A stretch of DNA of 64,000 nucleotides from Planctomycetota bacterium (lineage in GTDB: Bacteria; Planctomycetota; UBA8742; UBA2392). The DNA is taken from the NCBI GenBank assembly GCA_015075515.1, contig JABTUE010000002.1:661478-725477 (forward strand), written 5' to 3'. The notes under the pieces are model-generated. The model was not told where the DNA came from, did no database searches, and saw nothing but the letters and a program-made list of their open reading frames with translations. Shown piece by piece: positions 1-64,000 of this stretch; within the stretch, counting starts at the first letter, position 1, and every line of letters begins with the position of its first letter. The translations under genes were made by a program, and so were the position numbers.

Positions 1-2626
1 CACGCCCGAAAGCGTGGCAGCGGCACGCGGAAGCTGGATCACCAGCCCGCTGACACTGGCGCGGGCATTCAGGTACGGGCGCGTGGCCATGCCGTTCTTT
101 TCGCTGCGCACGGTCAGGCGGTAAAAGCCGGGGCTGAGGCCACGGATGGTGAACTCGCCTTTTTCGCCGGCGTTGGTTTCCTCGACCACCAGCATCTCAA
201 GCGAGTTGACCTGTTCGTTGTCGTTGCCGGCGTCGTCGCCTTCGGCGCTTACGGGGCTGGCCATCACGCGCACGCGGCCTTCCGGCACGCCGCCGCCCTC
301 AAGCTCAATGCGGCCGGAAATGCTGACGGTGAAGAAATCAATGTTGACTTCGATGTCGCCGGCCTTGTCCACGCGCACGCGCTGGCGCACCAGCGAAGGC
401 CCGCGCTGTCCGCCGCGGGCGATCTGGTAGGTGCCCAGCGGCACGCTGCGGAATTCATAACGGCCGTCGGGGTCGGTGGTGGTGTTGTTGGCGGCAAAGC
501 CGCCGAAACTGCCGCCGATCAGCACCAGCGACTTTTCGGCGTACACCTCGCCGTCCAGGCGCACCCGGCCGTAGATGCGCGCCGTGCCGGGTTTCTGGTC
601 GTACAGGTCGAACTGCACGCGCTGGCCGGGCTGGACCTCGACCTCGCTGGCCGGGTTGGGCAGCAGCAGCCGCGTCAGGTCGCCGGTGTTGCGCACCACG
701 CGGTACACCCCGCCGCCCAGTCCGGTCAGTTCATAGTTGCCGTTGCGGTCGGTGTAGGCGGTCTTGACGCGCACCGAATCGTCGGCAATCAGCCGCGCGC
801 CGGTGACCGGCACGCCGGGCATGGGCAGCCCCGCGGCGTCGTACACGCGCCCGTAAATGATGCCGCCGGCGGCAAGCTTGATGTCATGGCGCGTCTCCGT
901 GCCGACTTTCAGCGCCAGCGGCTCGCTGACATGCTTTTCGTGCAGCGGGCCCGTGGCCACCACCACATAACGCGCGGCCTTGAGACCCTCAATGCGATAA
1001 CTGCCGTCGGTGCCGCTGCGGATCGAAGTGGGGAACATCGTGCTTTCGCCGCGGTCGGGCAGGGATTCGCCGAAAAAGCTTTTCATGACAAAGCCCAGCT
1101 CGCGCGGGCCGTCGGCCTCGTAGGCCGCCACGGCCACGCCCGCCACGGGTTCGCCGCGGTCGTCGGTGACCGTGCCATAGATGACGGCCTGGGGCGCCAG
1201 CACCAGCGTCACGGTCTGGGGCGTGCCGACCACGGCCTGCACGGTGGCCGTGGCGTTGGCGTAGCCCTGGCGCGCCGCGGCCAGCGTGACCGTGCCGGGC
1301 GGAATTGCCGCCAGGGTAAAACTGCCGTCTTCGGCGCTGGTGGTTGCCACCTTGCGCGGCGGGATGGTGATGCCCACCACCAGCTCGCCGCCGCGCTGAA
1401 AATCGGTGTCGTTGTAATAGACAGCGGCGCCCGCCACCGGTTCGCCCCGGTCGTTGACCACGCGGCCGTTCACCACACAGCCCGAATCCAGCAGGATGTC
1501 CTGGCCGGAACGGGTCTGGCCGCTGCTTACACGCACGTTGCGCGTGCCGATGGCATAGCCCGGCGCGGTGGCGCGCAGCGTGAGCCCGCCCATGTCCTGG
1601 CCCGGCCCTTGGCCCTGGGCGTTGCCGCCAATGCCCGGCGGCGCGTTTTCAAACCGGAAGCGCCCCTGCGCGTCGGTAACCTGAAGCTCGAACATCCCGC
1701 CCAGAATCGTGCCCAGCTCCACGACCGCGCCGCCAATCGGCGTGTTGTCGGCCTTGCGCAGCACGCGGCCTTCAATGATGCCGGCCTGCACCAGCACAAA
1801 CGGCAGCAGTTCGAAGCTGGCAAATTCGGCCAGTTCGACCTCCTGGCGGTCGCGCGTCAGCGGGTTGATTTCGTTGGCTGTCCAGCCCGGCTTGTGGGCC
1901 GTGAACAGGTGCGTGCCGGGCGCCAGGTGTTCCAGGGCAAAGCGGCCGGCCTCGTCGCTGACACAGGGCCGCAGCCGCCCCAGCAGCGCGCCCAGGCGCG
2001 CCAGCGTGCCGCCGGCCCGGGCCGAGGTTTCGATTTTCACGCCCGGCAGCGGTTCATTGCTGGCGCCGTTGATCACCACGCCAAAGGCGCGCGCGGCGTC
2101 CAGCACGGTCAGTGTCAGGCCCTCGACGGGTTTGTCTTTCTCGACAAGAAAGGGTGCCGTGGCCGCCAGCGCCTTGCGTTCCATCAGGCAGGCCACAAAG
2201 TAGCGGTCGCCGACGTTGAGCTGTTCCTCAAAACTGAAGTTGCCGTTGTCGTCGGTGACGGCACTGGGACCGGTGGTGACGGGTTCGTCTTCGGGCAGCA
2301 GCGTCACGGTAATGCCGGGGGCACCATCGCCGTAGAAATCCAGGGCGCGGCCCGAAACACGGGCAGCAGCGCGCAGCCTGGGCACGACCACTTTGGGCTG
2401 GGGTTGCGGGTTTTCAGGCCCGGTCTCGGGGCCGCCGGAATCCGGCGTTTGCGGGCGGGGGGCGTCGGGGCGCAGGGCGATGGCGGCGTTTCCGGCCGGG
2501 GCGTTGGCGGCTTTGGCGCGGCTGTTTGCCGGCGCCGGCTGTTGCAGCACAAACCAGGCGATCAACAGCCCGACCAAAAGCAGAACCACAACCCCGGCAA
2601 GCAGCGGCGCGCGTGACTGGCCCATG
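1..2626 (-). CDS. Large secreted or membrane-anchored protein with tandem carboxypeptidase-regulatory-like (CarboxypepD_reg/Cna-B-like) beta-sandwich domains. The ATG at 2624-2626 is in the window. The gene continues past coordinate 1, so its 3' end is truncated by the window edge.
   Basis: Manual reverse-complement translation from ATG 2626: MGQSRAPLLAGVVVLLLVGLLIAWFVL... (N-terminal hydrophobic anchor). It stays open for more than 870 codons to the window edge. It is absent from the ORF track because no stop lies in the window. Repeated motifs of the type G.V.D..G.P..GA.V...DGSF and GRYEF are typical of CarboxypepD_reg domains. GC3 is high, consistent with real coding. The plus-strand ORF 886..2616 is its low-complexity antisense shadow. 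Confidence 0.75.
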
Positions 2627-2820
2627 GTCTCTCTCGAACTCTTTGCCCCCGTCCAAACATAGTGCATCGGGGCAGCAAACCCTCACGGTACGGGCACGTT
2701 AAATGTTGCCACGGAACGTGGTTACGTCACAGGCACGGGCGCGGCGCCGTCCTTTGCGTCCCGCTGATTCCCTGCGGCGGAATGCCGCGCCGTCCGTACA
2801 ATCCCCTCAGGAGACAACCG

Positions 2821-4068
2821 ATGCGCCTGATGACCGCCCTGTTTGCCCTGTTTGTCCTTGCGGCCGCGCCGCTGTGCGCCCAGGCCACGGTACGCAGCAT
2901 CTTCAAGGATCCGGTGACGGGCAAGATCCGCAAACTGGACGCCCAGGGCCGGCTGGAAATCGAAATCGCCGGCAGCGATGTGCCCGAGCGCATCGGCCTG
3001 GATGAAATCGAGCAGGTCTCGTTTGCCCACAAGGGCGACGAACGCAAGCCCGAAGACGCGCCGCTGCGGGTGTATCTGGTCAACGGCGACGTGCTGTACG
3101 GCACGCCCGACACCGCGCCCGACAAGGACGAAGACAAGTTCGTGCTGCGCAGCCCCCGCTTTGGCGAACTGGTGCTGGGCATCAACATGGTGCGCCGCAT
3201 CGAGGTCGTGGCCAACGTGCAGCCCGGCGTTCTGCCCGAGCTGGAACCCTCGGCCAAGGGCGATGTCACCTACTTCGCCGCCGTGGGCAACAAGCCCGCC
3301 CAGGCCGACCCGGCCTCGTCGCTGATGCGCATCGTCAAGGAAGGCGCCTGGCTGTACAACGAACACCTGGACGACGACGAGTCCGGCATGCTGTACGAAT
3401 GGGGCCGGCTGCGCGGCGTGGTGTGCCTGCGTTCGCGCCACAACGCCTACGACAAGCTGCTGGGCATTGCGCTGCTGCGCGACGGCAGCCAGCTTCGCGG
3501 CCCGATCGCAAGCTGGCAGGACGGCAAACTGGTGCTGGACCACAAGGTGACGGGCAAGCCCGTGACTCTGGCCGAAACCGCGCTGCTGTCGGTGACGATG
3601 AAAAACGGGCGCTACCAGTACCTGAGCGACATGGAGTTCGCCCGCCAGCCCGAAGAGCGCCCGTTTTACCTGCCGGGCGACTTCAAGTACGAAGACTATC
3701 TGTTCAAGGTGCGCCGCGACCAGGCCCAGGGCGGCGGCCCGCTGAGCATCCGGGGCCGCACCTACGCCAAGGGCCTTGGTGTGCACGCGATCAGCCGGCT
3801 GACGTTCAATGTCAACCGCGGCTACAAGCGCTTTCTGGCCGATGTCGGCCTTGACGACAGCGCCGGCGACCTGGCCAGCGTGGAGTTCAAGGTTTACGCC
3901 GACGGCAAGCTGGTGTGGGAATCGGGCGTGCTGCGCCGCAGCACGGGCGTCAAAACGATTGACATCGAGATCCTGAACGTGACCCAGCTTGTTCTGGAGG
4001 TCACGGCCGCCGACAACGCCGACATCCAGGACCGCGCCAACTGGGCCAACGCCAAGGTGGTGCGCTGA
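2821..4068 (+). CDS. Secreted protein with a C-terminal NPCBM/NEW2 carbohydrate-binding-like domain.
   Basis: Signal peptide MRLMTALFALFVLAAAPLCAQA. C-terminal GRTYAKGLGVHAISRLTFNVNRGYKRFLADVGLDDSAGDLASVEFKVYADGKLVWESGV...ADIQDRANWANAKVV matches the NPCBM hallmark (GLGVHA...VG.DD....V.F.V..DG......D.A.WA.AK). The start is taken at ATG 2821, internal to track ORF 2662..4068. Confidence 0.75.
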   Translation: MRLMTALFALFVLAAAPLCAQATVRSIFKDPVTGKIRKLDAQGRLEIEIAGSDVPERIGLDEIEQVSFAHKGDERKPEDAPLRVYLVNGDVLYGTPDTAPDKDEDKFVLRSPRFGELVLGINMVRRIEVVANVQPGVLPELEPSAKGDVTYFAAVGNKPAQADPASSLMRIVKEGAWLYNEHLDDDESGMLYEWGRLRGVVCLRSRHNAYDKLLGIALLRDGSQLRGPIASWQDGKLVLDHKVTGKPVTLAETALLSVTMKNGRYQYLSDMEFARQPEERPFYLPGDFKYEDYLFKVRRDQAQGGGPLSIRGRTYAKGLGVHAISRLTFNVNRGYKRFLADVGLDDSAGDLASVEFKVYADGKLVWESGVLRRSTGVKTIDIEILNVTQLVLEVTAADNADIQDRANWANAKVVR

Positions 4069-4218
4069 ACGCGCGCCGCGCCGGGGCGTATCGCGCGCCA
4101 GAACGGCTGCTAGAATCCGGCGCCTCTGTTCCGCGGCATGCCGCCGCGGCTGTTCTCCGACGATCTCGCGTTGTGTCCTTCGACATTGCCGACGATTCCG
4201 GGCCATGAAAGCCTCTGC

Positions 4219-5535
4219 ATGGAACCAGCCAGTTTTGAAGCCCTGTCACTCGATGTCCCGTTGTTGCGCGCCCTGGCCGACGAAGGTTACGAAAGACCGA
4301 CCCAGATCCAGCGCGATTCGATTCCGCCGGCCCTGGCCGGCCGCGACCTGCTGGCGATTGCCCCCACCGGCACCGGCAAGACCGCCGCGTTTACACTGCC
4401 GATTCTGCAGCGTCTGGCGCGCGAAAGCCGGCCCGGCCCGCGCGTGATCCGCGCGCTGATTCTGACCCCCACGCGCGAACTGGCGCTGCAGGTCGAAACC
4501 AGCCTGACGGCCTACGGCCGCCACCTGGCGCTGACCAGCGCGGTGGTGATGGGCGGTGTGAACATGAACCCGCAGATCCGCGCGCTGCGCAAGGGCGTGG
4601 ACATTCTGGTGGCGACACCGGGGCGGCTGCTGGACCTGATGCAGCAGGGTCATGTGAAACTGGACAGCGTGCAGGTGTTTGTGCTGGACGAAGCCGACCG
4701 CATGCTGGACATGGGTTTCATTCATGACGTGCGCCGGATCGCGGCGCGCGTGCCGGCGGCGCGCCAGACCCTGTTCTTTTCAGCCACCATGCCGCCGCCG
4801 GTGGCGGAACTGGCCCACACGCTGCTGCGCGACCCGGCCCGGGTCGAAGTAGCCCCCGAGCCGGTGGCGCGTCCCAGGATCACGCAGCGGCTGATGTTCG
4901 TGGACCAGAAGGACAAGTTCGGGCTGCTGGTCAGCCTGCTGCACCAGTTTGCGGGCGGGCGGGTGCTGGTGTTCGCACGCACCAAACACCGCGCCGACAA
5001 AATCGTGCGCCAGTTGTCGCGCAACGGCATCCGCGCCGACGCCATGCACGGCAACAAAAGCCAGAACGCGCGGGTGCGCACGCTGGCCGATTTCGCCGCC
5101 GGCAAGCTGCGCGTGCTGGTGGCCACCGACATTGTGGCGCGCGGCATTGACGTGGACGGCATCAGCCACGTGATCAACTTTGACCTCAGCGACGAACCCG
5201 AGAACCATATTCACCGCATCGGGCGCACCGCCCGGGCCGGGGCCAGCGGCGTGGCGATTTCATTCTGCGATCACGACGAAATTGAAAAGCTGTGGCAGAT
5301 CGCACGCCTGCACGACGAACCGCTGCCCCAGGACACCGGCCACGCGTTTCACCGGCCCGCGATCACCAGCGCCTATGACGATTTCGCGGCCGTGCGCGTG
5401 GGCGGCCGCCGCGCGCCCGCCCCGGCCGCGACAGCACACAGGCGCGAAGGCGGCGGACACCGGGGCCCGGGCGACAAACCCGGCCGCCCGCGCGGGTTCG
5501 GCCGCCGCCGGCGCCGGGGCGGACACCGGCGGTAA
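4219..5535 (+). CDS. rhlE: DEAD-box ATP-dependent RNA helicase (RhlE-like) with an Arg/Gly-rich C-terminal tail.
   Basis: Q-motif (PTQIQRDSIP), motif I APTGTGKT, DEAD (VLDEADRM), SAT, HRIGRTARAG. C-terminal RGG/RRRR tail. The start is taken at ATG 4219 (MEPASFEALSLDVP...). Confidence 0.85.
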   Translation: MEPASFEALSLDVPLLRALADEGYERPTQIQRDSIPPALAGRDLLAIAPTGTGKTAAFTLPILQRLARESRPGPRVIRALILTPTRELALQVETSLTAYGRHLALTSAVVMGGVNMNPQIRALRKGVDILVATPGRLLDLMQQGHVKLDSVQVFVLDEADRMLDMGFIHDVRRIAARVPAARQTLFFSATMPPPVAELAHTLLRDPARVEVAPEPVARPRITQRLMFVDQKDKFGLLVSLLHQFAGGRVLVFARTKHRADKIVRQLSRNGIRADAMHGNKSQNARVRTLADFAAGKLRVLVATDIVARGIDVDGISHVINFDLSDEPENHIHRIGRTARAGASGVAISFCDHDEIEKLWQIARLHDEPLPQDTGHAFHRPAITSAYDDFAAVRVGGRRAPAPAATAHRREGGGHRGPGDKPGRPRGFGRRRRRGGHRR

Positions 5536-5543
5536 ACCGTTCT

Positions 5544-8500
5544 TCAGGCCGTGGCGGGTTCGACGGCGTTGAGTTTTTCCTCGGCCAGTTTCCTGACGCC
5601 GCGCAGGTCAATCTTGCCCGTGCCCAGAACCGGCAGCGCCGGCACTTCGACAAAATCGTTGGGCCTGGGGATGAACAGGTTGGGCAGGCCCTGCTTCTGA
5701 AGGCCTTCCAGCAGGATTTCGATGCTGACTTCGCACTTGCAGTGCACCACGGCGATGCGTTCGCCCTTGCGTTCGTCGCGCACGGCGGTCACGGCAAACA
5801 CCTGCTGGGTGGCGGTGACGCAGGCGTGCAGGGCTTCTTCGATTTTGATGTGCGGTACCATTTCGCCGCCGATCTTGGAAAAGCGCGACAGCCGGTCGGT
5901 GATCGCGATATAGCCGTCCTCGTCCACTTTGGCGATGTCGCCGGTGACGTACCACCCGTCGCGCAGCACCTTGGCGTCAAGGTCCGGCCGGTCGAGGTAC
6001 CCCTTCATCACGTTGGGGCCCTTGACCAGCAGCATGCCCGGCGTGCCGACAGGCAGGGGCTCAAACGTGTCCGGATCCACCACACGCACGCTCACGCCCG
6101 GCAGGGGCTGGCCCACGGTGCCCACGCGGTTGCCCTTCTGGTAGAAGCCGCGGGCGCGGAAATCCAGGCTGTTGACGGCAATCACCGGCGCGCATTCCGT
6201 GCAGCCGTAGCCCTCCAGAATCTCGACACCGAAGTGTTCCTTGAACGCGGCGGCGAACTTGGGCGAAAGTTTTTCCGCCCCGGCCACGACCAGCCGCATG
6301 CTGCCGAACTGGCCGGGCTGGATGCGCTTCATGTACATCTGCAGAAACGTGGGCGTGGCGCAGATCGCCGTGCCGCCGTAGCCCTCGCACAGGTGCCCGA
6401 TCGTCTCGGCATCCAGGGGGTTGGGCGCCAGCACCAGCGCCGGCCCCACGTGCACACCCACCCACAACAGCAGGTTGCCGAAGCTGTGAAACAGCGGCAG
6501 CAGATGCACCAGCCGGTCTCGGGCGTCAAAGTGCAGCGTCTGGGCCGCGGCCTCCACGTTGCTCAGAATATTGAAGTGCGTCAGTTGCACGCCCTTGGGC
6601 TCGCCGGTGCTGCCGCTTGAGAAAATGATCGTGGCCACGTCGTCCATTTCGGGGCGCTTGCGCGCGTGCACCAGCCGTTCAATCGCGAAATACGGCATCA
6701 CTGCCGCGAAAAGCATGGCCTTGAGCCTTTCGCGCGTGCCGATGGTCGGGGCGATGTCTTCCAGCAGCACGACCTGCACGTTGCCCGGCGGTTCCAGTTT
6801 TGCCTTTTCCAGAAACGCGCGGCTGGTGACCACGGTTTTCAGCCCGGCCTGGGCGCAGGCGGCCTCCATGCCGGCTTTGCCCGTGGTGTAGTTCAGGTTG
6901 ACAAAACAGCGCGCTGAAATCGCGGCGGCCATGTTCACCAACGCGCCGCCGACACTGGGCGGCAGCAGAATGCCCACCCGCGCCTGGTCGGCCCACACCT
7001 TGCGCAACGCGCGCGCCAGCGCGATCGCGCCGGTCACGGCCTTGAGCCGGATCAGCGCCCCGCGCACCGGGTCAGCCAGCCCCAGCGTGAACGGGTGGCG
7101 GCGGGCGCTGCGCACCACGCTGTAGCCCAGCGGCAGCATGCCGCGCTTGCGCAGCATCCAGCCCTGCTGGCTCAAATCGTGAACCGCGCGGCGCACCTCG
7201 GTCAGCGGCGTGGACGACGGCATGGGCGCGCCGAACAGCACGTTGATCGGCCGCGGGAAACGGCGCGGCAGCTTGGTCACCATGCGGCCGCCGGCGGGGC
7301 TGAAGACACTGCCCCACACGTTGTCCAGTTGCATCGGGATGATCGGAACGTTGCGGCCCTTGACGATAATTTCGGCGCCGCGCCGGAACGGCAGCAGCAT
7401 GCCGATGCGGCTGATTTCACCCTCGGCAAAAATGCACACCAGCTCGCCCTGGTCCAGATAGCGCCCGGCGTCCTTCAGCGCGCGCATCACCACCTTGGGC
7501 CCGCCGGTGCTGGAAACCGGAATCGCGCCCAGCGCCTTCATGAACGGCTTGAGCAGCGGGTGGTAAAAGTAATGCTCGTCCACAATGAAGCGCACCGGCC
7601 GGTCAATCGAGGCCAGCACGAACAGCCCGTCGGCCAGCGACAGGTGGTTGGCCACCAGCAGCGCCCCGCCCGTGCGCGGCACGTGGTGACGCCCGGAAAC
7701 GTGAATGCGGTAGGCCGTGCCGGCCAGAATCACGGCCACCAGCCGCACCAGCGCGTCAGGCAGAAGTTTGATCGCCCAGGCCGTTCCGGCCAGGGTAATG
7801 CCCGCCGCGCCCAGAAAGATGCCCACCGGCGACAGCCGGGCAAAGAACGCCAGGCCGGTGCCCAAAAGCGAACCCGCCAGCACGCCCGTGAACACAAAGA
7901 TGTTGGCCAGCGCGATCACACTGCCGCGCAGGTGCGCCCGCGGACGGCTTTGCAGCACCGCCTGCAGCGGAACGACGATCAGGCCGCTGGAGATGCCCAT
8001 CAGTGTCATCAGCACGCACACGCCGGTCATGCCCGGCGCGCCGGCGCCCAGCGCCAGTGTCAGCACGCCCAGCCCGATACTGCCCAGCGGAATCAGGCCG
8101 TATTCGACCTTGCCGCCGGACAACCGCCCGGCCAGCACGCTGCCGGCACCCACGCCCAGGCCGAACAGCGCCAGCGGCAGACCGGCCAGGTCGTCGCCGG
8201 CGCGCACCACGGCCTTCATGTACACGACCAGGTTCTGGCCCAGCAGGCTGGCCACGCCCCAGAACAGCGTGGCGCCCAGCACCGTCAGCCACAGCACGCG
8301 GTCGGCGCGCACTTCGCGCCAGGCCGCGCGCATGCCGCCTTCCTGGCCCGGCGCGCGCGCGGGGCTCACGCGCGGCACGGCCAGCGACGCCGCCAGCCCG
8401 ATCGCGGCAAAGGCCAGCAGCGGCAGAATCGCCCAGTGCGGCGCGGCACCGGCCCGGGCCAGCATCACACCGCCCAGCGCCGTGCCGCCGATGATGGCCA

Positions 8501-8999
8501 GAAACGTCCACAGTTCGAGCAGCCCGTTGCCGCGCGAAAGTTTTTCATGGGGCAGAATCTCGGGCAGAATGCCGTACTTGGCCGGGCTGAAGAACGCGCT
8601 CTGGATGCCCATCGCCGCCAGCACCGCCAGCAGCGGCCAGAACGCGCCCTCGGGCGCCAGCCACAGCACCGCAAACGCCCCGGCCACCAGCAGCAGCTCA
8701 AGACCCTTGAGCGCCACGATCAGCCTGTGCTTGCTGACCCGGTCAGCCAGCACGCCGGCCGGAATCGAACACAGCGCCAGCGGAATCGTCAGCGCCGCCA
8801 TCACACCCGCTGTCACCAGTTGCGCCGCCCGCGCCGCCGATTCGCCGGAATCCCCGCGCGTGAACGCAGCAATGCCCAGCAGCGTCAGAATCATCTTCAG
8901 CGCGTTGTCGTTGAACGCGCCGAAGAACTGCGCCACCAGCAGCCCCGGCATCGGGCGCCGGCGTGACGCCGGCGCCGAAGTTGTCGCGCTTTCGTTCAT
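5544..8999 (-). CDS. aas: Triple-fusion protein: MFS lysophospholipid transporter (LplT-like), PlsC-type acyltransferase (HX4D), and AMP-dependent acyl-ACP synthetase (Aas-like).
   Basis: 1151 aa. N-terminal ~400 aa has 12 predicted TM segments of MFS type. The middle region carries the acyltransferase motif VANHLSLADG with FAEGEISR. The C-terminal region has the AMP-binding motif IIFSSGSTGEPKGV and ligase motifs. A coherent single ORF with high GC3. Confidence 0.85.
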   Translation of the reverse strand: MNESATTSAPASRRRPMPGLLVAQFFGAFNDNALKMILTLLGIAAFTRGDSGESAARAAQLVTAGVMAALTIPLALCSIPAGVLADRVSKHRLIVALKGLELLLVAGAFAVLWLAPEGAFWPLLAVLAAMGIQSAFFSPAKYGILPEILPHEKLSRGNGLLELWTFLAIIGGTALGGVMLARAGAAPHWAILPLLAFAAIGLAASLAVPRVSPARAPGQEGGMRAAWREVRADRVLWLTVLGATLFWGVASLLGQNLVVYMKAVVRAGDDLAGLPLALFGLGVGAGSVLAGRLSGGKVEYGLIPLGSIGLGVLTLALGAGAPGMTGVCVLMTLMGISSGLIVVPLQAVLQSRPRAHLRGSVIALANIFVFTGVLAGSLLGTGLAFFARLSPVGIFLGAAGITLAGTAWAIKLLPDALVRLVAVILAGTAYRIHVSGRHHVPRTGGALLVANHLSLADGLFVLASIDRPVRFIVDEHYFYHPLLKPFMKALGAIPVSSTGGPKVVMRALKDAGRYLDQGELVCIFAEGEISRIGMLLPFRRGAEIIVKGRNVPIIPMQLDNVWGSVFSPAGGRMVTKLPRRFPRPINVLFGAPMPSSTPLTEVRRAVHDLSQQGWMLRKRGMLPLGYSVVRSARRHPFTLGLADPVRGALIRLKAVTGAIALARALRKVWADQARVGILLPPSVGGALVNMAAAISARCFVNLNYTTGKAGMEAACAQAGLKTVVTSRAFLEKAKLEPPGNVQVVLLEDIAPTIGTRERLKAMLFAAVMPYFAIERLVHARKRPEMDDVATIIFSSGSTGEPKGVQLTHFNILSNVEAAAQTLHFDARDRLVHLLPLFHSFGNLLLWVGVHVGPALVLAPNPLDAETIGHLCEGYGGTAICATPTFLQMYMKRIQPGQFGSMRLVVAGAEKLSPKFAAAFKEHFGVEILEGYGCTECAPVIAVNSLDFRARGFYQKGNRVGTVGQPLPGVSVRVVDPDTFEPLPVGTPGMLLVKGPNVMKGYLDRPDLDAKVLRDGWYVTGDIAKVDEDGYIAITDRLSRFSKIGGEMVPHIKIEEALHACVTATQQVFAVTAVRDERKGERIAVVHCKCEVSIEILLEGLQKQGLPNLFIPRPNDFVEVPALPVLGTGKIDLRGVRKLAEEKLNAVEPATA

Positions 9000-9145
9000 G
9001 GCTTTCGCCCGGCCCGATCTATCACGGCATTATATCATACCATGATACATTTGCAACCGGCTTCTGAACCCGGCAATCATAGGCACCGCCCGCGTCCGCG
9101 CGACACGATTCACCCCGGATTGTTCCCCCTTGCTACAATCCGTCC

Positions 9146-10312
9146 ATGCGCCGTCTTGCCGCCGTTGTGCTGGTGCTTCTGGTCTTTACCGCTTCGTCCG
9201 TGGCCAAGGACGAGCCGCTGGTGATCGAAATTGCCAACACCGGGGCCCACGCCACGGCCTTGCGCGTGATTGAGCACGAACTGGCGGCGCTCAGCGGCGA
9301 TTTCGCCGTGCGCGGCCCCGACGGCAAGGATCTGCCGGCGGTGTATGACGCCAAAGGCAAAAAACTGCGCTTTCTGGCCAGTGTGCCGGCCGGGGGCGGC
9401 AAGTTCACGCTGCACCGGGGGACCAAATCCACGGCCAAATTGCCGGCGTGGAAGAAGGCAAAAATTGACAAGTCGCAGCTCAAGCTGGATGAAAAGAAGA
9501 CCATAGACTGGGTCAGCGGCGGTCTGGACAACGGCCTGCTGTACTGCGGCGTGATGGCCGAAAAGACCGTGCAGGGGCGGGTAGAGATCCGGACGCTCAA
9601 GGGCGACTACGCGATCCGTCTTTCGCCGCTGGGCGCCAGCGCCGGCTGTGTCGAGACCGCCCAGGACGGCGCCAAGGTCAACGAGGACTACGCCAAAGGC
9701 GTGCAGAAATCGCCCGAGATTTTCTCGATCACGCCCTGCATCGCCACGGCAATCAAGGTGGATGAAAGCGACCCGCTGCGGCGCGTGATCCGCGTGACCT
9801 GCCACGCCCACGCCCGGCGCAACGACGGCAGGATGCTGGATCTGTTTGAAAACCTGGGCTACGACATCACGCTTACCTGGAACAGCCCGGTGGTGGTCAT
9901 TACCGCCACGCGCAAGCTCAAGACTGCCTATTACAACCACAACGGCGTGAACCTGAACGAGATCTACGTGGACGCCCTGCCCGTCGGTTACGCGGCCGAC
10001 GGCGGCGAAATCAAGGACACAAAGCCGACCGGCGCGGTGCTGAACCTGAACTTTGAACGCACGATGTGGCTGCGCGACAAGACCGGCTCGACCGTGATCT
10101 GCCAGCCCGACTACAAACGCCTGGGCATCTACAAGCCCTGCGTTGTGCTGGCCAGCGACCGCATCATGACGATTCTGAGCCAGAGCTGGCACGAAGGCTG
10201 GAAGGCCATTGAAATCAAGGCCGGCGACTACGTGGACACCATGACCTTGGCCTGCAACGTGGGCGGGGACAAGACCCTGGCCGACTGGACGGCCGAACTT
10301 CTGCCAGAATAG
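9146..10312 (+). CDS. Hypothetical secreted protein (388 aa) with no recognisable domain.
   Basis: Signal peptide MRRLAAVVLVLLVFTASSVA. Balanced K/D/E-rich composition, unlike the antisense ORF 9110..10192, which is R/G/H-rich. A TACAAT box lies 8 bp upstream of the ATG. Confidence 0.7.
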   Translation: MRRLAAVVLVLLVFTASSVAKDEPLVIEIANTGAHATALRVIEHELAALSGDFAVRGPDGKDLPAVYDAKGKKLRFLASVPAGGGKFTLHRGTKSTAKLPAWKKAKIDKSQLKLDEKKTIDWVSGGLDNGLLYCGVMAEKTVQGRVEIRTLKGDYAIRLSPLGASAGCVETAQDGAKVNEDYAKGVQKSPEIFSITPCIATAIKVDESDPLRRVIRVTCHAHARRNDGRMLDLFENLGYDITLTWNSPVVVITATRKLKTAYYNHNGVNLNEIYVDALPVGYAADGGEIKDTKPTGAVLNLNFERTMWLRDKTGSTVICQPDYKRLGIYKPCVVLASDRIMTILSQSWHEGWKAIEIKAGDYVDTMTLACNVGGDKTLADWTAELLPE

Positions 10313-10333
10313 CGGCCGGAACCGCGGCGGGAT

Positions 10334-11761
10334 TTACCCGGTGTCGCCGGGTTTGCGCGGCGTGGGCAGGCGCACGCTTTTCTGGCCGGGGTTGGTCGGG
10401 GGCGCGCCGGGCAGGCGCACGCTGGTGCCCGCGTTGGGCAGGCGCACGCTGGTGCCGGGCTTGATCGGCGGCTTGCGGATCGAGCTGGTGTTGCTGCCGG
10501 CCCCGGTCACCGGCGGCTTGCGCACACTGCCCGCGGGGCCGCCCACCGGCGCCATGCGTGTGGAACTGTTGCGCACCGGCGCGAACTTGCCCGTGCTGTG
10601 GCCCGCCAGGCGCTGGGTGGAACTGGGATTGCCCAGCATGAACGGGCTGGTCGGGTCGTTTTCGGGGTTGTACTGAAGGTCCGCCGCGCCCTGCAGCACC
10701 TCGGTCACGTCGTCCACCACCTCGCGCGCTGTCTGGTACCGGAAGTCGCGTTCCTTGCTCATCATCTTTTCGATGAAGTAGTGCATGTGCACGCTGATCT
10801 TGCCGCCCTTGAGCGTGTGCTGGTTCAAACCTTCCATCACCTGCTTGGCCATGACCTCCATGCTGTCCTTGCCGGTGAACGGCAGTTCGCCGATCACCAT
10901 GTGGTACAGCGTGGCGCCCAGACTGTAGATGTCGGCGCGGATGTCCAGGTCGGCCATGCCGCGGGCCTGTTCGGGGCTGATGTACTGCACAGTGCCGCAG
11001 GTTTCGTCTTCGTACTGGCCGGCCAGGTCCTTGCGGATTGGCGTGGCAAAACCCAGATCCACCAGCATCACGCGCCCGTCGCCGGCCCACATGATGTTGT
11101 CGGGCTTGACGTCGCGGTGCACCACGCCGCGTTCCTGCATGTAGGCCAGGGCGCGCGCGGCCTCCAGAATCACGTACACCGACTTCTGTTCGTCAAACGG
11201 CCCGTCGCGGTCCAGCAGGTCCTGGATGCTGGGGCCGTCAATGTATTCCATGCTCATGAAGTACAGCGGGCTGCCGGAATCCTTGCCCACCACGCCGTAG
11301 TCGTAGCCCTTGGCGATGTTTTCGCACTCAAACTCTTTCAGCAGCCGGCCTTCGCGGATGAAGCGCTCGACGAACTTCTTGTTGCTGACGTGTTTGGGGT
11401 ACAGAACTTTCAGCGCGCACCTGGCGCCGGTCTGCTTGTTGCGCGCCAGAAACACCTGGGCCATGCCGCCGGCGCCGATCTCGCGCTCGACCTCGAAAAT
11501 CGGAATCCGCCGCGCCTCTTCCAGCGACACGCTGTCGCCAACGCCCGGAATGTCCACCGGCCCGCCGCCGCCGCTGAGATTGGCCGCCTGTTCGGGCGTC
11601 AGGTACTTCTTCTTCAGCGCGATCTGCACCAGCGGAATGTCAACGCCCTTGGCCTCCTTGACCGCGGCCTGCAGGTCCATGCATTCCTGCACCCGCTCCT
11701 TGGTCAGCAGGCCCTGCTTGACGGCCAGCGCCATCAGCATCATTTCCTGGTTGGCGGCCAT
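10334..11761 (-). CDS. Serine/threonine protein kinase (Hanks-type) with an N-terminal ~60-aa extension and a Pro-rich C-terminal tail containing SVRLP repeats.
   Basis: Gly-loop and VAIK-like region (ARCALKVL). HRDVKPDNIM catalytic loop. DLGFA (DFG variant). SPE (YISPEQ) activation segment. C-terminal GTSVRLPNAGTSVRLPGAPPTNPGQKSVRLP. Confidence 0.9.
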   Translation of the reverse strand: MAANQEMMLMALAVKQGLLTKERVQECMDLQAAVKEAKGVDIPLVQIALKKKYLTPEQAANLSGGGGPVDIPGVGDSVSLEEARRIPIFEVEREIGAGGMAQVFLARNKQTGARCALKVLYPKHVSNKKFVERFIREGRLLKEFECENIAKGYDYGVVGKDSGSPLYFMSMEYIDGPSIQDLLDRDGPFDEQKSVYVILEAARALAYMQERGVVHRDVKPDNIMWAGDGRVMLVDLGFATPIRKDLAGQYEDETCGTVQYISPEQARGMADLDIRADIYSLGATLYHMVIGELPFTGKDSMEVMAKQVMEGLNQHTLKGGKISVHMHYFIEKMMSKERDFRYQTAREVVDDVTEVLQGAADLQYNPENDPTSPFMLGNPSSTQRLAGHSTGKFAPVRNSSTRMAPVGGPAGSVRKPPVTGAGSNTSSIRKPPIKPGTSVRLPNAGTSVRLPGAPPTNPGQKSVRLPTPRKPGDTG

Positions 11762-12054
11762 CAGGAATCACCGCCTTCGTCGGGGTCGTCAATCAGGATT
11801 TCGTCGCACATCTTGTGCACGCCGTTGATCACCAGCACCGTGATCAGCTCGCGTTCCTCGGCCGGAAAATCGTCCAGCGCGTCCTTGATCGCCATCAGGC
11901 AGTCGCGGATGCGCAGTTCCTGCGCGTCCACGCGGCGCGACAGCTCGGGGTGCTTCAGCTTGATCGTGCGCACGCGATCGAAGATGCGGGTGACCATGCC
12001 CGGCGTGAAATCGCCCGCGTCTTTGGGTTCCGCCTTTGCCGCTTTGGGGGCCAT
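11761..12054 (-). CDS. Small hypothetical acidic protein (97 aa) translationally coupled to the downstream Ser/Thr kinase by an ATGA overlap.
   Basis: Its TGA stop (11761-11763, complement) overlaps the kinase ATG (11759-11761, complement). High GC3. Sensible composition (MAPKAAKAEPKDAGDF...DDPDEGGDS). Confidence 0.6.
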   Translation of the reverse strand: MAPKAAKAEPKDAGDFTPGMVTRIFDRVRTIKLKHPELSRRVDAQELRIRDCLMAIKDALDDFPAEERELITVLVINGVHKMCDEILIDDPDEGGDS

Positions 12055-12177
12055 GAATGCTCCGCCTACAGTGTATGTCCTAACGCACAGGCCGCGCGAG
12101 AGATTTCACGCTACCTGACGCAGCATTACCCGTTATCATGCCTTGGGGACCAAAAGCTTACCAATCCGGGGGTTGCA

Positions 12178-12699
12178 ATGCATTACCGTGCTGTCGCCGC
12201 CGTCTGTCTGGCCCTGTCTCTGGGTCTGGGCGTTGTGTCAACCGTCATGGGCCAGGCCAAGGCCAAGGAAGAGCCCAAGGTCGAGCCCAAGAAAGAAGAA
12301 CCCAAAAAGGAAGACCCGAAGAAAGAAGAACCCAAGGAAGCCCCCAAGCCCCTGACCAGCGACGAATACGACGCCCTGATGAAGAAGATCAAGACCGCGC
12401 AGGGCAAGCTGCGCGCCAACCTGCGCAACAAAAAGGGCGCCGAGGCCGCCGAAGCCGGCGAAGAACTGGCCAAGCTGGCCGCCGAGATTCTGCGCTATGA
12501 CGGCGACGTCAAGGAAGGCGACAACAAGGGCCAGAAAGTCCGCGACCAGAAAGACTTCAAGCAGTGGGCGGAAGACCTGAAAAAGGCCGGTGAAACCGTA
12601 GCCAAACACGCCAAGGCCGGCAAGTGGGACGACGCCGACAAGGAAAAGGACAACATCGGCCGCACCTGCAGCAACTGCCACGACGTGTACGACAAGTAG
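12178..12699 (+). CDS. Class II c-type cytochrome (cytochrome c'-like four-helix-bundle family). It has a signal peptide, a Lys/Glu/Pro-rich linker and a C-terminal CXXCH.
   Basis: Signal peptide MHYRAVAAVCLALSLGLGVVSTVMG. Low-complexity KAKEEPKVEPKKEEPKKEDPKKEEPKEAPK linker. The single heme-binding motif CSNCH lies 5 residues from the C-terminus (…RTCSNCHDVYDK), the arrangement characteristic of cytochrome c' and c556. GGGGG Shine-Dalgarno 6 nt upstream of the ATG. Confidence 0.7.
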   Translation: MHYRAVAAVCLALSLGLGVVSTVMGQAKAKEEPKVEPKKEEPKKEDPKKEEPKEAPKPLTSDEYDALMKKIKTAQGKLRANLRNKKGAEAAEAGEELAKLAAEILRYDGDVKEGDNKGQKVRDQKDFKQWAEDLKKAGETVAKHAKAGKWDDADKEKDNIGRTCSNCHDVYDK

Positions 12700-12784
12700 A
12701 CCCCGCAAACTCCGCCGCGGGCGCGATCACGCAGTGACGCGATCCGCGGTTGCGCGTTTGCGGCCATGCCGGCGCGCAAATGTT

Positions 12785-12812
12785 GAAGGGGCGACTCGGG
12801 AGTGTCGCCCCT
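12785..12812. terminator. Stem-loop between convergent genes (cytochrome c-like, plus strand, and FHA-CAP gene, minus strand). Likely a bidirectional terminator.
   Basis: Perfect 10-bp stem aaggggcgac / gtcgcccctt with 8-nt loop tcgggagt. No strong U-tract, so possibly a factor-dependent or weak intrinsic terminator. Confidence 0.45.
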
Positions 12813-12867
12813 TCGAGCCAGGCCGCGCTGGGCATCGTGGCCTGACAGTCAACTGTCTGCGGGCGGG

Positions 12868-15663
12868 TTACTGGCCGCCGCGGCTTTCGGTGTTGCCGGT
12901 ACCTTCGTCCTTGCCGCCGAAGTTCTGGGTCCAGATGTTGCCGAACTTGCCGCTGCCCAGCACGCGCCAGGCCGGGTGCAGGATGTTGCGGTGGTGGCCG
13001 CTGCTGTTGCACCAGGCGTCGTGGCTGCTCTGGGCCGTGGGGCCGCGCCCGTTCATGTGGATGTTTTCGCCGCCGGGGCCGTTGTAGCCCTCATAGCGCA
13101 TGCGTTCGGCGGGGTTGTTGCCGCGCGGTCCGCCGGGCGAATCGTGGGCGATCTGGCCGCCGTTCTGCTCCACGCACCACTTGCTGTGGTGCCACGCGGC
13201 CCAGAACAGCTTGTCGTTGATCTTCAGCGCCACGCGCCCGAACATGATGCGGTACTCGTTGGTGATGCGTACCTGTTCGCGGCCGTCGCCGTCGGTGTGG
13301 CCCTGGCCGGTCGGGAACTTTTCGTTGTATTCCATGATCTCGCGGTTGAGGCTGATCAGGGCCTTGCGCTGCTTGTCTTCGGCCGGGGCGTAGTTGCGGA
13401 TGCTCAGGGCCTTGTTGGCGATGGTTTCCACGTACTTGATGTCTTCTTCGGGTGTGCCGGTGTAGAACTTCTGTTCGGGGTCAAGCTGCGCCATCCGTTC
13501 GCAGATCGCGCGCACGCGGGCCAGAATCGCCTCGTATTCGGGGTTGGTCTGGCCGGTGAACTTGGTGGGATCGTTCCAGATCTCGCGCACCGCCGCCACG
13601 CGCTGGTTGACTTCGGCCTGGACCTCGGCCTGGTTGGGGCCGTAGGGGTACGGGTAGCGCACGGTGTCCATGATCAGTTCCAGCGCGTGCGCCCGGCGCT
13701 TGTCCAGTTCGGTCAGCAGCGCGCGCATCTTGGTGTCGTCGCTGGCCAGCAGTCCCGTAGCGGCCTCGGCCCGGGCGATTTCGGCCTGGCGCAGCTTGTC
13801 CAGAATCGCCACGGCGGGGCCCACGGCGCGCTCGCCCATGGACTGGATTTCGGCAAAGGCCTTTTCCGCTTCCTCGGCCTTCTTCCTGTCCTTGCTGCCG
13901 GCGTTTTTCTCAAACCGCGTCAGCACCGCGCGCAGCCGCCGGTCGAACTCGATGTTTTCGCGCTCGGCGGGCGCGATCAGCGCGCCCTCGAACTCGATGT
14001 AGCCGCCCTCGGGAATCGCCATGCGGCGTTTGGTGGCAATCAGGATGTCAATGCCTTCCTTCCAGCCGTTTTCTTTCTTGTACAGAGCGCAGGCGCGCTT
14101 GCTGGCCTCGTCCACCAGACCGGCGTTGAAGGCAAAGATCACCGCCGCCAGCAGGTCTTCGCTGGTCAGCCCGGGCACCCGGTCGTAAAGCTGCAGCATG
14201 TCCTCGGGCGCGATCTCGGACCACTTGACGCGGGTGCGGAACGGGATTTCCTCGCCGGTCTTCTTGTCCGTGCTTGAGGCGTCAATCGTGATCTTGTCGT
14301 CGCTGGCGTCCTTGATCTGCGCGGGCTTGCCGCGGTAGGTAAAGCGCCGGTCGGTCAGCTTCTGGCCTTGCGCCGCGGCCACCAGCTTCTTGTGCAGGGC
14401 CGCCAGCAGCTTTTCCTCGCTGCGCGCGCCGTCGGCCAGCAGCGGGTTTTTACCCGGCAGGTTTTCTTTGGTTTCCTTGACGCGATCCAGCACCGAAGGC
14501 TTGCGCGGCGTGTCCACCACCGGCGTTTCTTCGGGGGCGCTGGTGGCCTTGAGTTCGTACAGCTTGGCCTGTTCGGCGCGGTACAGTGATTCTTCTTCGG
14601 CGCTCAGCCAGGCGCGGTCCAGCACCATGGCCAGAATCGCCAGCGCGTCGTCGTAACGCTTAAGATCGCGCAGGTCCGTAACCTGGGCAAAGGCGCCGCC
14701 GACCCAGCGTTCGTTGGCTTTGACCGCGTCGGTGCGGAACTTTTCGATGCGCGAACGGTAGTTGTTGCCCGTGGCGCGCAGGTATTCGTTGCTGTTCAGC
14801 CACGCGGCCAGCGTGGCCGCGCGCGAAATACCGCGACGGAACTCGCCGTCTTCCAGATCGGCCGAAGCCGCCGCCAGGTCGCCCTCAACGCGGGTCTTGA
14901 CCTCGGTGTCCAGTTCGCGCAGCACCGCCGCGCGCAGGTCCGAAATGCGTCCGGCCGCCACGCTGCCGTGCTTGCCCTTCAGCGGTTCGGCCAGCTTGTC
15001 CAGCGCGTTCAGGCGTTCCAGCGCCGGGGCCGACGAACCGGCCTTTTCTTCGGCCAGGGCAATCGCGGCCTTTTCGTCTTCGGAAAGTTCGGCCTGGCGC
15101 GGGATCACCGGGCCGGTGCGGGCCACTTCGGGCTGCTGGCCGCCGCCGCCCAGGTTGCTGAACAGCAGGTACGAACCAACGCCCAGCACAACCACCGCCG
15201 CGGCCGCCGCCGCCAGCGCGAACACCGGCGGCTTCTTGGACGGCATGGCGTGCACCGGCGCTTCGCCTTCGGGACGGTCCGCGCGCGGCGCCTTGGGTGC
15301 AGCCCGCCGTGCGGGCCGGGCTGCCACCGGCGCCCCCCCGGGAGCGGGTGAGGCCTGGGCCACATCGGCCGGCAGCAATCCGGTCACCTGGATGCGCGTC
15401 TTGCCGATGATGATGACGTCGTTTTCCTTAAGGTAGGCGAAGTTCACCTTTTCGTCGTTGACCACCGTGCCGTTGGATGACATCTGGTCTACCAGCTTCC
15501 AGCCGTCCACCGTGCGTTCCAGCGTCAGATGTTCGCGCGAGGCCGCCTTTTCGTCGGGAATGGCCAGGTCATTGGAGGGCGCGCGGCCGACCTTGATGAT
15601 GCCCAGGTCAGGGTTGGGGTTGAACTCGCGCACCACACCGTTTTCGGATACCAGAAGTTTCAT
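12868..15663 (-). CDS. FHA-domain membrane protein with a long coiled-coil-rich extracytoplasmic region and a C-terminal CAP (SCP/PR-1-like) domain.
   Basis: N-terminus MKLLVSENGVVREFNPNPDLGIIKVGRAPSNDLAIPDEKAASREHLTLERTVDGWKLVDQMSSNGTVVND (FHA: GR...N.....SR.H..L......D..S.NGT.VN). Single TM segment (VFALAAAAAAVVVLGVGSYLLF). C-terminal block with ...GHHRNILHPAWRVLGSG... and ...HDSPGG...GENI..., resembling CAP-domain motifs. 931 aa. Confidence 0.8.
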   Translation of the reverse strand: MKLLVSENGVVREFNPNPDLGIIKVGRAPSNDLAIPDEKAASREHLTLERTVDGWKLVDQMSSNGTVVNDEKVNFAYLKENDVIIIGKTRIQVTGLLPADVAQASPAPGGAPVAARPARRAAPKAPRADRPEGEAPVHAMPSKKPPVFALAAAAAAVVVLGVGSYLLFSNLGGGGQQPEVARTGPVIPRQAELSEDEKAAIALAEEKAGSSAPALERLNALDKLAEPLKGKHGSVAAGRISDLRAAVLRELDTEVKTRVEGDLAAASADLEDGEFRRGISRAATLAAWLNSNEYLRATGNNYRSRIEKFRTDAVKANERWVGGAFAQVTDLRDLKRYDDALAILAMVLDRAWLSAEEESLYRAEQAKLYELKATSAPEETPVVDTPRKPSVLDRVKETKENLPGKNPLLADGARSEEKLLAALHKKLVAAAQGQKLTDRRFTYRGKPAQIKDASDDKITIDASSTDKKTGEEIPFRTRVKWSEIAPEDMLQLYDRVPGLTSEDLLAAVIFAFNAGLVDEASKRACALYKKENGWKEGIDILIATKRRMAIPEGGYIEFEGALIAPAERENIEFDRRLRAVLTRFEKNAGSKDRKKAEEAEKAFAEIQSMGERAVGPAVAILDKLRQAEIARAEAATGLLASDDTKMRALLTELDKRRAHALELIMDTVRYPYPYGPNQAEVQAEVNQRVAAVREIWNDPTKFTGQTNPEYEAILARVRAICERMAQLDPEQKFYTGTPEEDIKYVETIANKALSIRNYAPAEDKQRKALISLNREIMEYNEKFPTGQGHTDGDGREQVRITNEYRIMFGRVALKINDKLFWAAWHHSKWCVEQNGGQIAHDSPGGPRGNNPAERMRYEGYNGPGGENIHMNGRGPTAQSSHDAWCNSSGHHRNILHPAWRVLGSGKFGNIWTQNFGGKDEGTGNTESRGGQ

Positions 15664-16044
15664 GGGGCTCTCCGCACAATCGTCAACCTGGTTACCAGCA
15701 CGGGCAGGTTCGCCTAAATCGGCCCGGCCGGAAGGGTTCCAACGACGCTATAGCGCATAGCCCGTGCCAATCCGGTTTTGGGGTGTGAGCAACGGCCCAA
15801 AGCCGGTGACGGGGCGACGCGAAAAGAGCGTGGCACGACGGGTGTGTAACTTACACACAAATCGGAAGGTTTGGATGCAGTTGGGCACTGTTTCCGAGGT
15901 GTCCAAATTTCTGGAAACCTTGATTTCAATAGGGTTACCAGTTAGTAGCCGGAAAATGGTCCTGTGTAGAAAGGACACAGTGACTGGAGAAGGTTGGATG
16001 GGCAGAGTCTGCGCCCAGGCCCGTGGCCCCTGACCTTAAACCCA
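15664..16044. promoter_or_regulatory. Low-GC intergenic region upstream of the FHA-CAP gene containing several palindromes. It is a putative promoter and operator region.
   Basis: GTGTGTAAcTTACACAC is a perfect 7+7 palindrome at 15843-15862. CTGTGT-N7-ACACAG lies near 15958-15980. GTTTCC/GGAAAC and TTTGGA/TCCAAA inverted repeats lie at ~15869-15925. Local GC is markedly below the window average. Confidence 0.4.
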
Positions 16045-16070
16045 GCGGCCCCGGCGCGAACCGGGGCCGC
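16045..16070 (-). terminator. Hairpin 18 bp downstream of the stop of the 1029-aa gene. Putative intrinsic terminator.
   Basis: 10-bp perfect stem gcggccccgg / ccggggccgc with loop cgcgaa. On the minus strand it is followed by GGGTTTAAGG (short T-run). Confidence 0.45.
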
Positions 16071-16087
16071 CACAGCGCAACAGCGCG

Positions 16088-19000
16088 TCAGTTGCCAGTC
16101 TTGATTTCCGTGTCTGATTCGCGGTACCAGAAGGCCCGCTGGCGGCGGATCAGATCGCGGAAGTTTTCAAACTCGTCGCCCAGCCGTTCAAACCGCACGC
16201 GGTAGACCCATTCTTCCGACGCATAGCGCGGGTTGAAGTAGGTCTTCTTGACCGGCGTCTTGCCCAGGTCGGCCGGGTTGGGCACTTCCTTGACCGATTC
16301 GTCCACAGACAGGCCGGCCTTGGCCACCTGGCCGCGCAGCCCGCGCACGATCACGTTGGCCCAGTCCCAGTCGCGGCTGACGTTGCGGAAGATGGCCACG
16401 CCCCACATTTCGCTGACGTAACGGGTAATGAAGCGCGGGGCGTCGGCGCCGTCCCAGCGGTTGGCGGGGCCGATCTTGTCGGCCAGGCGCGTGATCACCT
16501 GCCACTCGCCGCTGTCGGGATCCTGGTAGACCATCGGGGGCGGCACGGTCCAGCGCCGCCAGGTCTGCATGTTTTCTTCCAGGGCGTTGTCCTTGACCTC
16601 GGTTTCTTCAAAATCGCCGCTGTCCACGGCCTTGCCGCGGCGCACGTCGCCGCCCTGGCTGACAAAGCGGTCGCGGAAGCGGTTGACATAGCGGATCACG
16701 GTGCGCGAGCGCACCTCAAAGCCGTCGGCCTTGGCGCGGGCTTCGGCGTCCTGCCAGCTTTCGACGCGGGCGCCGGCGGGCACGCGCACGCCGTCGGCGA
16801 ACACGCCGACCACAACCGGCTCGGTGGTCTTGCGGGCGCGCACGATCTTGACCTTGACGACCTCGCGGCCGGGTTCCTTGCCGTTGGCCTGGGCGTATTC
16901 TTCTCTGGTCAGGTACGAAACCTTGCCCTCGGCGTCGCGGGATTCATAGCCGTCCAGCACTTCGGGCTCGGTGATTTCGCGGTTTTCATAGATCAGGCGC
17001 GACAGCGGCGCGACGTCAACCTCGCCGGCGGGGCCGCGCTTGACCATCATGCGGATTTCTTCCTGCACCAGCTTCCAGCGGTCGCCGCCGTACTGGCCCT
17101 TGAAGCCTTCGTCTTCCTGGGCCTCGGACGCGTAGTGGTACAGGTACACGTATTCGTATTCGTATTCCTTCAGGTACAGCAACTGGTCGAACTCGTCGCG
17201 CACCAGATCGCCCTTTTCGTCGCTCATGGGCACGCGCACGCCGCTGAACTCGTCGTGCCAGTCGGCCCAGGCGCCGTGCTGGTCAAACCGGGGCACCGGC
17301 ACCGCGTTTTCGCCGGGGCCGCCCAGCGGCGCGTACACGTATTCTTCGCCGGGGCGCAGGCTGGCGCCTTCGGGGATCGGGGCCACGCGATTGGTCGTGT
17401 ATTCACCGTCGGGGTCACGCATGAAGTCGTCGGCCTGGATCGTGCGCGGGTCGTAAGGCCGGCCGGTCTTGTAATCCACGGTGGTCAGGATGATTTCGCC
17501 CTTGGGCCCCTTGCGGCCGGTGTTGACGCCGCGCTTGATGGTTTCGGGCTGGTTGCGGTCGGCGGGCCCGACGAAGTAGCCCAGCTTGATCTTGGGCAGA
17601 CCCACCAGCGGGTCGTCGGCGGTCAGGGGCCGGCCGACAATGTTGTTCAGGTTGGTGTAGCGTGCCAGCACGCCGGGCCCGATGCGCGCGCGCCAGATAT
17701 CCCATTCGGCCTGGGTGATCACGTCGCCGGCCTGGTAGGTGACCAGATACTTGCGCAGGGCGCGCCCGCGCGAGTCCACCATCTTGACCGGCTTGCCCAC
17801 AACATTGGCGCCGAACTTTTCGGTGCCGGCGTCAATCGCCTCGGCCTCGGCATAGCGCGGGTCGGCGGCGTTGATGATCACGCCATTGATCTTGAACGTG
17901 TCGTTGCGCCGGCCGGGGATGGTGATGCCGGTGTCGTGGTTGAACAGCACTTTGTCGCCGTCCTTGTACTGCAGGAAGTGCGGCATGGTCACGCCCTGGC
18001 CCACGGCCGGGTGGTTGGGGCCGATCAGGCCGTAGCTGTTTTCGCCCTCGCCGTTGCCGCCGGCGATGCGCGCGTTCAGATAGCCCGGGTCGTTGGCGCG
18101 CAGCACGCGGCCGTAGCGGTCAATGCAGTCGCCGGGTTCATAGCGGCGCTGGGTCAGCTTGCCCCACATGCGGTCGTCGGTGCTGGTCACCAGACGCGCG
18201 CCGTCGGGCAGGCGGTCGCCGGTGCCAAAGATGCCGGCATAGGTGTTGTCGGCAAACACGGCCACATAGCGCGTGGTTTCGACGCGCTCGTTGCCCTGCA
18301 GCACCACGGCGCGGTACGGCAGACAGCGCGGGCCGGACAGGTCGGGCGCGCTGCGGTCAAAGCCGCGGCCCATCTGGCGCTGGAAGTCCGACAGCGGGTG
18401 CAGCAGCGTCACCGGCTCGGGCGTGCCGGCAAAGTTGCCGTTCCATTCCCACATCTCTTCCTTTTCCGCAATGCGCTGCAGCACGAACGGATCCGACACC
18501 GCGCGGTAGGTGCGCTTGATGTTGGCCCGGCGTTCGGCCTCGGCCTGTTCCGATGCCGGAAGCTGGCTGGGCCGTTCGATTTCTTCGGGGTCGCGCGGCC
18601 ATTCGGTATCCCAGGGGTCGCGCTCGACGTTGCGCGTGAACACCTGAAGCTCGAAATCAATGTGGCAGTTGACCGGCACGCCCTCGAAGTTCGGGGTGTT
18701 GCCGCCGCGGATTTCCAGCGGCTCGGGCGGGCGGCCCAGGTCCACTTCTTCGGGGTTGGGCTCGGGCAGGGTCGTGGACTTGACCTGGCGCACGTTGTTG
18801 TTGATCACCCGGAACAGCACGTACCAGTATTCGCGGCTGGTGCCATCGGGGTAGTTCACCACGATGCTCTTGGGGTCGTACAGGTCAATCTTGAGCTGCC
18901 ACTGCGGGTCGTTCAGGTGCCGTTCGTTCTTTTCGCCGAACTGTTTGAAGTTTTCCGGCCCGTAGGGGTCGGGGCCGCCAAACCGCCCCGCCTGGTCGCT

Positions 19001-19174
19001 GGTGTTGCCCTGCATCGGGTGGTCAGGCCCCTGGTGGCTTTCGCGCGTGCCCTCTTTGCGCAGCTTTTCATGCTCGCTTTCAGGGATTTCCTTGAGCGAC
19101 TTCTGGGCCAGCGACAGGTTGAGCACCAGCCCCGCCAGGGCCAGCGCCGCCAGAGCGCGAAACACAATCCGCAT
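16088..19174 (-). CDS. Large secreted hypothetical protein (1029 aa) with no recognisable domains.
   Basis: Start at ATG 19174 (MRIVFRALAALALAGLVLNLSLAQ, a signal peptide) with GGAG 7 nt upstream. D/E/K/Y/W-rich balanced composition. Contains the unusual YEYEYVYLYHY stretch. The upstream in-frame extension to 19471 lacks coding character. Plus-strand ORF 17135..19180 is an H/V/G-rich antisense shadow. Confidence 0.75.
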   Translation of the reverse strand: MRIVFRALAALALAGLVLNLSLAQKSLKEIPESEHEKLRKEGTRESHQGPDHPMQGNTSDQAGRFGGPDPYGPENFKQFGEKNERHLNDPQWQLKIDLYDPKSIVVNYPDGTSREYWYVLFRVINNNVRQVKSTTLPEPNPEEVDLGRPPEPLEIRGGNTPNFEGVPVNCHIDFELQVFTRNVERDPWDTEWPRDPEEIERPSQLPASEQAEAERRANIKRTYRAVSDPFVLQRIAEKEEMWEWNGNFAGTPEPVTLLHPLSDFQRQMGRGFDRSAPDLSGPRCLPYRAVVLQGNERVETTRYVAVFADNTYAGIFGTGDRLPDGARLVTSTDDRMWGKLTQRRYEPGDCIDRYGRVLRANDPGYLNARIAGGNGEGENSYGLIGPNHPAVGQGVTMPHFLQYKDGDKVLFNHDTGITIPGRRNDTFKINGVIINAADPRYAEAEAIDAGTEKFGANVVGKPVKMVDSRGRALRKYLVTYQAGDVITQAEWDIWRARIGPGVLARYTNLNNIVGRPLTADDPLVGLPKIKLGYFVGPADRNQPETIKRGVNTGRKGPKGEIILTTVDYKTGRPYDPRTIQADDFMRDPDGEYTTNRVAPIPEGASLRPGEEYVYAPLGGPGENAVPVPRFDQHGAWADWHDEFSGVRVPMSDEKGDLVRDEFDQLLYLKEYEYEYVYLYHYASEAQEDEGFKGQYGGDRWKLVQEEIRMMVKRGPAGEVDVAPLSRLIYENREITEPEVLDGYESRDAEGKVSYLTREEYAQANGKEPGREVVKVKIVRARKTTEPVVVGVFADGVRVPAGARVESWQDAEARAKADGFEVRSRTVIRYVNRFRDRFVSQGGDVRRGKAVDSGDFEETEVKDNALEENMQTWRRWTVPPPMVYQDPDSGEWQVITRLADKIGPANRWDGADAPRFITRYVSEMWGVAIFRNVSRDWDWANVIVRGLRGQVAKAGLSVDESVKEVPNPADLGKTPVKKTYFNPRYASEEWVYRVRFERLGDEFENFRDLIRRQRAFWYRESDTEIKTGN

Positions 19175-19461
19175 GGGTAGCTCCACGGCCGAACCAATAC
19201 ACGCCAGATACCACACACCGGTCACGGCCAAACACCGGCCGTACCGGGGCGAACGCAATCCTGCGGGGGGTCGGCGCAGTCTACCCCACCCCCTTACCCC
19301 GTCAAGGCTTGCAACGTCATGGCTGTGTCGCGGGAAGGCGGGGGTTGGGGGTTGGTACCAATCCAAAACCCCGGCCCCCGGCCCCCGGCCTCCATCTTCC
19401 GGCCTTCCAAAGTTTGTCGCATGGCCCCGTATACTTCCCTGCAACACATACGGAGACCACC

Positions 19462-20214
19462 ATGCCCGCACGCAAACCCGAACGAGAAATCATCCCCCAC
19501 TTTGTCGCCGTCGGTCTGGCACCCGAGGGCGAACTCAAGCAGCAGGTGATTGCCCACGCCGAGCGCATCCTGGCCGTGCGCATGCGCATGCTGGAACTCG
19601 CGCTTGACACCACCGCCGCCGCGGTCGCCTGGGCCAACCGCTATCTGCGCGACCTGTCCAAACGCCCCGCGCCCGGCCCCGAAACCCCGGTCCGCCGCGA
19701 CCCCTCCGCCGTCACCGTCGCCCAGACCAACCGCGCCGTCGCTTTGGGCATCAGGCTGCTGCACGACATGGACCGTCTGCGCGAATCGGCCTACCGCGAA
19801 GCCCGCGAGGCCGCCTACCGCCGCACCGGCACGCGCGTGGGGCCGGTGTTCTGGTCCGATGCAGGCGATGATCTGCCGCCGGGCGCGACCGCGCCGCGGG
19901 CGGAACCGGCCTGGAGCGAAACACCGCCCGAGCCGGTCACAGAAACAGCCGCGGAAACGGCCGCGCTGCCGGTTGACATGAACCCGCCCGCGCCGGAACA
20001 GCCGGCCGAGGCAGCCGAAACCGGGCCCAAAACGCTGACCAAGCGGCTGGTCAAGCTGGGCCAGGCGCGCATGGCCAACGCGGGCATCCACCGGCGGGTG
20101 CAGGTGGAACTGGCGCGCCGGGCGCGGCAACTGCGCTGGACCATCGAGAAATTCAACGCCGAAATAGACGCGGCAATTGCCGCGCGGGGAAGCGCCGCCG
20201 TCCCGGCGGCATAG
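19462..20214 (+). CDS. Hypothetical protein (250 aa). Its last ~9 codons are encoded by the first copy of an intergenic repeat element.
   Basis: Start ATG 19462 preceded by GGAGA. MPARKPEREIIPHFVAVGLAPEGEL... Ala/Pro/Glu-rich C-terminal half. Ends ...AARGSAAVPAA inside the repeat gggaagcgccgccgtcccggcggca. Confidence 0.55.
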   Translation: MPARKPEREIIPHFVAVGLAPEGELKQQVIAHAERILAVRMRMLELALDTTAAAVAWANRYLRDLSKRPAPGPETPVRRDPSAVTVAQTNRAVALGIRLLHDMDRLRESAYREAREAAYRRTGTRVGPVFWSDAGDDLPPGATAPRAEPAWSETPPEPVTETAAETAALPVDMNPPAPEQPAEAAETGPKTLTKRLVKLGQARMANAGIHRRVQVELARRARQLRWTIEKFNAEIDAAIAARGSAAVPAA

Positions 20215-20397
20215 CGCGGGCATCTCGCCCCTGGGAAGCGCCGCCGTCCCGGCGGCAGGTTGTCTCGTTTTGTACAGGCCGGAGGCGGGACGCCTGCGGT
20301 CTATGCCAGCGGCAAGCCGGCGTCCCGGCGGCAGGTTGCCTCGTTTTGCACAGGCCGAAGGCGCGACGCCTCCGGTTCATGTCGGCGGGATGCCGGC
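20187..20397. repeat. Intergenic tandem direct repeats. A 25-bp motif (gggaagcgccgccgtcccggcggca) occurs twice. Two adjacent 76-bp units (20246-20321 and 20322-20397) share ~85% identity.
   Basis: Direct alignment: gtcccggcggcaggttgtctcgttttgtacaggccggaggcgggacgcctgcggtctatgccagcggcaagccggc versus gtcccggcggcaggttgcctcgttttgcacaggccgaaggcgcgacgcctccggttcatgtcggcgggatgccggc. Each unit contains the small inverted repeat ccgccg-tcc-cggcgg. Confidence 0.8.
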
Positions 20398-20439
20398 GCT
20401 CTCTTCCGTGACAAGAATGTGACAATGCCCGGAAAGCCG

Positions 20440-22560
20440 CTAGATCTCGTCCAGGTCCACCTCAATCTCGTCTTCTTCGGGTGGCTTCTTTGGCGCCGCC
20501 TTCTGGGCCGGCGGCGCGTCCTGGCGCGCCTGGATGCTCTCGTTCACGCGCCGGGCCGTGTCGGCCAGGGTTATCACCGCTGTGGCCCCGGCCTTGGCGG
20601 CCAGCAGCGCCCTGGCCTTTTCGTGGTCGGGTTCGTATTCGATCAGCAGGCGGGCGTGGAGTTTGCCGGCCACATCTTCGCCGGTGGCAAAGCAGTCTTC
20701 GGCCAGGCGCAACCGCGCGGCGTGAAAGCGCGAATCTTCGCGCAGGGCCCGCACCAGCAGCGCGCGGCCCTGCTTGCGCTGGCCGATGCTGAGCAGCAAT
20801 TCGCCCATGGCGTAGGCCAGCACCGGGTCGCGGTTGTCCACCTGGCGCGCGGCGTGAAAGCGGGCCAGAGCCCCGGCGGCGTCACCGGTAAGCCAGGCCG
20901 CGTCGCCCAGAAAGCGCAGCGCCCAGAAGCAGTCCGGCCAGAGCTTGAGCGCGCGCTGGGCCACGGCGGTGACTTTCTTGAAGTCGCGCTGCATCAGGGC
21001 GATTTCGGCCGACAGCCGCAACGGGGCCTGTTTTTCCGGGGCGCTCTGGGCCAGGTCTTCGGCCGCCGCCGCGGCCTGGGGCAGTTTGCCCTCGCCCACG
21101 GCCCGCAGCGCCTCAACAAACCCGCGCACCAGGCGCTCGTCGTCGCCGCTGATGCCGGGCAGGTGCTTTTTGCGGCCGGCCGGGGCCACGGCGATGCACA
21201 GGCCGTCGTCGTGGCGCCAGGCCTGTTCGAACTCGGCGTAGGGAATCTCGACCGGCTCCAGAAAACGCGGGTCCTGGGCAATCACCAGCCGCCCGGTGTC
21301 GTCGTAACCGATCACGGCCAGGGCGTGGCCGCTCATGCCCCAGTATTCGGTGGTGATCACGGGCAGGCCGGCGTCCACGCAGCGGCGCAGCAGATCCAGC
21401 GACCCGAAATAGGCGCGCCAGGCGATGCCCTCAACACCGGCCAGATAGTCGAAAATCTCGGGCCAGCGCGTGCCGCCGCCGCGGAACACCCGCGCCGCCA
21501 CCTCTTCCTGGCTGACGGGCTTGCCCGCGAACGACAGCACATTGGCCAGCGTGTTGGGGGCGCAGAACGCGCGCTTCTGCAGCTTGCGCGGAAAGCCGGT
21601 CAGCCGCGCGGCTTTGGCGCCGGTCTGCCGCGCCTGAAGCGCCGTCAGCCGCAGCTCGGCCAAACGCCGCAGTTCCGAGCGCGGGTGCTGCTGGATCATT
21701 TCGGTAAAGGCCAGCGTCGCGGCCTCCAGCCGGCCGGCGTGGTACAGGCTGCAGGCCAGTTCAAAGCGTATGGCGTCGGCGCCGTCGCATTCGGGGCTGA
21801 CCTCCAGCGCGCGCTTGAGAAACGCCGCGGACTCCTTGTGCTGGCCGCGCATTTCGTACATGCGCGCCATCAGCTCGTAGAAGTTCACGTTTTCGGGCGA
21901 TTGCTCAATGCCGTAGGCCAGCACTTCCTGGGCCGGGTCCAGCTTGTTCTGGATCATCAGCGCCGTGGCCAGACGGAAAAACGCGTCCTCGCACGTGGCG
22001 TCCACCTGAAGCCCCTTGGCCAGCTGTACCTCGGCCTCGGGGTAGGCGCCGATGCGCATCAGGCGGTAGCCTTCGTCGGCCAGCAACTGGCCGCTGATCA
22101 GGCCGAAGCCCGCCGATTTTTCCAGCGCGTCCTGGCTGCTTTTGTTCAGTCCCAGCGCCGAATAGGCGACACTGAGCGCACCGCCGGCGTGCACCCGGTA
22201 CGGCACCAGTTCGTCGTCGTCGTGCAGCACGGCGTCCAGCACGCGCACGGCGTCTTCGGTGCGGCGCCCGTCCAGCAGCGCCCGCCCCAGCAGATAGCGC
22301 GCCTCGACGTGGCAGTCCTCCTGGCGCGCCGCAAGCTGAAGACAGCGCCGCGCCTCGCGCAGCCGGCGCTGGCGCCACGCCACATGCCCCAGCAGCGTCA
22401 GGTATTCGTGCTCAAAGGCCAGCGCGGGCCACTGGCGCAGGCCCTTGTCCAGCGTGTTGCGGGCGGCGCGGAACGCGCGGTTGTTAAGGTGCTCGCGCGC
22501 GCGGGCCAGACAGGCCTTGCGGTTGGAAAAAGATTCCGCGGTGACATCACCGGCAGCCAT
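20440..22560 (-). CDS. TPR-repeat protein with a central peptidase-C39-like (papain-fold Cys/His) domain.
   Basis: Start ATG 22560 (MAAGDVTAESF...). N- and C-terminal TPR-like helical repeats. The central region FCAPNTLANVLSFAGKPVSQEEVAARV...ITTEYWGMSGHALAVIGYDDTGRLVIAQDP has Cys (CAPNT) and His (GHALAV) in the arrangement of C39/BtrH-like peptidases. Confidence 0.65.
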   Translation of the reverse strand: MAAGDVTAESFSNRKACLARAREHLNNRAFRAARNTLDKGLRQWPALAFEHEYLTLLGHVAWRQRRLREARRCLQLAARQEDCHVEARYLLGRALLDGRRTEDAVRVLDAVLHDDDELVPYRVHAGGALSVAYSALGLNKSSQDALEKSAGFGLISGQLLADEGYRLMRIGAYPEAEVQLAKGLQVDATCEDAFFRLATALMIQNKLDPAQEVLAYGIEQSPENVNFYELMARMYEMRGQHKESAAFLKRALEVSPECDGADAIRFELACSLYHAGRLEAATLAFTEMIQQHPRSELRRLAELRLTALQARQTGAKAARLTGFPRKLQKRAFCAPNTLANVLSFAGKPVSQEEVAARVFRGGGTRWPEIFDYLAGVEGIAWRAYFGSLDLLRRCVDAGLPVITTEYWGMSGHALAVIGYDDTGRLVIAQDPRFLEPVEIPYAEFEQAWRHDDGLCIAVAPAGRKKHLPGISGDDERLVRGFVEALRAVGEGKLPQAAAAAEDLAQSAPEKQAPLRLSAEIALMQRDFKKVTAVAQRALKLWPDCFWALRFLGDAAWLTGDAAGALARFHAARQVDNRDPVLAYAMGELLLSIGQRKQGRALLVRALREDSRFHAARLRLAEDCFATGEDVAGKLHARLLIEYEPDHEKARALLAAKAGATAVITLADTARRVNESIQARQDAPPAQKAAPKKPPEEDEIEVDLDEI

Positions 22561-22676
22561 GCAGATCCATACGGTCCGTGGGGCCGCGCGGGCCCCCCAC
22601 ACAATGCCTCGGTCACATGCTCAGCCGCGAGAAACACGCGGGGGAACGATTGTAGGCCGCGCGCGCTTTGGCGCAA

Positions 22677-23612
22677 CTACGCCAGCCGGCGCGCCACCAC
22701 GTTGCCCGGACGCAGCCCCGCGTCGGTGATCTTTTTGACCGCCGCGGCCAGCGCCGGGTCTTCGCCGCGCGCGACGCTGTCGGGCGGGGCCGACCCGTCG
22801 GGCCGGGTGATCTTGCCGCCCAGGCGGCGCACAAAGTAGTTGCAGGCGGTGAACATGCGTTCCAGTGTCTTGGCGGGCTGGGCCACCTTGACCGGCTCGA
22901 AACTGAAGTGGACCCTGGCCACCGCGCCCCTGGCACCGGCGGCCAGCGCCGTGGGCTCGCCGCGCACCACAAACGTGGGCTCGTCGCCGACACTGCCGAA
23001 CCAGCCGAACTGGTCGCCCCGGCGCTTCATGCCCAGACACAGGCAGCAGTCAATCACCTTGGCGGCGTCAAAACTGCCGGCCACAACCAGCGCGCAACGG
23101 TCGGCGAACCTGCCCTTCAATGCCGCCAGCTTGGCGCTGCGGGCCGCGGCGCCGGCGGCGTTTTCGGTCATCGGCTGCTTGTCGCGCTTGAGCAGCTTGG
23201 CAATGCGGCCGGCCACCATCTCGAACATGCCCAGGTCGTCTTCGGCCATGGGCTGGCCTGAAACGCCGAACAGTTCCTGGGCCACGATCAACTGCACCGG
23301 TTCGGGGCTTACGGCCTCGACTTCCAGCCACGGTTCGCTGTCGGCGGCGCGGCCGAACAGGTGCACGTCGGCCAGGCTCTGGAACAGCGACGCGCCCAGC
23401 AGCTCGCCCAGCGTGCGGGGCGGGTTGCCGGGGCTGCCGTCGGCAAGACGCATGGAAAAGAACGCCGCGGGCACGAACTCCTTGTCCTGCGGCAGCTCGC
23501 GAATCGCGGGCAGAAGGTGCGAGGCTTCTTCACTGGCGGCCTCTTCGTTGCCGAAGTCGCCCATCAGGTCCGGCTGCAGTTCCGGCCCGTCCGGCGCAAG
23601 TTCGTTGCTCAT
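22677..23612 (-). CDS. Hypothetical protein (311 aa) with an acidic N-terminus.
   Basis: Start ATG 23612 (MSNELAPDGPELQPDLMGDFGNEE...) with GGTGGA upstream. High GC3. No recognised motifs. Confidence 0.55.
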   Translation of the reverse strand: MSNELAPDGPELQPDLMGDFGNEEAASEEASHLLPAIRELPQDKEFVPAAFFSMRLADGSPGNPPRTLGELLGASLFQSLADVHLFGRAADSEPWLEVEAVSPEPVQLIVAQELFGVSGQPMAEDDLGMFEMVAGRIAKLLKRDKQPMTENAAGAAARSAKLAALKGRFADRCALVVAGSFDAAKVIDCCLCLGMKRRGDQFGWFGSVGDEPTFVVRGEPTALAAGARGAVARVHFSFEPVKVAQPAKTLERMFTACNYFVRRLGGKITRPDGSAPPDSVARGEDPALAAAVKKITDAGLRPGNVVARRLA

Positions 23613-23684
23613 TCCACCCCCGACTTGTGTTCGAACGCCCCGCTGGGGCCCCGGGCCGGAAGATAGCACCGGCACCCTACCGCG

Positions 23685-24776
23685 TCATGGGGCTAGGGGC
23701 GGCGGCGGGGCAAGCCTGACGCGCCTGATGTGCCGGCCCAGCCAGTCGCAGAATACCCTGGCGCCGCCAACCTCCAGGTGCGAACCGTCGGGCGTCCACA
23801 AGTCTGCCAGTTCGGGCTCGTCGGCAAAGTGCACACACCGTCCCGGCAGAGCCGCCGCCAGCACGTCCCAGGTCTGGCGCCGGGGGTACAGGCGTTCTTC
23901 CTTTTCCGCGTACAGGCCGCCCACGGGCAGCCTCAGCCACAACACTGTCACGCCCCGCGCCTCCAGCCGCCGGCACAGGGCGACACTTTCGGCCACAGCC
24001 ACGCGCGCGGCGCGCGCGTCAGGCGGCAACACAAGCGGCGGAGTGAGCGCCGACTGTTCAATGGCCCGGGCATTCCAGTACGCGCGGTCGCCCCGCAGCA
24101 GTGTCCACTCGCGAAAGCCGTTGTCGTGCGCAACCACACGCTGGGTCGGGTCCTGCCCCGGGTCCTCTATGGGCCGGCCCAGCGCGCGCCGCGCCAGCCC
24201 GTGCACGGCCTCGAGCGGACCTTCGCCGGCGCGGGCGATGGCCAGGTTTTTCTTCAGCCCGCGGGCCAGTTCGTCTTCCAGCCACTGGTACGGGCGGGCC
24301 CGTGCCAGCCGGTTCTCCGCCTCCTGCTGCTGCTCCAGCTTGCGTCCGCCAAAGTACACCGACGGCAGCACATCCAGAACCACCACGTCGCCGGCCGAGA
24401 GGTCCGCCTCGAGCGTTTCCAGCATCTTCAGCGAGTTGCCGACCGGGATGCCAAGGTTGTGGGCGCTGTACCCGCCGCCCGCGGCCCGCGCCAGCCAGGG
24501 CGGGTTCACGGCGTTCAGCGTGCGCGAACTGCCCAGCACCAGAATCCGCGGCGGAACGGCGGCCCGTGCCGCCTCCCATTGCCGCACCCAACGGCGCGAA
24601 CCGGGCTCTTCGCTTTTCAGTGGCACCGCGCCGCCGCGCGCCGCGGCCTCCCAGACCGCCGCCAGCACCGCCAGCAGCGCCAGCGCCGCAAGCACCATGC
24701 GCCCGTCCGCCACTGGCGGACAGCGCAGCGCCGCGGCCGGCGCCTCAGAACTGGAAGTAGATGAAGTCTCCGCCAC
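23685..24776 (-). CDS. SGNH/GDSL-fold hydrolase-like protein (AlgJ/AlgX/DltD/PatB-type partner of the adjacent MBOAT). Putative polysaccharide O-acetyltransferase component.
   Basis: N-terminal TM/signal anchor. Block-I-like LVLGSSRT, a GDS variant with Ser in position. Block-V-like TPDGSHLE, giving the DxxH catalytic dyad. It overlaps the 3' end of the MBOAT gene by ~30 bp. The alternative start at MVLAALALLAV (~24698) would remove the overlap. Confidence 0.6.
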   Translation of the reverse strand: MAETSSTSSSEAPAAALRCPPVADGRMVLAALALLAVLAAVWEAAARGGAVPLKSEEPGSRRWVRQWEAARAAVPPRILVLGSSRTLNAVNPPWLARAAGGGYSAHNLGIPVGNSLKMLETLEADLSAGDVVVLDVLPSVYFGGRKLEQQQEAENRLARARPYQWLEDELARGLKKNLAIARAGEGPLEAVHGLARRALGRPIEDPGQDPTQRVVAHDNGFREWTLLRGDRAYWNARAIEQSALTPPLVLPPDARAARVAVAESVALCRRLEARGVTVLWLRLPVGGLYAEKEERLYPRRQTWDVLAAALPGRCVHFADEPELADLWTPDGSHLEVGGARVFCDWLGRHIRRVRLAPPPPLAP

Positions 24777-26154
24777 CGTGCCCCCTGCTGATCACCAGAA
24801 ACAGCATGACCGCCACCACCGCCGCCGTGCCAAAACGACCCAGACGCCGGGCCCAGTCCTCGGGCGTGCGGTCGCCCCAGCACAGATGCACCACAAACAG
24901 CGCCGCGCAGGCACCCGCCGCCAGCGCCAGTTCCAGACGCGAACGTATCGGCCGGTCGGCCCCCTGCCCGGCCAGCGCCAGCACAATCCCCCACAGATCG
25001 GCCAGCGACGCGGCACGAAACAGCAGCCAGCCCGCGCACACGGCCTGAAATGTCAAAAACACCCCGATCACCCGCCACAGCCGCCCGCGCCAGGCCGCCA
25101 CCACCGGCCGCAGCACGCGCTCAAGCCCCAGCAGCATGCCGTGCCAGGCACCCCACAGCACAAACGTCCAGGCCGCGCCGTGCCACAACCCGCCCAGCAG
25201 CATGGTCAGGGCCAGGTTCACACGGGTGCGGATCGGGCCTTTGCGGTTGCCGCCCAGCGGAATGTACAGGTAATCGCGCAGCCATGTGGACAGGCTGATG
25301 TGCCAGCGCCGCCAGAACTCGGAAAACCCCGGCGCGCCGTAGGGCGCCCGGAAGTTGTCCGGCAGCACAAACCCCAGCGCCAGCGCCAGCGCAATCGCCA
25401 TGTCGGAATAGCCGCTGAAGTCGCAGTAAATCTGCCCGGCAAAGGCGTACAGCCCGGCCCAGGCCTGCCAGGTGCCGGGCGCCACACCGGGCGCGAACGC
25501 CTGTTCGGCCACCGGCGCGAACAGCCGGTCGGCCAGAAAGCTCTTTTTGAACAGACCCAGCGAAAACAGCGCAAAGCCCCAGGCCACGTGGCGCGGTTCG
25601 GCCTGGCGCGGGGTTTTAAGCTGGGGCAGAAACGTGGCGGCGCGCACAATCGGCCCGGCGACCAATTGAGGAAAGAAGGTGACGAACAGGGCAAAGTCCA
25701 GCAGGCTGCGCTCGACCTCGATGCGGCGCCGGTAAAGGTCAATGCTGTAGGACAGCGTCTGGAACGTGTAAAAGCTGATGCCCACGGGCAGCACCAGGTT
25801 GAACGGCATCAGTTGCACTTCCAGGCCGGCTGCGCCGGCCAAAGCCACAAAGCTGGCGGCCAGAAAGTCGGCGTACTTGAACGCCGCCAGCACGCCCAGG
25901 TTGCCGCACAGGCTCAGACCCAGCAGCAGCCGGCGCGCGCCAGGCCGCTGCGCGCGGCCAAGCCCCAGCCCGACACAGTAGTCCAGCACCACCGACCCCA
26001 GCAGCAGCAGCACAAACGGCGGGTTCCACGCGGCGTAAAACGCCAGGCTGGCGGCCAGCAGAATCGCCTTGCGCAGCGGCCAGGGCGGGCCCAGCCGGCA
26101 CAGCGCGAACACCAGCGCAAAGAACAGCAGAAAGACCGGCGACGTGAACAGCAT
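24745..26154 (-). CDS. MBOAT-family membrane O-acyltransferase (AlgI/DltB-like).
   Basis: 469 aa, multi-TM. Contains the MBOAT signature FWRRWHISLSTWLRDYLYIPLGGNRKG with the invariant His. Confidence 0.85.
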   Translation of the reverse strand: MLFTSPVFLLFFALVFALCRLGPPWPLRKAILLAASLAFYAAWNPPFVLLLLGSVVLDYCVGLGLGRAQRPGARRLLLGLSLCGNLGVLAAFKYADFLAASFVALAGAAGLEVQLMPFNLVLPVGISFYTFQTLSYSIDLYRRRIEVERSLLDFALFVTFFPQLVAGPIVRAATFLPQLKTPRQAEPRHVAWGFALFSLGLFKKSFLADRLFAPVAEQAFAPGVAPGTWQAWAGLYAFAGQIYCDFSGYSDMAIALALALGFVLPDNFRAPYGAPGFSEFWRRWHISLSTWLRDYLYIPLGGNRKGPIRTRVNLALTMLLGGLWHGAAWTFVLWGAWHGMLLGLERVLRPVVAAWRGRLWRVIGVFLTFQAVCAGWLLFRAASLADLWGIVLALAGQGADRPIRSRLELALAAGACAALFVVHLCWGDRTPEDWARRLGRFGTAAVVAVMLFLVISRGHGGGDFIYFQF

Positions 26155-26166
26155 GAAGGGGCGGCA

Positions 26167-27342
26167 CTATACCTTGCGGGCCGAACCCAGGGCATCCCGC
26201 CAGGCCGACGCCACCGCCGCGGGGGCAAAACGCCGGCTGTATGCCAGCCCGCGCGCCGCCACCGCCGCGCGCCGCGCCGGATCGGCCAGCAGTTCGCCCA
26301 GCGCCGCGGCCAGGGCGCCGGGCTCGGGCTCGCTGCACAGCAGTGCCCCCGCCGCCGCCATTTCAGGGGCCAGCAGGGCGCGCGGACTGGCCAGCACGCA
26401 CACGCCGGCGCTGGCGGCCTCGGCGATCACCATCCCGAAGTTTTCATAGCCCGTGGCCGGGTGCACCAGCACGTCGGCCGACTGCACCAGCGCCCGCGCG
26501 TCCTCGGGGCCCAGCGCCGGCCGCAGCGTAAGCACACCCGCGGCCTCACGCGCCACGCGCGCGGCATAGGCCGGATCTTGGGCCGGGCCGGCGGCCACGG
26601 CCTCGAACTTCACGCCGCGCCGGCGCAGCACATGCAGCGCGCGGCACAGTTCCAGCACGCCCTTGCGCGGGTGCAGCCGGTTCAGGCACACCACGCGCGG
26701 CACGGCCCGGGCCGGCACCGGCGCCGGACGCCAGGCCGGATCCACGGGGTTTGGAATCACCACATGCGGCAGCGCCGCAACGGCGGCGGTGCGGCGGGCG
26801 CGCCGGGCGTCTTCCACGGTGCTGAACACCAGCGTGCAGGCGCGCACGCGGCGGCCCTCGCCGCCCAGCCAGCGCAGGCGCTTGCGCCAGGCGTGGTGCG
26901 CCAGCGCGTCCGGATCCAGCATGCCGTGCGGCGCCAGCCACACCGGAACGCCCGCGGCCCGGGCCGCGTCCACGGCATAGCGCGTGGGCGACAGCCAGAT
27001 CGTGTGCGCCACCACGGCGTCATAACCGTCGGCGTGTTCGGCCAGCCAGCGTTTCAGCGGCGCGCTGGCCCGTGTCAGGCGCGGGGCGGTGGGCGCAAAG
27101 GCCCGCACGCAAACGTCGCCCAGCGGCGGCTCGGGCTCGCCCACACAGGCGACCTCGGCGCCCAGGCCCGCGCCGGTCATGGCCCGCAGCGTGCCCGCCA
27201 CGGCGGTGCGAATGCCGCCCTGGGCGGACTCAAGCCCCGGCACAACGTGCAGAACTTTCAAGCGGCCATGCGCCGCGCGGCCTCGCGGTCCAGCCGCGCA
27301 AAGCCCAGCAGCGCCCCCACACAGGACCAGAACACCAGGCAC
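26167..27342 (-). CDS. Glycosyltransferase family 4 (GT-B).
   Basis: C-terminal EX7E-type motif HPATGYENFGMVIAEAASAGVCVLAS. The N-terminus has the LKVLHVVPGL GT4 start. The true start may be the TTG at 27261, which overlaps the TGA of the upstream gene, rather than ATG 27342. Confidence 0.7.
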   Translation of the reverse strand: MPGVLVLCGGAAGLCAAGPRGRAAHGRLKVLHVVPGLESAQGGIRTAVAGTLRAMTGAGLGAEVACVGEPEPPLGDVCVRAFAPTAPRLTRASAPLKRWLAEHADGYDAVVAHTIWLSPTRYAVDAARAAGVPVWLAPHGMLDPDALAHHAWRKRLRWLGGEGRRVRACTLVFSTVEDARRARRTAAVAALPHVVIPNPVDPAWRPAPVPARAVPRVVCLNRLHPRKGVLELCRALHVLRRRGVKFEAVAAGPAQDPAYAARVAREAAGVLTLRPALGPEDARALVQSADVLVHPATGYENFGMVIAEAASAGVCVLASPRALLAPEMAAAGALLCSEPEPGALAAALGELLADPARRAAVAARGLAYSRRFAPAAVASAWRDALGSARKV

Positions 27343-28805
27343 ATCGTGCCGTTTTCAAGGATCGGAAAGGCCTTCAGCAGATACCAGGCGAATTGCCCGC
27401 ACAGGTACACCCACAGCGCCATGCGCAGCGGCGCGTAACGCATGCGGCGGTTTTCAAGCGCCAGCGACAGTAGCCCCAGAAAGAACCATGCCATCAACAG
27501 CCCGCCGGCAAACAGGCCCAGATCGCCGTAACAATACCGGATCAGCGCCCCGCCCCATTCCACCCATTCGGCGCTGGCCGAAGGCTGGCCGATCAAAGAC
27601 ATCACGCGGCCGCTGGCACCGGCGGTGCCCGTGCCGTGACCGAGCAGCCCGGCCTCGACGGCCAGCGGGGCGCTTACGGCAAAGTCCACGCGCTCGCGCA
27701 CGACTTCGGGGCTCAGCGCCGTCCAGAACGCCGTGGTGCGGGCCGGGCCCATGCTGCCCACCAGCAGCGCGCCGATCAGCAGCCCGGCCAGACCGCCGGC
27801 CAGAAGCCCGCCGCGCCGCCGCGTTTCGGGCACCAGCAGCGGCCCGCGCGGCTCGATGTAGAAACGCGCGAACGCCAGCGGAAACATGGCGATCACGCCG
27901 CACACAATCAGCGACAAACCGGTGCGGATGCCCGACAGGTACGCGCCCGACACGGCGCAATAACCGCACAGCCACAACCAGAGGGTATGCCGATGCGACT
28001 GGCCGGTCTTGATCAGCCCCACCACCAGACAGAACTGCAGCAGGCAGACCAGCGCGTACAGCGTGGGCGTGGCAAAGATGGATTCGTTGTAGCCCAGCAC
28101 TTCGCCGCTTTCGAGCCAGCGTTCGCCAAAGAACGCGCGGTCGGTCAGAAAATCCGGCAGCAGGTCGCGGTAGTCGTTCTGCAACAGACACAACACCAGC
28201 AACGGCACGGCCAGGTACACAATCCGCCGCAGCCAGGCCGTTGTCACTTCGCCGTCACGAACCGACGCATAGACCAGCAGGGCCAGCGGCACGTACACCG
28301 ACCAGGTGCGCAGGCCCGAAACCGCCACCAGCCAGTGCGGCACATCGGGGTTCAACATGCCCACAACCACAAGCCCCAGCCACAACACCACCGGCGCAAC
28401 CACCTTCGCCTTCATGTCCGGCGCCAGCGGCACACGTCCGGCGCGCGGGCCGAAGAAATACGACAGGTACGCCCCGGCGGCCACCAGGTCTTTCATCACC
28501 GGAACCCAGCCCGGCATGCCCGGCAGGGCCTTGCGCACGGAATCTTCCATCAGGGCCAGAAGCAGCAGAAGAAACAGCCCGCGCCGCCAGTCCAGCACGG
28601 CAATCAGCACGCTGCAGGCCAGAACCGCCGCGCCGGCGCCCAGAATCGCGCCGGTGACGGGGTCATCACGGTTCAGCGCCGCGCCAAAACCGGCGCTGAG
28701 CGCCGCCAGCACGCCCATCAGCAGAAATACCCCGCCCATGCGCATCGGCAAAAGCGCCGGGCGCGGGGTGGGGGCTGGGGGCGCGGGATTCAAGATTGGC
28801 GGCAT
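27258..28805 (-). CDS. Polytopic membrane protein of the O-antigen ligase/polymerase (Wzy_C / WaaL-like) family.
   Basis: Start ATG 28805 (MPPILNPAPPAPTP...) or 28745 (MRMGGVFLL...). ~12 predicted TM helices with a large loop. The track ORF 27258..30452 is a chimera: its part above 28805 is the antisense shadow of the plus-strand Wzz gene. Confidence 0.55.
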   Translation of the reverse strand: MPPILNPAPPAPTPRPALLPMRMGGVFLLMGVLAALSAGFGAALNRDDPVTGAILGAGAAVLACSVLIAVLDWRRGLFLLLLLALMEDSVRKALPGMPGWVPVMKDLVAAGAYLSYFFGPRAGRVPLAPDMKAKVVAPVVLWLGLVVVGMLNPDVPHWLVAVSGLRTWSVYVPLALLVYASVRDGEVTTAWLRRIVYLAVPLLVLCLLQNDYRDLLPDFLTDRAFFGERWLESGEVLGYNESIFATPTLYALVCLLQFCLVVGLIKTGQSHRHTLWLWLCGYCAVSGAYLSGIRTGLSLIVCGVIAMFPLAFARFYIEPRGPLLVPETRRRGGLLAGGLAGLLIGALLVGSMGPARTTAFWTALSPEVVRERVDFAVSAPLAVEAGLLGHGTGTAGASGRVMSLIGQPSASAEWVEWGGALIRYCYGDLGLFAGGLLMAWFFLGLLSLALENRRMRYAPLRMALWVYLCGQFAWYLLKAFPILENGTMCLVFWSCVGALLGFARLDREAARRMAA

Positions 28806-28889
28806 GCCGCCCTTGAGTGTAAGGCAATTTGTGCCGATAATAAAAGGTAAGCTCACCCGGCCGCCGCTTCCTCGACGGCAGGAGACATT

Positions 28890-30971
28890 GTGACCGAGCA
28901 CACGGAGTCCGCCGTTGCCGAAGTCCGCCGCTTTGCCGCGGCCGGCGACTACACGTCCGCCCGGCGCCGTCTGGGCGAATACGTGGCCGCGCACCCCGAA
29001 CTCGACCCCCCTACTGCCGCGCGGCTGGACGAACAGCGCCGCACGCTGGAAGTTCTGGAATCGCTCGAAGTTATCCGCCAGTTGCTGCGCGAGGGCAAGA
29101 CCGCCTCGGCCGCCCGGGCCGCCGACGGCATCCGCGAAGCCCTGACCGCGGCCGACTACGCGCGGCTGGGCATTGTCGGTGCGGCCCTGGCGCTTCTGGG
29201 CCGCGCCGGAGACCTGGCCCGCCGCGCGCAATCCGGCGACCGCAGCGCGACCTTGCGCGACGAAATGGGCGCCTTTGTCGAACACCTGGCGATCGAGCTC
29301 AATCACCTTCAGACCGAGCAGGTGGACCGGCGCCTTCAGGCCGTTCTTGAACCCGCCACCGGCGGCGCGACACTGGGTGATCTGCTGTCGCGCCGGCCCT
29401 GGAAATCCAACCTGTTGCCGGCGGTACCCCCTGAACCCGAGCCGGCGCGGGCTTCTCAGGCCTCGGCCTCGGTTCCGGCCACGGCGGCACCCGGCGGTGA
29501 CGGCCCGGTGATCGGCCGGATTCTGATCGCCCAGGAACAGCAGGAACGCGTGGCCCCCGTGGCGCAGCCCCAGCCCGTGACGGGGCGCGGGGACGCCTTT
29601 GACCTGGTGGGCGGCGCGGCGTTGCGCTACTGGCATGTGGTCGCGTTTGTGGCGCTGTTGGGCGCAGCGATCGGCTGGATGGGCGTGCTTTCGACGCCCG
29701 AGACCTGGCAGTCCTCCAGCATTCTGCAGAAGTCGCCCCAGTCCATCCCGCGCGCGCCGTTGACCGGCCGGCCCGAAACCTACGTGTCGTCGTTGCCCAG
29801 CCAGACCGCCCTGCAGCTTGCGGCATTGCCCACGTTTCATGAACGCATCGCGCGCCGGTTGTCGGAAACCGGCTGGGCCGAAGACGGCGCCAAGCCCCGC
29901 ACCATGCCCGTAACCCGCGCTGAGGTCACCGGTTCGCTCAAGCCCACGGTCGAAAACACCGGCGGCGGTTTCTATTCCATCCGCTTTACCGCCACCTCGC
30001 GCGAAGCCGACCGGGCCCAGGCCATTGCCGCCGCCGCCGCCGAAGAATTCCAGAAACTGCACTTTGAACACATCACGCGCGAGGCCGACGCCAACCTGTC
30101 CGAATACGAACAGCGCCAGCGCCAGGTCAACGCGGCGCTGGACAAGATTCACGCCCGGCGGCTGGAAGAATTCGCCGTGGACGCCGCGGCCGTGGGCGTG
30201 ACGATCAAGGACCGGATTGACCAGTTGCTGTCCGAACTGCGCTCGGCGCGCCAGGCCCAGGCCGACCTGCGCGACAACCTGGCCGCGGCGCGCCAGCAGG
30301 CCAACGCCCTGCGCGAAATCGCCGAGCGCATCCCGCCGCTGGAAGAACCCCGGCCCGACCCGAAGCTGGAGGCGCTGCGCAAACTGCAGACCGAAATTGA
30401 AAAGGAACTGTACGACCTGCTGCGGCGGCGCGGCGACTTCGGGCCCGAGCACCCCATGCAGCGCCGTATCCGCGACCTTCAGGAAGACCTGCGCCTGACG
30501 GAAAAGGAAGTGCAGGAACTGGAACGCGCCGCGGCATCCGACCTTGACCGGCGCCGGCCCAACCCCCAGCGCGCCGCCGCCGACAGCCGAGCAGCCGAGG
30601 CCGCCGGCGCGGTGTCACTGGCCGAAATGCGCTACAACGCCGCCAGCGAAAGCATCCCGCGCCTGGAAGGCGAGCTGTCCGGCCTGCGCGAAAAATATCT
30701 GGCCAGTGAATCGCTGCGCCGCGAGGAATCGGCGCTGCTGGCCCAGAAGGAACGCTACGCCGTGATCGTCGAGGAACTGACGGCCGTGCGCGGCTCGGCC
30801 GCGCGTGAATTGACACTGATTGCCCCGGCGGGCAAGGCGCACCTGGTGCCGCGCCAGGAACTGGTGGGCATCGCCGCCGGTCTGGTTGCGGGCCTGGTGA
30901 TCGGCATCGGCGTGGCGGTCATGCTGCTGCGCCGGCGGCAACTGGCCAGGATGGAGGCGGCAGAAGCATGA
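28890..30971 (+). CDS. Polysaccharide co-polymerase (Wzz/GumC/ExoP-like chain-length determinant) without an obvious kinase domain.
   Basis: GTG start at 28890 with AGGAGA upstream. N-terminal TM region (WHVVAFVALLGAAIGWMGVL). Long coiled-coil periplasmic region. C-terminal TM LVGIAAGLVAGLVIGIGVAVMLL followed by RRRQ. 693 aa. Confidence 0.7.
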   Translation: MTEHTESAVAEVRRFAAAGDYTSARRRLGEYVAAHPELDPPTAARLDEQRRTLEVLESLEVIRQLLREGKTASAARAADGIREALTAADYARLGIVGAALALLGRAGDLARRAQSGDRSATLRDEMGAFVEHLAIELNHLQTEQVDRRLQAVLEPATGGATLGDLLSRRPWKSNLLPAVPPEPEPARASQASASVPATAAPGGDGPVIGRILIAQEQQERVAPVAQPQPVTGRGDAFDLVGGAALRYWHVVAFVALLGAAIGWMGVLSTPETWQSSSILQKSPQSIPRAPLTGRPETYVSSLPSQTALQLAALPTFHERIARRLSETGWAEDGAKPRTMPVTRAEVTGSLKPTVENTGGGFYSIRFTATSREADRAQAIAAAAAEEFQKLHFEHITREADANLSEYEQRQRQVNAALDKIHARRLEEFAVDAAAVGVTIKDRIDQLLSELRSARQAQADLRDNLAAARQQANALREIAERIPPLEEPRPDPKLEALRKLQTEIEKELYDLLRRRGDFGPEHPMQRRIRDLQEDLRLTEKEVQELERAAASDLDRRRPNPQRAAADSRAAEAAGAVSLAEMRYNAASESIPRLEGELSGLREKYLASESLRREESALLAQKERYAVIVEELTAVRGSAARELTLIAPAGKAHLVPRQELVGIAAGLVAGLVIGIGVAVMLLRRRQLARMEAAEA

Positions 30972-31741
30972 AGCCCGCGCGCGTGACAACCTGGGCGGCG
31001 GTTCTGGCGCTGCTGGTGCTGCTGGCACCGGCCTGTGCCGGGCCCGAAAAGTACACCGACGTCAGCAAGCTGCAGGAACTGCCGGCCGACCATTACGTCT
31101 ACACGCTGGCGCCGGGCGACGAAGTCGCCATCGAGGTGCTGCAGGACAAGGACTACAACCACGAAACCACGGTGCTGCCTGACGGCTCGGCCAGCTTCCG
31201 CTGGATCGGCGAGATCCAGGTGGCCGGGTTGACTCTGGCCCAGACGCGGGAATCGCTGCGCGCGAAACTGGCGCCGTACTACAACGCGCCCACGCTCAGC
31301 CTCAAGCTCAAGCGTATCAACGGCCCCGACCCGATCGTGTTTCTGGGCAACTTCGGCGGCAGCGCCAGCGGCGGCCCCACCCCGCAGGTCAGCCGCGGCG
31401 GCGTCATCCCCTACCGCAAGGGCATGGGCGTGATGGAGGCCGTGGCCCGCGCCGGCGGCGTGGGCGAACCCGACATTGACGTGGCGCCGTACCTGTTTGT
31501 GGTGCGCAACATCAAGTCGGTCAAGGACCGCACCGTGTACCGTTTTGACCTGGCCGAGGCCGTGCGCGGCGGCTCGCCGGACCTGCCGCTGCACCCCGGC
31601 GACGTGATGTTCATTGACCAGTCGTGGCTGCAGGACCTGTCGCGCGCGCTGGGCTATGTGTCGCAGGTGGTGGGCTCAACCACCCAGGGCATCGGCACGG
31701 CCCTGCTGATTGACACGATTTCAGACCGGGCGCGCAACTGA
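30968..31741 (+). CDS. wza: Outer-membrane polysaccharide export protein (Wza/OPX family; Poly_export + SLBB).
   Basis: Signal/lipobox MKPARVTTWAAVLALLVLLAPACAG. Poly_export motif YTLAPGDEVAIEV...DGSASF..GEIQVAGLTLAQ. SLBB-like HPGDVMFI. ATGA overlap with the upstream Wzz gene. Confidence 0.8.
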   Translation: MKPARVTTWAAVLALLVLLAPACAGPEKYTDVSKLQELPADHYVYTLAPGDEVAIEVLQDKDYNHETTVLPDGSASFRWIGEIQVAGLTLAQTRESLRAKLAPYYNAPTLSLKLKRINGPDPIVFLGNFGGSASGGPTPQVSRGGVIPYRKGMGVMEAVARAGGVGEPDIDVAPYLFVVRNIKSVKDRTVYRFDLAEAVRGGSPDLPLHPGDVMFIDQSWLQDLSRALGYVSQVVGSTTQGIGTALLIDTISDRARN

Positions 31742-32688
31742 TGGCCCGGGTTCTGGTCACCGGCGGCGCGGGCTTTCTGGGCAGCCACCTGTGCGGGCGG
31801 CTTCTGGCACAGGGCCACCACGTCACCTGTCTGGACGACTTCAGCACCGGCTCTGCGGACAACCTGCGCGAGTTTGAAGCCCTCCCCGCGTTCACCCTGG
31901 CGCGCGGCGACGTGACCGAGCCCTTGACCGGTCAATACCAGCAGATCTATCACCTGGCCTGCCCGGCCAGCCCCGTGGCCTACCGCCGCGACCCCGTTCG
32001 CACCTGGCGCGTGGCGGCGCTGGGCACGCTGCGCGCGCTGGAACTGGCGCGCGATTGCGGGGCGCGTTTTTTGCTGGCCTCGACCAGTGAAGTGTACGGC
32101 GACCCGCTGGTGCACCCCCAACCCGAAGATTACCGCGGCAACGTGGACACCCAGTCGGTGCGCGCCTGTTACGACGAAGGCAAGCGCGCCGCCGAAACCC
32201 TGGCCGCCGACTTTCACCGCGTGCAAGGCACGGGCGTGCGCATCGCGCGCATCTTCAACACCTACGGCCCGCACATGGCGCCAAACGACGGCCGCGTGGT
32301 CAGCAGCTTCATCGCCGCGGCACTGGCCGGCGTGCCGTTGCAACTGGCCGGCGGCGGGCGCCAGAGCCGAAGCTTCTGCTACGTGGATGACCTGATCGGC
32401 GGCCTGGTCGCGCTGATGGAATGTAACGCGCCCGACGCGCACCAGCCCGTCAACCTGGGCAACCCGCACGAAATCACGATCCGCGAACTGGCCGAAACAA
32501 TCACGCGCCTGACGGGCTCAGGTTCGGCGCTTGTGGACGCACCCGCCGAACCCGCCGACCCGGCCCGGCGCTGCCCGGACATCCGCCGCGCGCGCGCGCT
32601 TGTCGGCTTTGCACCCGCCACCGGCATCGAGCAGGGCCTGGCTCGAACCATCGCCTGGGCGCGGGCTCAGGGCGCCAGCTCACGATAA
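31741..32688 (+). CDS. uxs: UDP-glucuronate decarboxylase / UDP-xylose synthase (extended SDR; UXS/ArnA-decarboxylase family).
   Basis: MARVLVTGGAGFLGSHLCGRLL (GxxGxxG). STSEVYGDP. Catalytic YDEGKR. 315 aa. TGATG start/stop overlap with wza. Confidence 0.8.
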   Translation: MARVLVTGGAGFLGSHLCGRLLAQGHHVTCLDDFSTGSADNLREFEALPAFTLARGDVTEPLTGQYQQIYHLACPASPVAYRRDPVRTWRVAALGTLRALELARDCGARFLLASTSEVYGDPLVHPQPEDYRGNVDTQSVRACYDEGKRAAETLAADFHRVQGTGVRIARIFNTYGPHMAPNDGRVVSSFIAAALAGVPLQLAGGGRQSRSFCYVDDLIGGLVALMECNAPDAHQPVNLGNPHEITIRELAETITRLTGSGSALVDAPAEPADPARRCPDIRRARALVGFAPATGIEQGLARTIAWARAQGASSR

Positions 32689-34823
32689 AGCACCGCGTAT
32701 TGCGCGGCCACCGCCGGCGCCGCAAAACGCGCCGCGTTGCGCAGCCCGGCCTCGCGCAGCGATTGCCGCATCACCGGGTCGTCGCGCAGCCGCAGCACCG
32801 CCGCGCGGATCGCCGTTTCGTCGCACGGGTCCACCAGCAGCGCGCCGTCGCCCGCCACCCAGTCCATGGGCGCCAGCGCCGAGGTCACAACCGGAAGACC
32901 ACAGGCCTGGGCCTCGATAATCGGCATGCCGAAACCCTCAAACGTCGAGGCAAACAGCAGCACCCCGGCCTGGTGATAGGCACGGGCCATGGCCGGGCCG
33001 TCCAGGTTCACGCTGTTGCGCCACGGCAGGCCCGCGCGGTCCAGCGCGCCGCGCAGGGCCGTGTCGGGCTCGCCCACCACGTGCAGCGTCAGGCCCGTGC
33101 CCGCCAGCGCCGAAACGCAGCGCGCCAGGTTCTTGTGCGGCAGCGTGCCGACCATAAGGACCGTAAAGTCGTCTGCCGGGGGGCCGGGTGTAAAGTGCGA
33201 CGCCACGCAGTTCGGGATCACGCGCACCCGGGCCGAATCCACACCCGCCAGTTCGTGCAACTGGTCGCGCGTGGCCGCCGACACCGCCGTGACCGCCGCC
33301 ACGCGTGCCGCCGGCGCCAAAAAATACAGCCGGCGCAACAGCGCCCGCCGCAGCCCGCCGTGACGCAACAGCGCCCCGCAGTCATGCACCGTAAGCAGCG
33401 TGCGGCGCGGATCCGTGGCCAGCGCCAGGTAATGCGAATCGCCGGTCACGTGCAGCACGTCGCCGCGCGCGCCGGCCGCCGCAGCCAGATTCAACAGCCG
33501 CCGCAGCACGCCGCCGTTGTCGCAGGGGCTCTGCCGCACCCGCGGCTCAATGTCGCCCGGCAGCTCGCGCCGCAGTTCGGCAAACAGGTTTTCGATGCTG
33601 TGAAAACCCGGCATCGGCCGGCGCACAAGCTGTGTCACCCGTGTGACGCGGCCGGCCCGCGCGCGCTCGGCCGCGCGCAGCACCACCGGCGCGTAGCGCG
33701 CCGCAAAGGCCGCCGTGCCCCAGCGCGCCAGCACCTGTTCGCGCCACAGGCGGCGCTCGTCATCCTGGACCTCCAGCCCGCGCCGCGCCGCCGCCGCCAG
33801 CGCCGCCACATCAGCCACGGGGGCCGTTGCGCCCCACGGGTCGCGGCACCACTCGCGCACGCCGCCGCTGTCATAGGCCGCCACGGCGCAACCACGGGCC
33901 GCGGCCTCGGGCCCGGCCATGCCCCAGGCTTCAAACAGCCGCGACGGCATCAGCAGACAGCGCGATTGCGCCATGCGCCGCCCGAGTTCGGCCTCGTTCA
34001 GCCACGGCGTGAATTCGACGCGATCGGCCACGCCCAGCCGGTGGGCCAGTTCGCGCGCCCGCGGCCCGGCAGGCCCGGTGCCGGCCACGCACAGCCGCGT
34101 GCCGTCCAGACGCGCGCAGACGGCAATCGCGTCCAGCACGCCCTTGGTCTCGATCAACCGGCCGCAGAACAGCAGGCTGCCCTCGGCGGGTTCGGCCGCG
34201 TGCGCGGGTTCGGGCACCGCCGGCGCAATCACCCAGGCGCGGCCCGGCACGCCCACGGTTTCGGCAAACAGGCGCTCCAGTGCCGCGCTGTTGAACACCA
34301 CGCCCCAGGCCAGATCCAGCACCTGCCGCGTCAACACCCCGCGCAGCGGCGCGCGCAGACGCTGGTTGAGGCCAAAGGGCGTGCCGTCGGGCGTGCACAG
34401 ACACCGCCGCGCGGCATCCACGCCAAGACAGGCCACACCCGGCGGCCGGTCACACACCGCGCCGATGGCCGGCAAAGCGCGCCCGCCCGCCGGGCAGGTC
34501 AGTTCCGAGGTGTGGGCAAACAGCAGCATCGGCACCCGGCCCGCCAGCGCGCGCATCAGCGGCAGCGGCGCGCAGCCGTGAAACTCGACCACATCGCAGC
34601 CTGCGGCCACAACGTCGGCGCTGCGGGCCACGGCCGCGGCGTCGGGCCGGCGCAACGGGTGCAGCGATTCGCCCAGTTCCAGCCCGCGCGCGTCCCAGGC
34701 TTTAACCGTCGCGCCCAGTTCGCGCTGGGTTTGCATCAGGCGGCGCACGTAGATTTCCGTGCCGCCCACCGGCTCCAGCCGCGGCGTGATCACCCCCAGG
34801 CGCAGGCCGCCAAGCACGCTCAT
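32667..34823 (-). CDS. Tandem (double) GT4 glycosyltransferase.
   Basis: 718 aa with two GT-B halves, each with an EX7E-like motif (SRLFEAWGMAGPEAAARGCAV and STFEGFGMPIIEAQACGLPVV). Its 3' end overlaps the 3' end of the convergent uxs by 22 bp. Confidence 0.75.
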   Translation of the reverse strand: MSVLGGLRLGVITPRLEPVGGTEIYVRRLMQTQRELGATVKAWDARGLELGESLHPLRRPDAAAVARSADVVAAGCDVVEFHGCAPLPLMRALAGRVPMLLFAHTSELTCPAGGRALPAIGAVCDRPPGVACLGVDAARRCLCTPDGTPFGLNQRLRAPLRGVLTRQVLDLAWGVVFNSAALERLFAETVGVPGRAWVIAPAVPEPAHAAEPAEGSLLFCGRLIETKGVLDAIAVCARLDGTRLCVAGTGPAGPRARELAHRLGVADRVEFTPWLNEAELGRRMAQSRCLLMPSRLFEAWGMAGPEAAARGCAVAAYDSGGVREWCRDPWGATAPVADVAALAAAARRGLEVQDDERRLWREQVLARWGTAAFAARYAPVVLRAAERARAGRVTRVTQLVRRPMPGFHSIENLFAELRRELPGDIEPRVRQSPCDNGGVLRRLLNLAAAAGARGDVLHVTGDSHYLALATDPRRTLLTVHDCGALLRHGGLRRALLRRLYFLAPAARVAAVTAVSAATRDQLHELAGVDSARVRVIPNCVASHFTPGPPADDFTVLMVGTLPHKNLARCVSALAGTGLTLHVVGEPDTALRGALDRAGLPWRNSVNLDGPAMARAYHQAGVLLFASTFEGFGMPIIEAQACGLPVVTSALAPMDWVAGDGALLVDPCDETAIRAAVLRLRDDPVMRQSLREAGLRNAARFAAPAVAAQYAVLYRELAP

Positions 34824-35965
34824 GCCCGGCCCTCCAGCAGCAGCCCGCGCCAGGCCGCATCGGCCCGCACCAGATCAAAGTGCTCGCGCGCGTGCCGCCA
34901 GGCCGCATGGCTCATGGCCTCCAGCCGCGCGCGGTCGGCAGACAGCGCCGACACATGCCCGGCCATCGCCTCAACGACGGCGTCTTCAGGCATCGCTTCG
35001 ACCAGCAGCGCGGCGCCTGGCGGCAGCAGTGCCAGCCCGCCCACGCGCGTGCACAACGGTACGGCGCCGCGAGCCATTGCCTCCATGACCGCCACCGGAA
35101 AGCCCTCGCGTTCGGATGTCAGCACCAGCACATGCGCCGCGGCGTACTCGGCGGCCAGAACGGCCGGGTCGGTCACCAGCCCGGCAAAGCGACAATGCCG
35201 CGCGTCGGCCTCGGGCATCGCCGCGCGCACGTCGCCCAGGCACGTCACCGCGGCATCCACACCCATTGCCGCCAGCCGCGCGGCCAGACGCCCCACCAGA
35301 TGCACGCGCTTTTCCGGTGTGGCGCGGCCGGCATACAGCACGCGCAGCGTGCCCGCGGGCTTTGCCGGCGGCGTATCGGGCACCTCGACGGCGTTGGCAA
35401 TGACCGTAACGCGACCGGCCAGATCATCCAGCCCGCGCGCGCGGTACAGGGCGGTCAGTTCGTCGCGCAGCAGCGGCGTGATCACCACCCGCGCGGCCAG
35501 ACGCCGCGCATGAGGCAGGCTGTAGTGTTCAAAGTTCACGCCGAAGTTGTGGAGCAGGTCCACGCAGCGCACGCCGTTCAGGTGCGGCAGCATGTCGTAA
35601 AAGAAATGGCTGAAGGCACCGAACACCGTGCGCACCCCGCCGCGCCGGATGCGCCCGGCCTGCAGCCCGGCCTGGAAGTACGCGCCCGGCCGGCGGCGCA
35701 GCCGGCCGCCCAGCATCACGACCGGCGCCACGGCCTGATAACGCGGCAGCAGCCCGCCATCGCGGGGCGTTTCCGTGAACCAGACCTCGGGACAGGCCTG
35801 GGCCACGGCGCGCACGATCTCGGCGTGCACGCGCTCGGCCCCGCCGACGTCGGGTGTGGCAAACACGCACACCAGCGGGGCCCGCACCGGCGGCACAAGC
35901 AGCGCGCACAGGCGCCCCAGGGCACCCAGCACCGCGCGCAAAGTCACCACAACCAGGCGCTTCAC
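34820..35965 (-). CDS. GT4 glycosyltransferase.
   Basis: 381 aa. SEREGFPVAVMEAMARGAVPL motif. ATGA coupling to both neighbours. Confidence 0.75.
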   Translation of the reverse strand: MKRLVVVTLRAVLGALGRLCALLVPPVRAPLVCVFATPDVGGAERVHAEIVRAVAQACPEVWFTETPRDGGLLPRYQAVAPVVMLGGRLRRRPGAYFQAGLQAGRIRRGGVRTVFGAFSHFFYDMLPHLNGVRCVDLLHNFGVNFEHYSLPHARRLAARVVITPLLRDELTALYRARGLDDLAGRVTVIANAVEVPDTPPAKPAGTLRVLYAGRATPEKRVHLVGRLAARLAAMGVDAAVTCLGDVRAAMPEADARHCRFAGLVTDPAVLAAEYAAAHVLVLTSEREGFPVAVMEAMARGAVPLCTRVGGLALLPPGAALLVEAMPEDAVVEAMAGHVSALSADRARLEAMSHAAWRHAREHFDLVRADAAWRGLLLEGRA

Positions 35966-37149
35966 AGGCCCATCTCCGTGCGCACGACTTCGGCCGTGCG
36001 ATCCCAGTCAAAGGCGTGCAGCCGCGACGCGAGATCGTCGGGGTCGAATTTCGGAAACGTCGCCGGGTTGGCCAGCGCACGGCCCCATTCATCGGCGTTG
36101 TGCGCCGCAAACGTCAGGTTCGGCCAGGCCAGCCGCTTCAGTTCGCGCAGCGGGCTGCACAGCACGGGCTTGCCGCAGGTGCTGAACTCGACCACGTTCA
36201 GGGGCGTGGCGTCTTCGGTTACCGGGCGCGGCACATAGGGGTGAACGCCGGCGTCACAGGCGTGAAGATACGCCGCGACTTCGTCGGGCTTTACCGGCCC
36301 TACGCAGTGCACGCCCTCGGCGGGCCCAAGCCGTCGCGGGCCGGCCACGCGGTCGCTGCCGGGCCCGACAACCAGCAACGCCAGTTCGGGCCGCGCCGCC
36401 CGCGCCACCAGCCAGGCATCCAGCAGCATTTCCATGCCGTCAAAGGCCATGCGATGGTTGCCGATGAAACCCACCACAAAACGCCCCTCAAGACCAAGGC
36501 GCGCGCGCACCCGCGCGCCCTGTTCGGGCGGGCATTGCAGCAGGGCCGCGCGAGCCGCGCCGTTGGGCGCATAGGCGGCCCGGCGGCCGGCCAGCTCTTC
36601 GGCCTGTTCGCACAAACTGTGGCTGCAGGCGCTCAGGGTATCGGCGCGGCGCATGGCGTCCTGCAGAAACCGGCGCCGCGAACGCGCCACCACGCCGCCG
36701 CGCCATTCGTCGTGAAAGTTGTCAATCACATCAAAGTGAACGCGATACTTCCTGCGTCCGGGCGCGGGCGGCAGAAAGAAAAACGGGTTGCCGTGAAACA
36801 CGTGCGTGCAGCCGAAACGTTCCACCAGCGCGGCAATGCGGCGGTTGTTGCCCCAGGCCGCCAGGCGGTTGAACAGCGGCCCCGTGGCCGGCCACACCGG
36901 CATGGTGACGCGCGTGACCTTGCCATCTTCCAGCACGCGCGTGCCGCCGAACGCCAGCCTGCGCCGCATGGCCAGCCGCGCGCCCAGGCTGTTGTCGGAG
37001 GTGTTGACGGCTTCGCTGCGGTCCAGCGCGAACACCGGCACGTGCTCGGCCACGCGCCGGGCGATTTCGACCTCGCGCACGCGCAGATCCGGCGCAAACA
37101 GCATGCGCCCGATCCACAGCACCGCCGGTTTTCGGCCCTGGGGCGGCAA
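35962..37149 (-). CDS. Glycosyltransferase (GT4-like).
   Basis: 395 aa. C-terminal PYVPRPVTEDATPLNVVEFSTCGKPVLCS resembles EX7E. ATGA coupling downstream. Confidence 0.6.
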   Translation of the reverse strand: MPPQGRKPAVLWIGRMLFAPDLRVREVEIARRVAEHVPVFALDRSEAVNTSDNSLGARLAMRRRLAFGGTRVLEDGKVTRVTMPVWPATGPLFNRLAAWGNNRRIAALVERFGCTHVFHGNPFFFLPPAPGRRKYRVHFDVIDNFHDEWRGGVVARSRRRFLQDAMRRADTLSACSHSLCEQAEELAGRRAAYAPNGAARAALLQCPPEQGARVRARLGLEGRFVVGFIGNHRMAFDGMEMLLDAWLVARAARPELALLVVGPGSDRVAGPRRLGPAEGVHCVGPVKPDEVAAYLHACDAGVHPYVPRPVTEDATPLNVVEFSTCGKPVLCSPLRELKRLAWPNLTFAAHNADEWGRALANPATFPKFDPDDLASRLHAFDWDRTAEVVRTEMGL

Positions 37150-37155
37150 TCCGGC

Positions 37156-39123
37156 CTAATCCTTTCTGGCGCGCGCGCCGCGCCACAGTTTCAGCAGCGG
37201 CCCGGGAACCAGCGCGCGCACCCCGGCCCGGCACGCCGCCCAGGGCCGCAACGGCGCCAGCCGCCACGCCGCACCCAGGCTGGCCAGCACCATGCCCTGG
37301 TTCTTGTACGCGCCCGCCAGACGCACAAGCTGGTCGGCGCGCGCCGCGCTGTCGGGCCTGCCCACGTGCGTCTGCTGCACGCGCATGGTCATCTCCAGAA
37401 CCTGCGCCAGCCGGCTTTGCGTCAGCGTACCGGCGTGCTCGGTCACCGTATACAGCACCCGCGCCAGCCGCCGCAGCCGCGTCAGACGCGACAGACGCAG
37501 CCACAGCTCGTAGTCTTCGGCCAGGTGGTACTGCGGGTTCACGCCCCCGGCCTGCTGCCACACCGAACGCCGGATCAGAAAGCACAGCCCGATCACGTTG
37601 CGTGACGCCAGTTCGTGCAGCGGCCCGGTCTGCACCACACGGCGCGCGCCAGACGCGTCGGCCAGTTCGTAATCGGCAAAAACCACGCCGGCCTCGGGGT
37701 CCAGCACCAGCTCGCGCGCCAGCGCGGCAATTGCGCCGGGCGCGAACAGGTCATCGTCGGCCTTCCACATCACCAGTTCGCCGTCGGCCACGGCCATGCC
37801 GGCATTGATCGCACCACTCAGGCCGGCGTTGGGCTGGTGGATCACGCGCACGCGATGGTCGGACTCAAAGGGCTTCAGGCGCCGTGCCGTGTCGTCGGTG
37901 CTGCCGTCGTTGACCACAATCAGTTCCAGATCCGGGTAGTCCTGCCCCAGCGTGTTGCGCACGGCGGCTTCGACCCAGTCCGCGCGGTTGTACGTGGGCA
38001 TGACGACGCTGACCTTGGGCAGCGGCGCGCCGGTAGCCAGCGCGTAGACGCCGGCCTCGCGCCGGCCGATCGTGGCCACGTCGTAGGCTTCGCTGGCGGC
38101 GCGGGCCGGCGCCGCCAGCCGCGCGCGCAGCGCGGGGTCGGCAATCGCGCCGATCGCGCGCGCGATGTCGGGCACGCTCAGCGGATCGAAGAGCAGACCG
38201 TCCCACTGGTCGGTAACAACCTCGTTCATCGGCGCGCGGTTGGATGTCAACACCGGCGTGCCGCAGGCCAGAGCCTCGACAATCGCCGTGCCGAAGCCCT
38301 CAAACAGGCTGGGCAGGACCAGCGCGTCGGCCCAGCGGTACCACGGCGGCAGCTCGACGTTAGGCACGGCATCAAGGTGCAACGCGAACCCGAGACGAGA
38401 CCAGTCGCGCGCGCTGCGCCCGATGTGCACCAGCCGCAGTTGCGGGTGAACCGCGCGCGCGCTTTGGCAGGCTTCCACCAACCGGTCCAGGTTCTTCTGG
38501 GGCACATCGCGGGCCACGCACAACAGGCACGGCGAGCCTTTTGGCCCCGCGGCCGTCGGGCCGTCAGGCGAAAACAGCGCGCGGTCTACACGGTTGTGCA
38601 CCGTAACCACACAGGCCGGATCGGCACCCTGCCCGATGGCCGCGCGGGCAACTTCGTCGCTGACGGCGATCAGCCGGCGCGCCCGGCGCAGCACCGCCGA
38701 GCACAACCCGATCACATTGTGCAGGCTGATCACCACCGGAACGCCCAGCGCGGCGGCAAGCTCGAGGCCCAGCCAGCCGCTCCAGCGCGCGCCGTAGGCC
38801 CGCACGCAGCAAGGCCCGAACTCGCGCGCCTGCGCCAGCCACGAAGGGGGCACACCGGGCCAGCCCGCGGCGATTTCGTCGCCCATGGGCGCGGCAAAGT
38901 CCGCCGCCTGTACCGTAGCCAGCCAGGCCTCCAGCGCGGGCTCGGGCGGCAGGGCCATGACGGGAATGCCGGGCCAGTCTCCGCCCCGGCCCCAGTCCAT
39001 GAGCGTAAACCCGTCAAAACAGCCCGCCGGGTTGTAGTACGCGGTCTTGACGGCCGCGTCGGCGCCCGCGGCGCAAAGCTCGCGGGGCAGTTCTTCGGTG
39101 ATCACCAGAAGGCGTCGGCTCAT
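37156..39123 (-). CDS. Bifunctional glycosyltransferase: N-terminal GT4 and C-terminal GT2.
   Basis: GT4: LPSLFEGFGTAIVEALACGTPVLTS. GT2: VSVVMPTYNRADWVEAAVRNTLGQDYPDLELIVVNDGSTDDT with DXD-like D/E residues downstream. 655 aa. Confidence 0.8.
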   Translation of the reverse strand: MSRRLLVITEELPRELCAAGADAAVKTAYYNPAGCFDGFTLMDWGRGGDWPGIPVMALPPEPALEAWLATVQAADFAAPMGDEIAAGWPGVPPSWLAQAREFGPCCVRAYGARWSGWLGLELAAALGVPVVISLHNVIGLCSAVLRRARRLIAVSDEVARAAIGQGADPACVVTVHNRVDRALFSPDGPTAAGPKGSPCLLCVARDVPQKNLDRLVEACQSARAVHPQLRLVHIGRSARDWSRLGFALHLDAVPNVELPPWYRWADALVLPSLFEGFGTAIVEALACGTPVLTSNRAPMNEVVTDQWDGLLFDPLSVPDIARAIGAIADPALRARLAAPARAASEAYDVATIGRREAGVYALATGAPLPKVSVVMPTYNRADWVEAAVRNTLGQDYPDLELIVVNDGSTDDTARRLKPFESDHRVRVIHQPNAGLSGAINAGMAVADGELVMWKADDDLFAPGAIAALARELVLDPEAGVVFADYELADASGARRVVQTGPLHELASRNVIGLCFLIRRSVWQQAGGVNPQYHLAEDYELWLRLSRLTRLRRLARVLYTVTEHAGTLTQSRLAQVLEMTMRVQQTHVGRPDSAARADQLVRLAGAYKNQGMVLASLGAAWRLAPLRPWAACRAGVRALVPGPLLKLWRGARARKD

Positions 39124-40382
39124 GTTACCCGCGCCGCCGGCGCCGCCACCTGCCAGCGCTGGCGCACGTCAATCAGTCCGCGCGCGTCACCCCACGCGGG
39201 CCGCACGCACTCCAGGCGCGCCGCGCCGTCACGCGCGTACAGGGGGTTCTGGTGCGCGCCGTCAAACACGTAGACCTTGCAGCGATAGCGGCCCGCCGGC
39301 AGATGCAGGGCTTCCACCTCCACTTCAACCGCGCCCGTGCCCTCAAGCGTGCGGCCGGCAAACGCGCCGCCGCTGTGCAGATGCACCAGATAGCCCCGCA
39401 TCGCCAGACCAAAACGCGGGTCATCGTGAAACAGCGACAACGCAAACATCGGGCCGTTCAGCGGTGCCCTGGCCTCGAAATGCAGGCGCACCGTCGCGCC
39501 CTGGCCGGGTGTTAAGGTTTCCAGTTCGGCACCGTCAGGGCCAAGCCACTGCACGCGCGTGATCTCGACCAGCGGGCGGCCCTGGACATCTGCGACAAAG
39601 CCGACCTCGTCGGCACGGGCGCCCGAACCGCCGCTGTCAGCCAGATAGCGTGCGACCACGTCGGCGGGTTCACCCAGCGCCGCGGCCCGGCCCTGGTTCA
39701 GGTACAGAACGCGATCGCAGGGCCGGATGTTGTGCATTTCGTGGCTGACCAGCACCACCGCCCCGCCGCCGCGACGCCGCGAGGCGATCCAGTCATAGCA
39801 CTTCACCTGAAACGCCGCGTCGCCCACGGCCAGAACTTCGTCCACCACCAGCACGTCGGGTTCGGCGTGGGCCGCAATCGCAAAGGCCAGCCGCGCGTAC
39901 ATGCCGCTGGAGTAATCCTTGACCGGCATGTCCATGAACTCGGCAAGTCCGGCAAACTCGACAATCGAATCGTACTTGCGCCGCACCTCGGCCCGGGACA
40001 GTCCCAGAATCACGCCATTGATGGCCACGTTTTCGCGCCCGGACAGGTACGGGTGAAACCCGGCACCCAGTTCAATCAGCCCGCCGGCACGCCCGCGCAC
40101 GGCCACAACTCCGGCGTCCGGGCGCAGAATGCGCGTAAGCAGCTTGAGAACCGTGCTTTTGCCCGAACCGTTGGGGCCGATGATGCCCAGCATCTCGCCC
40201 GGCCGCACCTGAAACGAAACGTCGCGCAGGGCAAAGAACTCGCCCGGCCGCAGGCCCTCGGCATCACGCCCGGCGGCCCACCGGCGCCAGGCACCGCTGA
40301 CCAGTTCCGCCAGCGTGCGCGCGCGACCGGTGCGCGCAAAGCGCTTGGACACGCCGGTGACCTCGACGCAGGGGGCGCTCAT
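39120..40382 (-). CDS. wzt: ABC transporter ATP-binding protein Wzt/TagH/KpsT type with a C-terminal ~170-aa extension (Wzt_C-like glycan-terminus-binding domain).
   Basis: Start ATG 40382 in an ATGA overlap with wzm. Walker A GPNGSGKST. ABC signature YSSGMYARLAFA. Walker B VLVVDE. The ~170 residues after the NBD (…VQWLGPDGAELETLTPGQGATVRLHFEA...RYRCKVYVFDG…) form a beta-rich extra domain. The upstream in-frame extension to 41114 is the antisense of wzm. Confidence 0.85.
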   Translation of the reverse strand: MSAPCVEVTGVSKRFARTGRARTLAELVSGAWRRWAAGRDAEGLRPGEFFALRDVSFQVRPGEMLGIIGPNGSGKSTVLKLLTRILRPDAGVVAVRGRAGGLIELGAGFHPYLSGRENVAINGVILGLSRAEVRRKYDSIVEFAGLAEFMDMPVKDYSSGMYARLAFAIAAHAEPDVLVVDEVLAVGDAAFQVKCYDWIASRRRGGGAVVLVSHEMHNIRPCDRVLYLNQGRAAALGEPADVVARYLADSGGSGARADEVGFVADVQGRPLVEITRVQWLGPDGAELETLTPGQGATVRLHFEARAPLNGPMFALSLFHDDPRFGLAMRGYLVHLHSGGAFAGRTLEGTGAVEVEVEALHLPAGRYRCKVYVFDGAHQNPLYARDGAARLECVRPAWGDARGLIDVRQRWQVAAPAARVT

Positions 40383-41164
40383 GCCAGCTCCCCAAAGCGT
40401 GGTTCCGCGCGCCGGAACCACAGCCAGCCCGACACCAGCACCAGCGCGCTGATCGCGGCGGACGCGCCGAATTCGGGCGCCAGGGTAAACTGCCCGCCGA
40501 CAATCAGCCCGCGGTAGGCGTCCAGAATCGGCGTCATCGGGTTCAGCCACGCCAGCAGCGCCAGCGAACCCTGGCGTGGAATCGGCCAGATCACTGAACT
40601 GGCGAACATCCACACCAGCACCACAAGCTGCAGAATGAACTGCACGTCGCGGTACAGGAGGTTTGCCGCCGACACCCACAGCGCCACGCCGCAGGCCAGC
40701 ACAAGCTGCACGCCGATCACCACCGGCACCAGCAGCAGCCCGGCCCCCGGCTTGACCCCGAACCAGGCCATCAACCCCGCGACCAGAACACCCGCCACGG
40801 CAAAATCCACCAGCGCCGAAAGTACCACGGAAAGCGGCAGCACCTCGCGCCGGAAGTAAACCTTGGTGACCAGGTTGCGGTTGTCGCTCAGGCTGCGCGC
40901 GGCGCCGGTCAGCACCGCGGCGTGGAACTGCCACGGCACCAGCCCGATGTACACAAACACCGGGTAAGGAACGGGCGCGGTGTCCAGCCGCGCCACGCGC
41001 GTGAACACCAGCGTGAACACCAGCATCAGGCACAGCGGCTGGGCCACGGCCCAGCCAAGACCCAGCAGCGTGTGCTTGTAGCGCACGCGCACCTCGCGCA
41101 TGCCCAGCATCCACGCCAGTTCGCGGCTGCGGAAAATTTCGCCAAGGTCGGCAAGCAGGGCCAT
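40379..41164 (-). CDS. wzm: ABC-2 type polysaccharide exporter permease (Wzm/KpsM/TagG).
   Basis: Start ATG 41164 (MALLADLGEIFRSRELAWMLGMREVRVRYKHTLLGLGWAV..., the canonical ABC-2 N-terminus). Six TM helices. 262 aa. Confidence 0.85.
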   Translation of the reverse strand: MALLADLGEIFRSRELAWMLGMREVRVRYKHTLLGLGWAVAQPLCLMLVFTLVFTRVARLDTAPVPYPVFVYIGLVPWQFHAAVLTGAARSLSDNRNLVTKVYFRREVLPLSVVLSALVDFAVAGVLVAGLMAWFGVKPGAGLLLVPVVIGVQLVLACGVALWVSAANLLYRDVQFILQLVVLVWMFASSVIWPIPRQGSLALLAWLNPMTPILDAYRGLIVGGQFTLAPEFGASAAISALVLVSGWLWFRRAEPRFGELA

Positions 41165-41216
41165 GTGTGCATTGTGCGAAACGCGCACGGCATGAACAGC
41201 CCGCCCGTCAGGGCCG

Positions 41217-44200
41217 TCAGTCGCCCCAGAACCAGGTGTCGGCAAAGCCGTCGGAATCCACGGCCGGGATCTCGCCGTCAATGAACCCGCCCACCATCAC
41301 CATGCGCGCGCCCACCGGGTCCCAGACCGCGCCGTGGCCCCAGCGCCGCTGCGGCTGCGCCACGGGCGGTGCGGTCAGCGACCACACCAGCGTGGCGACG
41401 TCAAGCACGTACAGGCCGTTGGCGGCCTCGCTGCCGAACCCGCCAAACAGCAGCACGCGGTGCAGGGCGGCGTCGTAGACCATGCTGTGGTAGTACAGCG
41501 ACGGTGGCGCGGTACCGGTCTTGGTCAGCGTGGTCCAGACCGGCGCCCCGGTCAGGTTCAGCGCGTGGAAGGTGCCCAGCGCGCCGCCGTTCAGCCCGCC
41601 GTACAGCAGCATGCGCTGGCCCGCCGGGTCGTACACCGCCGCCGCGGCCAGACGCGGCAGCGGCGCGTTGGCGGCCGCAATCTGCGACCAGACCAGCGTG
41701 TTCAGGTTCAGTTCGAAGGTGGTGTTCTGGATCGCGCCGGTTTCGCTGGCGCCGCCGAAAATCACCATGCGGCCGGGCCCGGCCAGAACCGCCACGTGCT
41801 GGGCGCGTCGGCCGGGCGAGGCGCCGGATGTGGTCAACAGCGTCCACTGTTCGGACCCGGGCGTAAGGTCCAGCGCCCAGACTTCGTCCGTAATCGTGCT
41901 GTTGGCAATGCCGGTGCGGCCGCCATACAGGATCATGCGCCCGCCCGCGGCGTCATAGACCATCGTGCCCGTGCGGCGCGGGCCGGGGCGCGGGCCGGTC
42001 ACGGCAAGCCGCGCCCAGGCCGGACGCACGGCATTGAGGTCAAGCTGCCACAGTTCACCGTCGTTGGCGCCGGCAAGGAACCCGCCGAACGCAATCAACC
42101 GGTGGTTGGCCGCGTCGCGTTCCACGTGCGAGTGCACCAGCCCCGGCGGCTGAAGCGGCGCGCCCGCAAGCTGCCAGCCCGCCGACGGGTTGGTCACGTC
42201 CAGGCGCCACAGGTCGCGCACGCCAGCCCCGGCCTCAAGCCCGAAACCGACCAGCAGGTCGTTGCCGTCCATCACCGCGTTGTGGCTGGTGCGCGCGCCG
42301 GGGCCGCCGCCGGGCAGTGTGACCGGCGCCCAGGCCGCCTGCGTGCCGCCAAGATCCAGATGCCACAGGTCGGCCGCGGCGCCGTTGCCGCTGTGGATCC
42401 AGACCGACGTGGCCGCGGCGTTGGCCGCCCAGGCAAAATGCGACCGCACGTTCATGGGCGTGCCGCCGACCTGCGAAATGTTCGTCCACGCACCGGCGGG
42501 GTTCAGGTCCAGCGCCCATACGTCGTTCAGACCCTTGAGCGAGTTGCGCCCGGCAAAGATCACCATGCGCTGACGAACGGCGTCATAGATTGCGCCATGG
42601 CCCTGGCGCACATCCGGCGACAGGCCGGGCAGATGCTGCACCCAGCCCGGCGCCGCGAAATCAAAGATCCAGACATCATTGTAGTTGGTGGTACCCAGAC
42701 CGCCGAACAACACTGCGCGGTCCAGCACACTGTCGTACACCAGCGTGTGGAAGATGCGCCCGGCGGGGCCGCCGGCTGCATGCTGGGTCCAGCTTGCGCC
42801 GGTGGCCGAAGACAGATCCAGTGACCACAGGTCGGCGTGCCGCACGCCCGAGGCATCCTGGCCGCCGCTGATCAACAGGCGACGGTTCAACGCGTCATAG
42901 GCACCGGCGGCGTACACGCGCGTGGCGGGGCCGCTGCCGGTCACGCTCAGACGCTGCCAGGCCGCGCCCGCCACGGAACGATCCAGCACCCATACATCGC
43001 CGAAGTAGCTGCTGGCATCCTTGCCGCCCCACAGCACCAGCCGGTCATGGAACGTGTCGTGAACCATCACCGCGCCCCAGCGCGCCGCCGGATAGGCGGT
43101 GACAGATGCCGGCGGTGTCCAGACCGGAACAGCGCCCAGCGCCAGGATACTCAGGCCGGTCATCGGCTGCGTGTTGACGTTCAGGCCGCCGTAGAAGATA
43201 CCCTCCAGGCGCGCCGGATCCATCACCGCCGAACCCTGCACGCGACCCGTGGCGGCGATTTCGTCCTGGGCCAAAGGAGTCCAGACGTGCTGGTTGGGAC
43301 CCTGCAGGTCCAGAATGAAGCCGTCCAGCCGCACAGTGCTGCCGTTGTAGCCGCTGCAGGTGATCAGCCGGTTGGCCGCCGTGTCGTGCAGATAACTGCT
43401 GAAGTAGCGCGCCCCCGGTGTACCCGTCGTGCTGACAGCAGACCAGGCCAGACTGGTCAGGTTCATCTGCCACACGTCGGACTGCGTGCCGGCGGTGGTG
43501 TGCCCGCCGTACACCACCATGCGGTTGCCCGCGGCGTCCAGCACCGCGGCGTGGCCGTTGCGACCCGGGCCGCCGGTGCTGATAGCGGCAGCGCCCCACA
43601 GGCTGGTGCCCAGGTCCAGCGCCCAGGTGTCGTTCAGATAGGTGCTGCCCAGGCCGCCGTGCATCAGCACACGGTTGTTGCCGGCATCCAGCACCAGCGA
43701 ATGGCCGTACCGCGCCGCCGGAATGCCCGGCGAGGCCGCGGCAATCTGTGTCCAGGTTTCGGTGCCCGCGCCCAGGCTGAGCTGCCAGGCGTCATTGAGC
43801 GCGCCGGAGTTGCCAAACCCGCCGAACACGATCATGCGCTGGCCCGCGGCGTCGTAGACGGCCGCTGCGTACTGGCGGCCCGCCGGTGTTGTGCCCGCCG
43901 GGTAAATACGGCGCCAGTACGGTGCGGCACCACGCTGGTACACCCAGGTTTCGTTGCTGCGGATCGAACCCTTGCGACCGCCGAAGATCACCATGCGGTC
44001 GTTGGCGGCATCAAACACCGCCACGTGGCCGAACAGCGGCACGCTTTGTTCGCCGGGCGTAAGGTGCTTGGCCCAGCCGCCGTCACGACTGAGCGCAAAC
44101 GGCGGGCTGAGACCCGGCGCGCCGGGCAGGGCACCGATAAACGGCTGCAACGTCAGTACATAGGCCGGGTCTGTCGCGTGGCGCTCGGTGGCGTAGGCGT

Positions 44201-47200
44201 CCCAGACAAACTCAAGGCTTGAGTTGGCCGGAATGCCGACGATCGTGTTGCCGGAAATTGTGCCGGTGCTGGTCCAGACCAGCACCGGCGGCCCGGCGTT
44301 GGCGCCGCCCGTGTAGGTAACAACTACGTCAATTGTGGTCAGCGGCGTGCCGTTGACCGTGGCGCTGACGCGCAGCGGCCCGCCGTCGTCGGGGCTGACT
44401 GTCACGCCGGTGACACTGCTGGCCGGCAAGGCATTGCCACTGACGGCAATGTCGTAGGTAGCTTCATCCAGATCATCACTGTCAATGTCGAGGTCAAACG
44501 ACCAGCCTCCGGCCGCAATCGGCGTGATGGTCACGTCCAGCGTGGCAGTACCCAAGGGCGACAGGTTGGTCGAGCTGAAGCTGCCCAGTACCACGTTGCA
44601 GTTGCTGTTGTTGGCAAAGCTGCGGCCGGTCAGGGTCAGGTCGGCCGAACCAAAGTTGCGGATCGTGTAGGTGATCAGCGTCGGCGTGCCGGAAACAGTG
44701 CCGGTCACGCTGTCGCTGCCGCCGTCGGCAATCGGGTTGCCCGCCGGGCGCTGCACGTCAATCTCGCCGCCGGGCGCGGCCGTGCCGCTGACCGCAATGT
44801 CGTAGGGGTTCTCGTCCACATCGTCGCTGGCAATGTCGAGATCAAACGACCAGGCCCCGGCCGCGATCGGCGTGATGGTCACATTCAGTGTCGCCGTGGC
44901 CGATGGAGCCAGGCTGGTGCTGCTGAACGTACCCAGCACCACGTTGCAGTTGCTGTTGTTGGCAAAGCTGCGGCCGGTCAGGGTCAACGTCGCCGTTCCC
45001 TGGTTGCGGATCGTGTAGGTAATCAACGTGGCCACACCGGCCACCGTACCGGTCACGCTGTCACTGCCGCCATCCACAATGGTCGTACCGGCCGGGCGTT
45101 CCACGTTGATCTCGCCGCCGGGCACGGCTGTGCCGCTGACGGCAATGTCGTAGGTACCTTCGTCGAGATCGTCGCTGAAGATGTTCAGCGTAAACGACCA
45201 GCCGCCGGCGGAAAGCGGCGTAATTGCCACGTTCAGTGTTGCCGTCGCCGCGGGGGCCAGGCTGCTGGAACTGAAAGCGCCCAGCGCCACGTTGGTGTTG
45301 AAAAGCGACGTCACGTTGCGGCCGGTCAAAGTCAACGTCGCCGTACCCTGGTTGCGGATCGTGTAAGTGATGATCGTGGCCGAGCCGGCGCTCGTGCCGG
45401 TCACCGTGTCACTGCCGCCATCCAGAATGGTCGTACCCGCCGGGCGCTCCACGTTGATTTCGCCGCCAACCTGAGCCGTGCCGCTGACAAAAATGTCATA
45501 GGTGGCCTCGTCCAGGTCGTCGCTGTCTATGTCGAGGTCAAACGACCAGCCACCGGCGGCGATCGGCGTGATGGTCACGTCCAGTGTTGCCGTGGCCGAC
45601 GGCGCCAGGCTGGTGGAACTGAAGCTGCCCAGCACCACGTTGCAGTTGCTGTTGTTGGCAAAGCTGCGGCCGGTCAAAGTTAACGTTGCCGTGCCCTGGT
45701 TGCGGATCGTGTAGGTGATGTTGGTGGGTGCCCCGGCCACCGTGCCGCTTACACTGTCACTGCCGCCATCGAGGATTGTCGTACCCGCCGGACGTTCAAC
45801 ATTGATCTCGCCACCGGGAGCAGCCGTGCCGCTGACAAAGATGTCGTAGGGCGACTCGTCCAGGTCGTCGCTGTCAATGTCGAGGTCAAACGACCAGCCA
45901 CTGGCGGCAATCGGCGTGATGGTCACGCCCAGTGTCGCCGTAGCCGACGGCGCGAGGCTGGTGGAGCTGAAGCTGCCCAGCACCACGTTGCAGTTGCTGT
46001 TGTTGGCAAAGCTGCGGCCGGTCAAGGTCAGCGTAACCGGGCCGGTGTTGCGGATCGTGTACGTGATGACAATCGGCGCGCCGGCGATGCTGCCGGTAAC
46101 GCCATCACTGCCGCCGTCGAGGATGGTCGTTCCCGCCGGGCGCTCGACGTTGATGTCGCCGCCGGGCGCTGCCGTGCCGCTGACAAAAATGTCGTAGGGG
46201 TTTTCATCCGTGTCGTTGCTGTTGATATCGAGATCAAACGACCAGAAGCCCGCCGCGGCAGGCGTGATTGTGACGGCCAGCGTGGCCGTGGCCGCCGGGG
46301 CCAGGTTTGTGGAACTGAAGGAACCCAAGGCGACGCCGCAGTTGACTTCGTTGGCGGTGCTGCGCCCCGTCAGTGTCAGTGTCGAAGAGCCCTGGTTGCG
46401 GATAGTGTAGGTAATCACCGTCGGCGCGCCGGCCACGGTTCCGCTCACGCTGTCGCTGCCGCCATCGGCGATGGTCGTGCCTGACGGACGTTCAACATTG
46501 ATCTCGGCGCCGGTGGTGGCGGTGCCGCTGACGGCAATGTTGTACGGGTTCTCATCGAGGTCGTCGCTGAGGATATTCAGGGTGAACGACCAACCGCCGG
46601 CGGCAACCGGCGTGATGCTTACGCTAAGCGTCGCTGTGGCACCGGGCGCCAGGCTGCCGGAACTGAAGGACCCAAGCCCGACACCGCAGTTGACCAGCGA
46701 CGCCGCGTTGCGGCCAGTCAGTGTCAGTGTTGCCGTACCCTGGTTGCGGATCGTGTAGGTGACAATCGTGGCCACACCGGCCACGGTGCCGGTCACGGTG
46801 TCACTGCCGCCGTCCACGATGGTTGTGCCGGCCGGGCGTTCCACGTTGATTTCGCCGCCTACCAGGGCCGTGCCGCTGACGGCAATGTCGTAGGGGTTCT
46901 CGTCGCTGTCGTTGCTGTCTATGTCGAGGTCAAACGACCACGCGCCGGCCGCCGTGGGCGTAACGGTAACGGTCAGCGTCGTCGAGCCGCCGGCGGCCAC
47001 AGTGGACGAGCCGAAGCTGCCCAGTGCCACACCACAGTTCACCAGGTTTGCAACGCTGCGCCCGGTAAGGTTCAGTGTGGAACCACCCAGATTCTGGATC
47101 GTGAATGTCACCGGCGTGCCTGCCCCGGCCACGGTACCGGTCACCGCGGTGCTGCCGCCGTCGGCGATGTTGGTGCCCGCCGGGCGCTGCACATTGATTT

Positions 47201-49547
47201 CGGGCGGGGCCAGAGCCGTGCCGCTGGCGTTGATGTCGTAGGGGTTCTCGTCCAGATCATCGTTGGCCAGGTGCAGGGCAAAACTGAACGCGCCCGCCGC
47301 CGTCGGCGTCACCGTGGCCTGCATGGTAGTGCTGCCGCCAGGAGCCAGGGGCGTCGCGCCGGGCGGGGTCAACACCACGCCGCAGTTCACAATGCCGTTT
47401 ACGGTAAACGCGCCCAGATTGATGCTGCCGGTGGCCGCCACGTTGCGCACAGTGTAGGTCAGAACCAGCGGCACACCCGCCACGTGCGTGCCCAGGGCGT
47501 CGTTGCCGTTGTCGGCAATGATTGTGCCCGCCGGGCGCTCAATCTGGATTTCGCCGGGCACACCGGTACCGGACACATTCACCGTGTAGCTGGGCACGTC
47601 GGGGTCGTTGCTGGCAAAAACCAGCTGGCACGAAAACGCGCCGGCCGCCAGCGGTGTCACCTGCACCTGAGCGGTCGTGGTTGCCGACGCCGCCAGCAGG
47701 GTACCCGACGGGTTTGTAGTCACGTTGACGCTACAATTGGTCGCGCCGCTGAACGAAAGCGCAGGGTTTCCCAGCAGCAGCCCGGTGCTGCCGATGTTGC
47801 GCAGCGTGTAGGTCAGGGTCTGCGGCGCGCCGGTGGGCACACTGCCCAGGGCTTCCGCGCCACCGGCGGGAATGATCGTGCCGGCCGGGCGCTCTACCTG
47901 AAGCCGTCCCAGAATTTCGCGGTCGCGGTCGGCCATAATCTGCGCCGCGGTGCGCGCATGGGCCCAGAAGCGGAACTCATCCACACGGCCGTCAAACGAC
48001 GTGGGAGTCCCCCCGCCATTTCGCATCACAAAGAGCTGCGCGTTGGCAAATGGAAACGTGTAGTTGATGGACTCAAATGCCTGTGTGCCGTTGGCATACA
48101 CCCGCAGGCCGAACACGCCCGGGTTGGAAACAATGGCAATATGCGTCCAGCCATTGTTGGCCAGGTTCACCCCGGTGGAGATGTCCTGGTCGCCGCCCGC
48201 CGGGCCGCTCTGGATGCGTAGTGTCGCGTTCTGGCGATACACCCGAAACGAGGTTCCGTCGCCGCAGATGGTCGTGGTGGCATTGCCCGATCGCCACACC
48301 CAGAACTCCAGTGTGAACTCCGGGCGCGGCAACTGCGTGCAACTGAAACCGGTGGGAAGGTTCGTGGTGGCCTGGACTGCAGATGCCCCAAGCCGCGCAT
48401 TGGCCGTTGTGGTCCAGGACACTGCGGCAAATGTGGCGGGATTATTCCCCCGGCCCGGCGATGCGTCATTGCGCGTGGTTGTACCTGTACCCTCGTTGAA
48501 CCGGTAATACAGCATCTCCGGTCGGCCCGTGTTCACCATGCCGTTGAACGTGAACGTATACGGGTTGGGCGATCGGTCATTGTTGATGTTCACCGTGAAC
48601 GTGAACTCGGCCTGGGCCGGCGTGACCTGAATCGTGAACGTCGTGGTGGCCCCCGGCGCGATCGTCGAAGGCTGCACCGTAACGTTGGCGGTTGCGCCGG
48701 TGATGCTTCCCAGAGTCACGGGCGTAAAGCTCACGTTGCCGGCGGGGCGCATGTTGCGAATCGTGAACGTGAAGTTTGACGCCACACCCGAGGCCACGTT
48801 CGTAAATCCGGCCAGACCCTGGTGCTTCACAAAGATGTTCGAAGAGTCAAAAACATCTATGTCCTGGGTAAGGAATGACGCGAACCGGTTGGCCTCAAGC
48901 TCGGCCTGGGTGCGCTGAACCGACCACAGCCGGAACTCATCCATTTCACCGCTGTAGGTCGCGGGCGAGGCGCCCTGCCAGTACAGCAGACCCATGGCGT
49001 TGGTGGTGAACGTGTTTGCCATGGTGCCTGTTACGCTGGTCAGACCGGGCGCCGTGGTTCCCCAGTACAAGGTCCAGGCGTTGGTGGCGTTGCGGGTGAC
49101 GGCAACGTAGCGCCAGGTGCCGTCGTTGTTGTTTGTGTTGGTGGACTGAATCGTACCCGCGCTGGTCTGCAACTCGATGCGGCCGTTGTTCAGCCACAGA
49201 CCGAAGTTCACGCTGTCGTTGACGAAGTCCTGATACCCGGTGCCCGTGGTGCGGAACCACAGTTCAATCGTCAGGGCCTGGCCGTTACGTTCGGCCAGCG
49301 AATAGCCCGTGTTCAGGCGCCGGTTCTGGCCAACGTTGTTGACTGCCGCCGGCGGAATCTGTGGCGTTGTGGTGTTCCACAATGGCGCGGCGCTGAAGGC
49401 ACCCTGGTTCCAGCCTTGGCCGGGTATGGCGTGGTTCTTGGCCGCGGCGCCGGATGTTTCGTCGAACTTGTAGTAGATGATCTGCGGCTGCGCGAAGCAG
49501 CCGGCGGCCAGCACCAGACATGACACCAGCAACCAGAGCTTCCGCAT
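41217..49547 (-). CDS. Giant secreted protein (2,776 aa). Architecture: LamG (concanavalin-like) - Ig-like repeat - LamG - ten tandem 116-aa Ig-like (ASH / choice-of-anchor-D-like) repeats - ~100-aa beta domain - ~950-aa C-terminal region of Kelch-type beta-propeller blades.
   Basis: Start ATG 49547 (MRKLWLLVSCLVLAAGCFAQP, a signal peptide). The upstream in-frame extension to 49736 lies in low-GC promoter DNA. LamG motifs: ALTIELWFRTT...EMDEFRLWSVQRTQAE and FTLEFWVWRS...VDEFRFWAHARTAAQI. Repeat consensus: EINVERPAGTTI.DGGSDSV.GTVAG...ITYTIRN.GTATLTLTGRSFANNSNCNVVLGSFSSTSLAPSATATL.VTITPIAAGGWSFDLDIDSDDLDE..YDI.VSGTA. More than 14 Kelch-like blades in the C-terminal region (e.g. RYGHSLVLDAGNNRVLMHGGLGSTYLNDTWALDL; HTLVYDSVLDRAVLFGGLGTTNYNDVWIFDF). 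Confidence 0.85.
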   Translation of the reverse strand: MRKLWLLVSCLVLAAGCFAQPQIIYYKFDETSGAAAKNHAIPGQGWNQGAFSAAPLWNTTTPQIPPAAVNNVGQNRRLNTGYSLAERNGQALTIELWFRTTGTGYQDFVNDSVNFGLWLNNGRIELQTSAGTIQSTNTNNNDGTWRYVAVTRNATNAWTLYWGTTAPGLTSVTGTMANTFTTNAMGLLYWQGASPATYSGEMDEFRLWSVQRTQAELEANRFASFLTQDIDVFDSSNIFVKHQGLAGFTNVASGVASNFTFTIRNMRPAGNVSFTPVTLGSITGATANVTVQPSTIAPGATTTFTIQVTPAQAEFTFTVNINNDRSPNPYTFTFNGMVNTGRPEMLYYRFNEGTGTTTRNDASPGRGNNPATFAAVSWTTTANARLGASAVQATTNLPTGFSCTQLPRPEFTLEFWVWRSGNATTTICGDGTSFRVYRQNATLRIQSGPAGGDQDISTGVNLANNGWTHIAIVSNPGVFGLRVYANGTQAFESINYTFPFANAQLFVMRNGGGTPTSFDGRVDEFRFWAHARTAAQIMADRDREILGRLQVERPAGTIIPAGGAEALGSVPTGAPQTLTYTLRNIGSTGLLLGNPALSFSGATNCSVNVTTNPSGTLLAASATTTAQVQVTPLAAGAFSCQLVFASNDPDVPSYTVNVSGTGVPGEIQIERPAGTIIADNGNDALGTHVAGVPLVLTYTVRNVAATGSINLGAFTVNGIVNCGVVLTPPGATPLAPGGSTTMQATVTPTAAGAFSFALHLANDDLDENPYDINASGTALAPPEINVQRPAGTNIADGGSTAVTGTVAGAGTPVTFTIQNLGGSTLNLTGRSVANLVNCGVALGSFGSSTVAAGGSTTLTVTVTPTAAGAWSFDLDIDSNDSDENPYDIAVSGTALVGGEINVERPAGTTIVDGGSDTVTGTVAGVATIVTYTIRNQGTATLTLTGRNAASLVNCGVGLGSFSSGSLAPGATATLSVSITPVAAGGWSFTLNILSDDLDENPYNIAVSGTATTGAEINVERPSGTTIADGGSDSVSGTVAGAPTVITYTIRNQGSSTLTLTGRSTANEVNCGVALGSFSSTNLAPAATATLAVTITPAAAGFWSFDLDINSNDTDENPYDIFVSGTAAPGGDINVERPAGTTILDGGSDGVTGSIAGAPIVITYTIRNTGPVTLTLTGRSFANNSNCNVVLGSFSSTSLAPSATATLGVTITPIAASGWSFDLDIDSDDLDESPYDIFVSGTAAPGGEINVERPAGTTILDGGSDSVSGTVAGAPTNITYTIRNQGTATLTLTGRSFANNSNCNVVLGSFSSTSLAPSATATLDVTITPIAAGGWSFDLDIDSDDLDEATYDIFVSGTAQVGGEINVERPAGTTILDGGSDTVTGTSAGSATIITYTIRNQGTATLTLTGRNVTSLFNTNVALGAFSSSSLAPAATATLNVAITPLSAGGWSFTLNIFSDDLDEGTYDIAVSGTAVPGGEINVERPAGTTIVDGGSDSVTGTVAGVATLITYTIRNQGTATLTLTGRSFANNSNCNVVLGTFSSTSLAPSATATLNVTITPIAAGAWSFDLDIASDDVDENPYDIAVSGTAAPGGEIDVQRPAGNPIADGGSDSVTGTVSGTPTLITYTIRNFGSADLTLTGRSFANNSNCNVVLGSFSSTNLSPLGTATLDVTITPIAAGGWSFDLDIDSDDLDEATYDIAVSGNALPASSVTGVTVSPDDGGPLRVSATVNGTPLTTIDVVVTYTGGANAGPPVLVWTSTGTISGNTIVGIPANSSLEFVWDAYATERHATDPAYVLTLQPFIGALPGAPGLSPPFALSRDGGWAKHLTPGEQSVPLFGHVAVFDAANDRMVIFGGRKGSIRSNETWVYQRGAAPYWRRIYPAGTTPAGRQYAAAVYDAAGQRMIVFGGFGNSGALNDAWQLSLGAGTETWTQIAAASPGIPAARYGHSLVLDAGNNRVLMHGGLGSTYLNDTWALDLGTSLWGAAAISTGGPGRNGHAAVLDAAGNRMVVYGGHTTAGTQSDVWQMNLTSLAWSAVSTTGTPGARYFSSYLHDTAANRLITCSGYNGSTVRLDGFILDLQGPNQHVWTPLAQDEIAATGRVQGSAVMDPARLEGIFYGGLNVNTQPMTGLSILALGAVPVWTPPASVTAYPAARWGAVMVHDTFHDRLVLWGGKDASSYFGDVWVLDRSVAGAAWQRLSVTGSGPATRVYAAGAYDALNRRLLISGGQDASGVRHADLWSLDLSSATGASWTQHAAGGPAGRIFHTLVYDSVLDRAVLFGGLGTTNYNDVWIFDFAAPGWVQHLPGLSPDVRQGHGAIYDAVRQRMVIFAGRNSLKGLNDVWALDLNPAGAWTNISQVGGTPMNVRSHFAWAANAAATSVWIHSGNGAAADLWHLDLGGTQAAWAPVTLPGGGPGARTSHNAVMDGNDLLVGFGLEAGAGVRDLWRLDVTNPSAGWQLAGAPLQPPGLVHSHVERDAANHRLIAFGGFLAGANDGELWQLDLNAVRPAWARLAVTGPRPGPRRTGTMVYDAAGGRMILYGGRTGIANSTITDEVWALDLTPGSEQWTLLTTSGASPGRRAQHVAVLAGPGRMVIFGGASETGAIQNTTFELNLNTLVWSQIAAANAPLPRLAAAAVYDPAGQRMLLYGGLNGGALGTFHALNLTGAPVWTTLTKTGTAPPSLYYHSMVYDAALHRVLLFGGFGSEAANGLYVLDVATLVWSLTAPPVAQPQRRWGHGAVWDPVGARMVMVGGFIDGEIPAVDSDGFADTWFWGD
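44440..47900. repeat. In-frame DNA tandem array inside the giant gene: ~10 copies of a 348-bp unit. The central copies are near-identical.
   Basis: The same antisense mini-ORF (MSRSNDQPPAAIGVMVT...LRPV.VNVAVPWLRIV) recurs in the track at 44485, 44833, 45181, 45529, 45877, 46225, ~46573 and ~46921. That is an exact 348-bp period (116 aa x 3). The protein repeats 6-9 differ at only a few residues. Confidence 0.85.
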
Positions 49548-49609
49548 ACCGGCCCGTCCCAGCATTATTGGCGTCGCAGGATGCCCGAACACGAAAATGC
49601 AGCAGGCCA

Positions 49610-49700
49610 ATATTCTATACCTGCGGCCCCACCGGCGCCACAATTGCACTGCGCCATTTTGAATTGTTGTCTTGCTATATCGCCTATTTTGCACATAACA
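49610..49700 (-). promoter_or_regulatory. Candidate sigma70-type promoter or promoters and 5' leader of the giant gene, in a low-GC island.
   Basis: On the minus strand: TTGTGG -N18- TATAGAAT (complement of 49613-49644). A second candidate is TTGTTA -N16- TATAGC (complement of ~49670-49700). A 5'-UTR inverted repeat TATTGGC...GCCAATA flanks ~32 nt upstream of the ATG. GC here is far below the window average. Confidence 0.35.
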
Positions 49701-49810
49701 ATACGCACGATGCTGGGGTCCGATAATCCCAAACAACGCCTTCGCCTGCGCGAGGATAGGCCAACCAGGCCAGCGATATGTCGTTTTGACTAGTTTCGGA
49801 TCGCCTGCGC

Positions 49811-51634
49811 GTGGAAAGTCTGTTCACAAAAAGACTTAGGCTTTGCTGGCCAAATTGCCAACACAGGGGGTATCCTTCCGCCGACGGGGGTCTCTTGGAT
49901 TCAGCCCAGCCCAACCCAACCTGGTGCGTTGCCAGCCAGCGCACCGCGGCCGTGAAAGAACTTGCCCAAGCCTTGGGCGTACCCGATTTCTTTGCCCGCG
50001 CGCTGCTGAACCGCGGCGTGCGCGACGCGGATTCCGCGCGGGTTTACCTGTCCGCCAGCACCGCCAGTCTGGAAGACCCGTTCACATTCCGCCACATGGA
50101 GCGCGCCGTGGCCCGCATCCAGCAGGCCCTGGCGCGGGGCGAAAAGATCCTGATCCAGGGCGACTACGACGTGGACGGCAGCACCAGCGCGGCGCTTCTG
50201 GTGAACCTGTTTCGCCTGCTGGGTGCCCAGGCCGAAGTCAGCAGTCCGGTGCGCAGCCAGGACGGTTACGGTCTGAACGAGCGCATCGTGCGCGAGGCCG
50301 CCGCGCGGGGCGTGAACCTGATGATCACCTGCGACAACGGCACCACCGCCCACCGCGAGATCGCGCTGGCCCGCGAACTGGGCATCGAAACCATCGTGAC
50401 CGACCACCATACCGTGGGCGAAACCCTGCCTGACGCCGTGGCGGTGCTTAACCCGCACGTGAAGGAAGAAACCGTGCGCTTTCGGGATCTGTGCGGCGCC
50501 GGCGTGGCATTCAAGCTGGCCTGGGCGGTGCTGCAGCGCGTGGGCGGCGCGCCGAGACTGGAACAGGCGCACCGCGACTTTCTGGCCGGGGCCCAGAGTC
50601 TGGTGGCGCTGGCCAGCGTGGCCGACGTCGTGCCGCTGGTGGCGGACAACCGAGTCTTGACCCGTCAAGGTCTGCGCGCGATGCCCGACAGCCCCAACCC
50701 CGGCATCCGCGCGCTGATGGAAACCAGCGGCCTGCAGGGCGTGCCCAGCGGCACGGATGTGGGGTTCAAACTGGCGCCGCGCATCAATGCCGGCGGCAGG
50801 CTGGGGCGCGAAACGCTGGGGCTGGAACTGCTCACGGCGCGCGGCTACGGCGAAGCCGTGGAACTGGCGCGCCAGATGGACGCCCTGAACCGCCAGCGCC
50901 AGAGCCTGGACCGCGAACTGACGCGCATGGCAGAAGAGATCGTGGCGGCCGACCGCACCTACGAATCAGAGCGCGTGCTGGTTGTAGGACACGACGACTT
51001 CCATGCCGGCGTGGTGGGGATTGTGGCGGCGCGCATTTCGCGCCGGTTCAACAAGCCGGCAGTGCTGGTGGCCACGCGCGACGGCATCGGGCGCGGCAGC
51101 GGCCGCAGCATTCCGGGCTTTCACCTGTACAATGCGCTGAACGAATGCGCGCCGCTGATGCACCGGTTTGGCGGGCACGCGCTGGCGGCCGGGCTGGAAA
51201 TCACGCGCGAGAACCTGGGGCTGCTGCGCCGGCGCGTCAACGAGGTTGCCGAGCGCCACGTGGTGCGGGCCGACTACGCGACGCCGACATTGAACATTGA
51301 CGCCGAAGTCGCGCTGGGCGACCTGGAGGTTCGCGGCGTGCAGGCGCTGACCCAGATGGAGCCCTTTGGCGAAGGAAACCCCGAGCCGGTGTTTGCGTCG
51401 GTTGCGGCCGAAGTCGCCGCGCCGCCCAAGGTGGTGGGGCCGGGCAAGGGCCATTTGCAGATTCTGCTGCGCCAGAACGGGCCGGCGCTGCGCGCGATCG
51501 GGTTTGGCATGGGCGAGCGCGTGGCTCAGTTCAAGCGCGGGGATCGCGTGCGCGTGGCATTCACGCCGCGGATCAGCACATACCGAGGGCCGGCCGAGGT
51601 TGAACTGGAGTTGAAGGATATTCGCGGCCAGTAG
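49811..51634 (+). CDS. recJ: Single-stranded-DNA-specific 5'-3' exonuclease RecJ (DHH/DHHA1).
   Basis: ILIQGDYDVDGSTSAALL (DHH motif I). TCDNGTTAHRE. ITDHHT (DHH). C-terminal DHHA1 region (GGHALAAG) and an OB-fold tail. The true start is probably downstream of ATG 49811, e.g. the in-frame TTG 49895 preceded by GGGGG. The first ~28 codons lie in the low-GC promoter island, and the E. coli RecJ alignment begins ~60 aa before the conserved GDYDxDG. Confidence 0.85.
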   Translation: MESLFTKRLRLCWPNCQHRGYPSADGGLLDSAQPNPTWCVASQRTAAVKELAQALGVPDFFARALLNRGVRDADSARVYLSASTASLEDPFTFRHMERAVARIQQALARGEKILIQGDYDVDGSTSAALLVNLFRLLGAQAEVSSPVRSQDGYGLNERIVREAAARGVNLMITCDNGTTAHREIALARELGIETIVTDHHTVGETLPDAVAVLNPHVKEETVRFRDLCGAGVAFKLAWAVLQRVGGAPRLEQAHRDFLAGAQSLVALASVADVVPLVADNRVLTRQGLRAMPDSPNPGIRALMETSGLQGVPSGTDVGFKLAPRINAGGRLGRETLGLELLTARGYGEAVELARQMDALNRQRQSLDRELTRMAEEIVAADRTYESERVLVVGHDDFHAGVVGIVAARISRRFNKPAVLVATRDGIGRGSGRSIPGFHLYNALNECAPLMHRFGGHALAAGLEITRENLGLLRRRVNEVAERHVVRADYATPTLNIDAEVALGDLEVRGVQALTQMEPFGEGNPEPVFASVAAEVAAPPKVVGPGKGHLQILLRQNGPALRAIGFGMGERVAQFKRGDRVRVAFTPRISTYRGPAEVELELKDIRGQ

Positions 51635-51641
51635 AAACGGA

Positions 51642-51671
51642 CACGGGCCGCAGAGTGATCTGCGGCCCGTG
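51642..51671 (-). terminator. rrn operon terminator hairpin, shared with the convergent recJ.
   Basis: Perfect 12-bp stem cacgggccgcag / ctgcggcccgtg with loop agtgat. It lies immediately 3' of the 5S rRNA. On the minus strand it is followed by a TTTCT run. Confidence 0.6.
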
Positions 51672-51676
51672 CTATA

Positions 51677-51783
51677 ACCCGGCACCGACCTACTTTCGCC
51701 TTTCGACTATCATCGGCCCCAAGGGCTTAACTTCCGAGTTCGGAATGGGATCGGGTGTGACCCCTTGGGTATGGGCACCGAGA
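51677..51783 (-). rRNA. rrf: 5S ribosomal RNA (short, ~107 nt).
   Basis: The minus-strand read CUCGGUGCCCAUACCCAAGGGGUCACACCCGAUCCCAUUCCGAACUCGGAAGUUAAGCCCUUGGGGCCGAUGAUAGUCGAAAGGCGAAAGUAGGUCGGUGCCGGG aligns closely with bacterial 5S (cf. B. subtilis GGUCACACCCGUUCCCAUACCGAACACGGAAGUUAAGC). Helix I pairs with G-U wobbles. Helix IV is shortened. Confidence 0.85.
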
Positions 51784-51944
51784 AAAATTGTCAAGCGGTT
51801 CGCTGACAACAACATACTGCTGGTTGCAGAAGCCAGGGCTTGCGCCCAGAAAATGCGTGATCGCGTACGGCATGTCCTGGAGTGTTGTAACATTCCAACC
51901 ACCCCTGAAGAATCAGAGATTGTTGAGGTCAAGCCGATCGGATG

Positions 51945-54890
<2,946 letters not shown>

Positions 54891-55146
54891 ACCTCCGGAT
54901 CCCTCCGAGGTGTAATTCCCCGCAACCCGGCCGACATTCGGCCGCCGGGCCGCAGAGAGCCAAGACATGTCGTAGCGATACATCGTTTTTCTCTCAGACA
55001 CGCCATGATGTCTCTCGACACATGGTGAATCAGGAGTGACTTCTGCACTTCACAGTATGTTGTTGTCAAAGAACCGTCGGTACCACTGCTCCGGCACCGG
55101 GGGCAGGCCATCACAATGACCTGCCCCCGAAGCCGGCACGCGCGCC

Positions 55147-55221
55147 TGGTGGACCAGAGGGGATTCGAACCCCTGACCCTCGGCTTGCAAAGCCGATGCT
55201 CTACCACTGAGCTACTGGCCC
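55147..55221 (-). tRNA. tRNA-Ala (anticodon UGC) with the G3:U70 wobble. CCA is encoded.
   Basis: GGGCCAG-TA-GCTC-AGTGGTA-GAGC-A-TCGGC-TTTGCAA-GCCGA-GGGTC-AGGGG-TTCGAAT-CCCCT-CTGGTCC-A-CCA. Clean cloverleaf. Located in the 16S-23S spacer. Confidence 0.95.
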
Positions 55222-55254
55222 CCTGTGCCGCAGGGATTTCGGCCAGCGGCAGGG

Positions 55255-55331
55255 TGGTGCGCCGGGGCGGACTCGAACCGCCGACCTCACGCTTATCAGG
55301 CGTGTGCTCTAACCAGCTGAGCTACCGGCGC
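55255..55331 (-). tRNA. tRNA-Ile (anticodon GAU). CCA is encoded.
   Basis: GCGCCGG-TA-GCTC-AGCTGGTTA-GAGC-A-CACGC-CTGATAA-GCGTG-AGGTC-GGCGG-TTCGAGT-CCGCC-CCGGCGC-A-CCA. Perfect cloverleaf, 77 nt. Confidence 0.95.
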
Positions 55332-55510
55332 CCGACTTGCAGCCCCGGAAACTCTGGGCACCTCTGCCTCGCCCCGCGGTCCGCGGCGCGATGCCGCATC
55401 GGGCCGCGGGAAATATCCCCGCGGCCCGGTGCACGCGTATATGTTGAATAGCCAGAACGTGAGGACATGCCTTACGACGGGGCGAATCGCTTCGCACCGA
55501 AGTCTATGTA

Positions 55511-57040
<1,530 letters not shown>

Positions 57041-57694
57041 ATCAACAAAAGATTGATCCAGAGTCACATCAAACTCGGCTGTTTGGGCAAAACACCGAAT
57101 TCACGGTGCTTGCTTGCATACATCGAGGATGTGACCTGATTGTTTGAATCAGCGTCCGTCCGGGCAGGCCCGGCGGACTTCTGCGACGTTTCCATCGCGC
57201 ATTCCCTGACCCCTAAGGGTCGAGGGCGCAGAACCATGCTTCCGGTAATTGCCCACCGTTGTGGTGGCCACCAACACACCCGAAGGGGTCTGCCGGCAGG
57301 GTCATGGACCGTCAACCAGGAAGATCAAGTCCGCCTCACATCCTCGCGTTCTTGGCTATTCAGTTTTCAAAGAGCACATCTTTCAGGCCGCCTTTGGCCG
57401 CCCAAAAAATCACCGGTGCCGATCCCTTTGCAGGGCAGGCACCGGACGCGCGAGGCTCGCAAGCCTCAGGCGTTCAGCGCCCTGCTCCTGTCCCAGGAGA
57501 TTCGGTTGCGCTAACGGCACATTCCTGCTGTGCCGGGCCGCGCAGTGTAACCCGGGGGTTATTGCCGGTCAACCCCGTACCTGCCTGTTTTTTGCCCGTG
57601 CTTCGCTGCGGCCACTGCCGAAACCCGCGCTGTGACGCAACTTCCGGGCTGGTGGGTACTTCGTGCTTCCTTCAACTTCCCCCGAAGGGGACGC

Positions 57695-57765
57695 GAAGGG
57701 TATACACCGTTCGGGCCGCGTCAACGGGTTTCTTGAAAAAATCTTTTCCAAGGCCGCGTCAATGC
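57695..57765 (-). promoter_or_regulatory. Candidate rrn promoter region with a duplicated TTGACGCGGCC box and an intervening A/T-rich tract.
   Basis: Minus strand: TTGACGCGGCCttggaaaagattttttcaagaaacccgTTGACGCGGCCcgaacggtgTATACCc. The proximal TTGACG lies 14-17 nt from a TATAC(C) box. The distal copy and the AAAAGATTTTTT tract resemble an UP or second promoter. It lies ~660 nt upstream of mature 16S. Confidence 0.4.
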
Positions 57766-57811
57766 CCGCCGCCCCTTAACGCTTCGGCGTTTCCCGCTCT
57801 TCCACGGCCGG

Positions 57812-58327
57812 TCAGATCGTCACCAGGCTGACAATCTGTCGCCCCGGCAACTTCTGGCGCCCACCCAGAAACCCCAGCTCAATCACAAACCCCAGTGCAA
57901 CTACCTGCGCCCCAAGCTTTTCCACCAACTGGCACGCGGCGGCGGCCGTGCCGCCCGTGGCCAGCAGGTCGTCTATCACCACCGCGCGCTCGCCACGGGT
58001 TACGCCGTCGGTGTGCATTTCCAGTGTGCCTTCGCCGTACTCCAGCGAATAACTGACGCTGATCTTGTCATAGGGCAGTTTGCCGGGCTTGCGCACCGGT
58101 GAAAACGGCAGATTCATCGCCGCCGCCAGCACGCCGCCGAACAGAAACCCGCGCGATTCAATGCCCACGATGCGCGTGGGCTTGAGCGGCTCCAGCGTCT
58201 GCTCGAACGCGCCGGTAATGCGCGCCATCGCCGCCGGGTCACCCAGGATCGGCGTGATGTCCTTGAAGATGATGCCCTTCTTGGGAAAGTCCGGAATGTC
58301 GCGGATCAGGTGCTTGATGGATTCCAT
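57812..58327 (-). CDS. apt: Adenine phosphoribosyltransferase.
   Basis: Start ATG 58327 (MESIKHLIRDIPDFPKKGIIFKDITPILGDP...). PRPP-binding motif VVIDDLLATGGT. 171 aa. The longer track ORF start at 58444 is a non-coding-like extension. Confidence 0.9.
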   Translation of the reverse strand: MESIKHLIRDIPDFPKKGIIFKDITPILGDPAAMARITGAFEQTLEPLKPTRIVGIESRGFLFGGVLAAAMNLPFSPVRKPGKLPYDKISVSYSLEYGEGTLEMHTDGVTRGERAVVIDDLLATGGTAAAACQLVEKLGAQVVALGFVIELGFLGGRQKLPGRQIVSLVTI

Positions 58328-58458
58328 GGCCGCTCCTTTGCGCCGCGCACAATAGTCAGGCCGCGAAAAAGCGAAACCGCGAACCCGGCGCACGCAACAC
58401 CTTTGCTTTTGCACGCGCTTCCCTTGCGCTGGCGCCTGAATCAACCGAAAAGACGGGC

Positions 58459-60561
58459 ATGAAGAGCCTTTACCGCGATGACGAAGCCGCCCAGTACGTG
58501 GAACGCTTCAAGGCCGCCGGCACCGATCTTGCGCTGCGTGTTTACACGTCAAGACTGATCGGGCGCGATCCTTCGCTGGTCATGCACGGTGGCGGCAACA
58601 CCAGCGTCAAGGGCGAGTTCACCAACCTGCTGGGCGAGCGCGTGCCGGCCATCTTTGTCAAAGGCAGCGGCTGGAATCTCGACAGCATCGAGCCGCCGGG
58701 CTTTCCCGGACTGGACCAGAACTACCTCAAGCGTCTGCGCGCGTTGCCCGCGCTGGGCGACGAAGAAATGGTGAACCAGCTTCGCACCCACATGTTCGAC
58801 GCCGAGGGCCCGAACCCCAGTGTCGAAACGCTGCTGCACGCCTTTCTGCCGCACAAAGTCGTGGACCACAGCCACGCCGACGCGATCCTGGCCGTCACCA
58901 ACCGGCCCAACGGCGAAGCGCTGGTGCGCGAAATCTTCGGCGCGCGGGTCGGCATTGTTCCCTACGTGATGCCGGGTTTTGCCCTGGCCAAAGTCTGCGC
59001 CGAAGTGTTCGAACGCGACCCGAACGTTGAAGGTCTTGTACTGCTCAAGCACGGGCTGTTCAGCTTCGGCGACAGCGCGAAGCAAAGCTACGAGCGCCAC
59101 ATCGCACTGGTCACGCTGGCCGAAGAATACCTGGCGCGCGAGTCACGCGCCGGCCGCAAACTTTCGCCGCGTTTTGACCCGCCGGCTGAACCCTCCGAAC
59201 TGTGCGCGCGCGTCGCGCCGGTGCTGCGCGGGCTGCTGGCCGAAGCCACGGGTGACCAGGACACGGCCTGGCGTCGCATGGTGCTGGACTGGCGCTGCAA
59301 CGACACAATCCTGGACTTCGTGAACAGCGCGGAATTTGCCAGGCTGGCGTTCACAGGCCCGCTGACGCCCGATCACGTAATCCGCACCAAGGCTCTGCCG
59401 CTGGTTGTGGCCGAACCGGATTTTGAAAACCTCGACGAGCAGTTGCAGGCGCTGGTGACCGACTACCGCCGCGCCTACAACGCGTACTTCGATCGCGTCA
59501 GCGAAATGCGCGGCGTCAAGCGCACACGGCTGGATGACTTCCCGCGCGTGGTGCTGATGCCCGGCGTGGGCATTCTGGCCTGGGGCGGCGGCAAGAAAGA
59601 CGCGCGCATCGCCGCCGACCTGGCCGAGCACACGCTGGCGGTCAAGGCGCAGGTGTTTGCCGGCGGCGAGTACCAGGCCCTGCCGGAAGAAGACCTTTTT
59701 GACGTCGAATACTGGCCGCTGGAACAGGCCAAACTGGGCAAACACAAACCCAAGGCTCTGGCCGGCCAGGTCGCGATTGTCACCGGCGGCGCCGGCGCGA
59801 TCGGCAGCGCCGTTGCAGCCGGTTTGATTGAACAGGGCTGTCACGTGATGCTGGCCGACATCAACGGCGAGCGTCTGGAGGCCACCTGCGAGGCTCTTGG
59901 CGCGAAGTACGGCAAGGATTCACGCCGCGGCGTGGTCTGCGACGTGACCGATGAACACAGCGTGCAGGCGCTGTTCCAGGAAACGGCGCGCCAGTTCGGC
60001 GGCGTGGACATCGTGATTCCCAACGCCGGCATCGCCCACAGCCAGCCTTTGGCCGACCTGGACCTGCACGACTGGCGCCGCGTGCAATCCGTCAACAGCG
60101 ACGGTTACTTCCTTGTCTGTCGTGAAGCCGCGCGTGCCCTGCGCGCGCAGGGCACCGGCGGGCATATCATTATCATCGGCAGCAAAAACGTGGCCGCACC
60201 CGGCGCCGAGTTTGCGGCCTACAGCGCCAGCAAAGCCGCCAGCCACCAGTTGGCCAAGGTTGCGGCCCTGGAACTGGCCCGCGACCACATCCGCGTCAAC
60301 ATTGTGGCGCCCGACGCCGTGTTCGGCGACGAACGCAACCCCAGCGGCCTGTGGGCCGAAGTCGGGCCTGACCGCGCCAGGGCCCACGGCATTGAGTTCA
60401 AGAACCTTGAGGAACACTATCGCGCCCGCAACCTGCTCAAAGCCCGGGTCACGGGGCGGCACGTGGCAAACGCCGTGATCTTTTTTGCCACCAACCAGAC
60501 CCCCACCACCGGTGCGACACTGCCCGTAGACGGCGGTCTTGCCCCGGCGTTCCCGCGTTAG
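58459..60561 (+). CDS. Bifunctional class II aldolase/adducin-domain protein fused to a short-chain dehydrogenase/reductase (rhamnulose-1-phosphate aldolase/alcohol dehydrogenase family).
   Basis: 700 aa. N-terminal ~430-aa class II aldolase-like region (HGGGNTS...; HSHADAILA metal-binding His cluster). C-terminal SDR with TGGAGAIGSAVA (TGxxxGxG), NAG, and YSASKAA (YxxxK). Confidence 0.8.
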   Translation: MKSLYRDDEAAQYVERFKAAGTDLALRVYTSRLIGRDPSLVMHGGGNTSVKGEFTNLLGERVPAIFVKGSGWNLDSIEPPGFPGLDQNYLKRLRALPALGDEEMVNQLRTHMFDAEGPNPSVETLLHAFLPHKVVDHSHADAILAVTNRPNGEALVREIFGARVGIVPYVMPGFALAKVCAEVFERDPNVEGLVLLKHGLFSFGDSAKQSYERHIALVTLAEEYLARESRAGRKLSPRFDPPAEPSELCARVAPVLRGLLAEATGDQDTAWRRMVLDWRCNDTILDFVNSAEFARLAFTGPLTPDHVIRTKALPLVVAEPDFENLDEQLQALVTDYRRAYNAYFDRVSEMRGVKRTRLDDFPRVVLMPGVGILAWGGGKKDARIAADLAEHTLAVKAQVFAGGEYQALPEEDLFDVEYWPLEQAKLGKHKPKALAGQVAIVTGGAGAIGSAVAAGLIEQGCHVMLADINGERLEATCEALGAKYGKDSRRGVVCDVTDEHSVQALFQETARQFGGVDIVIPNAGIAHSQPLADLDLHDWRRVQSVNSDGYFLVCREAARALRAQGTGGHIIIIGSKNVAAPGAEFAAYSASKAASHQLAKVAALELARDHIRVNIVAPDAVFGDERNPSGLWAEVGPDRARAHGIEFKNLEEHYRARNLLKARVTGRHVANAVIFFATNQTPTTGATLPVDGGLAPAFPR

Positions 60562-60597
60562 CCGGCGAATTGCCTGCTGTCAGCGGCCGGCAATGCG

Positions 60598-60609
60598 TCC
60601 TATATAGGA
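60598..60609. promoter_or_regulatory. Perfect 12-bp palindrome TCCTATATAGGA, 24 bp upstream of the esterase/RcnA operon start codon. Putative operator overlapping a TATA-like -10.
   Basis: Self-complementary sequence read directly from the DNA. It is the only A/T-rich hexamer in this GC-rich intergenic region. Confidence 0.35.
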
Positions 60610-60632
60610 AGCTGCCAATCCGGGAGTCTGCC

Positions 60633-62306
60633 GTGAGGACTTTGCGCATCAGCCTGCTGGCCTGTCTTGTGTTGACGCCTGCTTTTCTGGCAAAGCCGGG
60701 CCAGGCACAGGATGAACCGGCCGCCAAGCCTTTGATCCAGCGCTATCTGGACGCCACGGAGAACCGCAAGCCGGAGTACCGCAAACAACTGATCGCTCTG
60801 GGTGCCGACGGCCTGCGCAAGGCAATCGCCGAGTACCGATTTGAAAAACCAGCCCAGACCGGCACGGTCAAACAGCGCGTGATGTGCCCCGACGGCCACG
60901 TGCGCCCGATGTGGGTTTACGTTCCCGCAAACTACGACCCGCAAAAAAGCTACCCGCTGATCGTTCACATGCACGGCGGCGTGCGCGGCGCACCCGCCGA
61001 CGCCGACCCCGTCGGCCCCGGCCAGTACGAGCTGGAAAGCTGGCTGAATGTTCTGCCCGAAAACTGGCGCAACGAGTTGATCCTGCTGGGCGTTTCGGCC
61101 GGTGTACCCCAGACCGGCGAAGACGCCATGTGGTGGCGAAACGCCGGCCAGAAAAACGTGCTGCACATGATCCGCGAAACGCGCCGCCTGCTGAACATTG
61201 ACGACGACCGCATCTTCATTGAAGGCCACAGTGACGGCGCCAGCGGCGCGTTCGGGTTTGCCTTCCGGCGGCCTGACACCTTTGCCGGCTTTTTTCCCAT
61301 GAACGGTCACCCGCTGGTGCCGCACAGCAACGGCACAACGGCGTGGCTTGAAAACCTCAAGGGAAGCAGCATCTACGCCGTCAACGGCGGGGCGGACCAG
61401 CTTTACCCGGCGCAGTCACTGGCGCCGGTTTACACCCAGGCGCTGAACACCGGCGCCAGCATCGAGTGGAAGGTTCACGACCGCCTTGGCCACCAGATCA
61501 CACCCGTGCTGAAAGAGGAAGTCGCCAATATCCTAGCCACCCGCGTGGCCAAACAGCGGCGTGATCGCGCGCCCACAACTGTGGACTGGACCACCGACGA
61601 CCCCCAGACCGGCCGCCGCGCCTGGCTGGAGATTACCGAACTGCTGGACCTGGGCCGACACAACTCGGCACCGGCCAACGTGCAGATCCAGATTCCGGGC
61701 CGCCGCGTGCGCCTGGGTGTGCAGCTTTCCCAGGAGGCCGAAGCCCCCACCGTGGACACGGTCGTGGCCGGCAGCGTGGCCGAAAAGATCGGCGTCAAGG
61801 CCGGCGACGTGATTCTCAAGCTGGATGACAACGAAACGCCGGCCGTGGAAGACCTGCTGGAAGTGCTGGGCAAGAAGGCACCGGGCGACAACTTCACCCT
61901 GACGGTCCGCCGCGCCGGTAAAGAACACACGCTCAAGGGCCAGTTCGAGGGTGCCGATTCGCCTGCTGGCGCGGCAGCCATCACCGCCCGGGTTGTGGCC
62001 GAGCTTGCGCCGGGGCTGGTCAGCATTCGCGTGCGCAATGCGGGCACTGTGGTTCTGCACGTGACGCCGGCCATGCTGGACAGCGAGGGCAAACTTCAGG
62101 TTGTGCTGGTTCGCGCCGACGGCAAGACCCAGGTACTGCGCGCGGCCGCGCCCGTGGTCGCCGACCCGGCGGCAATCCTGGACGCCTTTGAGGCCGGCCT
62201 GGACCGCAAGGACACCACCATCGCGCGCCTTGTGCTGGACATTGCCGGGGCACTGGAAGTCAAGCGCAAGCCCAAGGCGCCGCCCCAGCAGGAAGATGAC
62301 TTCTAG
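60633..62306 (+). CDS. Secreted alpha/beta-hydrolase (PHB-depolymerase/esterase-like, GXSXG) with a C-terminal PDZ domain.
   Basis: GTG start 60633 with GGGAG 7 nt upstream. Signal peptide RTLRISLLACLVLTPAFLAKPGQAQ. PLIVHMHGG oxyanion-type motif. GHSDGASGAFGFAF nucleophile elbow. PDZ: VDTVVAGSVAEKIGVKAGDVILKLDDNETPAVEDLLEVLGKKAPGDNFTLTVRRAG. Confidence 0.65.
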   Translation: MRTLRISLLACLVLTPAFLAKPGQAQDEPAAKPLIQRYLDATENRKPEYRKQLIALGADGLRKAIAEYRFEKPAQTGTVKQRVMCPDGHVRPMWVYVPANYDPQKSYPLIVHMHGGVRGAPADADPVGPGQYELESWLNVLPENWRNELILLGVSAGVPQTGEDAMWWRNAGQKNVLHMIRETRRLLNIDDDRIFIEGHSDGASGAFGFAFRRPDTFAGFFPMNGHPLVPHSNGTTAWLENLKGSSIYAVNGGADQLYPAQSLAPVYTQALNTGASIEWKVHDRLGHQITPVLKEEVANILATRVAKQRRDRAPTTVDWTTDDPQTGRRAWLEITELLDLGRHNSAPANVQIQIPGRRVRLGVQLSQEAEAPTVDTVVAGSVAEKIGVKAGDVILKLDDNETPAVEDLLEVLGKKAPGDNFTLTVRRAGKEHTLKGQFEGADSPAGAAAITARVVAELAPGLVSIRVRNAGTVVLHVTPAMLDSEGKLQVVLVRADGKTQVLRAAAPVVADPAAILDAFEAGLDRKDTTIARLVLDIAGALEVKRKPKAPPQQEDDF

Positions 62307-62314
62307 CTGATACA

Positions 62315-64000
62315 ATGCCGCGGATGCGCAACCTGCTTCTGGTCGTGGCCCTGCTTGCCCTCTGTCCGGGGGTGGCTCTTGCGCATCCCTTTGACGACCG
62401 CGCTGAAGTGCTGGCCGAGGTGCTGATCGTCCGCACCGACCAGAAGCTCGAGAGCCTGAAGGTCACGGTTCAGTACCGCTACGAGGCGATTTACGCGTCA
62501 TTCAACGAAGCGCATCTGGAGCTGGACGACGACCGCGACGGTTTCATCAGCGCCTCCGAGCGCGACTCACGGTTTGCCGAACTGGCCCGCGACATCGCCG
62601 CGGCGGCGCAGCTTAAGGTTCGCGGCAAGCCGGCGCGGCTGGTTCCGCGCTTTGAGGAATTCTCGCTGGTTGATTTGGGCAACCCCGACAACCTGATCAC
62701 ACCCGAACGCGGCATGGACGTGCGCAACCTGCGCATCGGTTACTGGTTCACCTTTGACGTGGAACTGGCCGAAGCCTGGGGGCCGGGCAGCCACCCGGTC
62801 GAGTTCTACTTTTCCACGCGCATAAGCGCCGAACGCACGGCGCTGACCGACCCCGAAGACCAGTTGCGCGCCTTTGACGACCGCGGCTCGCGTCGCCGGG
62901 CCGTGCCGACCGTGCAGTACGGCAAAACCCGCGACAAGCACGACGTAATGGCCTTTGTCTGGGAGGCCCAGACCGACACCACCGGCCCGGCGCCGCGGCC
63001 GGTAGAGCCTCAGCCCGCGCCGCCTGTCGCGCCAGACAACTCCGCCGAGGAAGCCCGCGCCGCCGGTACCCGCCGGCTGCTGGAAACAGACAAGGAACGA
63101 CGCGACGAGTCCAGCGTGGACGCCCAGATTGACCGCGCCTTTCGCCAGTTACGTGACGGCAGCGCCGGGCCGCTGGTGTGGCTGTCGGTGCTGGGCCTGA
63201 TGTTTCTGCTTGGCTGTTACCACGCCGTGCAGCCCGGCCACGGCAAAACGCTGGTGGCCGGTTATCTGATCGGCACCCAGGGCAAACGCACCGATGCCCT
63301 GTTTCTGGGCGTAGTGGTCACGGCCGCGCACACCAGCGGCGTGCTGGCGCTGATGGGCGGCGCCTGGATCATCAGCGAAATCTGGCCCGGAACCTTCCGT
63401 GACGCCCACAAGACCATGGCCGAATGGATCACGTTCGGCGTGGGCGCAACCATTCTGCTGATGGGCGTCGGCCTTGCACTCAAGCGTGCCGGCGGCGTGC
63501 CGCACGTACACGACGCGCTGGGCCGCCACATTGACCCGCGTGACGGCCGCGTGCTAGACGACGGCCACAGCCATGACCACATGCACGATTCCGAACCCGA
63601 CCTGCCGGCCCACGAGCTGCGCGAACACCACGACCACACGCACGATCGTAACCACCGTCACCACGACCACGCTCACGGGCACACCCACCACACCCACGAA
63701 CATGACCACCACCACGTTCACGGGCACGGGCACGACCATCACCACGGACACACTCACGCGGCCGGCACCGGTCTGTCACGCTGGGAGGTTCTGCGGCTGG
63801 GTATTCTGGGCGGCATCATCCCGTGCCCCAGCGCATTTGTGATCGGCGCGATCGCCTTTCAACAACAGATGTATTTTGCCGGTCTGGTCATGGTGATTGT
63901 GTTCAGCCTCGGGCTGGCGCTGGTGCTGGCCACGATCGGTCTGGTGCTGGTTCAGACCAAGGACTACCTCAACGAGAAGCGTCGCACCACCCGCTCGCGC
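62315..64000 (+). CDS. Membrane protein with an N-terminal ~290-aa secreted domain fused to an RcnA/NicO-family Ni/Co efflux domain containing a ~65-aa His-rich loop. Partial: it continues beyond the window.
   Basis: Found by manual translation; it is not in the track because no stop lies in the window. MPRMRNLLLVVALLALCPGVALA signal peptide. HAVQPGHGKT (RcnA signature). His-rich HSHDHMHDSEPDLPAHELREHHDHTHDRNHRHHDHAHGHTHHTHEHDHHHVHGHGHDHHHGHTH. LGGIIPCPSA (RcnA GxxPCP motif). Starts 9 bp after the esterase stop. Confidence 0.7.
   Translation, partial: MPRMRNLLLVVALLALCPGVALAHPFDDRAEVLAEVLIVRTDQKLESLKVTVQYRYEAIYASFNEAHLELDDDRDGFISASERDSRFAELARDIAAAAQLKVRGKPARLVPRFEEFSLVDLGNPDNLITPERGMDVRNLRIGYWFTFDVELAEAWGPGSHPVEFYFSTRISAERTALTDPEDQLRAFDDRGSRRRAVPTVQYGKTRDKHDVMAFVWEAQTDTTGPAPRPVEPQPAPPVAPDNSAEEARAAGTRRLLETDKERRDESSVDAQIDRAFRQLRDGSAGPLVWLSVLGLMFLLGCYHAVQPGHGKTLVAGYLIGTQGKRTDALFLGVVVTAAHTSGVLALMGGAWIISEIWPGTFRDAHKTMAEWITFGVGATILLMGVGLALKRAGGVPHVHDALGRHIDPRDGRVLDDGHSHDHMHDSEPDLPAHELREHHDHTHDRNHRHHDHAHGHTHHTHEHDHHHVHGHGHDHHHGHTHAAGTGLSRWEVLRLGILGGIIPCPSAFVIGAIAFQQQMYFAGLVMVIVFSLGLALVLATIGLVLVQTKDYLNEKRRTTRSR

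What the first reader, a model, noticed from the sequence alone, without database searches (positions are those of the whole stretch)
12868..15663. FHA domain fused through a single TM helix to a ~600-aa coiled-coil region and a C-terminal CAP (PR-1/SCP) domain
FHA, a phospho-Thr reader, is cytoplasmic. CAP domains are extracytoplasmic and normally occur in secreted proteins. Combining them in one 931-aa bitopic protein suggests a transmembrane link between Ser/Thr-kinase signalling and an extracellular CAP function. The link could run inside-out or outside-in. I am not aware of a characterised FHA-CAP protein. A Hanks kinase gene lies 1.1 kb away.
Basis: partly seen in the sequence, partly recalled or inferred. 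Interest (0 to 1): 0.6.

Follow-up and report, generated by a model that had tools for sequence, protein, structure and literature searches.

The report
Membrane FHA–CAP envelope protein, sigma-54 driven
This is a real, conserved inner-membrane protein of uncultured Planctomycetota with a phosphothreonine-reader domain inside the cell and a CAP/YkwD domain in the periplasm; it belongs to a large uncharacterised family, has its own conserved sigma-54 promoter, and has no conserved link to the nearby kinase.

Summary
The 931-aa ORF (12868..15663, minus strand) is real. It has an FHA domain (Pfam E 8e-13), one TM helix (residues 146-168, N-in by charge bias) and a C-terminal YkwD-type CAP domain (Pfam E 1.5e-7; family profile vs PDB 4ifa E 1e-22).

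The "~600-aa coiled coil" is not supported. The periplasmic part is a TPR-like helical region followed by a family-specific alpha/beta region ("X") that is always fused to CAP.

The architecture is not unique. About 31 full-length orthologues exist in Planctomycetota MAGs, and at least 285 clusters (50% identity) share the X region. In a sample of 51 full-length members, 51 have CAP and 36 have FHA. FHA-less members start with a signal or lipoprotein-like peptide.

The Hanks kinase is not a conserved neighbour (2/21 and 6/80 loci). A ~1030-aa secreted protein with no known domain is (17/21), but it has its own sigma-70-like promoter and terminator.

New finding: all 23 orthologous upstream regions examined carry a sigma-54 -24/-12 element about 100 nt before the ATG. 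An alignment of 20 of them also shows two conserved palindromes further upstream.

Best reading: an inducible bitopic adaptor that tethers a periplasmic CAP module to a phosphothreonine partner. No experimental characterisation was found.

The parts
12868..15663 (-). FHA-TM-X-CAP gene, 931 aa (stop codon included)
   Evidence: ORF list and translation. 31 full-length orthologues at 47-81% identity.
15379..15663 (-). Cytoplasmic FHA domain (residues 1-95) with the phosphothreonine-contact residues G26, R27, S42, H45, N64
   Evidence: Pfam E 8.4e-13. Foldseek to GarA/OdhI/FhaA. Residues invariant or nearly invariant. Mean identity 0.72 across orthologues.
15229..15378 (-). Disordered Pro/Ala/Arg-rich cytoplasmic linker (residues 96-145)
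   Evidence: pLDDT 30-43. Lowest conservation of any region, 0.38. K/R-rich.
15160..15228 (-). Single transmembrane helix (residues 146-168)
   Evidence: The only Kyte-Doolittle window above 1.6. AF2 helix 148-169. A TM segment at residue 100-230 in most superfamily members.
14542..15081 (-). Membrane-proximal periplasmic helical region (residues 195-374), TPR-like
   Evidence: AF2 helices, pLDDT about 90. Superfamily profile gives weak hits to PPR, DnaJC3-TPR and BamD. TPR_21/YfiO Pfam hits in a few relatives.
13294..14430 (-). Family-specific 'X' region (residues 412-790): helix, 4-strand beta unit and a helical domain with the motif RRxxALxLIxDxxxYPYPYxPNxxEVQxEVxxRVAAVRExW
   Evidence: AF2. 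phmmer finds 285 clusters. Contiguous 533-bit match for residues 412-928. No Pfam or PDB match.
12871..13293 (-). Periplasmic YkwD-type CAP domain (residues 791-931), with invariant H826, E866, H890, H891 and conserved C830/C885
   Evidence: Pfam CAP. NCBIfam YkwD E 1.4e-9. 4ifa by sequence and by fold. Mean identity 0.76.
15755..15769 (-). Sigma-54-type -24/-12 element TGGCACGGGCTATGC, 106 nt upstream of the ATG
   Evidence: Read directly. The same TGGCAC-N5-nYGC element lies 96-158 nt upstream in 23/23 orthologous upstream regions and in 5 more narrow-family metagenome loci.
15843..15859 (-). Proximal palindrome TGTGTGTAAGTTACACA (family consensus YGTRTA-N5-TACACR), candidate activator site
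   Evidence: Conserved in the alignment of 20 upstream regions. In the 64-kb window the pattern occurs only here and at the distal site; 0.45 matches expected by chance.
15912..15940 (-). Strongly conserved block TGGTAACC-N4-TTGAAATCAAGGTTTCCA between the two palindromes; function unknown
   Evidence: Unique in the window, 0.02 matches expected.
15962..15980 (-). Distal palindrome CTGTGTCCTTTCTACACAG, second candidate activator site, about 120 bp from the first
12785..12814 (-). GC-rich hairpin GAAGGGGCGAC...GTCGCCCCTTC about 55 nt after the stop codon, between convergent genes. Candidate terminator. Coordinates approximate.
   Evidence: Read from the sequence. Not tested further.
16088..19174 (-). 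Conserved upstream neighbour: secreted ~1028-aa beta-rich protein with no known domain. It is a separate transcription unit, so a functional link is possible but unproven.
   Evidence: 56% identical to the neighbour in L001. Within 10 kb in 17/21 genomes. No Pfam, NCBIfam or PADLOC hit. No PDB fold match. Own sigma-70-like promoter at 19278..19306 and hairpin at 16045..16070.

Best explanation
The gene encodes a bitopic inner-membrane protein, N-terminus in and C-terminus out.

Inside the cell is an FHA domain with an intact phosphothreonine pocket on a flexible, basic linker. Outside are about 760 residues: TPR-like helical repeats, then a family-specific region ('X') that is always fused to a YkwD-type CAP domain.

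The periplasmic X-CAP module is the conserved core of the family, since it also occurs as a signal-peptide or lipoprotein form without FHA. It most likely binds a cell-envelope component. Peptidoglycan is the leading candidate, by analogy with DalA, the only functionally studied bacterial CAP protein that the literature searches turned up.

In this clade the FHA domain docks onto a phosphothreonine on a membrane or cytoplasmic partner (a Ser/Thr kinase or one of its substrates). Phosphorylation would then decide where or when the periplasmic module acts (inside-out).

The gene is monocistronic. It is expressed from a dedicated sigma-54 promoter with two upstream palindromes, so it would be made only when an unidentified enhancer-binding activator fires.

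Shown: domain content, conservation, promoter and palindrome conservation, and lack of a conserved kinase neighbour. Predicted: topology and fold. Inferred: phosphothreonine binding, the envelope ligand, and the direction of signalling.
For: - Domains and fold.
- Topology: one TM segment and K/R 8 vs 3. FHA-less relatives start with signal or lipobox-like peptides, e.g. ...LALNSCGG...LLAAACGGS...LVLAACSGG.
- X-CAP as the core module: 51/51 sampled relatives have CAP and 36/51 have FHA. Residues 412-928 match as one block at 533 bits. FHA and CAP are the most conserved regions, at 0.72 and 0.76 identity.
- Phosphothreonine-contact residues are invariant in the 31 orthologues. This differs from the phospho-independent FHA folds of T3SS SctD proteins (own knowledge).
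- CAP and the envelope: RSP1200/DalA is a YkwD/CAP-domain protein (PMC5442454). It is an outer-membrane lipoprotein that binds peptidoglycan non-covalently and associates with the divisome (PMC10470522).
- One deep branch of the superfamily lies next to LpxL-like, WaaP-like and LptF/LptG genes (16 loci).
- Sigma-54 element in 23/23 orthologous upstream regions, with palindromes unique in the window.
- Sigma-54 regulons are enriched for functions of the cell exterior (PMC3162934).
- A terminator-like hairpin follows the upstream gene and another follows this gene.
Against: - No ligand, partner or phenotype is known for any family member.
- Peptidoglycan binding rests on analogy to one distant CAP protein. 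The DalA model scores only 14 bits here.
- About half of the FHA-bearing relatives have lost at least one phosphothreonine-contact residue. Phospho-reading is therefore not essential to the family.
- The LPS-gene neighbourhood travels with UvrD, and another branch with MeaB, so it may be inherited gene order only. It is absent from the window's own clade (0/21).
- No enhancer-binding protein gene (GAFTGA motif) lies in the window or in any orthologous locus.
- Topology and fold are predictions. Whole-chain pTM is 0.41.
Confidence: 0.4

Rival explanations
1. Outside-in sensor. The periplasmic CAP domain, with its conserved His/Glu cluster, binds a periplasmic ligand such as a metal, a lipid or a muropeptide. 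Ligand binding changes the oligomeric state, and the FHA domain then recruits or releases phosphoproteins in the cytoplasm.
For: - Invariant H826, H840, E866, H890 and H891 in the CAP domain, also invariant across the superfamily.
- Actinobacterial proteins that fuse a sigma-70/anti-sigma-like region through a TM helix to a CAP domain (P0239, P0244) show CAP in the usual position of an extracytoplasmic sensor.
- TPR-like and YfgM-like juxtamembrane region.
Against: - An FHA domain has no enzymatic output.
- There is no obvious way to transmit a signal through a single TM helix followed by a 50-residue disordered linker.
- FHA-less lipoprotein forms cannot signal inward, yet they keep X-CAP intact.
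Confidence: 0.2
2. Structural subunit of a trans-envelope assembly, built together with the co-located ~1030-aa secreted protein. The FHA domain would act as a cytoplasmic docking platform, as in SctD/YscD of type III secretion or GltG of the gliding machinery.
For: - Pfam Yop-YscD_cpl 42.8 bits, and the N-terminus of NCBIfam GltG matches.
- The secreted neighbour is adjacent in most genomes (17/21 within 10 kb) and is confined to the same clade.
- In relatives the neighbour sits next to a 2100-aa alpha-2-macroglobulin, a periplasmic protein.
Against: - The two genes have different conserved promoters (sigma-70-like vs sigma-54) and a terminator between them.
- The neighbour is not within 10 kb in 4 of the 21 genome loci, and in L019 it stays beside the macroglobulin gene, about 4 kb downstream on the opposite strand.
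- The neighbour is absent next to distant family members.
- No secretion, pilus or motility genes were found nearby.
- GltG scores 47 bits against a cut-off of 650.
Confidence: 0.15
3. The FHA domain reads a phosphothreonine made by, or located on, the neighbouring Hanks kinase (10334..11761), forming a local kinase-adaptor pair.
For: - The kinase is real, on the same strand and 1.1 kb away.
- It is soluble and has a Ser/Thr/Pro-rich tail with TSVRLP repeats that could be phosphorylated.
- The FHA pocket is intact.
Against: - An opposite-strand gene separates them.
- The FHA-CAP gene has its own promoter and a hairpin after its stop codon.
- There is no orthologous kinase next to the gene in 21 genomes; two loci have unrelated ~30%-identical kinases. 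Only 6/80 superfamily loci have any Hanks kinase.
- Many Planctomycetota clades carry large kinase families (PMC11032199), so proximity by chance is expected.
Confidence: 0.08
4. The periplasmic X-CAP module is an enzyme, for example a metal-dependent hydrolase acting on the wall or on proteins. The FHA-TM part is only a membrane anchor.
For: - Very high conservation of a His/Glu/Asn/Arg cluster in the CAP domain.
- FHA is dispensable in many relatives.
Against: - No catalytic activity has been established for bacterial YkwD-type CAP domains (own knowledge; nothing found).
- There is no similarity to any hydrolase family.
Confidence: 0.1

Closest known systems
DalA (RSP_1200) of Rhodobacter (Cereibacter) sphaeroides, a divisome-associated CAP/YkwD lipoprotein
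   Same: Periplasm-facing YkwD-type CAP domain in a diderm bacterium, membrane-tethered. DalA binds peptidoglycan non-covalently (PMC5442454, PMC10470522). FHA-less relatives of the window protein start with a signal or lipoprotein-like peptide.
   Different: DalA is small (its NCBIfam model is 169 positions), sits in the outer membrane, and has no FHA, TM, TPR-like or X region. Its NCBIfam model scores 14 bits here against a cut-off of 200. Binding of the wall by the window protein is untested.
Mycobacterial FHA adaptors FhaA (Rv0020c) and FipA/FhaB (Rv0019c), and the FHA-bearing ABC transporter Rv1747
   Same: These FHA domains are among the closest by sequence and fold. They read phosphothreonines made by PknB-type kinases and couple them to wall synthesis, division or export (own knowledge; PDB 3oun is FhaA bound to the MviN intracellular domain).
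   Different: None has a periplasmic CAP domain. FhaA is cytoplasmic. NCBIfam FhaB scores 35 bits against a cut-off of 125. Those genes lie in a conserved kinase/phosphatase operon (own knowledge); this one does not.
FHA-TM-periplasmic scaffolds of envelope machines: SctD/YscD/PrgH (type III secretion) and GltG (Myxococcus gliding)
   Same: The same overall layout: N-terminal cytoplasmic FHA fold, one TM helix and a large periplasmic part. Pfam Yop-YscD_cpl and the GltG N-terminus match.
   Different: The periplasmic parts are unrelated. No machine genes lie nearby. GltG scores 47 of the 650 bits required. SctD FHA folds lack the phosphothreonine residues (own knowledge), whereas this clade keeps them.
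Secreted bacterial SCP/YkwD proteins (B. anthracis 4ifa, B. subtilis YkwD, Borrelia BB0689)
   Same: The same CAP subfamily signature: TNxYR, GHS, FxH, GENI, SxGHxxNIL.
   Different: Those proteins are small and secreted or lipid-anchored, with unknown molecular function. Here the domain ends a 931-aa transmembrane protein and is welded to the X region.
Actinobacterial sigma-70/anti-sigma-like - TM - CAP fusions (P0239 from Saccharothrix, P0244 from Streptomyces; database entries only)
   Same: A cytoplasmic regulatory domain joined through one TM helix to an extracytoplasmic YkwD-type CAP domain.
   Different: A different cytoplasmic domain, no X region, a different phylum, and also uncharacterised.

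Membership tests
FHA domain (Pfam PF00498) | Profile score above the curated cut-off | tested here: met
   49 bits against 20.7, E 8.4e-13, residues 23-87.
FHA domain (Pfam PF00498) | Beta-sandwich FHA fold | tested here: met
   AF2 pLDDT 77-91 over residues 1-95. Foldseek to GarA, OdhI, FhaA and Ki67, with TM-score normalised to target 0.7-0.88.
FHA domain (Pfam PF00498) | Conserved phosphothreonine-contact residues (Gly-Arg, Ser-x-x-His, Asn) | tested here: met
   G26, R27, S42 and N64 are invariant and H45 is in at least 90% of 31 orthologues. Only 41 of 91 FHA-bearing superfamily representatives keep all of them.
FHA domain (Pfam PF00498) | Actual binding of a phosphothreonine peptide | not testable with these tools
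   Needs biochemistry.
CAP / SCP / PR-1 superfamily (Pfam PF00188) | Profile score above the curated cut-off | tested here: met
   32.7 bits against 21.1, E 1.5e-7. 51/51 sampled relatives also hit CAP, best E 4.9e-18.
CAP / SCP / PR-1 superfamily (Pfam PF00188) | Alpha-beta-alpha sandwich fold similar to a solved CAP structure | tested here: met
   Foldseek to 4ifa E 8.3e-4, 131 aligned columns, rmsd 2.9. Sequence profile to 4ifa E 1.2e-22.
CAP / SCP / PR-1 superfamily (Pfam PF00188) | Extracytoplasmic location | tested here: inconclusive
   Predicted only. Single TM with positive-inside bias, a conserved Cys pair C830/C885, and signal or lipoprotein-like forms of relatives.
Spore-associated YkwD family (NCBIfam TIGR02909) | Score above the curated cut-off | tested here: not met
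   38 bits against 171. Same domain type, but not this subfamily.
DalA divisome-associated lipoprotein (NCBIfam NF052539) | Score above the cut-off and a lipoprotein signal peptide | tested here: not met
   14.4 bits against 200. The window protein has an internal TM helix and no lipobox.
DalA divisome-associated lipoprotein (NCBIfam NF052539) | Non-covalent peptidoglycan binding and septal localisation | not testable with these tools
   Known for DalA from PMC10470522 only.
GltG gliding-motility protein (NCBIfam NF033760) | Full-length match above the cut-off | tested here: not met
   47.5 bits against 650. Only residues 21-155 (FHA plus linker) match.
T3SS SctD/YscD | Periplasmic ring-building domain and T3SS gene neighbourhood | tested here: not met
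   Only the cytoplasmic FHA-like Pfam model matches. No T3SS genes in the window or in related loci.
T6SS TagH/Fha (NCBIfam TIGR03354) | Score above the cut-off and T6SS neighbourhood | tested here: not met
   34.5 bits against 120.25. No T6SS genes nearby.
Sigma-54-dependent promoter | -24 GG and -12 GC with exact spacing (TGGCAC-N5-TTGC-like), conserved in position | tested here: met
   TGGCACGGGCTATGC at -106. Present in 23/23 orthologous upstream regions at -96 to -158. Background is about 0.01 per 600 nt.
Sigma-54-dependent promoter | Upstream activator sites and a cognate enhancer-binding protein | tested here: inconclusive
   Two conserved palindromes, roughly 75-90 nt and 195-210 nt upstream of the -24 element. 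No GAFTGA-motif gene in the window or in 30 related loci.
Sigma-54-dependent promoter | RpoN-dependent transcription | not testable with these tools
   Needs an rpoN mutant or in vitro transcription. The presence of rpoN in this genome could not be checked.
Anti-phage defence systems (PADLOC) | Any model hit | tested here: not met
   No hit for the FHA-CAP protein or its conserved neighbour.

The most novel reading that the evidence does not exclude
The FHA-X-CAP proteins are a widespread, so far unstudied envelope system, seen so far only in Planctomycetota where an organism is named. A bacterial CAP domain would be the periplasmic working end of a device gated from inside the cell by Ser/Thr phosphorylation and switched on transcriptionally by sigma-54. 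This would give bacterial CAP/YkwD domains a defined signalling context. The X region would be a new domain that partners CAP.
Probability: 0.25. Interest if true: 0.6.

Novelty: new variant of a known kind. Interest (0 to 1): 0.45.

Why it matters
Bacterial CAP/YkwD domains are common, but DalA was the only functionally studied example found. Bitopic FHA proteins are known to link Ser/Thr kinases to wall synthesis, division, secretion and motility. This family joins the two.

Comparative data now give testable handles:
- a periplasmic X-CAP core that also exists as a signal-peptide or lipoprotein form;
- an FHA domain that is intact in some lineages and degenerate in others, which is a natural experiment on phospho-dependence;
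- in this clade, a dedicated sigma-54 promoter with defined candidate activator sites.

If the module binds the wall or the outer-membrane biogenesis machinery, it would bear on envelope biology in Planctomycetota. The finding is moderately interesting rather than surprising. The architecture is already abundant in databases, and the proposed kinase link does not hold up.

Tried and rejected
- **Kinase as conserved partner: rejected.** Found in 2/21 and 6/80 loci only.
- **Long coiled coil: rejected** on the AF2 secondary structure and the TPR-like profile hits.
- **Operon with the ~1030-aa upstream gene: rejected.** The two genes have different conserved promoters and a hairpin or terminator between them. 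A functional link is still possible.
- **Profile search of the 5.8-billion-protein set with distant members:** the word filter recovered only three full-length relatives, so it gave little taxonomy. The cluster look-up named only one more Planctomycetota member.
- **LPS-gene neighbourhood (LpxL-like, WaaP-like, LptF/G) in one deep branch: kept only as a weak lead.** UvrD and MeaB are conserved neighbours to a similar degree, and the window's clade lacks the block.
- **Defence-system membership: rejected**.
- **Nearby enhancer-binding protein gene: none found**.
- **Sigma-54 element in the wider superfamily: absent.** Only 5 of 46 loci have it, and all five are narrow-family members. It is a trait of this clade.
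- **Literature searches for a characterised FHA-CAP protein: none found**.


Full report
**1. The observation**

The window has an ATG-started ORF of 931 codons at exactly 12868..15663 on the minus strand.
- Pfam finds FHA at residues 23-87 (E 8.4e-13, 49 bits, cut-off 20.7). It also finds the related T3SS YscD cytoplasmic model on the same stretch.
- Pfam finds CAP at residues 799-903 (E 1.5e-7, 32.7 bits, cut-off 21.1).
- NCBIfam adds a YkwD-type match at residues 795-915 (E 1.4e-9). All named equivalogs (GltG, OdhI, FhaB, TagH, DalA) score far below their cut-offs.
- A hydropathy scan gives a single hydrophobic segment, residues 146-168. There are 8 Lys/Arg in the 30 residues before it and 3 in the 30 after it, and there is no N-terminal signal peptide. 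The predicted topology is therefore FHA inside and C-terminus outside.
- A Hanks kinase (Pkinase E 5.6e-45) lies at 10334..11761 on the same strand. A cytochrome c'-like ORF on the other strand (11815..12699) sits between it and the gene.

So the FHA, the single TM helix, the CAP domain and the nearby kinase are all confirmed.

**2. The middle is not a coiled coil**

An AlphaFold2 model built on 31 orthologues has mean pLDDT 79. It shows:
- FHA at residues 1-95;
- a disordered linker containing the TM helix (148-169);
- a helical region at 195-374;
- a disordered linker at 377-400;
- a helix plus a four-strand beta unit at 413-480;
- a helical domain at 486-781 with a small hairpin at 556-563;
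- the CAP domain at 792-925.

The longest helix is about 41 residues. A profile of distant relatives gives weak TPR/PPR/BamD-like matches for the membrane-proximal helices (E 5e-7 to 4e-4). A few relatives hit TPR_21 or YfiO. Foldseek against PDB returns only FHA structures (GarA, OdhI, FhaA; E from 1.7e-5) and the B. anthracis SCP-domain protein 4ifa (E 8.3e-4). The region between residues 412 and 790 has no match in Pfam or PDB.

**3. How common the architecture is**

A search of 5.8 billion proteins found 33 relatives at E below 1e-120. Of these, 31 are full length at 47-81% identity, plus an identical partial NCBI entry. Every named one is from a 'Planctomycetes bacterium' MAG, and nearly all are pre-annotated FHA plus CAP. 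One genome per species gave 21 full-length loci, again all uncultured Planctomycetota.

In the alignment, FHA (0.72 mean identity) and CAP (0.76) are the most conserved parts, and the cytoplasmic linker (0.38) the least.

Searching only the middle (residues 190-790) against 1.84 billion cluster representatives gave 285 clusters at E up to 1e-3 and 117 at E up to 1e-10. Most are 850-1050 aa. Of 51 full-length distant representatives (about 20% mean column identity), all 51 have a CAP domain and 36 have FHA.

A profile built from those 51 matches the window protein as one uninterrupted block from residue 412 to 928 (533 bits). The family-specific region, here called X, and CAP therefore form one module. 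X carries the motif RRxxALxLIxDxxxYPYPYxPNxxEVQxEVxxRVAAVRExW.

Members without FHA begin with a signal peptide or a lipobox-like sequence, for example LALNSC, LLAAAC, LVLAAC. This independently places X-CAP outside the cytoplasm.

The architecture is thus real, old and abundant, though no paper describing it was found.

**4. Is the FHA domain a phosphothreonine reader?**

In the 31 orthologues the canonical contact residues are kept: G26, R27, S42, R43, N64, G65, T66 and N69 are invariant, and H45 is in at least 90%.

Across the superfamily the picture is mixed. Of 150 representatives, 91 have a detectable FHA, and only 41 of those keep Arg, Ser/Thr, His and Asn together. Some are clearly degenerate, such as P0099.

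Phospho-reading is therefore likely in this clade, but it is not the invariant core of the family.

**5. Genomic context**

The kinase is not a conserved neighbour.
- Only 2 of 21 orthologous loci have any Hanks kinase within 10 kb. Both are about 30% identical, so they are paralogues.
- Only 6 of 80 superfamily loci from metagenomes have one, in 866 kb of sequence.
- Two distant members examined individually have none.
- Many Planctomycetota clades carry many such kinases (PMC11032199), so a chance neighbour is unsurprising.
- The window's kinase is soluble, with a Ser/Thr/Pro-rich tail carrying TSVRLP repeats.

The conserved neighbour is instead the upstream gene at 16088..19174. Its true start is Met100 of the long ORF, giving a signal peptide MRIVFRALAALALAGLVLNLSLAQ.
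- It is a ~1030-aa beta-rich protein with no Pfam, NCBIfam or PADLOC match.
- It has no PDB fold match (model pLDDT 67.5; best E 0.49).
- It is 56% identical to its counterpart in L001 and lies within 10 kb in 17 of 21 genomes.
- It is confined to the same clade.
- In relatives it is flanked divergently by a 2100-aa alpha-2-macroglobulin gene, which the window lacks. In L019 it stays with that gene rather than with FHA-CAP.

In one deep branch of the superfamily (members 30-45% identical to each other) the gene sits in a block: UvrD / FHA-X-CAP / LpxL-like acyltransferase / WaaP-like kinase / LptF / LptG. At least one LPS gene is present in 16 loci. This hints at the envelope. However, UvrD and, in another branch, MeaB are conserved neighbours to a similar degree, so I give this little weight.

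**6.

The 424-bp spacer upstream of the gene contains TGGCACGGGCTATGC at 15769..15755, which is 106 nt before the ATG. It has the exact GG-N10-GC geometry of a sigma-54 promoter.
- The same element, TGGCAC-N5-nYGC, lies 96-158 nt upstream of the ATG in all 23 orthologous upstream regions examined. These include loci that lack the upstream neighbour. It also occurs in five more narrow-family loci from metagenomes.
- A single occurrence is not significant in a 64-kb window (3 found, 5 expected). Strict positional conservation in otherwise diverged spacers (59% column identity) is significant.
- The wider superfamily lacks the element.

An alignment of 20 upstream regions shows further conserved features:
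- two copies of a 17-bp palindrome, YGTRTA-N5-TACACR (window 15843..15859 and 15962..15980), about 120 bp apart;
- a very conserved block, TGGTAACC-N4-TTGAAATCAAGGTTTMCA, between them (15912..15940);
- a GGAG ribosome-binding site.

In the window the palindrome pattern and the block occur nowhere else.

The upstream neighbour has a different conserved promoter, CTTGAC-N17-TAGACT (19278..19306). It is followed by a perfect GC hairpin (16045..16070). In other loci that hairpin carries a T-run, which makes it an intrinsic terminator. A second strong hairpin lies about 55 nt after the FHA-CAP stop codon.

The gene is therefore most likely monocistronic and dependent on sigma-54 plus an activator. 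No GAFTGA-motif activator gene lies in the window or in 30 related loci. Sigma-54 regulons are known to centre on the cell exterior (PMC3162934), which fits an envelope role.

**7. Most likely mechanism**

My best reading is a bitopic adaptor, with confidence about 0.4.
- The periplasmic X-CAP module engages an envelope component.
- Peptidoglycan is the leading candidate. DalA (RSP1200), the functionally studied bacterial CAP protein found in the searches, is a YkwD/CAP lipoprotein that binds peptidoglycan non-covalently and associates with the divisome (PMC5442454, PMC10470522).
- The FHA domain ties this module to a phosphothreonine-bearing partner, so that kinase activity positions or gates it.
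- This would resemble how mycobacterial FhaA and FipA connect PknB signalling to wall synthesis and division (own knowledge; PDB 3oun appears among the closest FHA structures).
- The whole device would be made only on a sigma-54 signal.

Rival readings are:
- an outside-in sensor, supported by the invariant His/Glu cluster and by actinobacterial sigma-factor-TM-CAP fusions;
- a trans-envelope assembly with the secreted neighbour;
- the local kinase-pair idea;
- an enzymatic CAP module.

Only domain content, conservation, context and promoter motifs are shown. Topology and fold are predicted. Ligand, partner and direction of signalling are inferred.

**8. Comparison with known families, and novelty**

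The protein is a bona fide FHA-domain and CAP-domain protein; both pass the curated cut-offs and match by fold. It is not a member of GltG, SctD, TagH, FhaB, spore YkwD or DalA, since each was tested and failed its cut-off or context requirement.

It resembles the known class of bitopic FHA scaffolds, with an unprecedented characterised output, and adds a new X domain. I rate it a new variant of a known kind, with interest about 0.45. The family is worth a bench study. It is already abundant in databases, and the eye-catching kinase link does not survive comparison.

Noticed in passing
window 15755..15980 (minus strand): A conserved sigma-54 -24/-12 element, two 17-bp palindromes (YGTRTA-N5-TACACR) and a conserved block TGGTAACC-N4-TTGAAATCAAGGTTTCCA lie upstream of the FHA-CAP gene. 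The sigma-54 element is present in all 23 orthologous upstream regions examined. The role of the block is unexplained: it is not a clean IHF site, and it looks like a degenerate second -24/-12 element with GA in place of GC.
   Followed up: yes
window 16088..19174 (minus strand); promoter 19278..19306; hairpin 16045..16070: A clade-restricted ~1030-aa secreted beta-rich protein with no Pfam, NCBIfam, PADLOC or PDB-fold match. About 44 relatives were found; every one that carries a source name is from a Planctomycetota MAG. It has its own conserved sigma-70-like promoter (CTTGAC-N17-TAGACT) and a terminator-like hairpin. The annotated long ORF (to 19471) overextends the start by 99 codons.
   Followed up: partly
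L001-L004 and 12 of the 21 genome loci L005-L025, upstream of the ~1030-aa gene: In relatives a ~2100-aa alpha-2-macroglobulin gene (MG2/A2M/bMG10) lies divergently next to the ~1030-aa gene. In L019 that pair stays together about 4 kb downstream of FHA-CAP, on the opposite strand. The window has no such gene.
   Followed up: partly
L088, L102, L103, L108, L137, L147, L151, L154 and others (metagenome loci): In one deep branch of the superfamily the gene sits in a conserved block with UvrD, an LpxL-like lipid A acyltransferase, a WaaP/Kdo-kinase-like gene and LptF/LptG. In another branch MeaB is the conserved downstream gene.
   Followed up: partly
P0170, L088, L102, L155, L157 (N-termini); P0099: Some family members replace FHA-TM with a signal or lipobox-like peptide. 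About half of the FHA-bearing members have lost at least one phosphothreonine-contact residue.
   Followed up: partly
P0239 (Saccharothrix), P0244 (Streptomyces): Actinobacterial proteins annotated as sigma-70 family factors carry Sigma70_r2 and CAP Pfam domains. In P0239, whose sequence was read, a Cys-rich anti-sigma-like stretch, one TM helix and a Ser/Pro linker precede the C-terminal YkwD-type CAP domain. This is another case of CAP as the outer end of a transmembrane regulator.
   Followed up: no
window 10334..11761 (minus strand): The Hanks kinase has no TM segment. It has a low-complexity Ser/Thr/Pro tail with three S(V/I)R(L/K)P-type repeats (GTSVRLP, GTSVRLP, KSVRLP). Its best PADLOC and NCBIfam hits are generic kinase models below their cut-offs.
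   Followed up: no
window 51677..57045 (minus strand): A complete rRNA operon (16S 55519..57045, two tRNAs at 55150..55331, 23S 51925..54884, 5S 51677..51782). It explains the low-GC stretch. The 16S gene could classify the organism, but no suitable database was available.
   Followed up: no
window 41217..49736 (minus strand): A giant 2839-aa protein with Laminin_G_3, HYDIN/ASH Ig-like, DUF1573 and CARDB domains and several Kelch beta-propellers. Probably a surface protein.
   Followed up: no
window about 23685..41114 (minus strand): A run of polysaccharide-biosynthesis genes: MBOAT acyltransferase, five GT4/GT2 glycosyltransferases (one a GT4-GT2 fusion of 655 aa, one a double GT4 of 718 aa) and an ABC ATPase protein. 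Several ORFs with no Pfam match are interspersed, including a 1064-aa ORF at 27258..30452.
   Followed up: no
window 5544..8999 (minus strand): An 1151-aa fusion of an MFS transporter, an acyltransferase and an AMP-binding enzyme. This is the layout of lysophospholipid transporter / acyl-ACP synthetase (Aas-like) systems.
   Followed up: no
window 20440..22602 (minus strand): A 720-aa TPR-rich protein with an internal Peptidase_C39_2 (PA2778-like cysteine peptidase) domain, two genes upstream of the FHA-CAP gene. It is not conserved next to the orthologues.
   Followed up: no
window 58459..60561 (plus strand): A 700-aa fusion of a class II aldolase/adducin domain with a short-chain dehydrogenase.
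   Followed up: no

Follow-up and report, generated by a model that had tools for sequence, protein, structure and literature searches.

The 64-kb window analysed here, meaning the whole stretch of DNA, belongs to an uncultured Planctomycetota bacterium, and its surface-glycan genes run beyond positions 23685-41164, to a giant gene (41217-49547) on one side and at least to 22680, possibly 20443, on the other. They are organised in three transcription units. In transcription unit 1 (49547 to 32670, minus strand) the genes are closely packed, with overlapping starts and stops; it is convergent on transcription unit 2 (28890-32685, plus strand), from which transcription unit 3 (28805 to ~20443, minus strand) diverges across an 84-bp spacer. 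The genes are the following:

41217..49547, minus strand: giant secreted or lipoprotein-like surface protein, ~2776 aa from MRKLWLL, first gene of transcription unit 1 (Pfam, signal peptide)
40379..41164, minus strand: Wzm, ABC-2 permease (PF01061 ABC2_membrane 4.5e-17; six hydrophobic segments)
39120..40382, minus strand: Wzt, NBD plus C-terminal beta-sandwich carbohydrate-binding-type domain at about residues 260-392 (Pfam, PDB match, model)
37156..39123, minus strand: bifunctional glycosyltransferase, N-terminal GT4 and C-terminal GT2 (Pfam GT2 3.2e-28, GT4 1.2e-23)
35962..37149, minus strand: GT4 glycosyltransferase (Pfam)
34820..35965, minus strand: GT4 glycosyltransferase (Pfam)
32667..34823, minus strand: double-GT4 glycosyltransferase, last gene of transcription unit 1 (two stretches, each with Glycos_transf_1 and Glyco_transf_4)
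31741..32688, plus strand: UDP-glucuronate decarboxylase (UDP-xylose synthase, UXS; human UXS1 structures)
30968..31741, plus strand: short lipoprotein OPX of 257 aa (Poly_export 2.7e-17, with SLBB)
28890..30971, plus strand: PCP-like protein, kinase domain absent (sequence, TM segments, orthologues)
27258..28805, minus strand: divergent Wzy_C-superfamily polytopic membrane protein (SEDS/WaaL/Wzy fold), first gene of transcription unit 3 (remote homology, fold)
26167..27261, minus strand: GT4 glycosyltransferase (Pfam), start/stop-coupled to the Wzy_C-like gene
24745..26154, minus strand: MBOAT, an AlgI/DltB-type membrane O-acyltransferase (PF03062 4.8e-31)
23685..24776, minus strand: membrane-anchored SGNH-like MBOAT partner (conserved GSSR and DGSHL motifs)
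22677..23612, minus strand: protein A, 311-aa cytoplasmic protein, function unassigned (57-86% identity among relatives)
20440..22602, minus strand: TPR plus Peptidase_C39_2-like protein (kept downstream in at least five relatives)

Sequence comparison with about 25 related Planctomycetota loci shows the region to be a composite island of surface-glycan genes in which two separately conserved cassettes abut. Cassette 1 consists of the giant LamG/Ig/Kelch protein, wzm, wzt and the glycosyltransferase genes, a unit found again in four other genomes. Cassette 2, in which uxs-opx-pcp diverge from the genes of the Wzy_C-like protein and its GT4, is kept in about 20 Planctomycetota species, some of which also carry the MBOAT-SGNH pair, protein A or the TPR/C39 protein. 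At least 14 cassette 2 loci are without wzm/wzt within 10 kb; besides the window, only L009, L010/L034 and, differently arranged, L030 have wzm/wzt and glycosyltransferase genes adjoining cassette 2. Wzm/Wzt is the sole translocase ever seen beside it (four species, two different architectures). A first-pass annotation had taken positions 23685-41164 for one locus mixing ABC-transporter-dependent and Wzy-dependent hallmarks. Its inventory of Wzm, Wzt with an extra domain, PCP, OPX, Wzy_C-like protein and uxs was borne out, but its premise of a single locus was not, since the ABC/glycosyltransferase and Wzy_C-like/PCP/OPX/UXS cassettes are conserved separately and in GCA_020638675.1 lie ~270 kb apart on one contig (giant-wzm-wzt-glycosyltransferase cassette, L031; Wzy_C-like module, L017). 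The mixed appearance derives mostly from the adjacency of the two cassettes.

By sequence and model, the exporter pair is of the type with a carbohydrate-binding domain (CBD) on Wzt: a Wzm permease and a Wzt ATPase with a C-terminal carbohydrate-binding-type domain. As in the CBD-Wzt O-polysaccharide systems (E. coli O9a, K. pneumoniae O12, A. aeolicus Wzm-Wzt), the wzm stop overlaps the wzt start. The Wzt NBD (ABC_tran PF00005, 1e-19) is closest to Aquifex aeolicus Wzt (6e-58), and a full-length AlphaFold model (pLDDT 88.6) aligns over ~415 columns with the whole of A. aeolicus Wzt, carbohydrate-binding domain included (E ~1e-37); the extra domain named earlier is a beta-sandwich in the model. 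In contrast to those systems, the Pfam Wzt_C score lies under the gathering threshold (25.9 bits, E 1.1e-5, against 30.4). PF14524 is present in nearly all Wzt homologues. Seven GT4 domains and one GT2 domain (Pfam) are spread over the five glycosyltransferases of the region, and multi-domain GT4 enzymes directly follow the exporter genes as in the CBD-Wzt systems, the double-GT4 protein having a WbdA-like architecture. The GT4-GT2 gene sits directly after wzt, the slot of WbdD in E. coli O9a; in the PDB its GT2 domain matches that of chondroitin synthase (9e-23). Unlike in those systems, a giant surface protein heads the operon here and PCP and OPX genes adjoin.

Neither an initiating enzyme nor a flippase was detected. 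In profile searches no locus gene had a Bac_transf, Glycos_transf_4, Polysacc_synt/MOP, Capsule_synth, kinase or methyltransferase domain; domain searches and a motif scan of the remaining genes in the 64-kb window gave no PGT, Wzx or KpsC/S-type domain, no gene between 20 and 50 kb of the window had a kinase or methyltransferase domain, and there was no MATE-like or Polysacc_synt match in the window. The absences of flippase, initiating transferase and WbdD-like terminator reported by the first-pass annotation thus stand, and they extend ~6 kb past either end, where it had allowed that a Wzx and a PGT might lie. Nor did any of 20 species have a Wzx or PGT gene within 10 kb of cassette 2, the polytopic proteins in the flanks of these loci being PMT_2, NrfD and TauE; a Wzx/Wzy pathway must therefore be completed wholly by unlinked genes, which counts against the two-pathway reading given below. 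ABC-dependent pathways, however, do not need Wzx, and their PGT (WecA) is commonly unlinked, as wecA is in E. coli, so its absence here is not disqualifying. Much of the supposed mixture is ordinary biology (ABC pathways without Wzx, unlinked PGT, ABC capsules with PCP and OPX). The window differs from the CBD-Wzt systems in having no WbdD-like kinase/methyltransferase or recognisable Kdo-transferase terminator. The earlier suggestion that the cap, if any, may be novel or encoded elsewhere is weakened, because a WbdD-type terminator is not obligatory, glycosyltransferases are known as terminators, and the relatives L030 and L032 have methyltransferase genes beside wzt or wzm. A role as chain terminator is possible for the GT2 domain of the GT4-GT2 protein.

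Within cassette 2, the PCP could be identified only by way of its orthologues, 9 of 16 of which match Pfam Wzz (best 2.5e-5); the protein itself has no Pfam match and no tyrosine-kinase domain. It consists of a conserved N-terminal cytoplasmic domain of 245 aa, followed by a coiled-coil periplasmic region between TM1 and TM2, and in 19 of 20 loci its gene adjoins opx. The OPX matches PslD and Wza. UXS matches human UXS1 (4GLL, 2B69) over residues 3-309 with E 3e-95, against 2e-34 for the next family, in agreement with the earlier assignment of uxs. A Wzy_C-superfamily protein, a kinase-less Wzz-domain PCP and a short OPX lipoprotein are shared with Wzx/Wzy exopolysaccharide clusters (Xanthomonas GumB/GumC/GumE, Pseudomonas Psl, Myxococcus EPS/BPS/MASC), and class-3-like short OPXs are the commonest OPX type according to PMC9603273. 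In contrast to those clusters, Wzx or PGT is in the cluster in none of the 20 species here, the PCP carries a sizeable conserved cytoplasmic domain at its N-terminus, no beta-barrel partner was identified for the OPX, and the Wzy_C-like protein has diverged beyond recognition by Pfam.

The latter protein is recognisable only through remote homologues and fold. It has no Pfam (even at E up to 10), NCBIfam or PDB sequence match, and recognisable identity to its family is limited to ~21 species-level genomes. Pfam Wzy_C is matched by 16 of 46 remote homologues (best 2.9e-11), a profile of which found no solved WaaL by sequence. Its model (pLDDT 81.6) was matched by Foldseek to FtsW (1.6e-4), WaaL 7TPG (9.3e-4) and RodA (8e-3), the TM-score to 7TPG (0.42-0.51) being no better than that to FtsW. 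The protein is thus a probable superfamily member, and its fold and remote homology fit polymerase and ligase alike. WaaL-type ligases carry a periplasmic-loop histidine in the motif H[NSQ]x9Gxx[GTY], and a conserved histidine is also known from PglL/WaaL-type enzymes. The motif has no match in the Wzy_C-like protein, which has four histidines and only one that is conserved, H157 in an early N-proximal loop; this weakens the ligase role suggested earlier. Its gene and the GT4 gene are adjacent in 20 of 20 related loci.

Under one reading the arrangement is that of ordinary LPS: the Wzy_C-like protein would be a WaaL-type ligase, an ABC-dependent O-polysaccharide would come from transcription unit 1 and a conserved core acceptor from the coupled GT4 and UXS, and pcp-opx would serve an unrelated capsule or exopolysaccharide. 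Besides the fold match to 7TPG, this would suit a conserved ligase plus core glycosyltransferase beside O-polysaccharide-like glycosyltransferase cassettes that vary across species, and the GT9 (heptosyltransferase-family) gene adjoining the Wzy_C-like/GT4 pair in L030/L008. However, the missing histidine motif and the narrow confinement of the family speak against it, and the tight clade-wide divergent pairing with pcp-opx would go unexplained; we regard it as quite improbable. The pairing with pcp/opx in 19 of 20 loci, FtsW as top fold match and the missing WaaL motif rather favour a polymerase, a role that is part of the two-pathway reading preferred below and is proposed as tentatively as that reading.

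Downstream, the MBOAT matches the DltB model (1e-47, below that model's cutoff), and its partner has no Pfam match. An MBOAT followed by a membrane-anchored GSSR/DGSH protein resembles the two-component periplasmic O-acylation of the AlgI/AlgJ/AlgX and PatA/PatB types, although the partner here has no Pfam counterpart and the pair occurs in only ~5 of 20 related modules. Protein A, without Pfam or NCBIfam match, follows the cassette 2 module in at least 11 relatives; whether the TPR/Peptidase_C39_2-like protein is part of the system is uncertain.

At the other end of the island, the giant protein has a signal peptide, two LamG domains, Ig-like repeats (HYDIN/ASH/CARDB type) and several Kelch beta-propellers (Pfam), and is composed of 11.5% Thr and 0.3% Lys. 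Its gene is separated from wzm by 55 nt without a terminator-like site. Orthologues with 37-50% identity and a conserved C-terminal end are encoded upstream of wzm-wzt in L031, L032, L033 and L034, immediately in three of these genomes and ~3 kb off in the fourth, so that the link to the giant neighbour, named earlier as a possible glycan acceptor, gains support from synteny. In Geobacillus stearothermophilus and Paenibacillus alvei, slg clusters bring Wzm/Wzt and a capped glycan together with a TPR element and with WsaB/WsfB, an O-OTase that has a Wzy_C domain (PMC2943079). The region shares with them Wzm/Wzt, glycosyltransferases, a Wzy_C-family membrane protein and a TPR element, and, as synteny only, a surface-protein gene beside wzm/wzt and the glycosyltransferase genes. 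By analogy, the ABC cassette might make and export a capped glycan that the Wzy_C-like protein, as O-oligosaccharyltransferase, transfers onto the giant protein, possibly assisted by the TPR protein. The secreted, Thr-rich giant and the comparable set of parts agree with such S-layer O-glycosylation, as does a heavily O-glycosylated planctomycete S-layer protein described in PMC5088730. In contrast to the region here, however, the slg clusters encode their own WbaP-like PGT (WsaP), lack PCP and OPX and come from monoderm Firmicutes; in the region here, the Wzy_C-like gene is part of a different, separable cassette. The Wzy_C-like gene lies outside the giant-wzm-wzt unit in L031, L032 and L033 and is syntenic with pcp/opx instead, in L030 the ABC cassette and the Wzy_C-like gene occur without a giant gene, and the PglL/WaaL-type histidine is absent. 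We therefore consider this explanation unlikely.

The strongest competing account is a hybrid pathway in which the two cassettes cooperate. Wzm/Wzt would stand in for Wzx and export an Und-PP-linked glycan, either complete or in blocks, to the periplasm, where it would be transferred or joined by the Wzy_C-like protein and acylated by MBOAT/SGNH before PCP-OPX take it across the outer membrane; the PGT alone would be unlinked. This explains the missing parts most economically, requiring neither Wzx nor an extra ligase, and fits both the absence of Wzx/PGT near the module in 20 species and the two independent arrangements, that of the window, L009 and L034 and that of L030, in which the ABC cassette adjoins it. 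In L030, wzm-wzt-methyltransferase-glycosyltransferases-GT9-GT2-PMT_2 run on the same strand straight into the Wzy_C-like/GT4 pair without intervening pcp-opx-uxs, which argues for functional coupling and against two pathways. So does the need of an ABC-exported Und-PP-linked polymer for a periplasmic transferase, a role for which no candidate other than the Wzy_C-like protein is apparent. PCP and OPX do serve ABC-dependent capsule systems, according to PMC9601211 and PMC9603273, and the group 2/3 capsule loci (KpsMT-KpsE-KpsD) likewise have an ABC-2 exporter adjoining PCP and OPX genes. Unlike in those loci, however, the beta-Kdo transferases KpsC/KpsS (Capsule_synth, PF05159) are absent from every window gene, the ATPase is Wzt/TagH-like with a CBD and not KpsT, and a Wzy_C-like protein is present. 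The separation of the cassettes by 270 kb in one genome and the many module loci without wzm/wzt nearby tell against cooperation, as do the giant protein, not the module, as conserved operon partner of wzm/wzt and the convergent, separate transcription units 1 and 2. Moreover, no system is known to us in which a Wzt with a CBD supplies a Wzy_C enzyme together with PCP/OPX. Taken together, cooperation seems rather unlikely.

The best reading, to which we give somewhat less than an even chance, is that two independent pathways lie side by side, with the genes for initiation and flipping unlinked. For cassette 1, an unlinked phosphoglycosyl transferase would prime undecaprenyl phosphate, and the GT4-GT2, GT4, GT4 and double-GT4 enzymes would make the whole chain at the cytoplasmic face. 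The carbohydrate-binding domain of Wzt would then recognise the chain end, and the finished lipid-linked polymer would cross the inner membrane via Wzm/Wzt; the giant LamG/Ig/Kelch protein, a conserved partner by synteny, may accept or bind the glycan. Cassette 2 would be a module, shared across the clade, that makes a secreted or capsular polysaccharide containing xylose. UXS would supply UDP-xylose, the GT4 would help to make the unit, and the Wzy_C-superfamily protein would polymerise lipid-linked units in the periplasm, with flippase and PGT encoded elsewhere as in all 20 relatives examined. The polymer may be O-acylated in the periplasm by the MBOAT and its SGNH partner, and the kinase-less PCP and the short OPX lipoprotein would take it outward.

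Because the G+C content is 64-73% across the glycan region of the window, raw ORF lists were crowded with antisense artefacts; the genes were picked by codon-position G+C, and three tightly packed transcription units were found to make up the region:

49547-41217, minus strand: giant LamG/Ig/Kelch protein, first gene of transcription unit 1
41164-40382, minus strand: wzm, transcription unit 1
40382-39123, minus strand: wzt, transcription unit 1
Following wzt, minus strand: GT4-GT2 fusion, then two GT4s, then a double GT4 ending at 32670, transcription unit 1
28890-30968, plus strand: PCP-like protein, transcription unit 2
30968-31738, plus strand: OPX, transcription unit 2
31741-32685, plus strand: SDR (UXS), transcription unit 2
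28805-27261, minus strand: E, 515-aa polytopic Wzy_C-like protein, transcription unit 3
27261-26170, minus strand: D, a GT4, transcription unit 3
Following D, minus strand: MBOAT, then a 363-aa protein, transcription unit 3
22677-23612, minus strand: protein A, 311 aa, true start 23612, transcription unit 3
20440-22602, minus strand: TPR/Peptidase_C39_2 protein, ORF end 20443, transcription unit 3

Almost all junctions in transcription unit 1 are start/stop overlaps, and no terminator-like site was found in the 55-nt gap between the giant gene and wzm, a spacer that is not conserved. Transcription units 2 and 3 diverge from an 84-bp spacer, units 1 and 2 are convergent, and promoter and terminator scans gave counts close to shuffle expectation.

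The first-pass annotation had described a single polysaccharide locus in which ABC-dependent and Wzy-dependent hallmarks are mixed, and its inventory of Wzm, Wzt, OPX, PCP and a Wzy_C-like protein was confirmed by Pfam, structural models, orthologues and remote homologues. Pfam assigned ABC2_membrane, ABC_tran with a sub-threshold Wzt_C, Poly_export, MBOAT and epimerase-fold SDR to the locus genes, as well as seven GT4 domains and one GT2 domain to five proteins together; named GT assignments (WbdA, HpsP and others) were rejected, all matches lying far under the family cutoffs. The nearest match of the Wzt NBD is Aquifex aeolicus Wzt, and the whole-Wzt model (pLDDT 88.6) aligns end to end with the full-length A. 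aeolicus protein. A beta-sandwich at residues 260-392, together with Pfam Wzt_C in nearly all Wzt homologues, bears out the C-terminal extra domain ascribed to this protein.

The giant proteins of relatives are orthologous, being colinear at 37-50% identity with a shared C-terminal ...WFWGD end. A PEP-CTERM/exosortase EPS locus was considered and rejected, as the giant protein ends in ...DTWFWGD without a PEP-CTERM tail and all PEP-CTERM-related NCBIfam matches fell far under cutoffs, and a search with its Kelch end returned just generic Kelch proteins and fragments. In the MAG carrying L001, which matches the window at 100% in the other locus genes, the giant protein is called at 2892 aa and the gene (window 41217-49547, L001 488-9166) aligns at 94% and 89% in overlapping alignments; its Ig-like repeats of ~116 aa mutually align at 50-73%. 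This difference suggests strain repeat-number variation or assembly collapse.

E itself had no match in Pfam, NCBIfam or PDB sequences, and its close homologues number just 23, all unannotated. Its model (pLDDT 81.6, pTM 0.85) matches the folds of FtsW, WaaL and RodA, the best match being a polymerase (FtsW). A profile search retrieved 798 remote relatives, with Pfam Wzy_C in 16 of the 46 sampled, while at the sequence level the profile of these homologues matched no WaaL, Wzy or SEDS protein of solved structure. Its fold and Wzy_C-bearing relatives together place E, as a divergent representative, in the Wzy_C/SEDS-like superfamily. The SDR of transcription unit 2 matches human UXS1 at E 3e-95 (next family 2e-34) and is, judged by sequence, a genuine UDP-xylose synthase, as had been proposed.

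Direct searches of Pfam, NCBIfam and PDB sequences were empty for the PCP, protein A and the SGNH-like protein. Nevertheless, Pfam Wzz was matched by 9 of 16 PCP orthologues, and two TM segments flank a coiled-coil region in this protein. In typical PCPs the N-terminus is short and the kinase, if any, sits at the C-terminus. Residues 1-245 of the PCP (window 28890-29630) form a large, strongly conserved cytoplasmic N-terminal domain without family match, in which many residues are invariant over 16 orthologues, e.g. T52-L-E-V-L-E57 and T161-L-x-D-L-L-x-R-x-P-W171. The 363-aa protein after MBOAT is anchored at its N-terminus and has GSSR and DGSHL as conserved motifs, like SGNH acyltransferase partners. 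Protein A, cytoplasmic and without match in Pfam and NCBIfam, is conserved more strongly than any other protein of the neighbourhood, at 57-86% identity vs 43-78% for E. The TPR protein has an internal Peptidase_C39_2/PA2778-like cysteine peptidase domain and lacks a signal peptide; its gene likewise follows that of protein A in at least five relatives.

Neither a PGT, a Wzx/MOP flippase nor KpsC/S is encoded within the 64-kb window, and scanning all six frames for PGT signature motifs gave no match. In the ~6 kb past each edge, inspected via MAG contigs of the same organism, neither Wzx nor PGT occurs: genes for fatty-acid oxidation, PFOR and a TPR/transglutaminase protein lie to the left, and NicO, TetR, PaaA-like and peroxidase genes to the right. 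A Kps-type capsule was rejected because KpsC/KpsS are absent. The lack of a WbdD-like terminator also held, with no kinase or methyltransferase domain in any locus gene.

No PGT motif was found in the sequence flanking the E module (transcription units 2 and 3) in 20 species, where the other polytopic proteins were just PMT_2-type GT-C enzymes, NrfD and TauE. PMT_2-type enzymes adjoin uxs in about seven loci. Such PMT_2/ArnT-like genes (L014, L018, L022, L025, L026 and L028 at ~4.1-6.0 kb; L008 at 8343-10004), which adjoin uxs or sit just upstream of E and are absent in the window, hint that polyprenyl-phosphate sugars may serve to decorate glycan in the periplasm. A 418-422-aa gene without Pfam match downstream of the giant-wzm-wzt cassette in L031 and L033, considered as a hidden Wzy_C or flippase, is neither and encodes a secreted helical protein.

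The identical locus is present in the NCBI MAG GCA_048499555.1 and several read-archive assemblies, and 21 genome loci, all in Planctomycetota MAGs, encode an E homologue. In a tblastn synteny survey of 20 loci, D lay directly downstream of E in all 20, PCP and OPX were divergent from E in 19 and UXS stood beside it in 18, with protein A downstream in at least 11, TPR/C39 in at least five and MBOAT/SGNH in about five. The GTs of transcription unit 1 adjoin this module only in L009, L010 and L011. GCA_016722065.1 (L034/L010) keeps the entire window-type arrangement, including a 4236-aa giant gene. A distance of ~270 kb separates the giant-wzm-wzt-GT4GT2-epimerase-double-GT4 cassette (L031) from the E module (L017) in GCA_020638675.1, and an ENA contig (L033) has the same detached cassette. 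L032 is a cassette variant with a NusG paralogue and methyltransferases. Such a paralogue, directly upstream of wzm in two relatives (L030 5191-5730, L032 7761-8309) and not seen in the window, may be a specialised anti-terminator for a long glycan operon. In L017 the TPR/C39 gene is followed, after a few kb, by a gene fusion resembling VipA/VipB of the type VI secretion sheath (18366-20168).

The proposed mixed locus is only partly supported: ABC and Wzy genes are indeed adjacent, but what was read as one locus consists of two independently conserved cassettes, sometimes far apart, and wzm-wzt has its conserved partner in the giant surface protein. Much of what looks like mixing is, moreover, no anomaly against established knowledge. 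ABC-dependent pathways do not need Wzx and their PGT (wecA) is usually unlinked; a WbdD-type terminator is one among several known solutions, and methyltransferases lie beside wzt in relatives. PCP and OPX proteins are used by ABC-dependent capsules (PMC9601211, PMC9603273).

It is quite plausible, at somewhat below an even chance, that the cassettes are independent and that E is a Wzy-type polymerase working with PCP and OPX. The clade-wide pairing of E with pcp-opx, the 270 kb separating the cassettes in one genome, the convergence of transcription units 1 and 2, the polymerase as top fold match and the absence from E of the WaaL histidine motif argue for this. Cooperation of the cassettes, all variants together, comes close to an even chance. 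In its favour, the module is never linked to a flippase or PGT, Wzm/Wzt is the sole translocase ever beside it, in two different architectures, and an ABC-exported Und-PP-linked polymer requires a periplasmic transferase. In GCA_020848275.1 (L030/L008), one strand runs from NusG-wzm-wzt-methyltransferase-GTs-GT9-GT2-PMT_2 straight into E-D, joining the ABC cassette directly to them; the giant gene is absent, as is pcp-opx-uxs between cassette and E-D. Among the cooperative variants, hybrid export is rather unlikely, slg-like glycosylation of the giant protein quite improbable and LPS-type ligation still less probable. We likewise consider it unlikely that both cassettes form one undescribed pathway, in which CBD-gated Wzm/Wzt would replace Wzx and hand the finished lipid-linked glycan to E, which would glycosylate the co-encoded giant protein or pass the glycan to the PCP-OPX conduit.

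Transcription unit 1 resembles the CBD-gated Wzm/Wzt O-polysaccharide class of E. coli O9a, K. pneumoniae O12 and A. aeolicus, but has no recognisable terminator and is headed by the giant protein. In having a kinase-less PCP and a short OPX, transcription units 2 and 3 are like the Wzy-dependent modules of the Gum, Psl and Myxococcus types, except that Wzx and PGT are missing. A surface-protein gene in company with Wzm/Wzt, Wzy_C-family and TPR proteins is reminiscent of S-layer glycosylation clusters in Geobacillus and Paenibacillus (PMC2943079), which have a PGT of their own and lack PCP and OPX. Cyanobacterial EPS genes have likewise been reported to fall outside canonical schemes (PMC4594306).

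The right flank of the glycan locus consists of RecJ and, directly past it, a complete rRNA operon (51677-57045, minus strand; 16S, two spacer tRNAs, 23S, 5S). NCBI MAG contigs break at this operon, so that the window spans two of them. The minus-strand gene at 5544-8999 encodes a 1151-aa triple fusion of MFS transporter, PlsC-type acyltransferase and AMP-binding acyl-activating enzyme, resembling the LplT/Aas lysophospholipid recycling system in one polypeptide. Another at 16091-19471 (minus strand) encodes a protein of 1127 aa that probably has a signal anchor and is unmatched in Pfam and NCBIfam; synteny of this gene is absent in the relatives examined.

To our knowledge, very little is known of Planctomycetota surface glycoconjugates. 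Two things are new here. One is a conserved operon in which the gene for a giant LamG/Ig/Kelch surface protein is joined to a glycan cassette with a CBD-bearing Wzm/Wzt. The other is a Wzy_C-like family specific to the clade and missed by current Pfam-A and NCBIfam models, whose members always come with a coupled GT4 and nearly always with a short OPX, UXS and a PCP with an unusual cytoplasmic domain. If the cassettes do not cooperate, the locus cautions that adjacent hallmark genes need not share one pathway. The hybrid or glycoprotein reading, if true, would be considerably more interesting: with cooperation, the textbook split into ABC-dependent and Wzy-dependent pathways would need a hybrid category and a new protein-glycosylation route would become testable, and if E glycosylates the giant protein, protein O-glycosylation that depends on an ABC exporter and is coupled to the Wzt CBD would be on record for the first time in a diderm planctomycete.

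Follow-up and report, generated by a model that had tools for sequence, protein, structure and literature searches.

The ABC-transporter-dependent O-antigen cluster of E. coli O8/O9a has the gene order wzm-wzt-wbdD-wbdA-wbdB-wbdC, and we know of no described O-antigen cluster that begins with the gene of a giant secreted protein. In the S-layer glycoproteins of Geobacillus and Paenibacillus, the polymer is transferred en bloc by an O-oligosaccharyltransferase. The surface protein RsaA of Caulobacter crescentus is exported by type I secretion and binds through its N-terminal domain.

In the slg loci of Geobacillus, the gene of the target S-layer protein lies near a cluster containing wzm/wzt (PMC2943079). 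In G. stearothermophilus NRS 2004/3a and G. tepidamans, sgsE and sgtA are accompanied by wzm-wzt, wsaC-F and wsaB; the glycan is assembled on a lipid carrier before export through an ABC transporter, and terminal methyltransferase activity is a feature of the pathway (PMC2943079). RsaA is reported to be an anchorless Gram-negative surface protein that sits non-covalently on O-antigen (PMC6978808). For ABC-dependent export, terminal capping that is read by Wzt has been reported, with methyltransferases expected accordingly (PMC9445017).

We analyzed a stretch of 64,000 nucleotides from a Planctomycetota MAG (hereafter, the window), in which a giant ORF precedes wzm, wzt and glycosyltransferase genes. 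An earlier sequence-only reading had proposed a new coupling of a giant adhesin-like protein to a Wzm/Wzt pathway. This wording was too strong, since S-layer glycoprotein clusters such as slg already provide loci that pair a protein with wzm/wzt (PMC2943079), and RsaA is reported on O-antigen (PMC6978808). Among the best-ranked papers of a literature search, none combined Kelch with Wzm/Wzt, and 'choice-of-anchor D' appeared in just three papers, all unrelated. The giant gene and its flanks contain the following features.

49548..49810, minus strand: intergenic region of 263 bp between the divergent recJ and giant genes, presumed promoter region
41217-49547, minus strand: giant surface-protein ORF, 2,776 aa, ATG at 49547 and TGA at 41219-41217
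49488..49547, minus strand: predicted signal peptide, aa 1-20, ...CFA/QPQ (slash, cleavage site), with n-h-c layout and the A-x-A/QP site common to orthologues
47913..49487, minus strand: head, consisting of LamG (aa ~21-290), Ig-like (~291-395) and LamG (~396-545) domains, from Pfam
44403..47912, minus strand: stalk of ten Ig-like repeats (aa 546-1715), each 116-118 aa, choice-of-anchor-D / HYDIN-ASH type
44058..44402, minus strand: family-specific beta-sandwich 'mid' domain (aa 1716-1830, ~110 aa), from the AF2 model
41220..44057, minus strand: eighteen Kelch blades (aa 1831-2776), ending ...TWFWGD, from Pfam, AF2 and Foldseek
41165..41216, minus strand: spacer from the giant stop (41219-41217) to the wzm start (41164), counted as 53 bp, no terminator

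The longest open frame of the giant ORF reaches back to a TTG at 49736. Its product, of ~285 kDa, has the same sequence as MBE7491760.1 from a Planctomycetes bacterium MAG, for which the NCBI name is 'choice-of-anchor D domain-containing protein'. The domain order previously deduced from the letters was borne out by Pfam, NCBIfam, repeat analysis and the AF2 model: a signal peptide is followed by LamG, Ig and LamG domains, ten Ig repeats, a beta-sandwich and 18 Kelch blades. Pfam matches comprised Laminin_G_3 in two stretches of the head (best 404-537, E = 1.9e-25), HYDIN_VesB_CFA65-like_Ig/ASH/DUF1573/CARDB and several Kelch families.

The ten stalk repeats start at intervals of 116-118 aa, and Tandem Repeats Finder detected a 348-nt unit at 44435-47262 (8.1 copies, 76% matching). 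NF012200 (choice_anch_D) matched the giant protein in five stretches with 163.6 bits against a cut-off of 45. The stalk also matched PF22544, and eleven Ig-like domains were above the cut-offs of the NF012200/PF22544 models. These Ig-like domains are shared with choice-of-anchor D proteins, in agreement with the NCBI name. An assignment of the repeats to a characterised adhesin family with a known unrelated function, which would count against the sequence-only reading, finds no support; they fall instead into the uncharacterised choice-of-anchor-D / HYDIN-ASH class. The stalk contains 24% Ser+Thr and zero Lys, and every repeat carries the acidic motif D-x-D-S-D-D-L-D-E-x-P-Y-D. Seven of the nine matches to D-[ST]-[AILVMT], which we take to be a Bacteroidota-type O-glycosylation motif and regard as weak evidence, lie in the stalk.

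The mid domain was modelled confidently, with pLDDT blocks of 84-98 over the sandwich. It had no match in the Pfam search and nothing significant in a PDB fold search, in which the best hit (E = 2.7e-3, TM <=0.47) was generic Ig-like. Matches at E <= 1e-10 were limited to 11 proteins among 1.84 billion representatives, and a metagenome scan with this domain returned one locus. From the start of the mid domain to the C-terminus, all family members measure ~1,066-1,120 aa.

The Kelch region matched PF24681 at E = 7.5e-130, and its AF2 model reached a mean pLDDT of 87.3 and a pTM of 0.78. The DSSP string of the model gave 18 four-strand blades, consistent with the earlier estimate of '>14 Kelch-like blades'. 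In Foldseek, the six-bladed KLHDC2 and LZTR1 each aligned over ~320-345 columns with a target TM of ~0.8. Because of this blade count and these six-bladed fold matches, we read the region as three predicted six-bladed propellers; in four-strand blades and in six-bladed closure, it agrees with Kelch beta-propellers, which close with six or seven blades. KLHDC2 and LZTR1 are single intracellular eukaryotic substrate receptors, unlike the three tandem propellers in a secreted bacterial protein. The Kelch fold matches were eukaryotic protein-binding propellers only and are uninformative on function. Fold searches with the Kelch region and the mid domain identified no binding site or lectin signature, and the invariant Kelch columns correspond to structural repeat residues (G-G, W, R and D).

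The Cys of LAAGC could be taken for a lipobox. This Cys is not kept in the orthologue alignment, and orthologues carry A-x-A/QP in its place; the signal peptide is therefore predicted to be of the signal-peptidase-I type with no lipobox, and a lipoprotein anchor via LAAGC was rejected.

By NCBI naming convention, choice-of-anchor members carry varied C-terminal sorting signals. The giant protein differs from them in lacking a PEP-CTERM, T9SS CTD or LPXTG signal and in having the mid domain and Kelch base at that chain end. The Pfam search found no sorting domain at the C-terminus, in line with the earlier statement that no C-terminal sorting signal is recognisable. The end ...TWFWGD is conserved; it was rejected as a sorting signal, since it resembles the recurring D-x-W-x-L-D motif of the blades and closes the last blade in the AF2 model. 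Relatives from other phyla that combine LamG with choice-of-anchor-D domains terminate in the T9SS sorting domain PF18962, and the Kelch base of the giant protein occupies the same chain end. The giant protein could be periplasmic.

Downstream of the spacer, the following genes were annotated.

40379..41164, minus strand: wzm, ABC-2 permease, 261 aa, PF01061 at E = 7.2e-17
39120..40382, minus strand: wzt, ATPase with C-terminal extension, 420 aa, ABC_tran (PF00005), ATGA overlap with wzm
37156..39123, minus strand: GT4+GT2 fusion glycosyltransferase, 655 aa, ATGA overlap with wzt
35962..37149, minus strand: GT4 glycosyltransferase, 395 aa from TTG, start uncertain, 6-nt gap before the TTG
34820..35965, minus strand: GT4 glycosyltransferase, 381 aa, GTGA overlap
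32667..34823, minus strand: GT4+GT4 double glycosyltransferase, 718 aa, ATGA overlap

The GT4+GT4 ORF was considered the last gene of the unit because the next genes converge on it. Two details of the sequence-only reading needed correction here. Instead of five glycosyltransferase genes, there are four glycosyltransferase ORFs with six GT domains, and the genes are not all ATGA-coupled: the wzm/wzt and wzt/glycosyltransferase ATGA overlaps are followed by the 6-nt gap with a TTG start, a GTGA and a final ATGA.

The ABC-2 permease and the translationally coupled ATPase constitute a Wzm/Wzt pair, and the window Wzm is 56-66% identical to the Wzm of loci L001-L004. The best solved relatives of Wzt were 6amx, 8dku and 7k2t (E ~1e-57), which we take to be the Aquifex aeolicus O-antigen Wzt; TagH/TarH ranked behind. 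In the orthologous locus L002, a GT9 (heptosyltransferase-family) gene lies inside the operon and a lipid-A acyltransferase gene adjoins it. On the grounds of these Wzt relationships and of the L002 gene content, the exported polymer is probably O-antigen-like. With single and double GT4 enzymes after wzm-wzt, the gene layout resembles that of the ABC-dependent O-antigen pathway of E. coli O8/O9a and Aquifex aeolicus. Orthologous operons have unmarked Wzt_C matches and one to four methyltransferase genes, as expected for Wzt-read terminal capping (PMC9445017). The window operon differs from such pathways, with no methyltransferase gene found by Pfam and a Wzt_C match of 24.5 bits, under the 30.4 cut-off. 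Among the scanned ORFs of the 64-kb window, neither a WaaL ligase nor an initiating phosphoglycosyltransferase, the enzymes of an LPS O-antigen pathway, was found; they may be encoded elsewhere. A 9-TM ORF at 27258-28757 had no family match in Pfam or NCBIfam, and the same searches returned nothing for a PCP-like ORF and three other ORFs of the neighbouring locus.

Compared with the slg loci, the window shares a large secreted protein gene near wzm/wzt and overlapping glycosyltransferase genes (PMC2943079). The slg loci are Gram-positive, encode the Wzy_C protein WsaB and the initiating WsaP in the cluster, and transcribe the S-layer gene separately (PMC2943079). In the window, by contrast, neither such a transferase nor an initiating enzyme was found at the locus, genes are spaced as in an operon, and the product is a Kelch/Ig fibre and not a lattice-forming S-layer protein. 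Among the scanned window ORFs, no Wzy_C O-oligosaccharyltransferase corresponding to WsaB/WsfB was found.

The giant gene is co-oriented with wzm-wzt and ends 53 bp upstream, as previously described. The spacer contains no T-tract terminator, and its predicted fold is no better than that of shuffled sequence (z = -0.49). In the recJ-giant intergenic region, the motif TTTGyGAACAnnCTTTCCAC was common to 8/8 aligned loci. TTGACT-17-CATAAT occurs upstream of the giant gene in L002, L003, L004, L016 and L018; in L004, it is the sole sigma70-like site in 17 kb, and its position is kept in the other four. In the window itself, scanning for sigma70 sites gave none close to the start of the giant gene, and the corresponding region holds weak promoter candidates only, e.g., TTGTTA-16-TATAGC at 49701-49674. 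Independent transcription of the giant gene, which would weaken the proposed link, finds no support in the unstructured, terminator-free gap or in the promoter position of L004. Based on the tight spacing, the terminator-free gap and the conserved upstream sigma70-like site, a single transcription unit comprising the giant gene and the wzm-wzt-glycosyltransferase genes is plausible.

Loci for comparison came in part from a genome scan with Wzm. In 19 related loci, the invariant C-terminal core of the family is encoded immediately before wzm or is separated from it by one methyltransferase gene, and the gaps are terminator-free and either <=79 bp or overlapping. The linkage of protein and glycan genes, which had been claimed from one window, is thus conserved in related loci, and core-bearing homologues stand beside wzm/wzt with one exception. 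In MAG SJ126, the family member P0011 (locus L005) lies away from wzm/wzt, and the similar operon L015 is without P0011. Six similar wzm operons lack the giant protein, and five similar operons (L010, L015 and L023-L025) begin with wzm and have no giant gene. The linkage is therefore dispensable both ways, with the protein found without wzm (L005) and operons found without the protein.

With about 11 clusters in a set of 1.84 billion representative proteins, the family is uncommon, and it is restricted to a single Planctomycetota clade, in which RecJ is 65-79% identical across loci. Part of the synteny is accordingly simply inherited, and the functionally unrelated recJ is equally syntenic in these loci. 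Gene content of the orthologous operons varies: methyltransferase genes are inserted in L001, L002, L007, L008 and L019-L022, and Epimerase_2 and GT9 genes are variably present. Identity of the giant protein falls as low as 35%, and gaps stay <=79 bp. Large repeat proteins are encoded at the site before wzm: in L012, it is taken by a different one, of 1,219 aa, whose domains (He_PIG, LTD, GEVED) are of extracellular type.

Even between close relatives, the N-terminal head is exchanged. The LamG-Ig-LamG head is 38-77% identical in L001-L004, L007, L016, L018 and L089, and a proprotein-convertase P-domain head replaces it in L019-L022. Judged by N-terminal sequence similarity, L008, L011 and P0011 also have a P-domain-type head. 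In the core, L001 (LamG head) and L008 (P-domain-type head) are equally near the window protein, with a mid domain 73% identical in both. Within the LamG-head subgroup, the head is better conserved than the Kelch region (77 vs 49%, 62 vs 38% and 52 vs 38% identity), which is a poor fit to a simple 'conserved anchor, variable tip' scheme. The stalk is the least constant part; P0074 has only 1,614 aa, with the core from near residue 541.

Since the pairing recurs in almost all of the few relatives, the giant protein and the polymer probably form one surface structure. The explanation that we favour, with a probability of about 0.4, is that the Kelch base of the secreted fibre keeps it attached to the co-expressed glycan. 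The giant protein would be exported by Sec with cleavage of its signal peptide, and would have no lipid, transmembrane or C-terminal sorting anchor. The resulting modular fibre would combine an exchangeable head, an acidic Ig stalk of varying repeat number and an invariant base of the beta-sandwich and 18 Kelch blades. The downstream glycosyltransferases would make the polysaccharide on undecaprenyl diphosphate for export by Wzm/Wzt; the base would bind it non-covalently, and the glycan-bound base would hold the fibre on the cell with the head presented outward. By analogy, RsaA is reported to be glycan-held with no membrane anchor (PMC6978808). RsaA differs in having no Kelch, LamG or Ig domains. 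For non-covalent holding on the cell's own polysaccharide, of the kind seen with RsaA on O-antigen and SLH on secondary cell-wall polymer, the missing anchor signal, the invariant base and the co-encoded glycan give indirect support. Somewhat unlikely, and offered tentatively, is the more specific idea that Gram-negative Planctomycetota use the beta-sandwich and triple six-bladed Kelch as a hitherto undescribed anchoring device, one that depends on polysaccharide and shares an operon with the Wzm/Wzt pathway making its receptor glycan. In function, such a device would parallel SLH domains or the N-terminal domain of RsaA, and it would form a constant base on which LamG or P-domain heads and stalks of differing length are exchanged.

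The giant gene might also stand between recJ and an O-antigen-type operon by descent, with at most a shared promoter and co-expression and with no direct contact between the products. The equal synteny of recJ, the narrow clade, the broken linkage in SJ126 and the similar operons without the giant gene all agree with this view, and neither the giant protein nor an operon product has a domain demanding the other. However, adjacency outlasts the gain and loss of methyltransferase, epimerase and glycosyltransferase genes and whole-head replacement, short gaps persist down to 35% protein identity, and L012 has another large repeat protein in the same position. We consider such co-expression with no contact rather unlikely. 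The L012 arrangement also fits 'target protein, then its glycan', as would apply if an O-oligosaccharyltransferase with its gene outside the locus attached the Wzm/Wzt polymer en bloc to Ser/Thr residues of the giant protein. The Ser/Thr content of the stalk, its share of the weak D-[ST]-[AILVMT] matches and the methyltransferase genes of orthologous operons are in keeping with such glycosylation, for which sgsE and sgtA, near slg clusters with wzm/wzt, glycosyltransferases and terminal methyltransferase activity, provide the precedent (PMC2943079). Yet no Wzy_C-type oligosaccharyltransferase/ligase (PF04932) was found in the scanned window ORFs or the called genes of L001-L004, L088 and L090, whereas WsaB/WsfB sits inside the slg clusters, and the precedent S-layer genes are transcribed on their own, in contrast to the tight spacing here (PMC2943079). 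Moreover, the Ser/Thr-rich stalk is the part that varies most, as the short P0074 illustrates, and the invariant Kelch base has just 12.5% Ser+Thr. With the key transferase not found in these genes, the glycosylated-cargo interpretation of the sequence-only reading was overstated, and we regard it as improbable.

Some bacterial and fungal Kelch propellers are sugar-active, such as the mutarotase NanM and galactose oxidase, and LamG belongs to the concanavalin-A-like lectin/glucanase superfamily in Pfam. In principle, the Kelch propellers or LamG could process the exported glycan, whether periplasmically or on the cell surface, for example with lyase, oxidase, mutarotase or chain-trimming activity. 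This appears very improbable: no catalytic family was matched in Pfam or NCBIfam, NanM and galactose oxidase were absent among the best 50 PDB fold matches of the Kelch core, which were six-bladed protein-binding propellers, the invariant columns are structural, and a ten-Ig stalk is a usual feature of fibres rather than of enzymes.

How Planctomycetota construct and retain surface structures is very poorly understood, as is the function of their many giant genes. Docking of the Kelch base on the co-encoded glycan, if real, would be a new way to keep anchorless fibres on a Gram-negative surface and a clean case of head modules exchanged over an unchanging base. If the protein is the target of the glycan, ABC-transporter-dependent protein O-glycosylation would extend from Gram-positive S-layers to a Gram-negative phylum. 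Under either reading, the operon offers a concrete, testable protein-glycan pair. Its reach is bounded by the small family, known from uncultured MAGs only, by the common domains and by earlier published examples of the general idea.

In Eisenbacteria-type MAGs, secreted multi-Kelch proteins of 750-1,500 aa are common; many of them have a T9SS domain, but they lack the mid domain. Base composition varies along the giant gene, with a GC of 0.60-0.66 in its lower-GC part versus 0.69-0.73. A foreign origin of the gene was set aside: the lower GC maps to the head and the Ig repeats, and the Kelch part has a GC of ~0.69.

The giant gene occupies a single long frame on the minus strand (49736 to 41217); translation from its first ATG at 49547 gives a 2,776-aa product with the N-terminus MRKLWLLVSCLVLAAGCFA|QPQ. 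An identical protein is public (MBE7491760.1, from a Planctomycetes MAG), annotated just as 'choice-of-anchor D domain-containing protein'. Pfam searches matched Laminin_G_3 twice, HYDIN/VesB/CFA65-type Ig, ASH, DUF1573 and CARDB, and, very strongly, Kelch families; the NCBIfam model NF012200 scored far over its cut-off. Together with the repeat spacing, these matches confirmed the domain order proposed in the sequence-only reading, including the count of ten Ig-like repeats, whose starts lie 116-118 aa apart. In the DNA the stalk is still a tandem array (348-nt period, 8.1 copies, 76% matches). All of these domain families are already known.

The stalk (window 44403-47912, aa 546-1715) contains no lysine in 1,170 residues, and each of its ten repeats carries the acidic motif D-x-D-S-D-D-L-D-E-x-P-Y-D, a candidate that may bind calcium. 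The net charge of the whole protein is about -83.

The predicted signal peptide was assigned to signal peptidase I cleavage, since the Cys of LAAGC is not conserved and A-x-A|QP is common to the orthologues. The giant protein has neither a transmembrane segment nor a lipobox, and it carries no sorting domain, in agreement with the earlier observation that a recognisable C-terminal sorting signal is absent. Homologues from other phyla that combine LamG with choice-of-anchor-D domains have a T9SS sorting domain at their C-terminal end; the giant protein has the Kelch base there instead. Its C-terminal ...TWFWGD, kept family-wide, resembles the Kelch blade motif, and we interpret it as helping closure of the last propeller.

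The family is defined by its C-terminal part, a mid domain (aa 1716-1830) followed by the Kelch region (aa 1831-2776). The mid domain has no Pfam match and, among the proteins collected here, was found only together with the Kelch region; its profile retrieved just 11 proteins at E <= 1e-10 from 1.84 billion 50%-identity representatives. From mid-domain start to C-terminus, every full-length member measures ~1,066-1,120 aa. The AF2 model of both parts was confident (mean pLDDT 87.3, pTM 0.78). Because this model contains 18 blades and the six-bladed propellers of KLHDC2/LZTR1 give fold matches at target TM ~0.8, we read the Kelch region as three predicted six-bladed propellers. By itself the mid domain is a generic Ig-like sandwich, for which the fold search returned no significant structural neighbour.

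In contrast to this base, the N-terminal part is exchangeable. A LamG-Ig-LamG head is present in the window and in the related loci L001-L004, L007, L016, L018 and L089. A proprotein-convertase P-domain head was detected by Pfam in L019 and by N-terminal sequence similarity in L020-L022, L008, L011 and P0011, the family member of MAG SJ126. The cores of L001 and L008 are equally near to that of the window, with different heads. Protein lengths range from 1,614 to >4,400 aa.

On the same strand, 3' of the giant gene, lie genes for Wzm, Wzt, a GT4+GT2 fusion, two GT4 proteins and a GT4+GT4 fusion. The five glycosyltransferase genes previously counted are thus four ORFs carrying six GT domains, and the junctions, earlier described as all ATGA-coupled, run ATGA, ATGA, 6-nt gap, GTGA, ATGA. 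Among solved structures the window Wzt is nearest to 6amx, 8dku and 7k2t, which we take to be the Aquifex aeolicus O-antigen transporter, with TagH/TarH behind. The Wzt_C match is under its cut-off in the window and clear in orthologues. At the end of the unit, a Wza-like Poly_export gene and an epimerase gene converge on it.

These two genes belong to a further, Wzx/Wzy-style polysaccharide locus that adjoins the operon (window 20440-32688):
20440-22602, minus strand: TPR+Peptidase_C39_2 protein
within 20440-32688: two ORFs without family match
24745-26154, minus strand: MBOAT O-acyltransferase
26167-27342, minus strand: GT4
27258-28757, minus strand: 9-TM ORF without family match, which could be a polymerase or ligase candidate
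28890-30971, plus strand: 2-TM protein, polysaccharide co-polymerase-like
30968-31741, plus strand: Wza-like Poly_export protein
31741-32688, plus strand: epimerase

Upstream of the giant gene stands a divergent recJ, with the rRNA operon beyond it. The 53-bp gap between the giant gene and wzm offered no sign of the independent transcription that, by the sequence-only reading, would have spoken against a coupling: it contains no T-tract terminator, and its predicted folding does not exceed that of shuffled sequence (z = -0.49). Orthologous locus L004 has a single sigma70-like site in 17 kb, both strands included: TTGACT-17-CATAAT, a short way upstream of the giant gene; no plus-strand terminator was found from the giant gene to the GT genes. 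This promoter-like site aligns in L002, L003, L016 and L018 as well; the window's own candidates upstream of the giant gene are weak only. The simplest reading is one predicted operon of the giant gene and the wzm-wzt-GT genes.

Two further elements were seen in an alignment of recJ-giant gene intergenic regions. TTTGyGAACAnnCTTTCCAC occurs in 8/8 aligned loci (window ~49806-49826; alignment columns 157-177) and could bind a regulator or belong to the recJ promoter. In L004 (~1800-1870) a hairpin rich in GC, GGCGCCAC-CTGTGCG-GTGGTGGCGCC, lies between the sigma70-like promoter and the giant gene's likely start codon. Hairpins at the same position (columns ~450-480) occur in L002, L003 (stem GGCGCCGTCA...TGACGGCGC), L016 and L018, with stems that vary in sequence and retain pairing; the window and L001 lack it.

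The linkage to glycan genes recurs in relatives. Five full-length homologues of the same architecture (P0002, P0003, P0004, P0006 and P0007; 35-71% identical) are all encoded between a divergent recJ and glycan genes, ordered wzm-wzt-GT or methyltransferase gene then wzm-wzt-GT, with gaps of 11-43 bp. From a Wzm-alignment scan using one genome per GTDB species, 80 loci were checked by tblastn for the giant's core. Eighteen had Wzm 57-71% identical, from MAGs that are Planctomycetota by record title (two titled just 'uncultured bacterium' or 'uncultured Planctomycetaceae'), and 11 of these carried the core directly upstream of wzm. In L012 that place is taken by another, 1,219-aa protein (6212-9871) with domains of extracellular type (GEVED, LTD (Lamin Tail) and He_PIG Ig); in five loci wzm comes first after a divergent gene, and in one the upstream sequence was too short for the check. 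The core was found in 0/62 loci with remoter Wzm (<=52% identity; Phycisphaerae, Gemmatimonadota, Acidobacteriota, others). P0074, P0194, P0196 and L089 share the linkage. The survey therefore upheld the expectation that homologues neighbour glycan genes, with P0011 as the exception: wzm is not next downstream, and SJ126's similar operon (L015) lies on a separate contig without a giant gene. P0011 also has the conserved ...TWFWGD. Since a 52%-identical orthologue of the window's TPR + C39-like protein (20440-22602) lies 8 kb downstream of P0011 (L005 22726-24399), the wzm operon may have been relocated out of, or into, an ancestral arrangement, with some residual synteny at P0011.

The family thus comprises rare, clade-restricted secreted modular fibres, known from MAGs, whose genes nearly always stand, at operon-like spacing, ahead of an ABC-transporter-dependent glycan pathway. 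We tentatively favour, at a probability of about 0.4, the reading that the invariant base would dock the anchorless fibre onto the co-expressed polymer. Caulobacter RsaA, kept on O-antigen (PMC6978808), is alike in being a surface protein retained by such a polymer. A caveat is that sequence conservation within the LamG subgroup is higher in the head than in the Kelch region. Inherited synteny with shared expression, which we consider rather unlikely, stays a serious explanation because recJ is just as syntenic, RecJ is 65-79% identical over the loci, and either partner can occur alone.

That the giant protein is the glycosylation target of the exported glycan we hold unlikely: none of the loci examined contains the defining enzyme, and no part of the protein is less constant than the Ser/Thr-rich stalk, although Geobacillus S-layer glycoprotein loci offer a direct precedent (PMC2943079). 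As those loci already place a surface protein gene beside wzm/wzt, the 'new coupling' suggested earlier goes too far as a general idea. What appears new is a family defined by the mid domain and triple Kelch base, its near-constant place heading a Wzm/Wzt operon of a Gram-negative phylum, and the swapping of heads on a fixed base. The ranked matches of a literature search included no instance of Kelch proteins linked with Wzm/Wzt.

Elsewhere in the window, the following features were annotated:
1-2616, minus strand: second large repeat protein, running off the window, with at least six CarboxypepD_reg / SdrD_B-type domains
2662-4068, plus strand: NPCBM-domain protein adjoining it
5544-8999, minus strand: 1,151-aa three-part fusion of MFS transporter, acyltransferase and AMP-binding enzyme, resembling the lysophospholipid transporter / acyl-ACP synthetase type
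10334-11761, minus strand: Ser/Thr protein kinase
12868-15663, minus strand: 931-aa protein near the kinase, with N-terminal FHA and C-terminal CAP (cysteine-rich secretory protein) domains
51677-57045, minus strand: complete rRNA operon, immediately past recJ
51677-51782, minus strand: 5S
51925-54884, minus strand: 23S
55150-55331, minus strand: two tRNAs
55519-57045, minus strand: 16S

The rRNA operon accounts for a GC dip to 0.55-0.58 and is usable for taxonomic placement of the organism.
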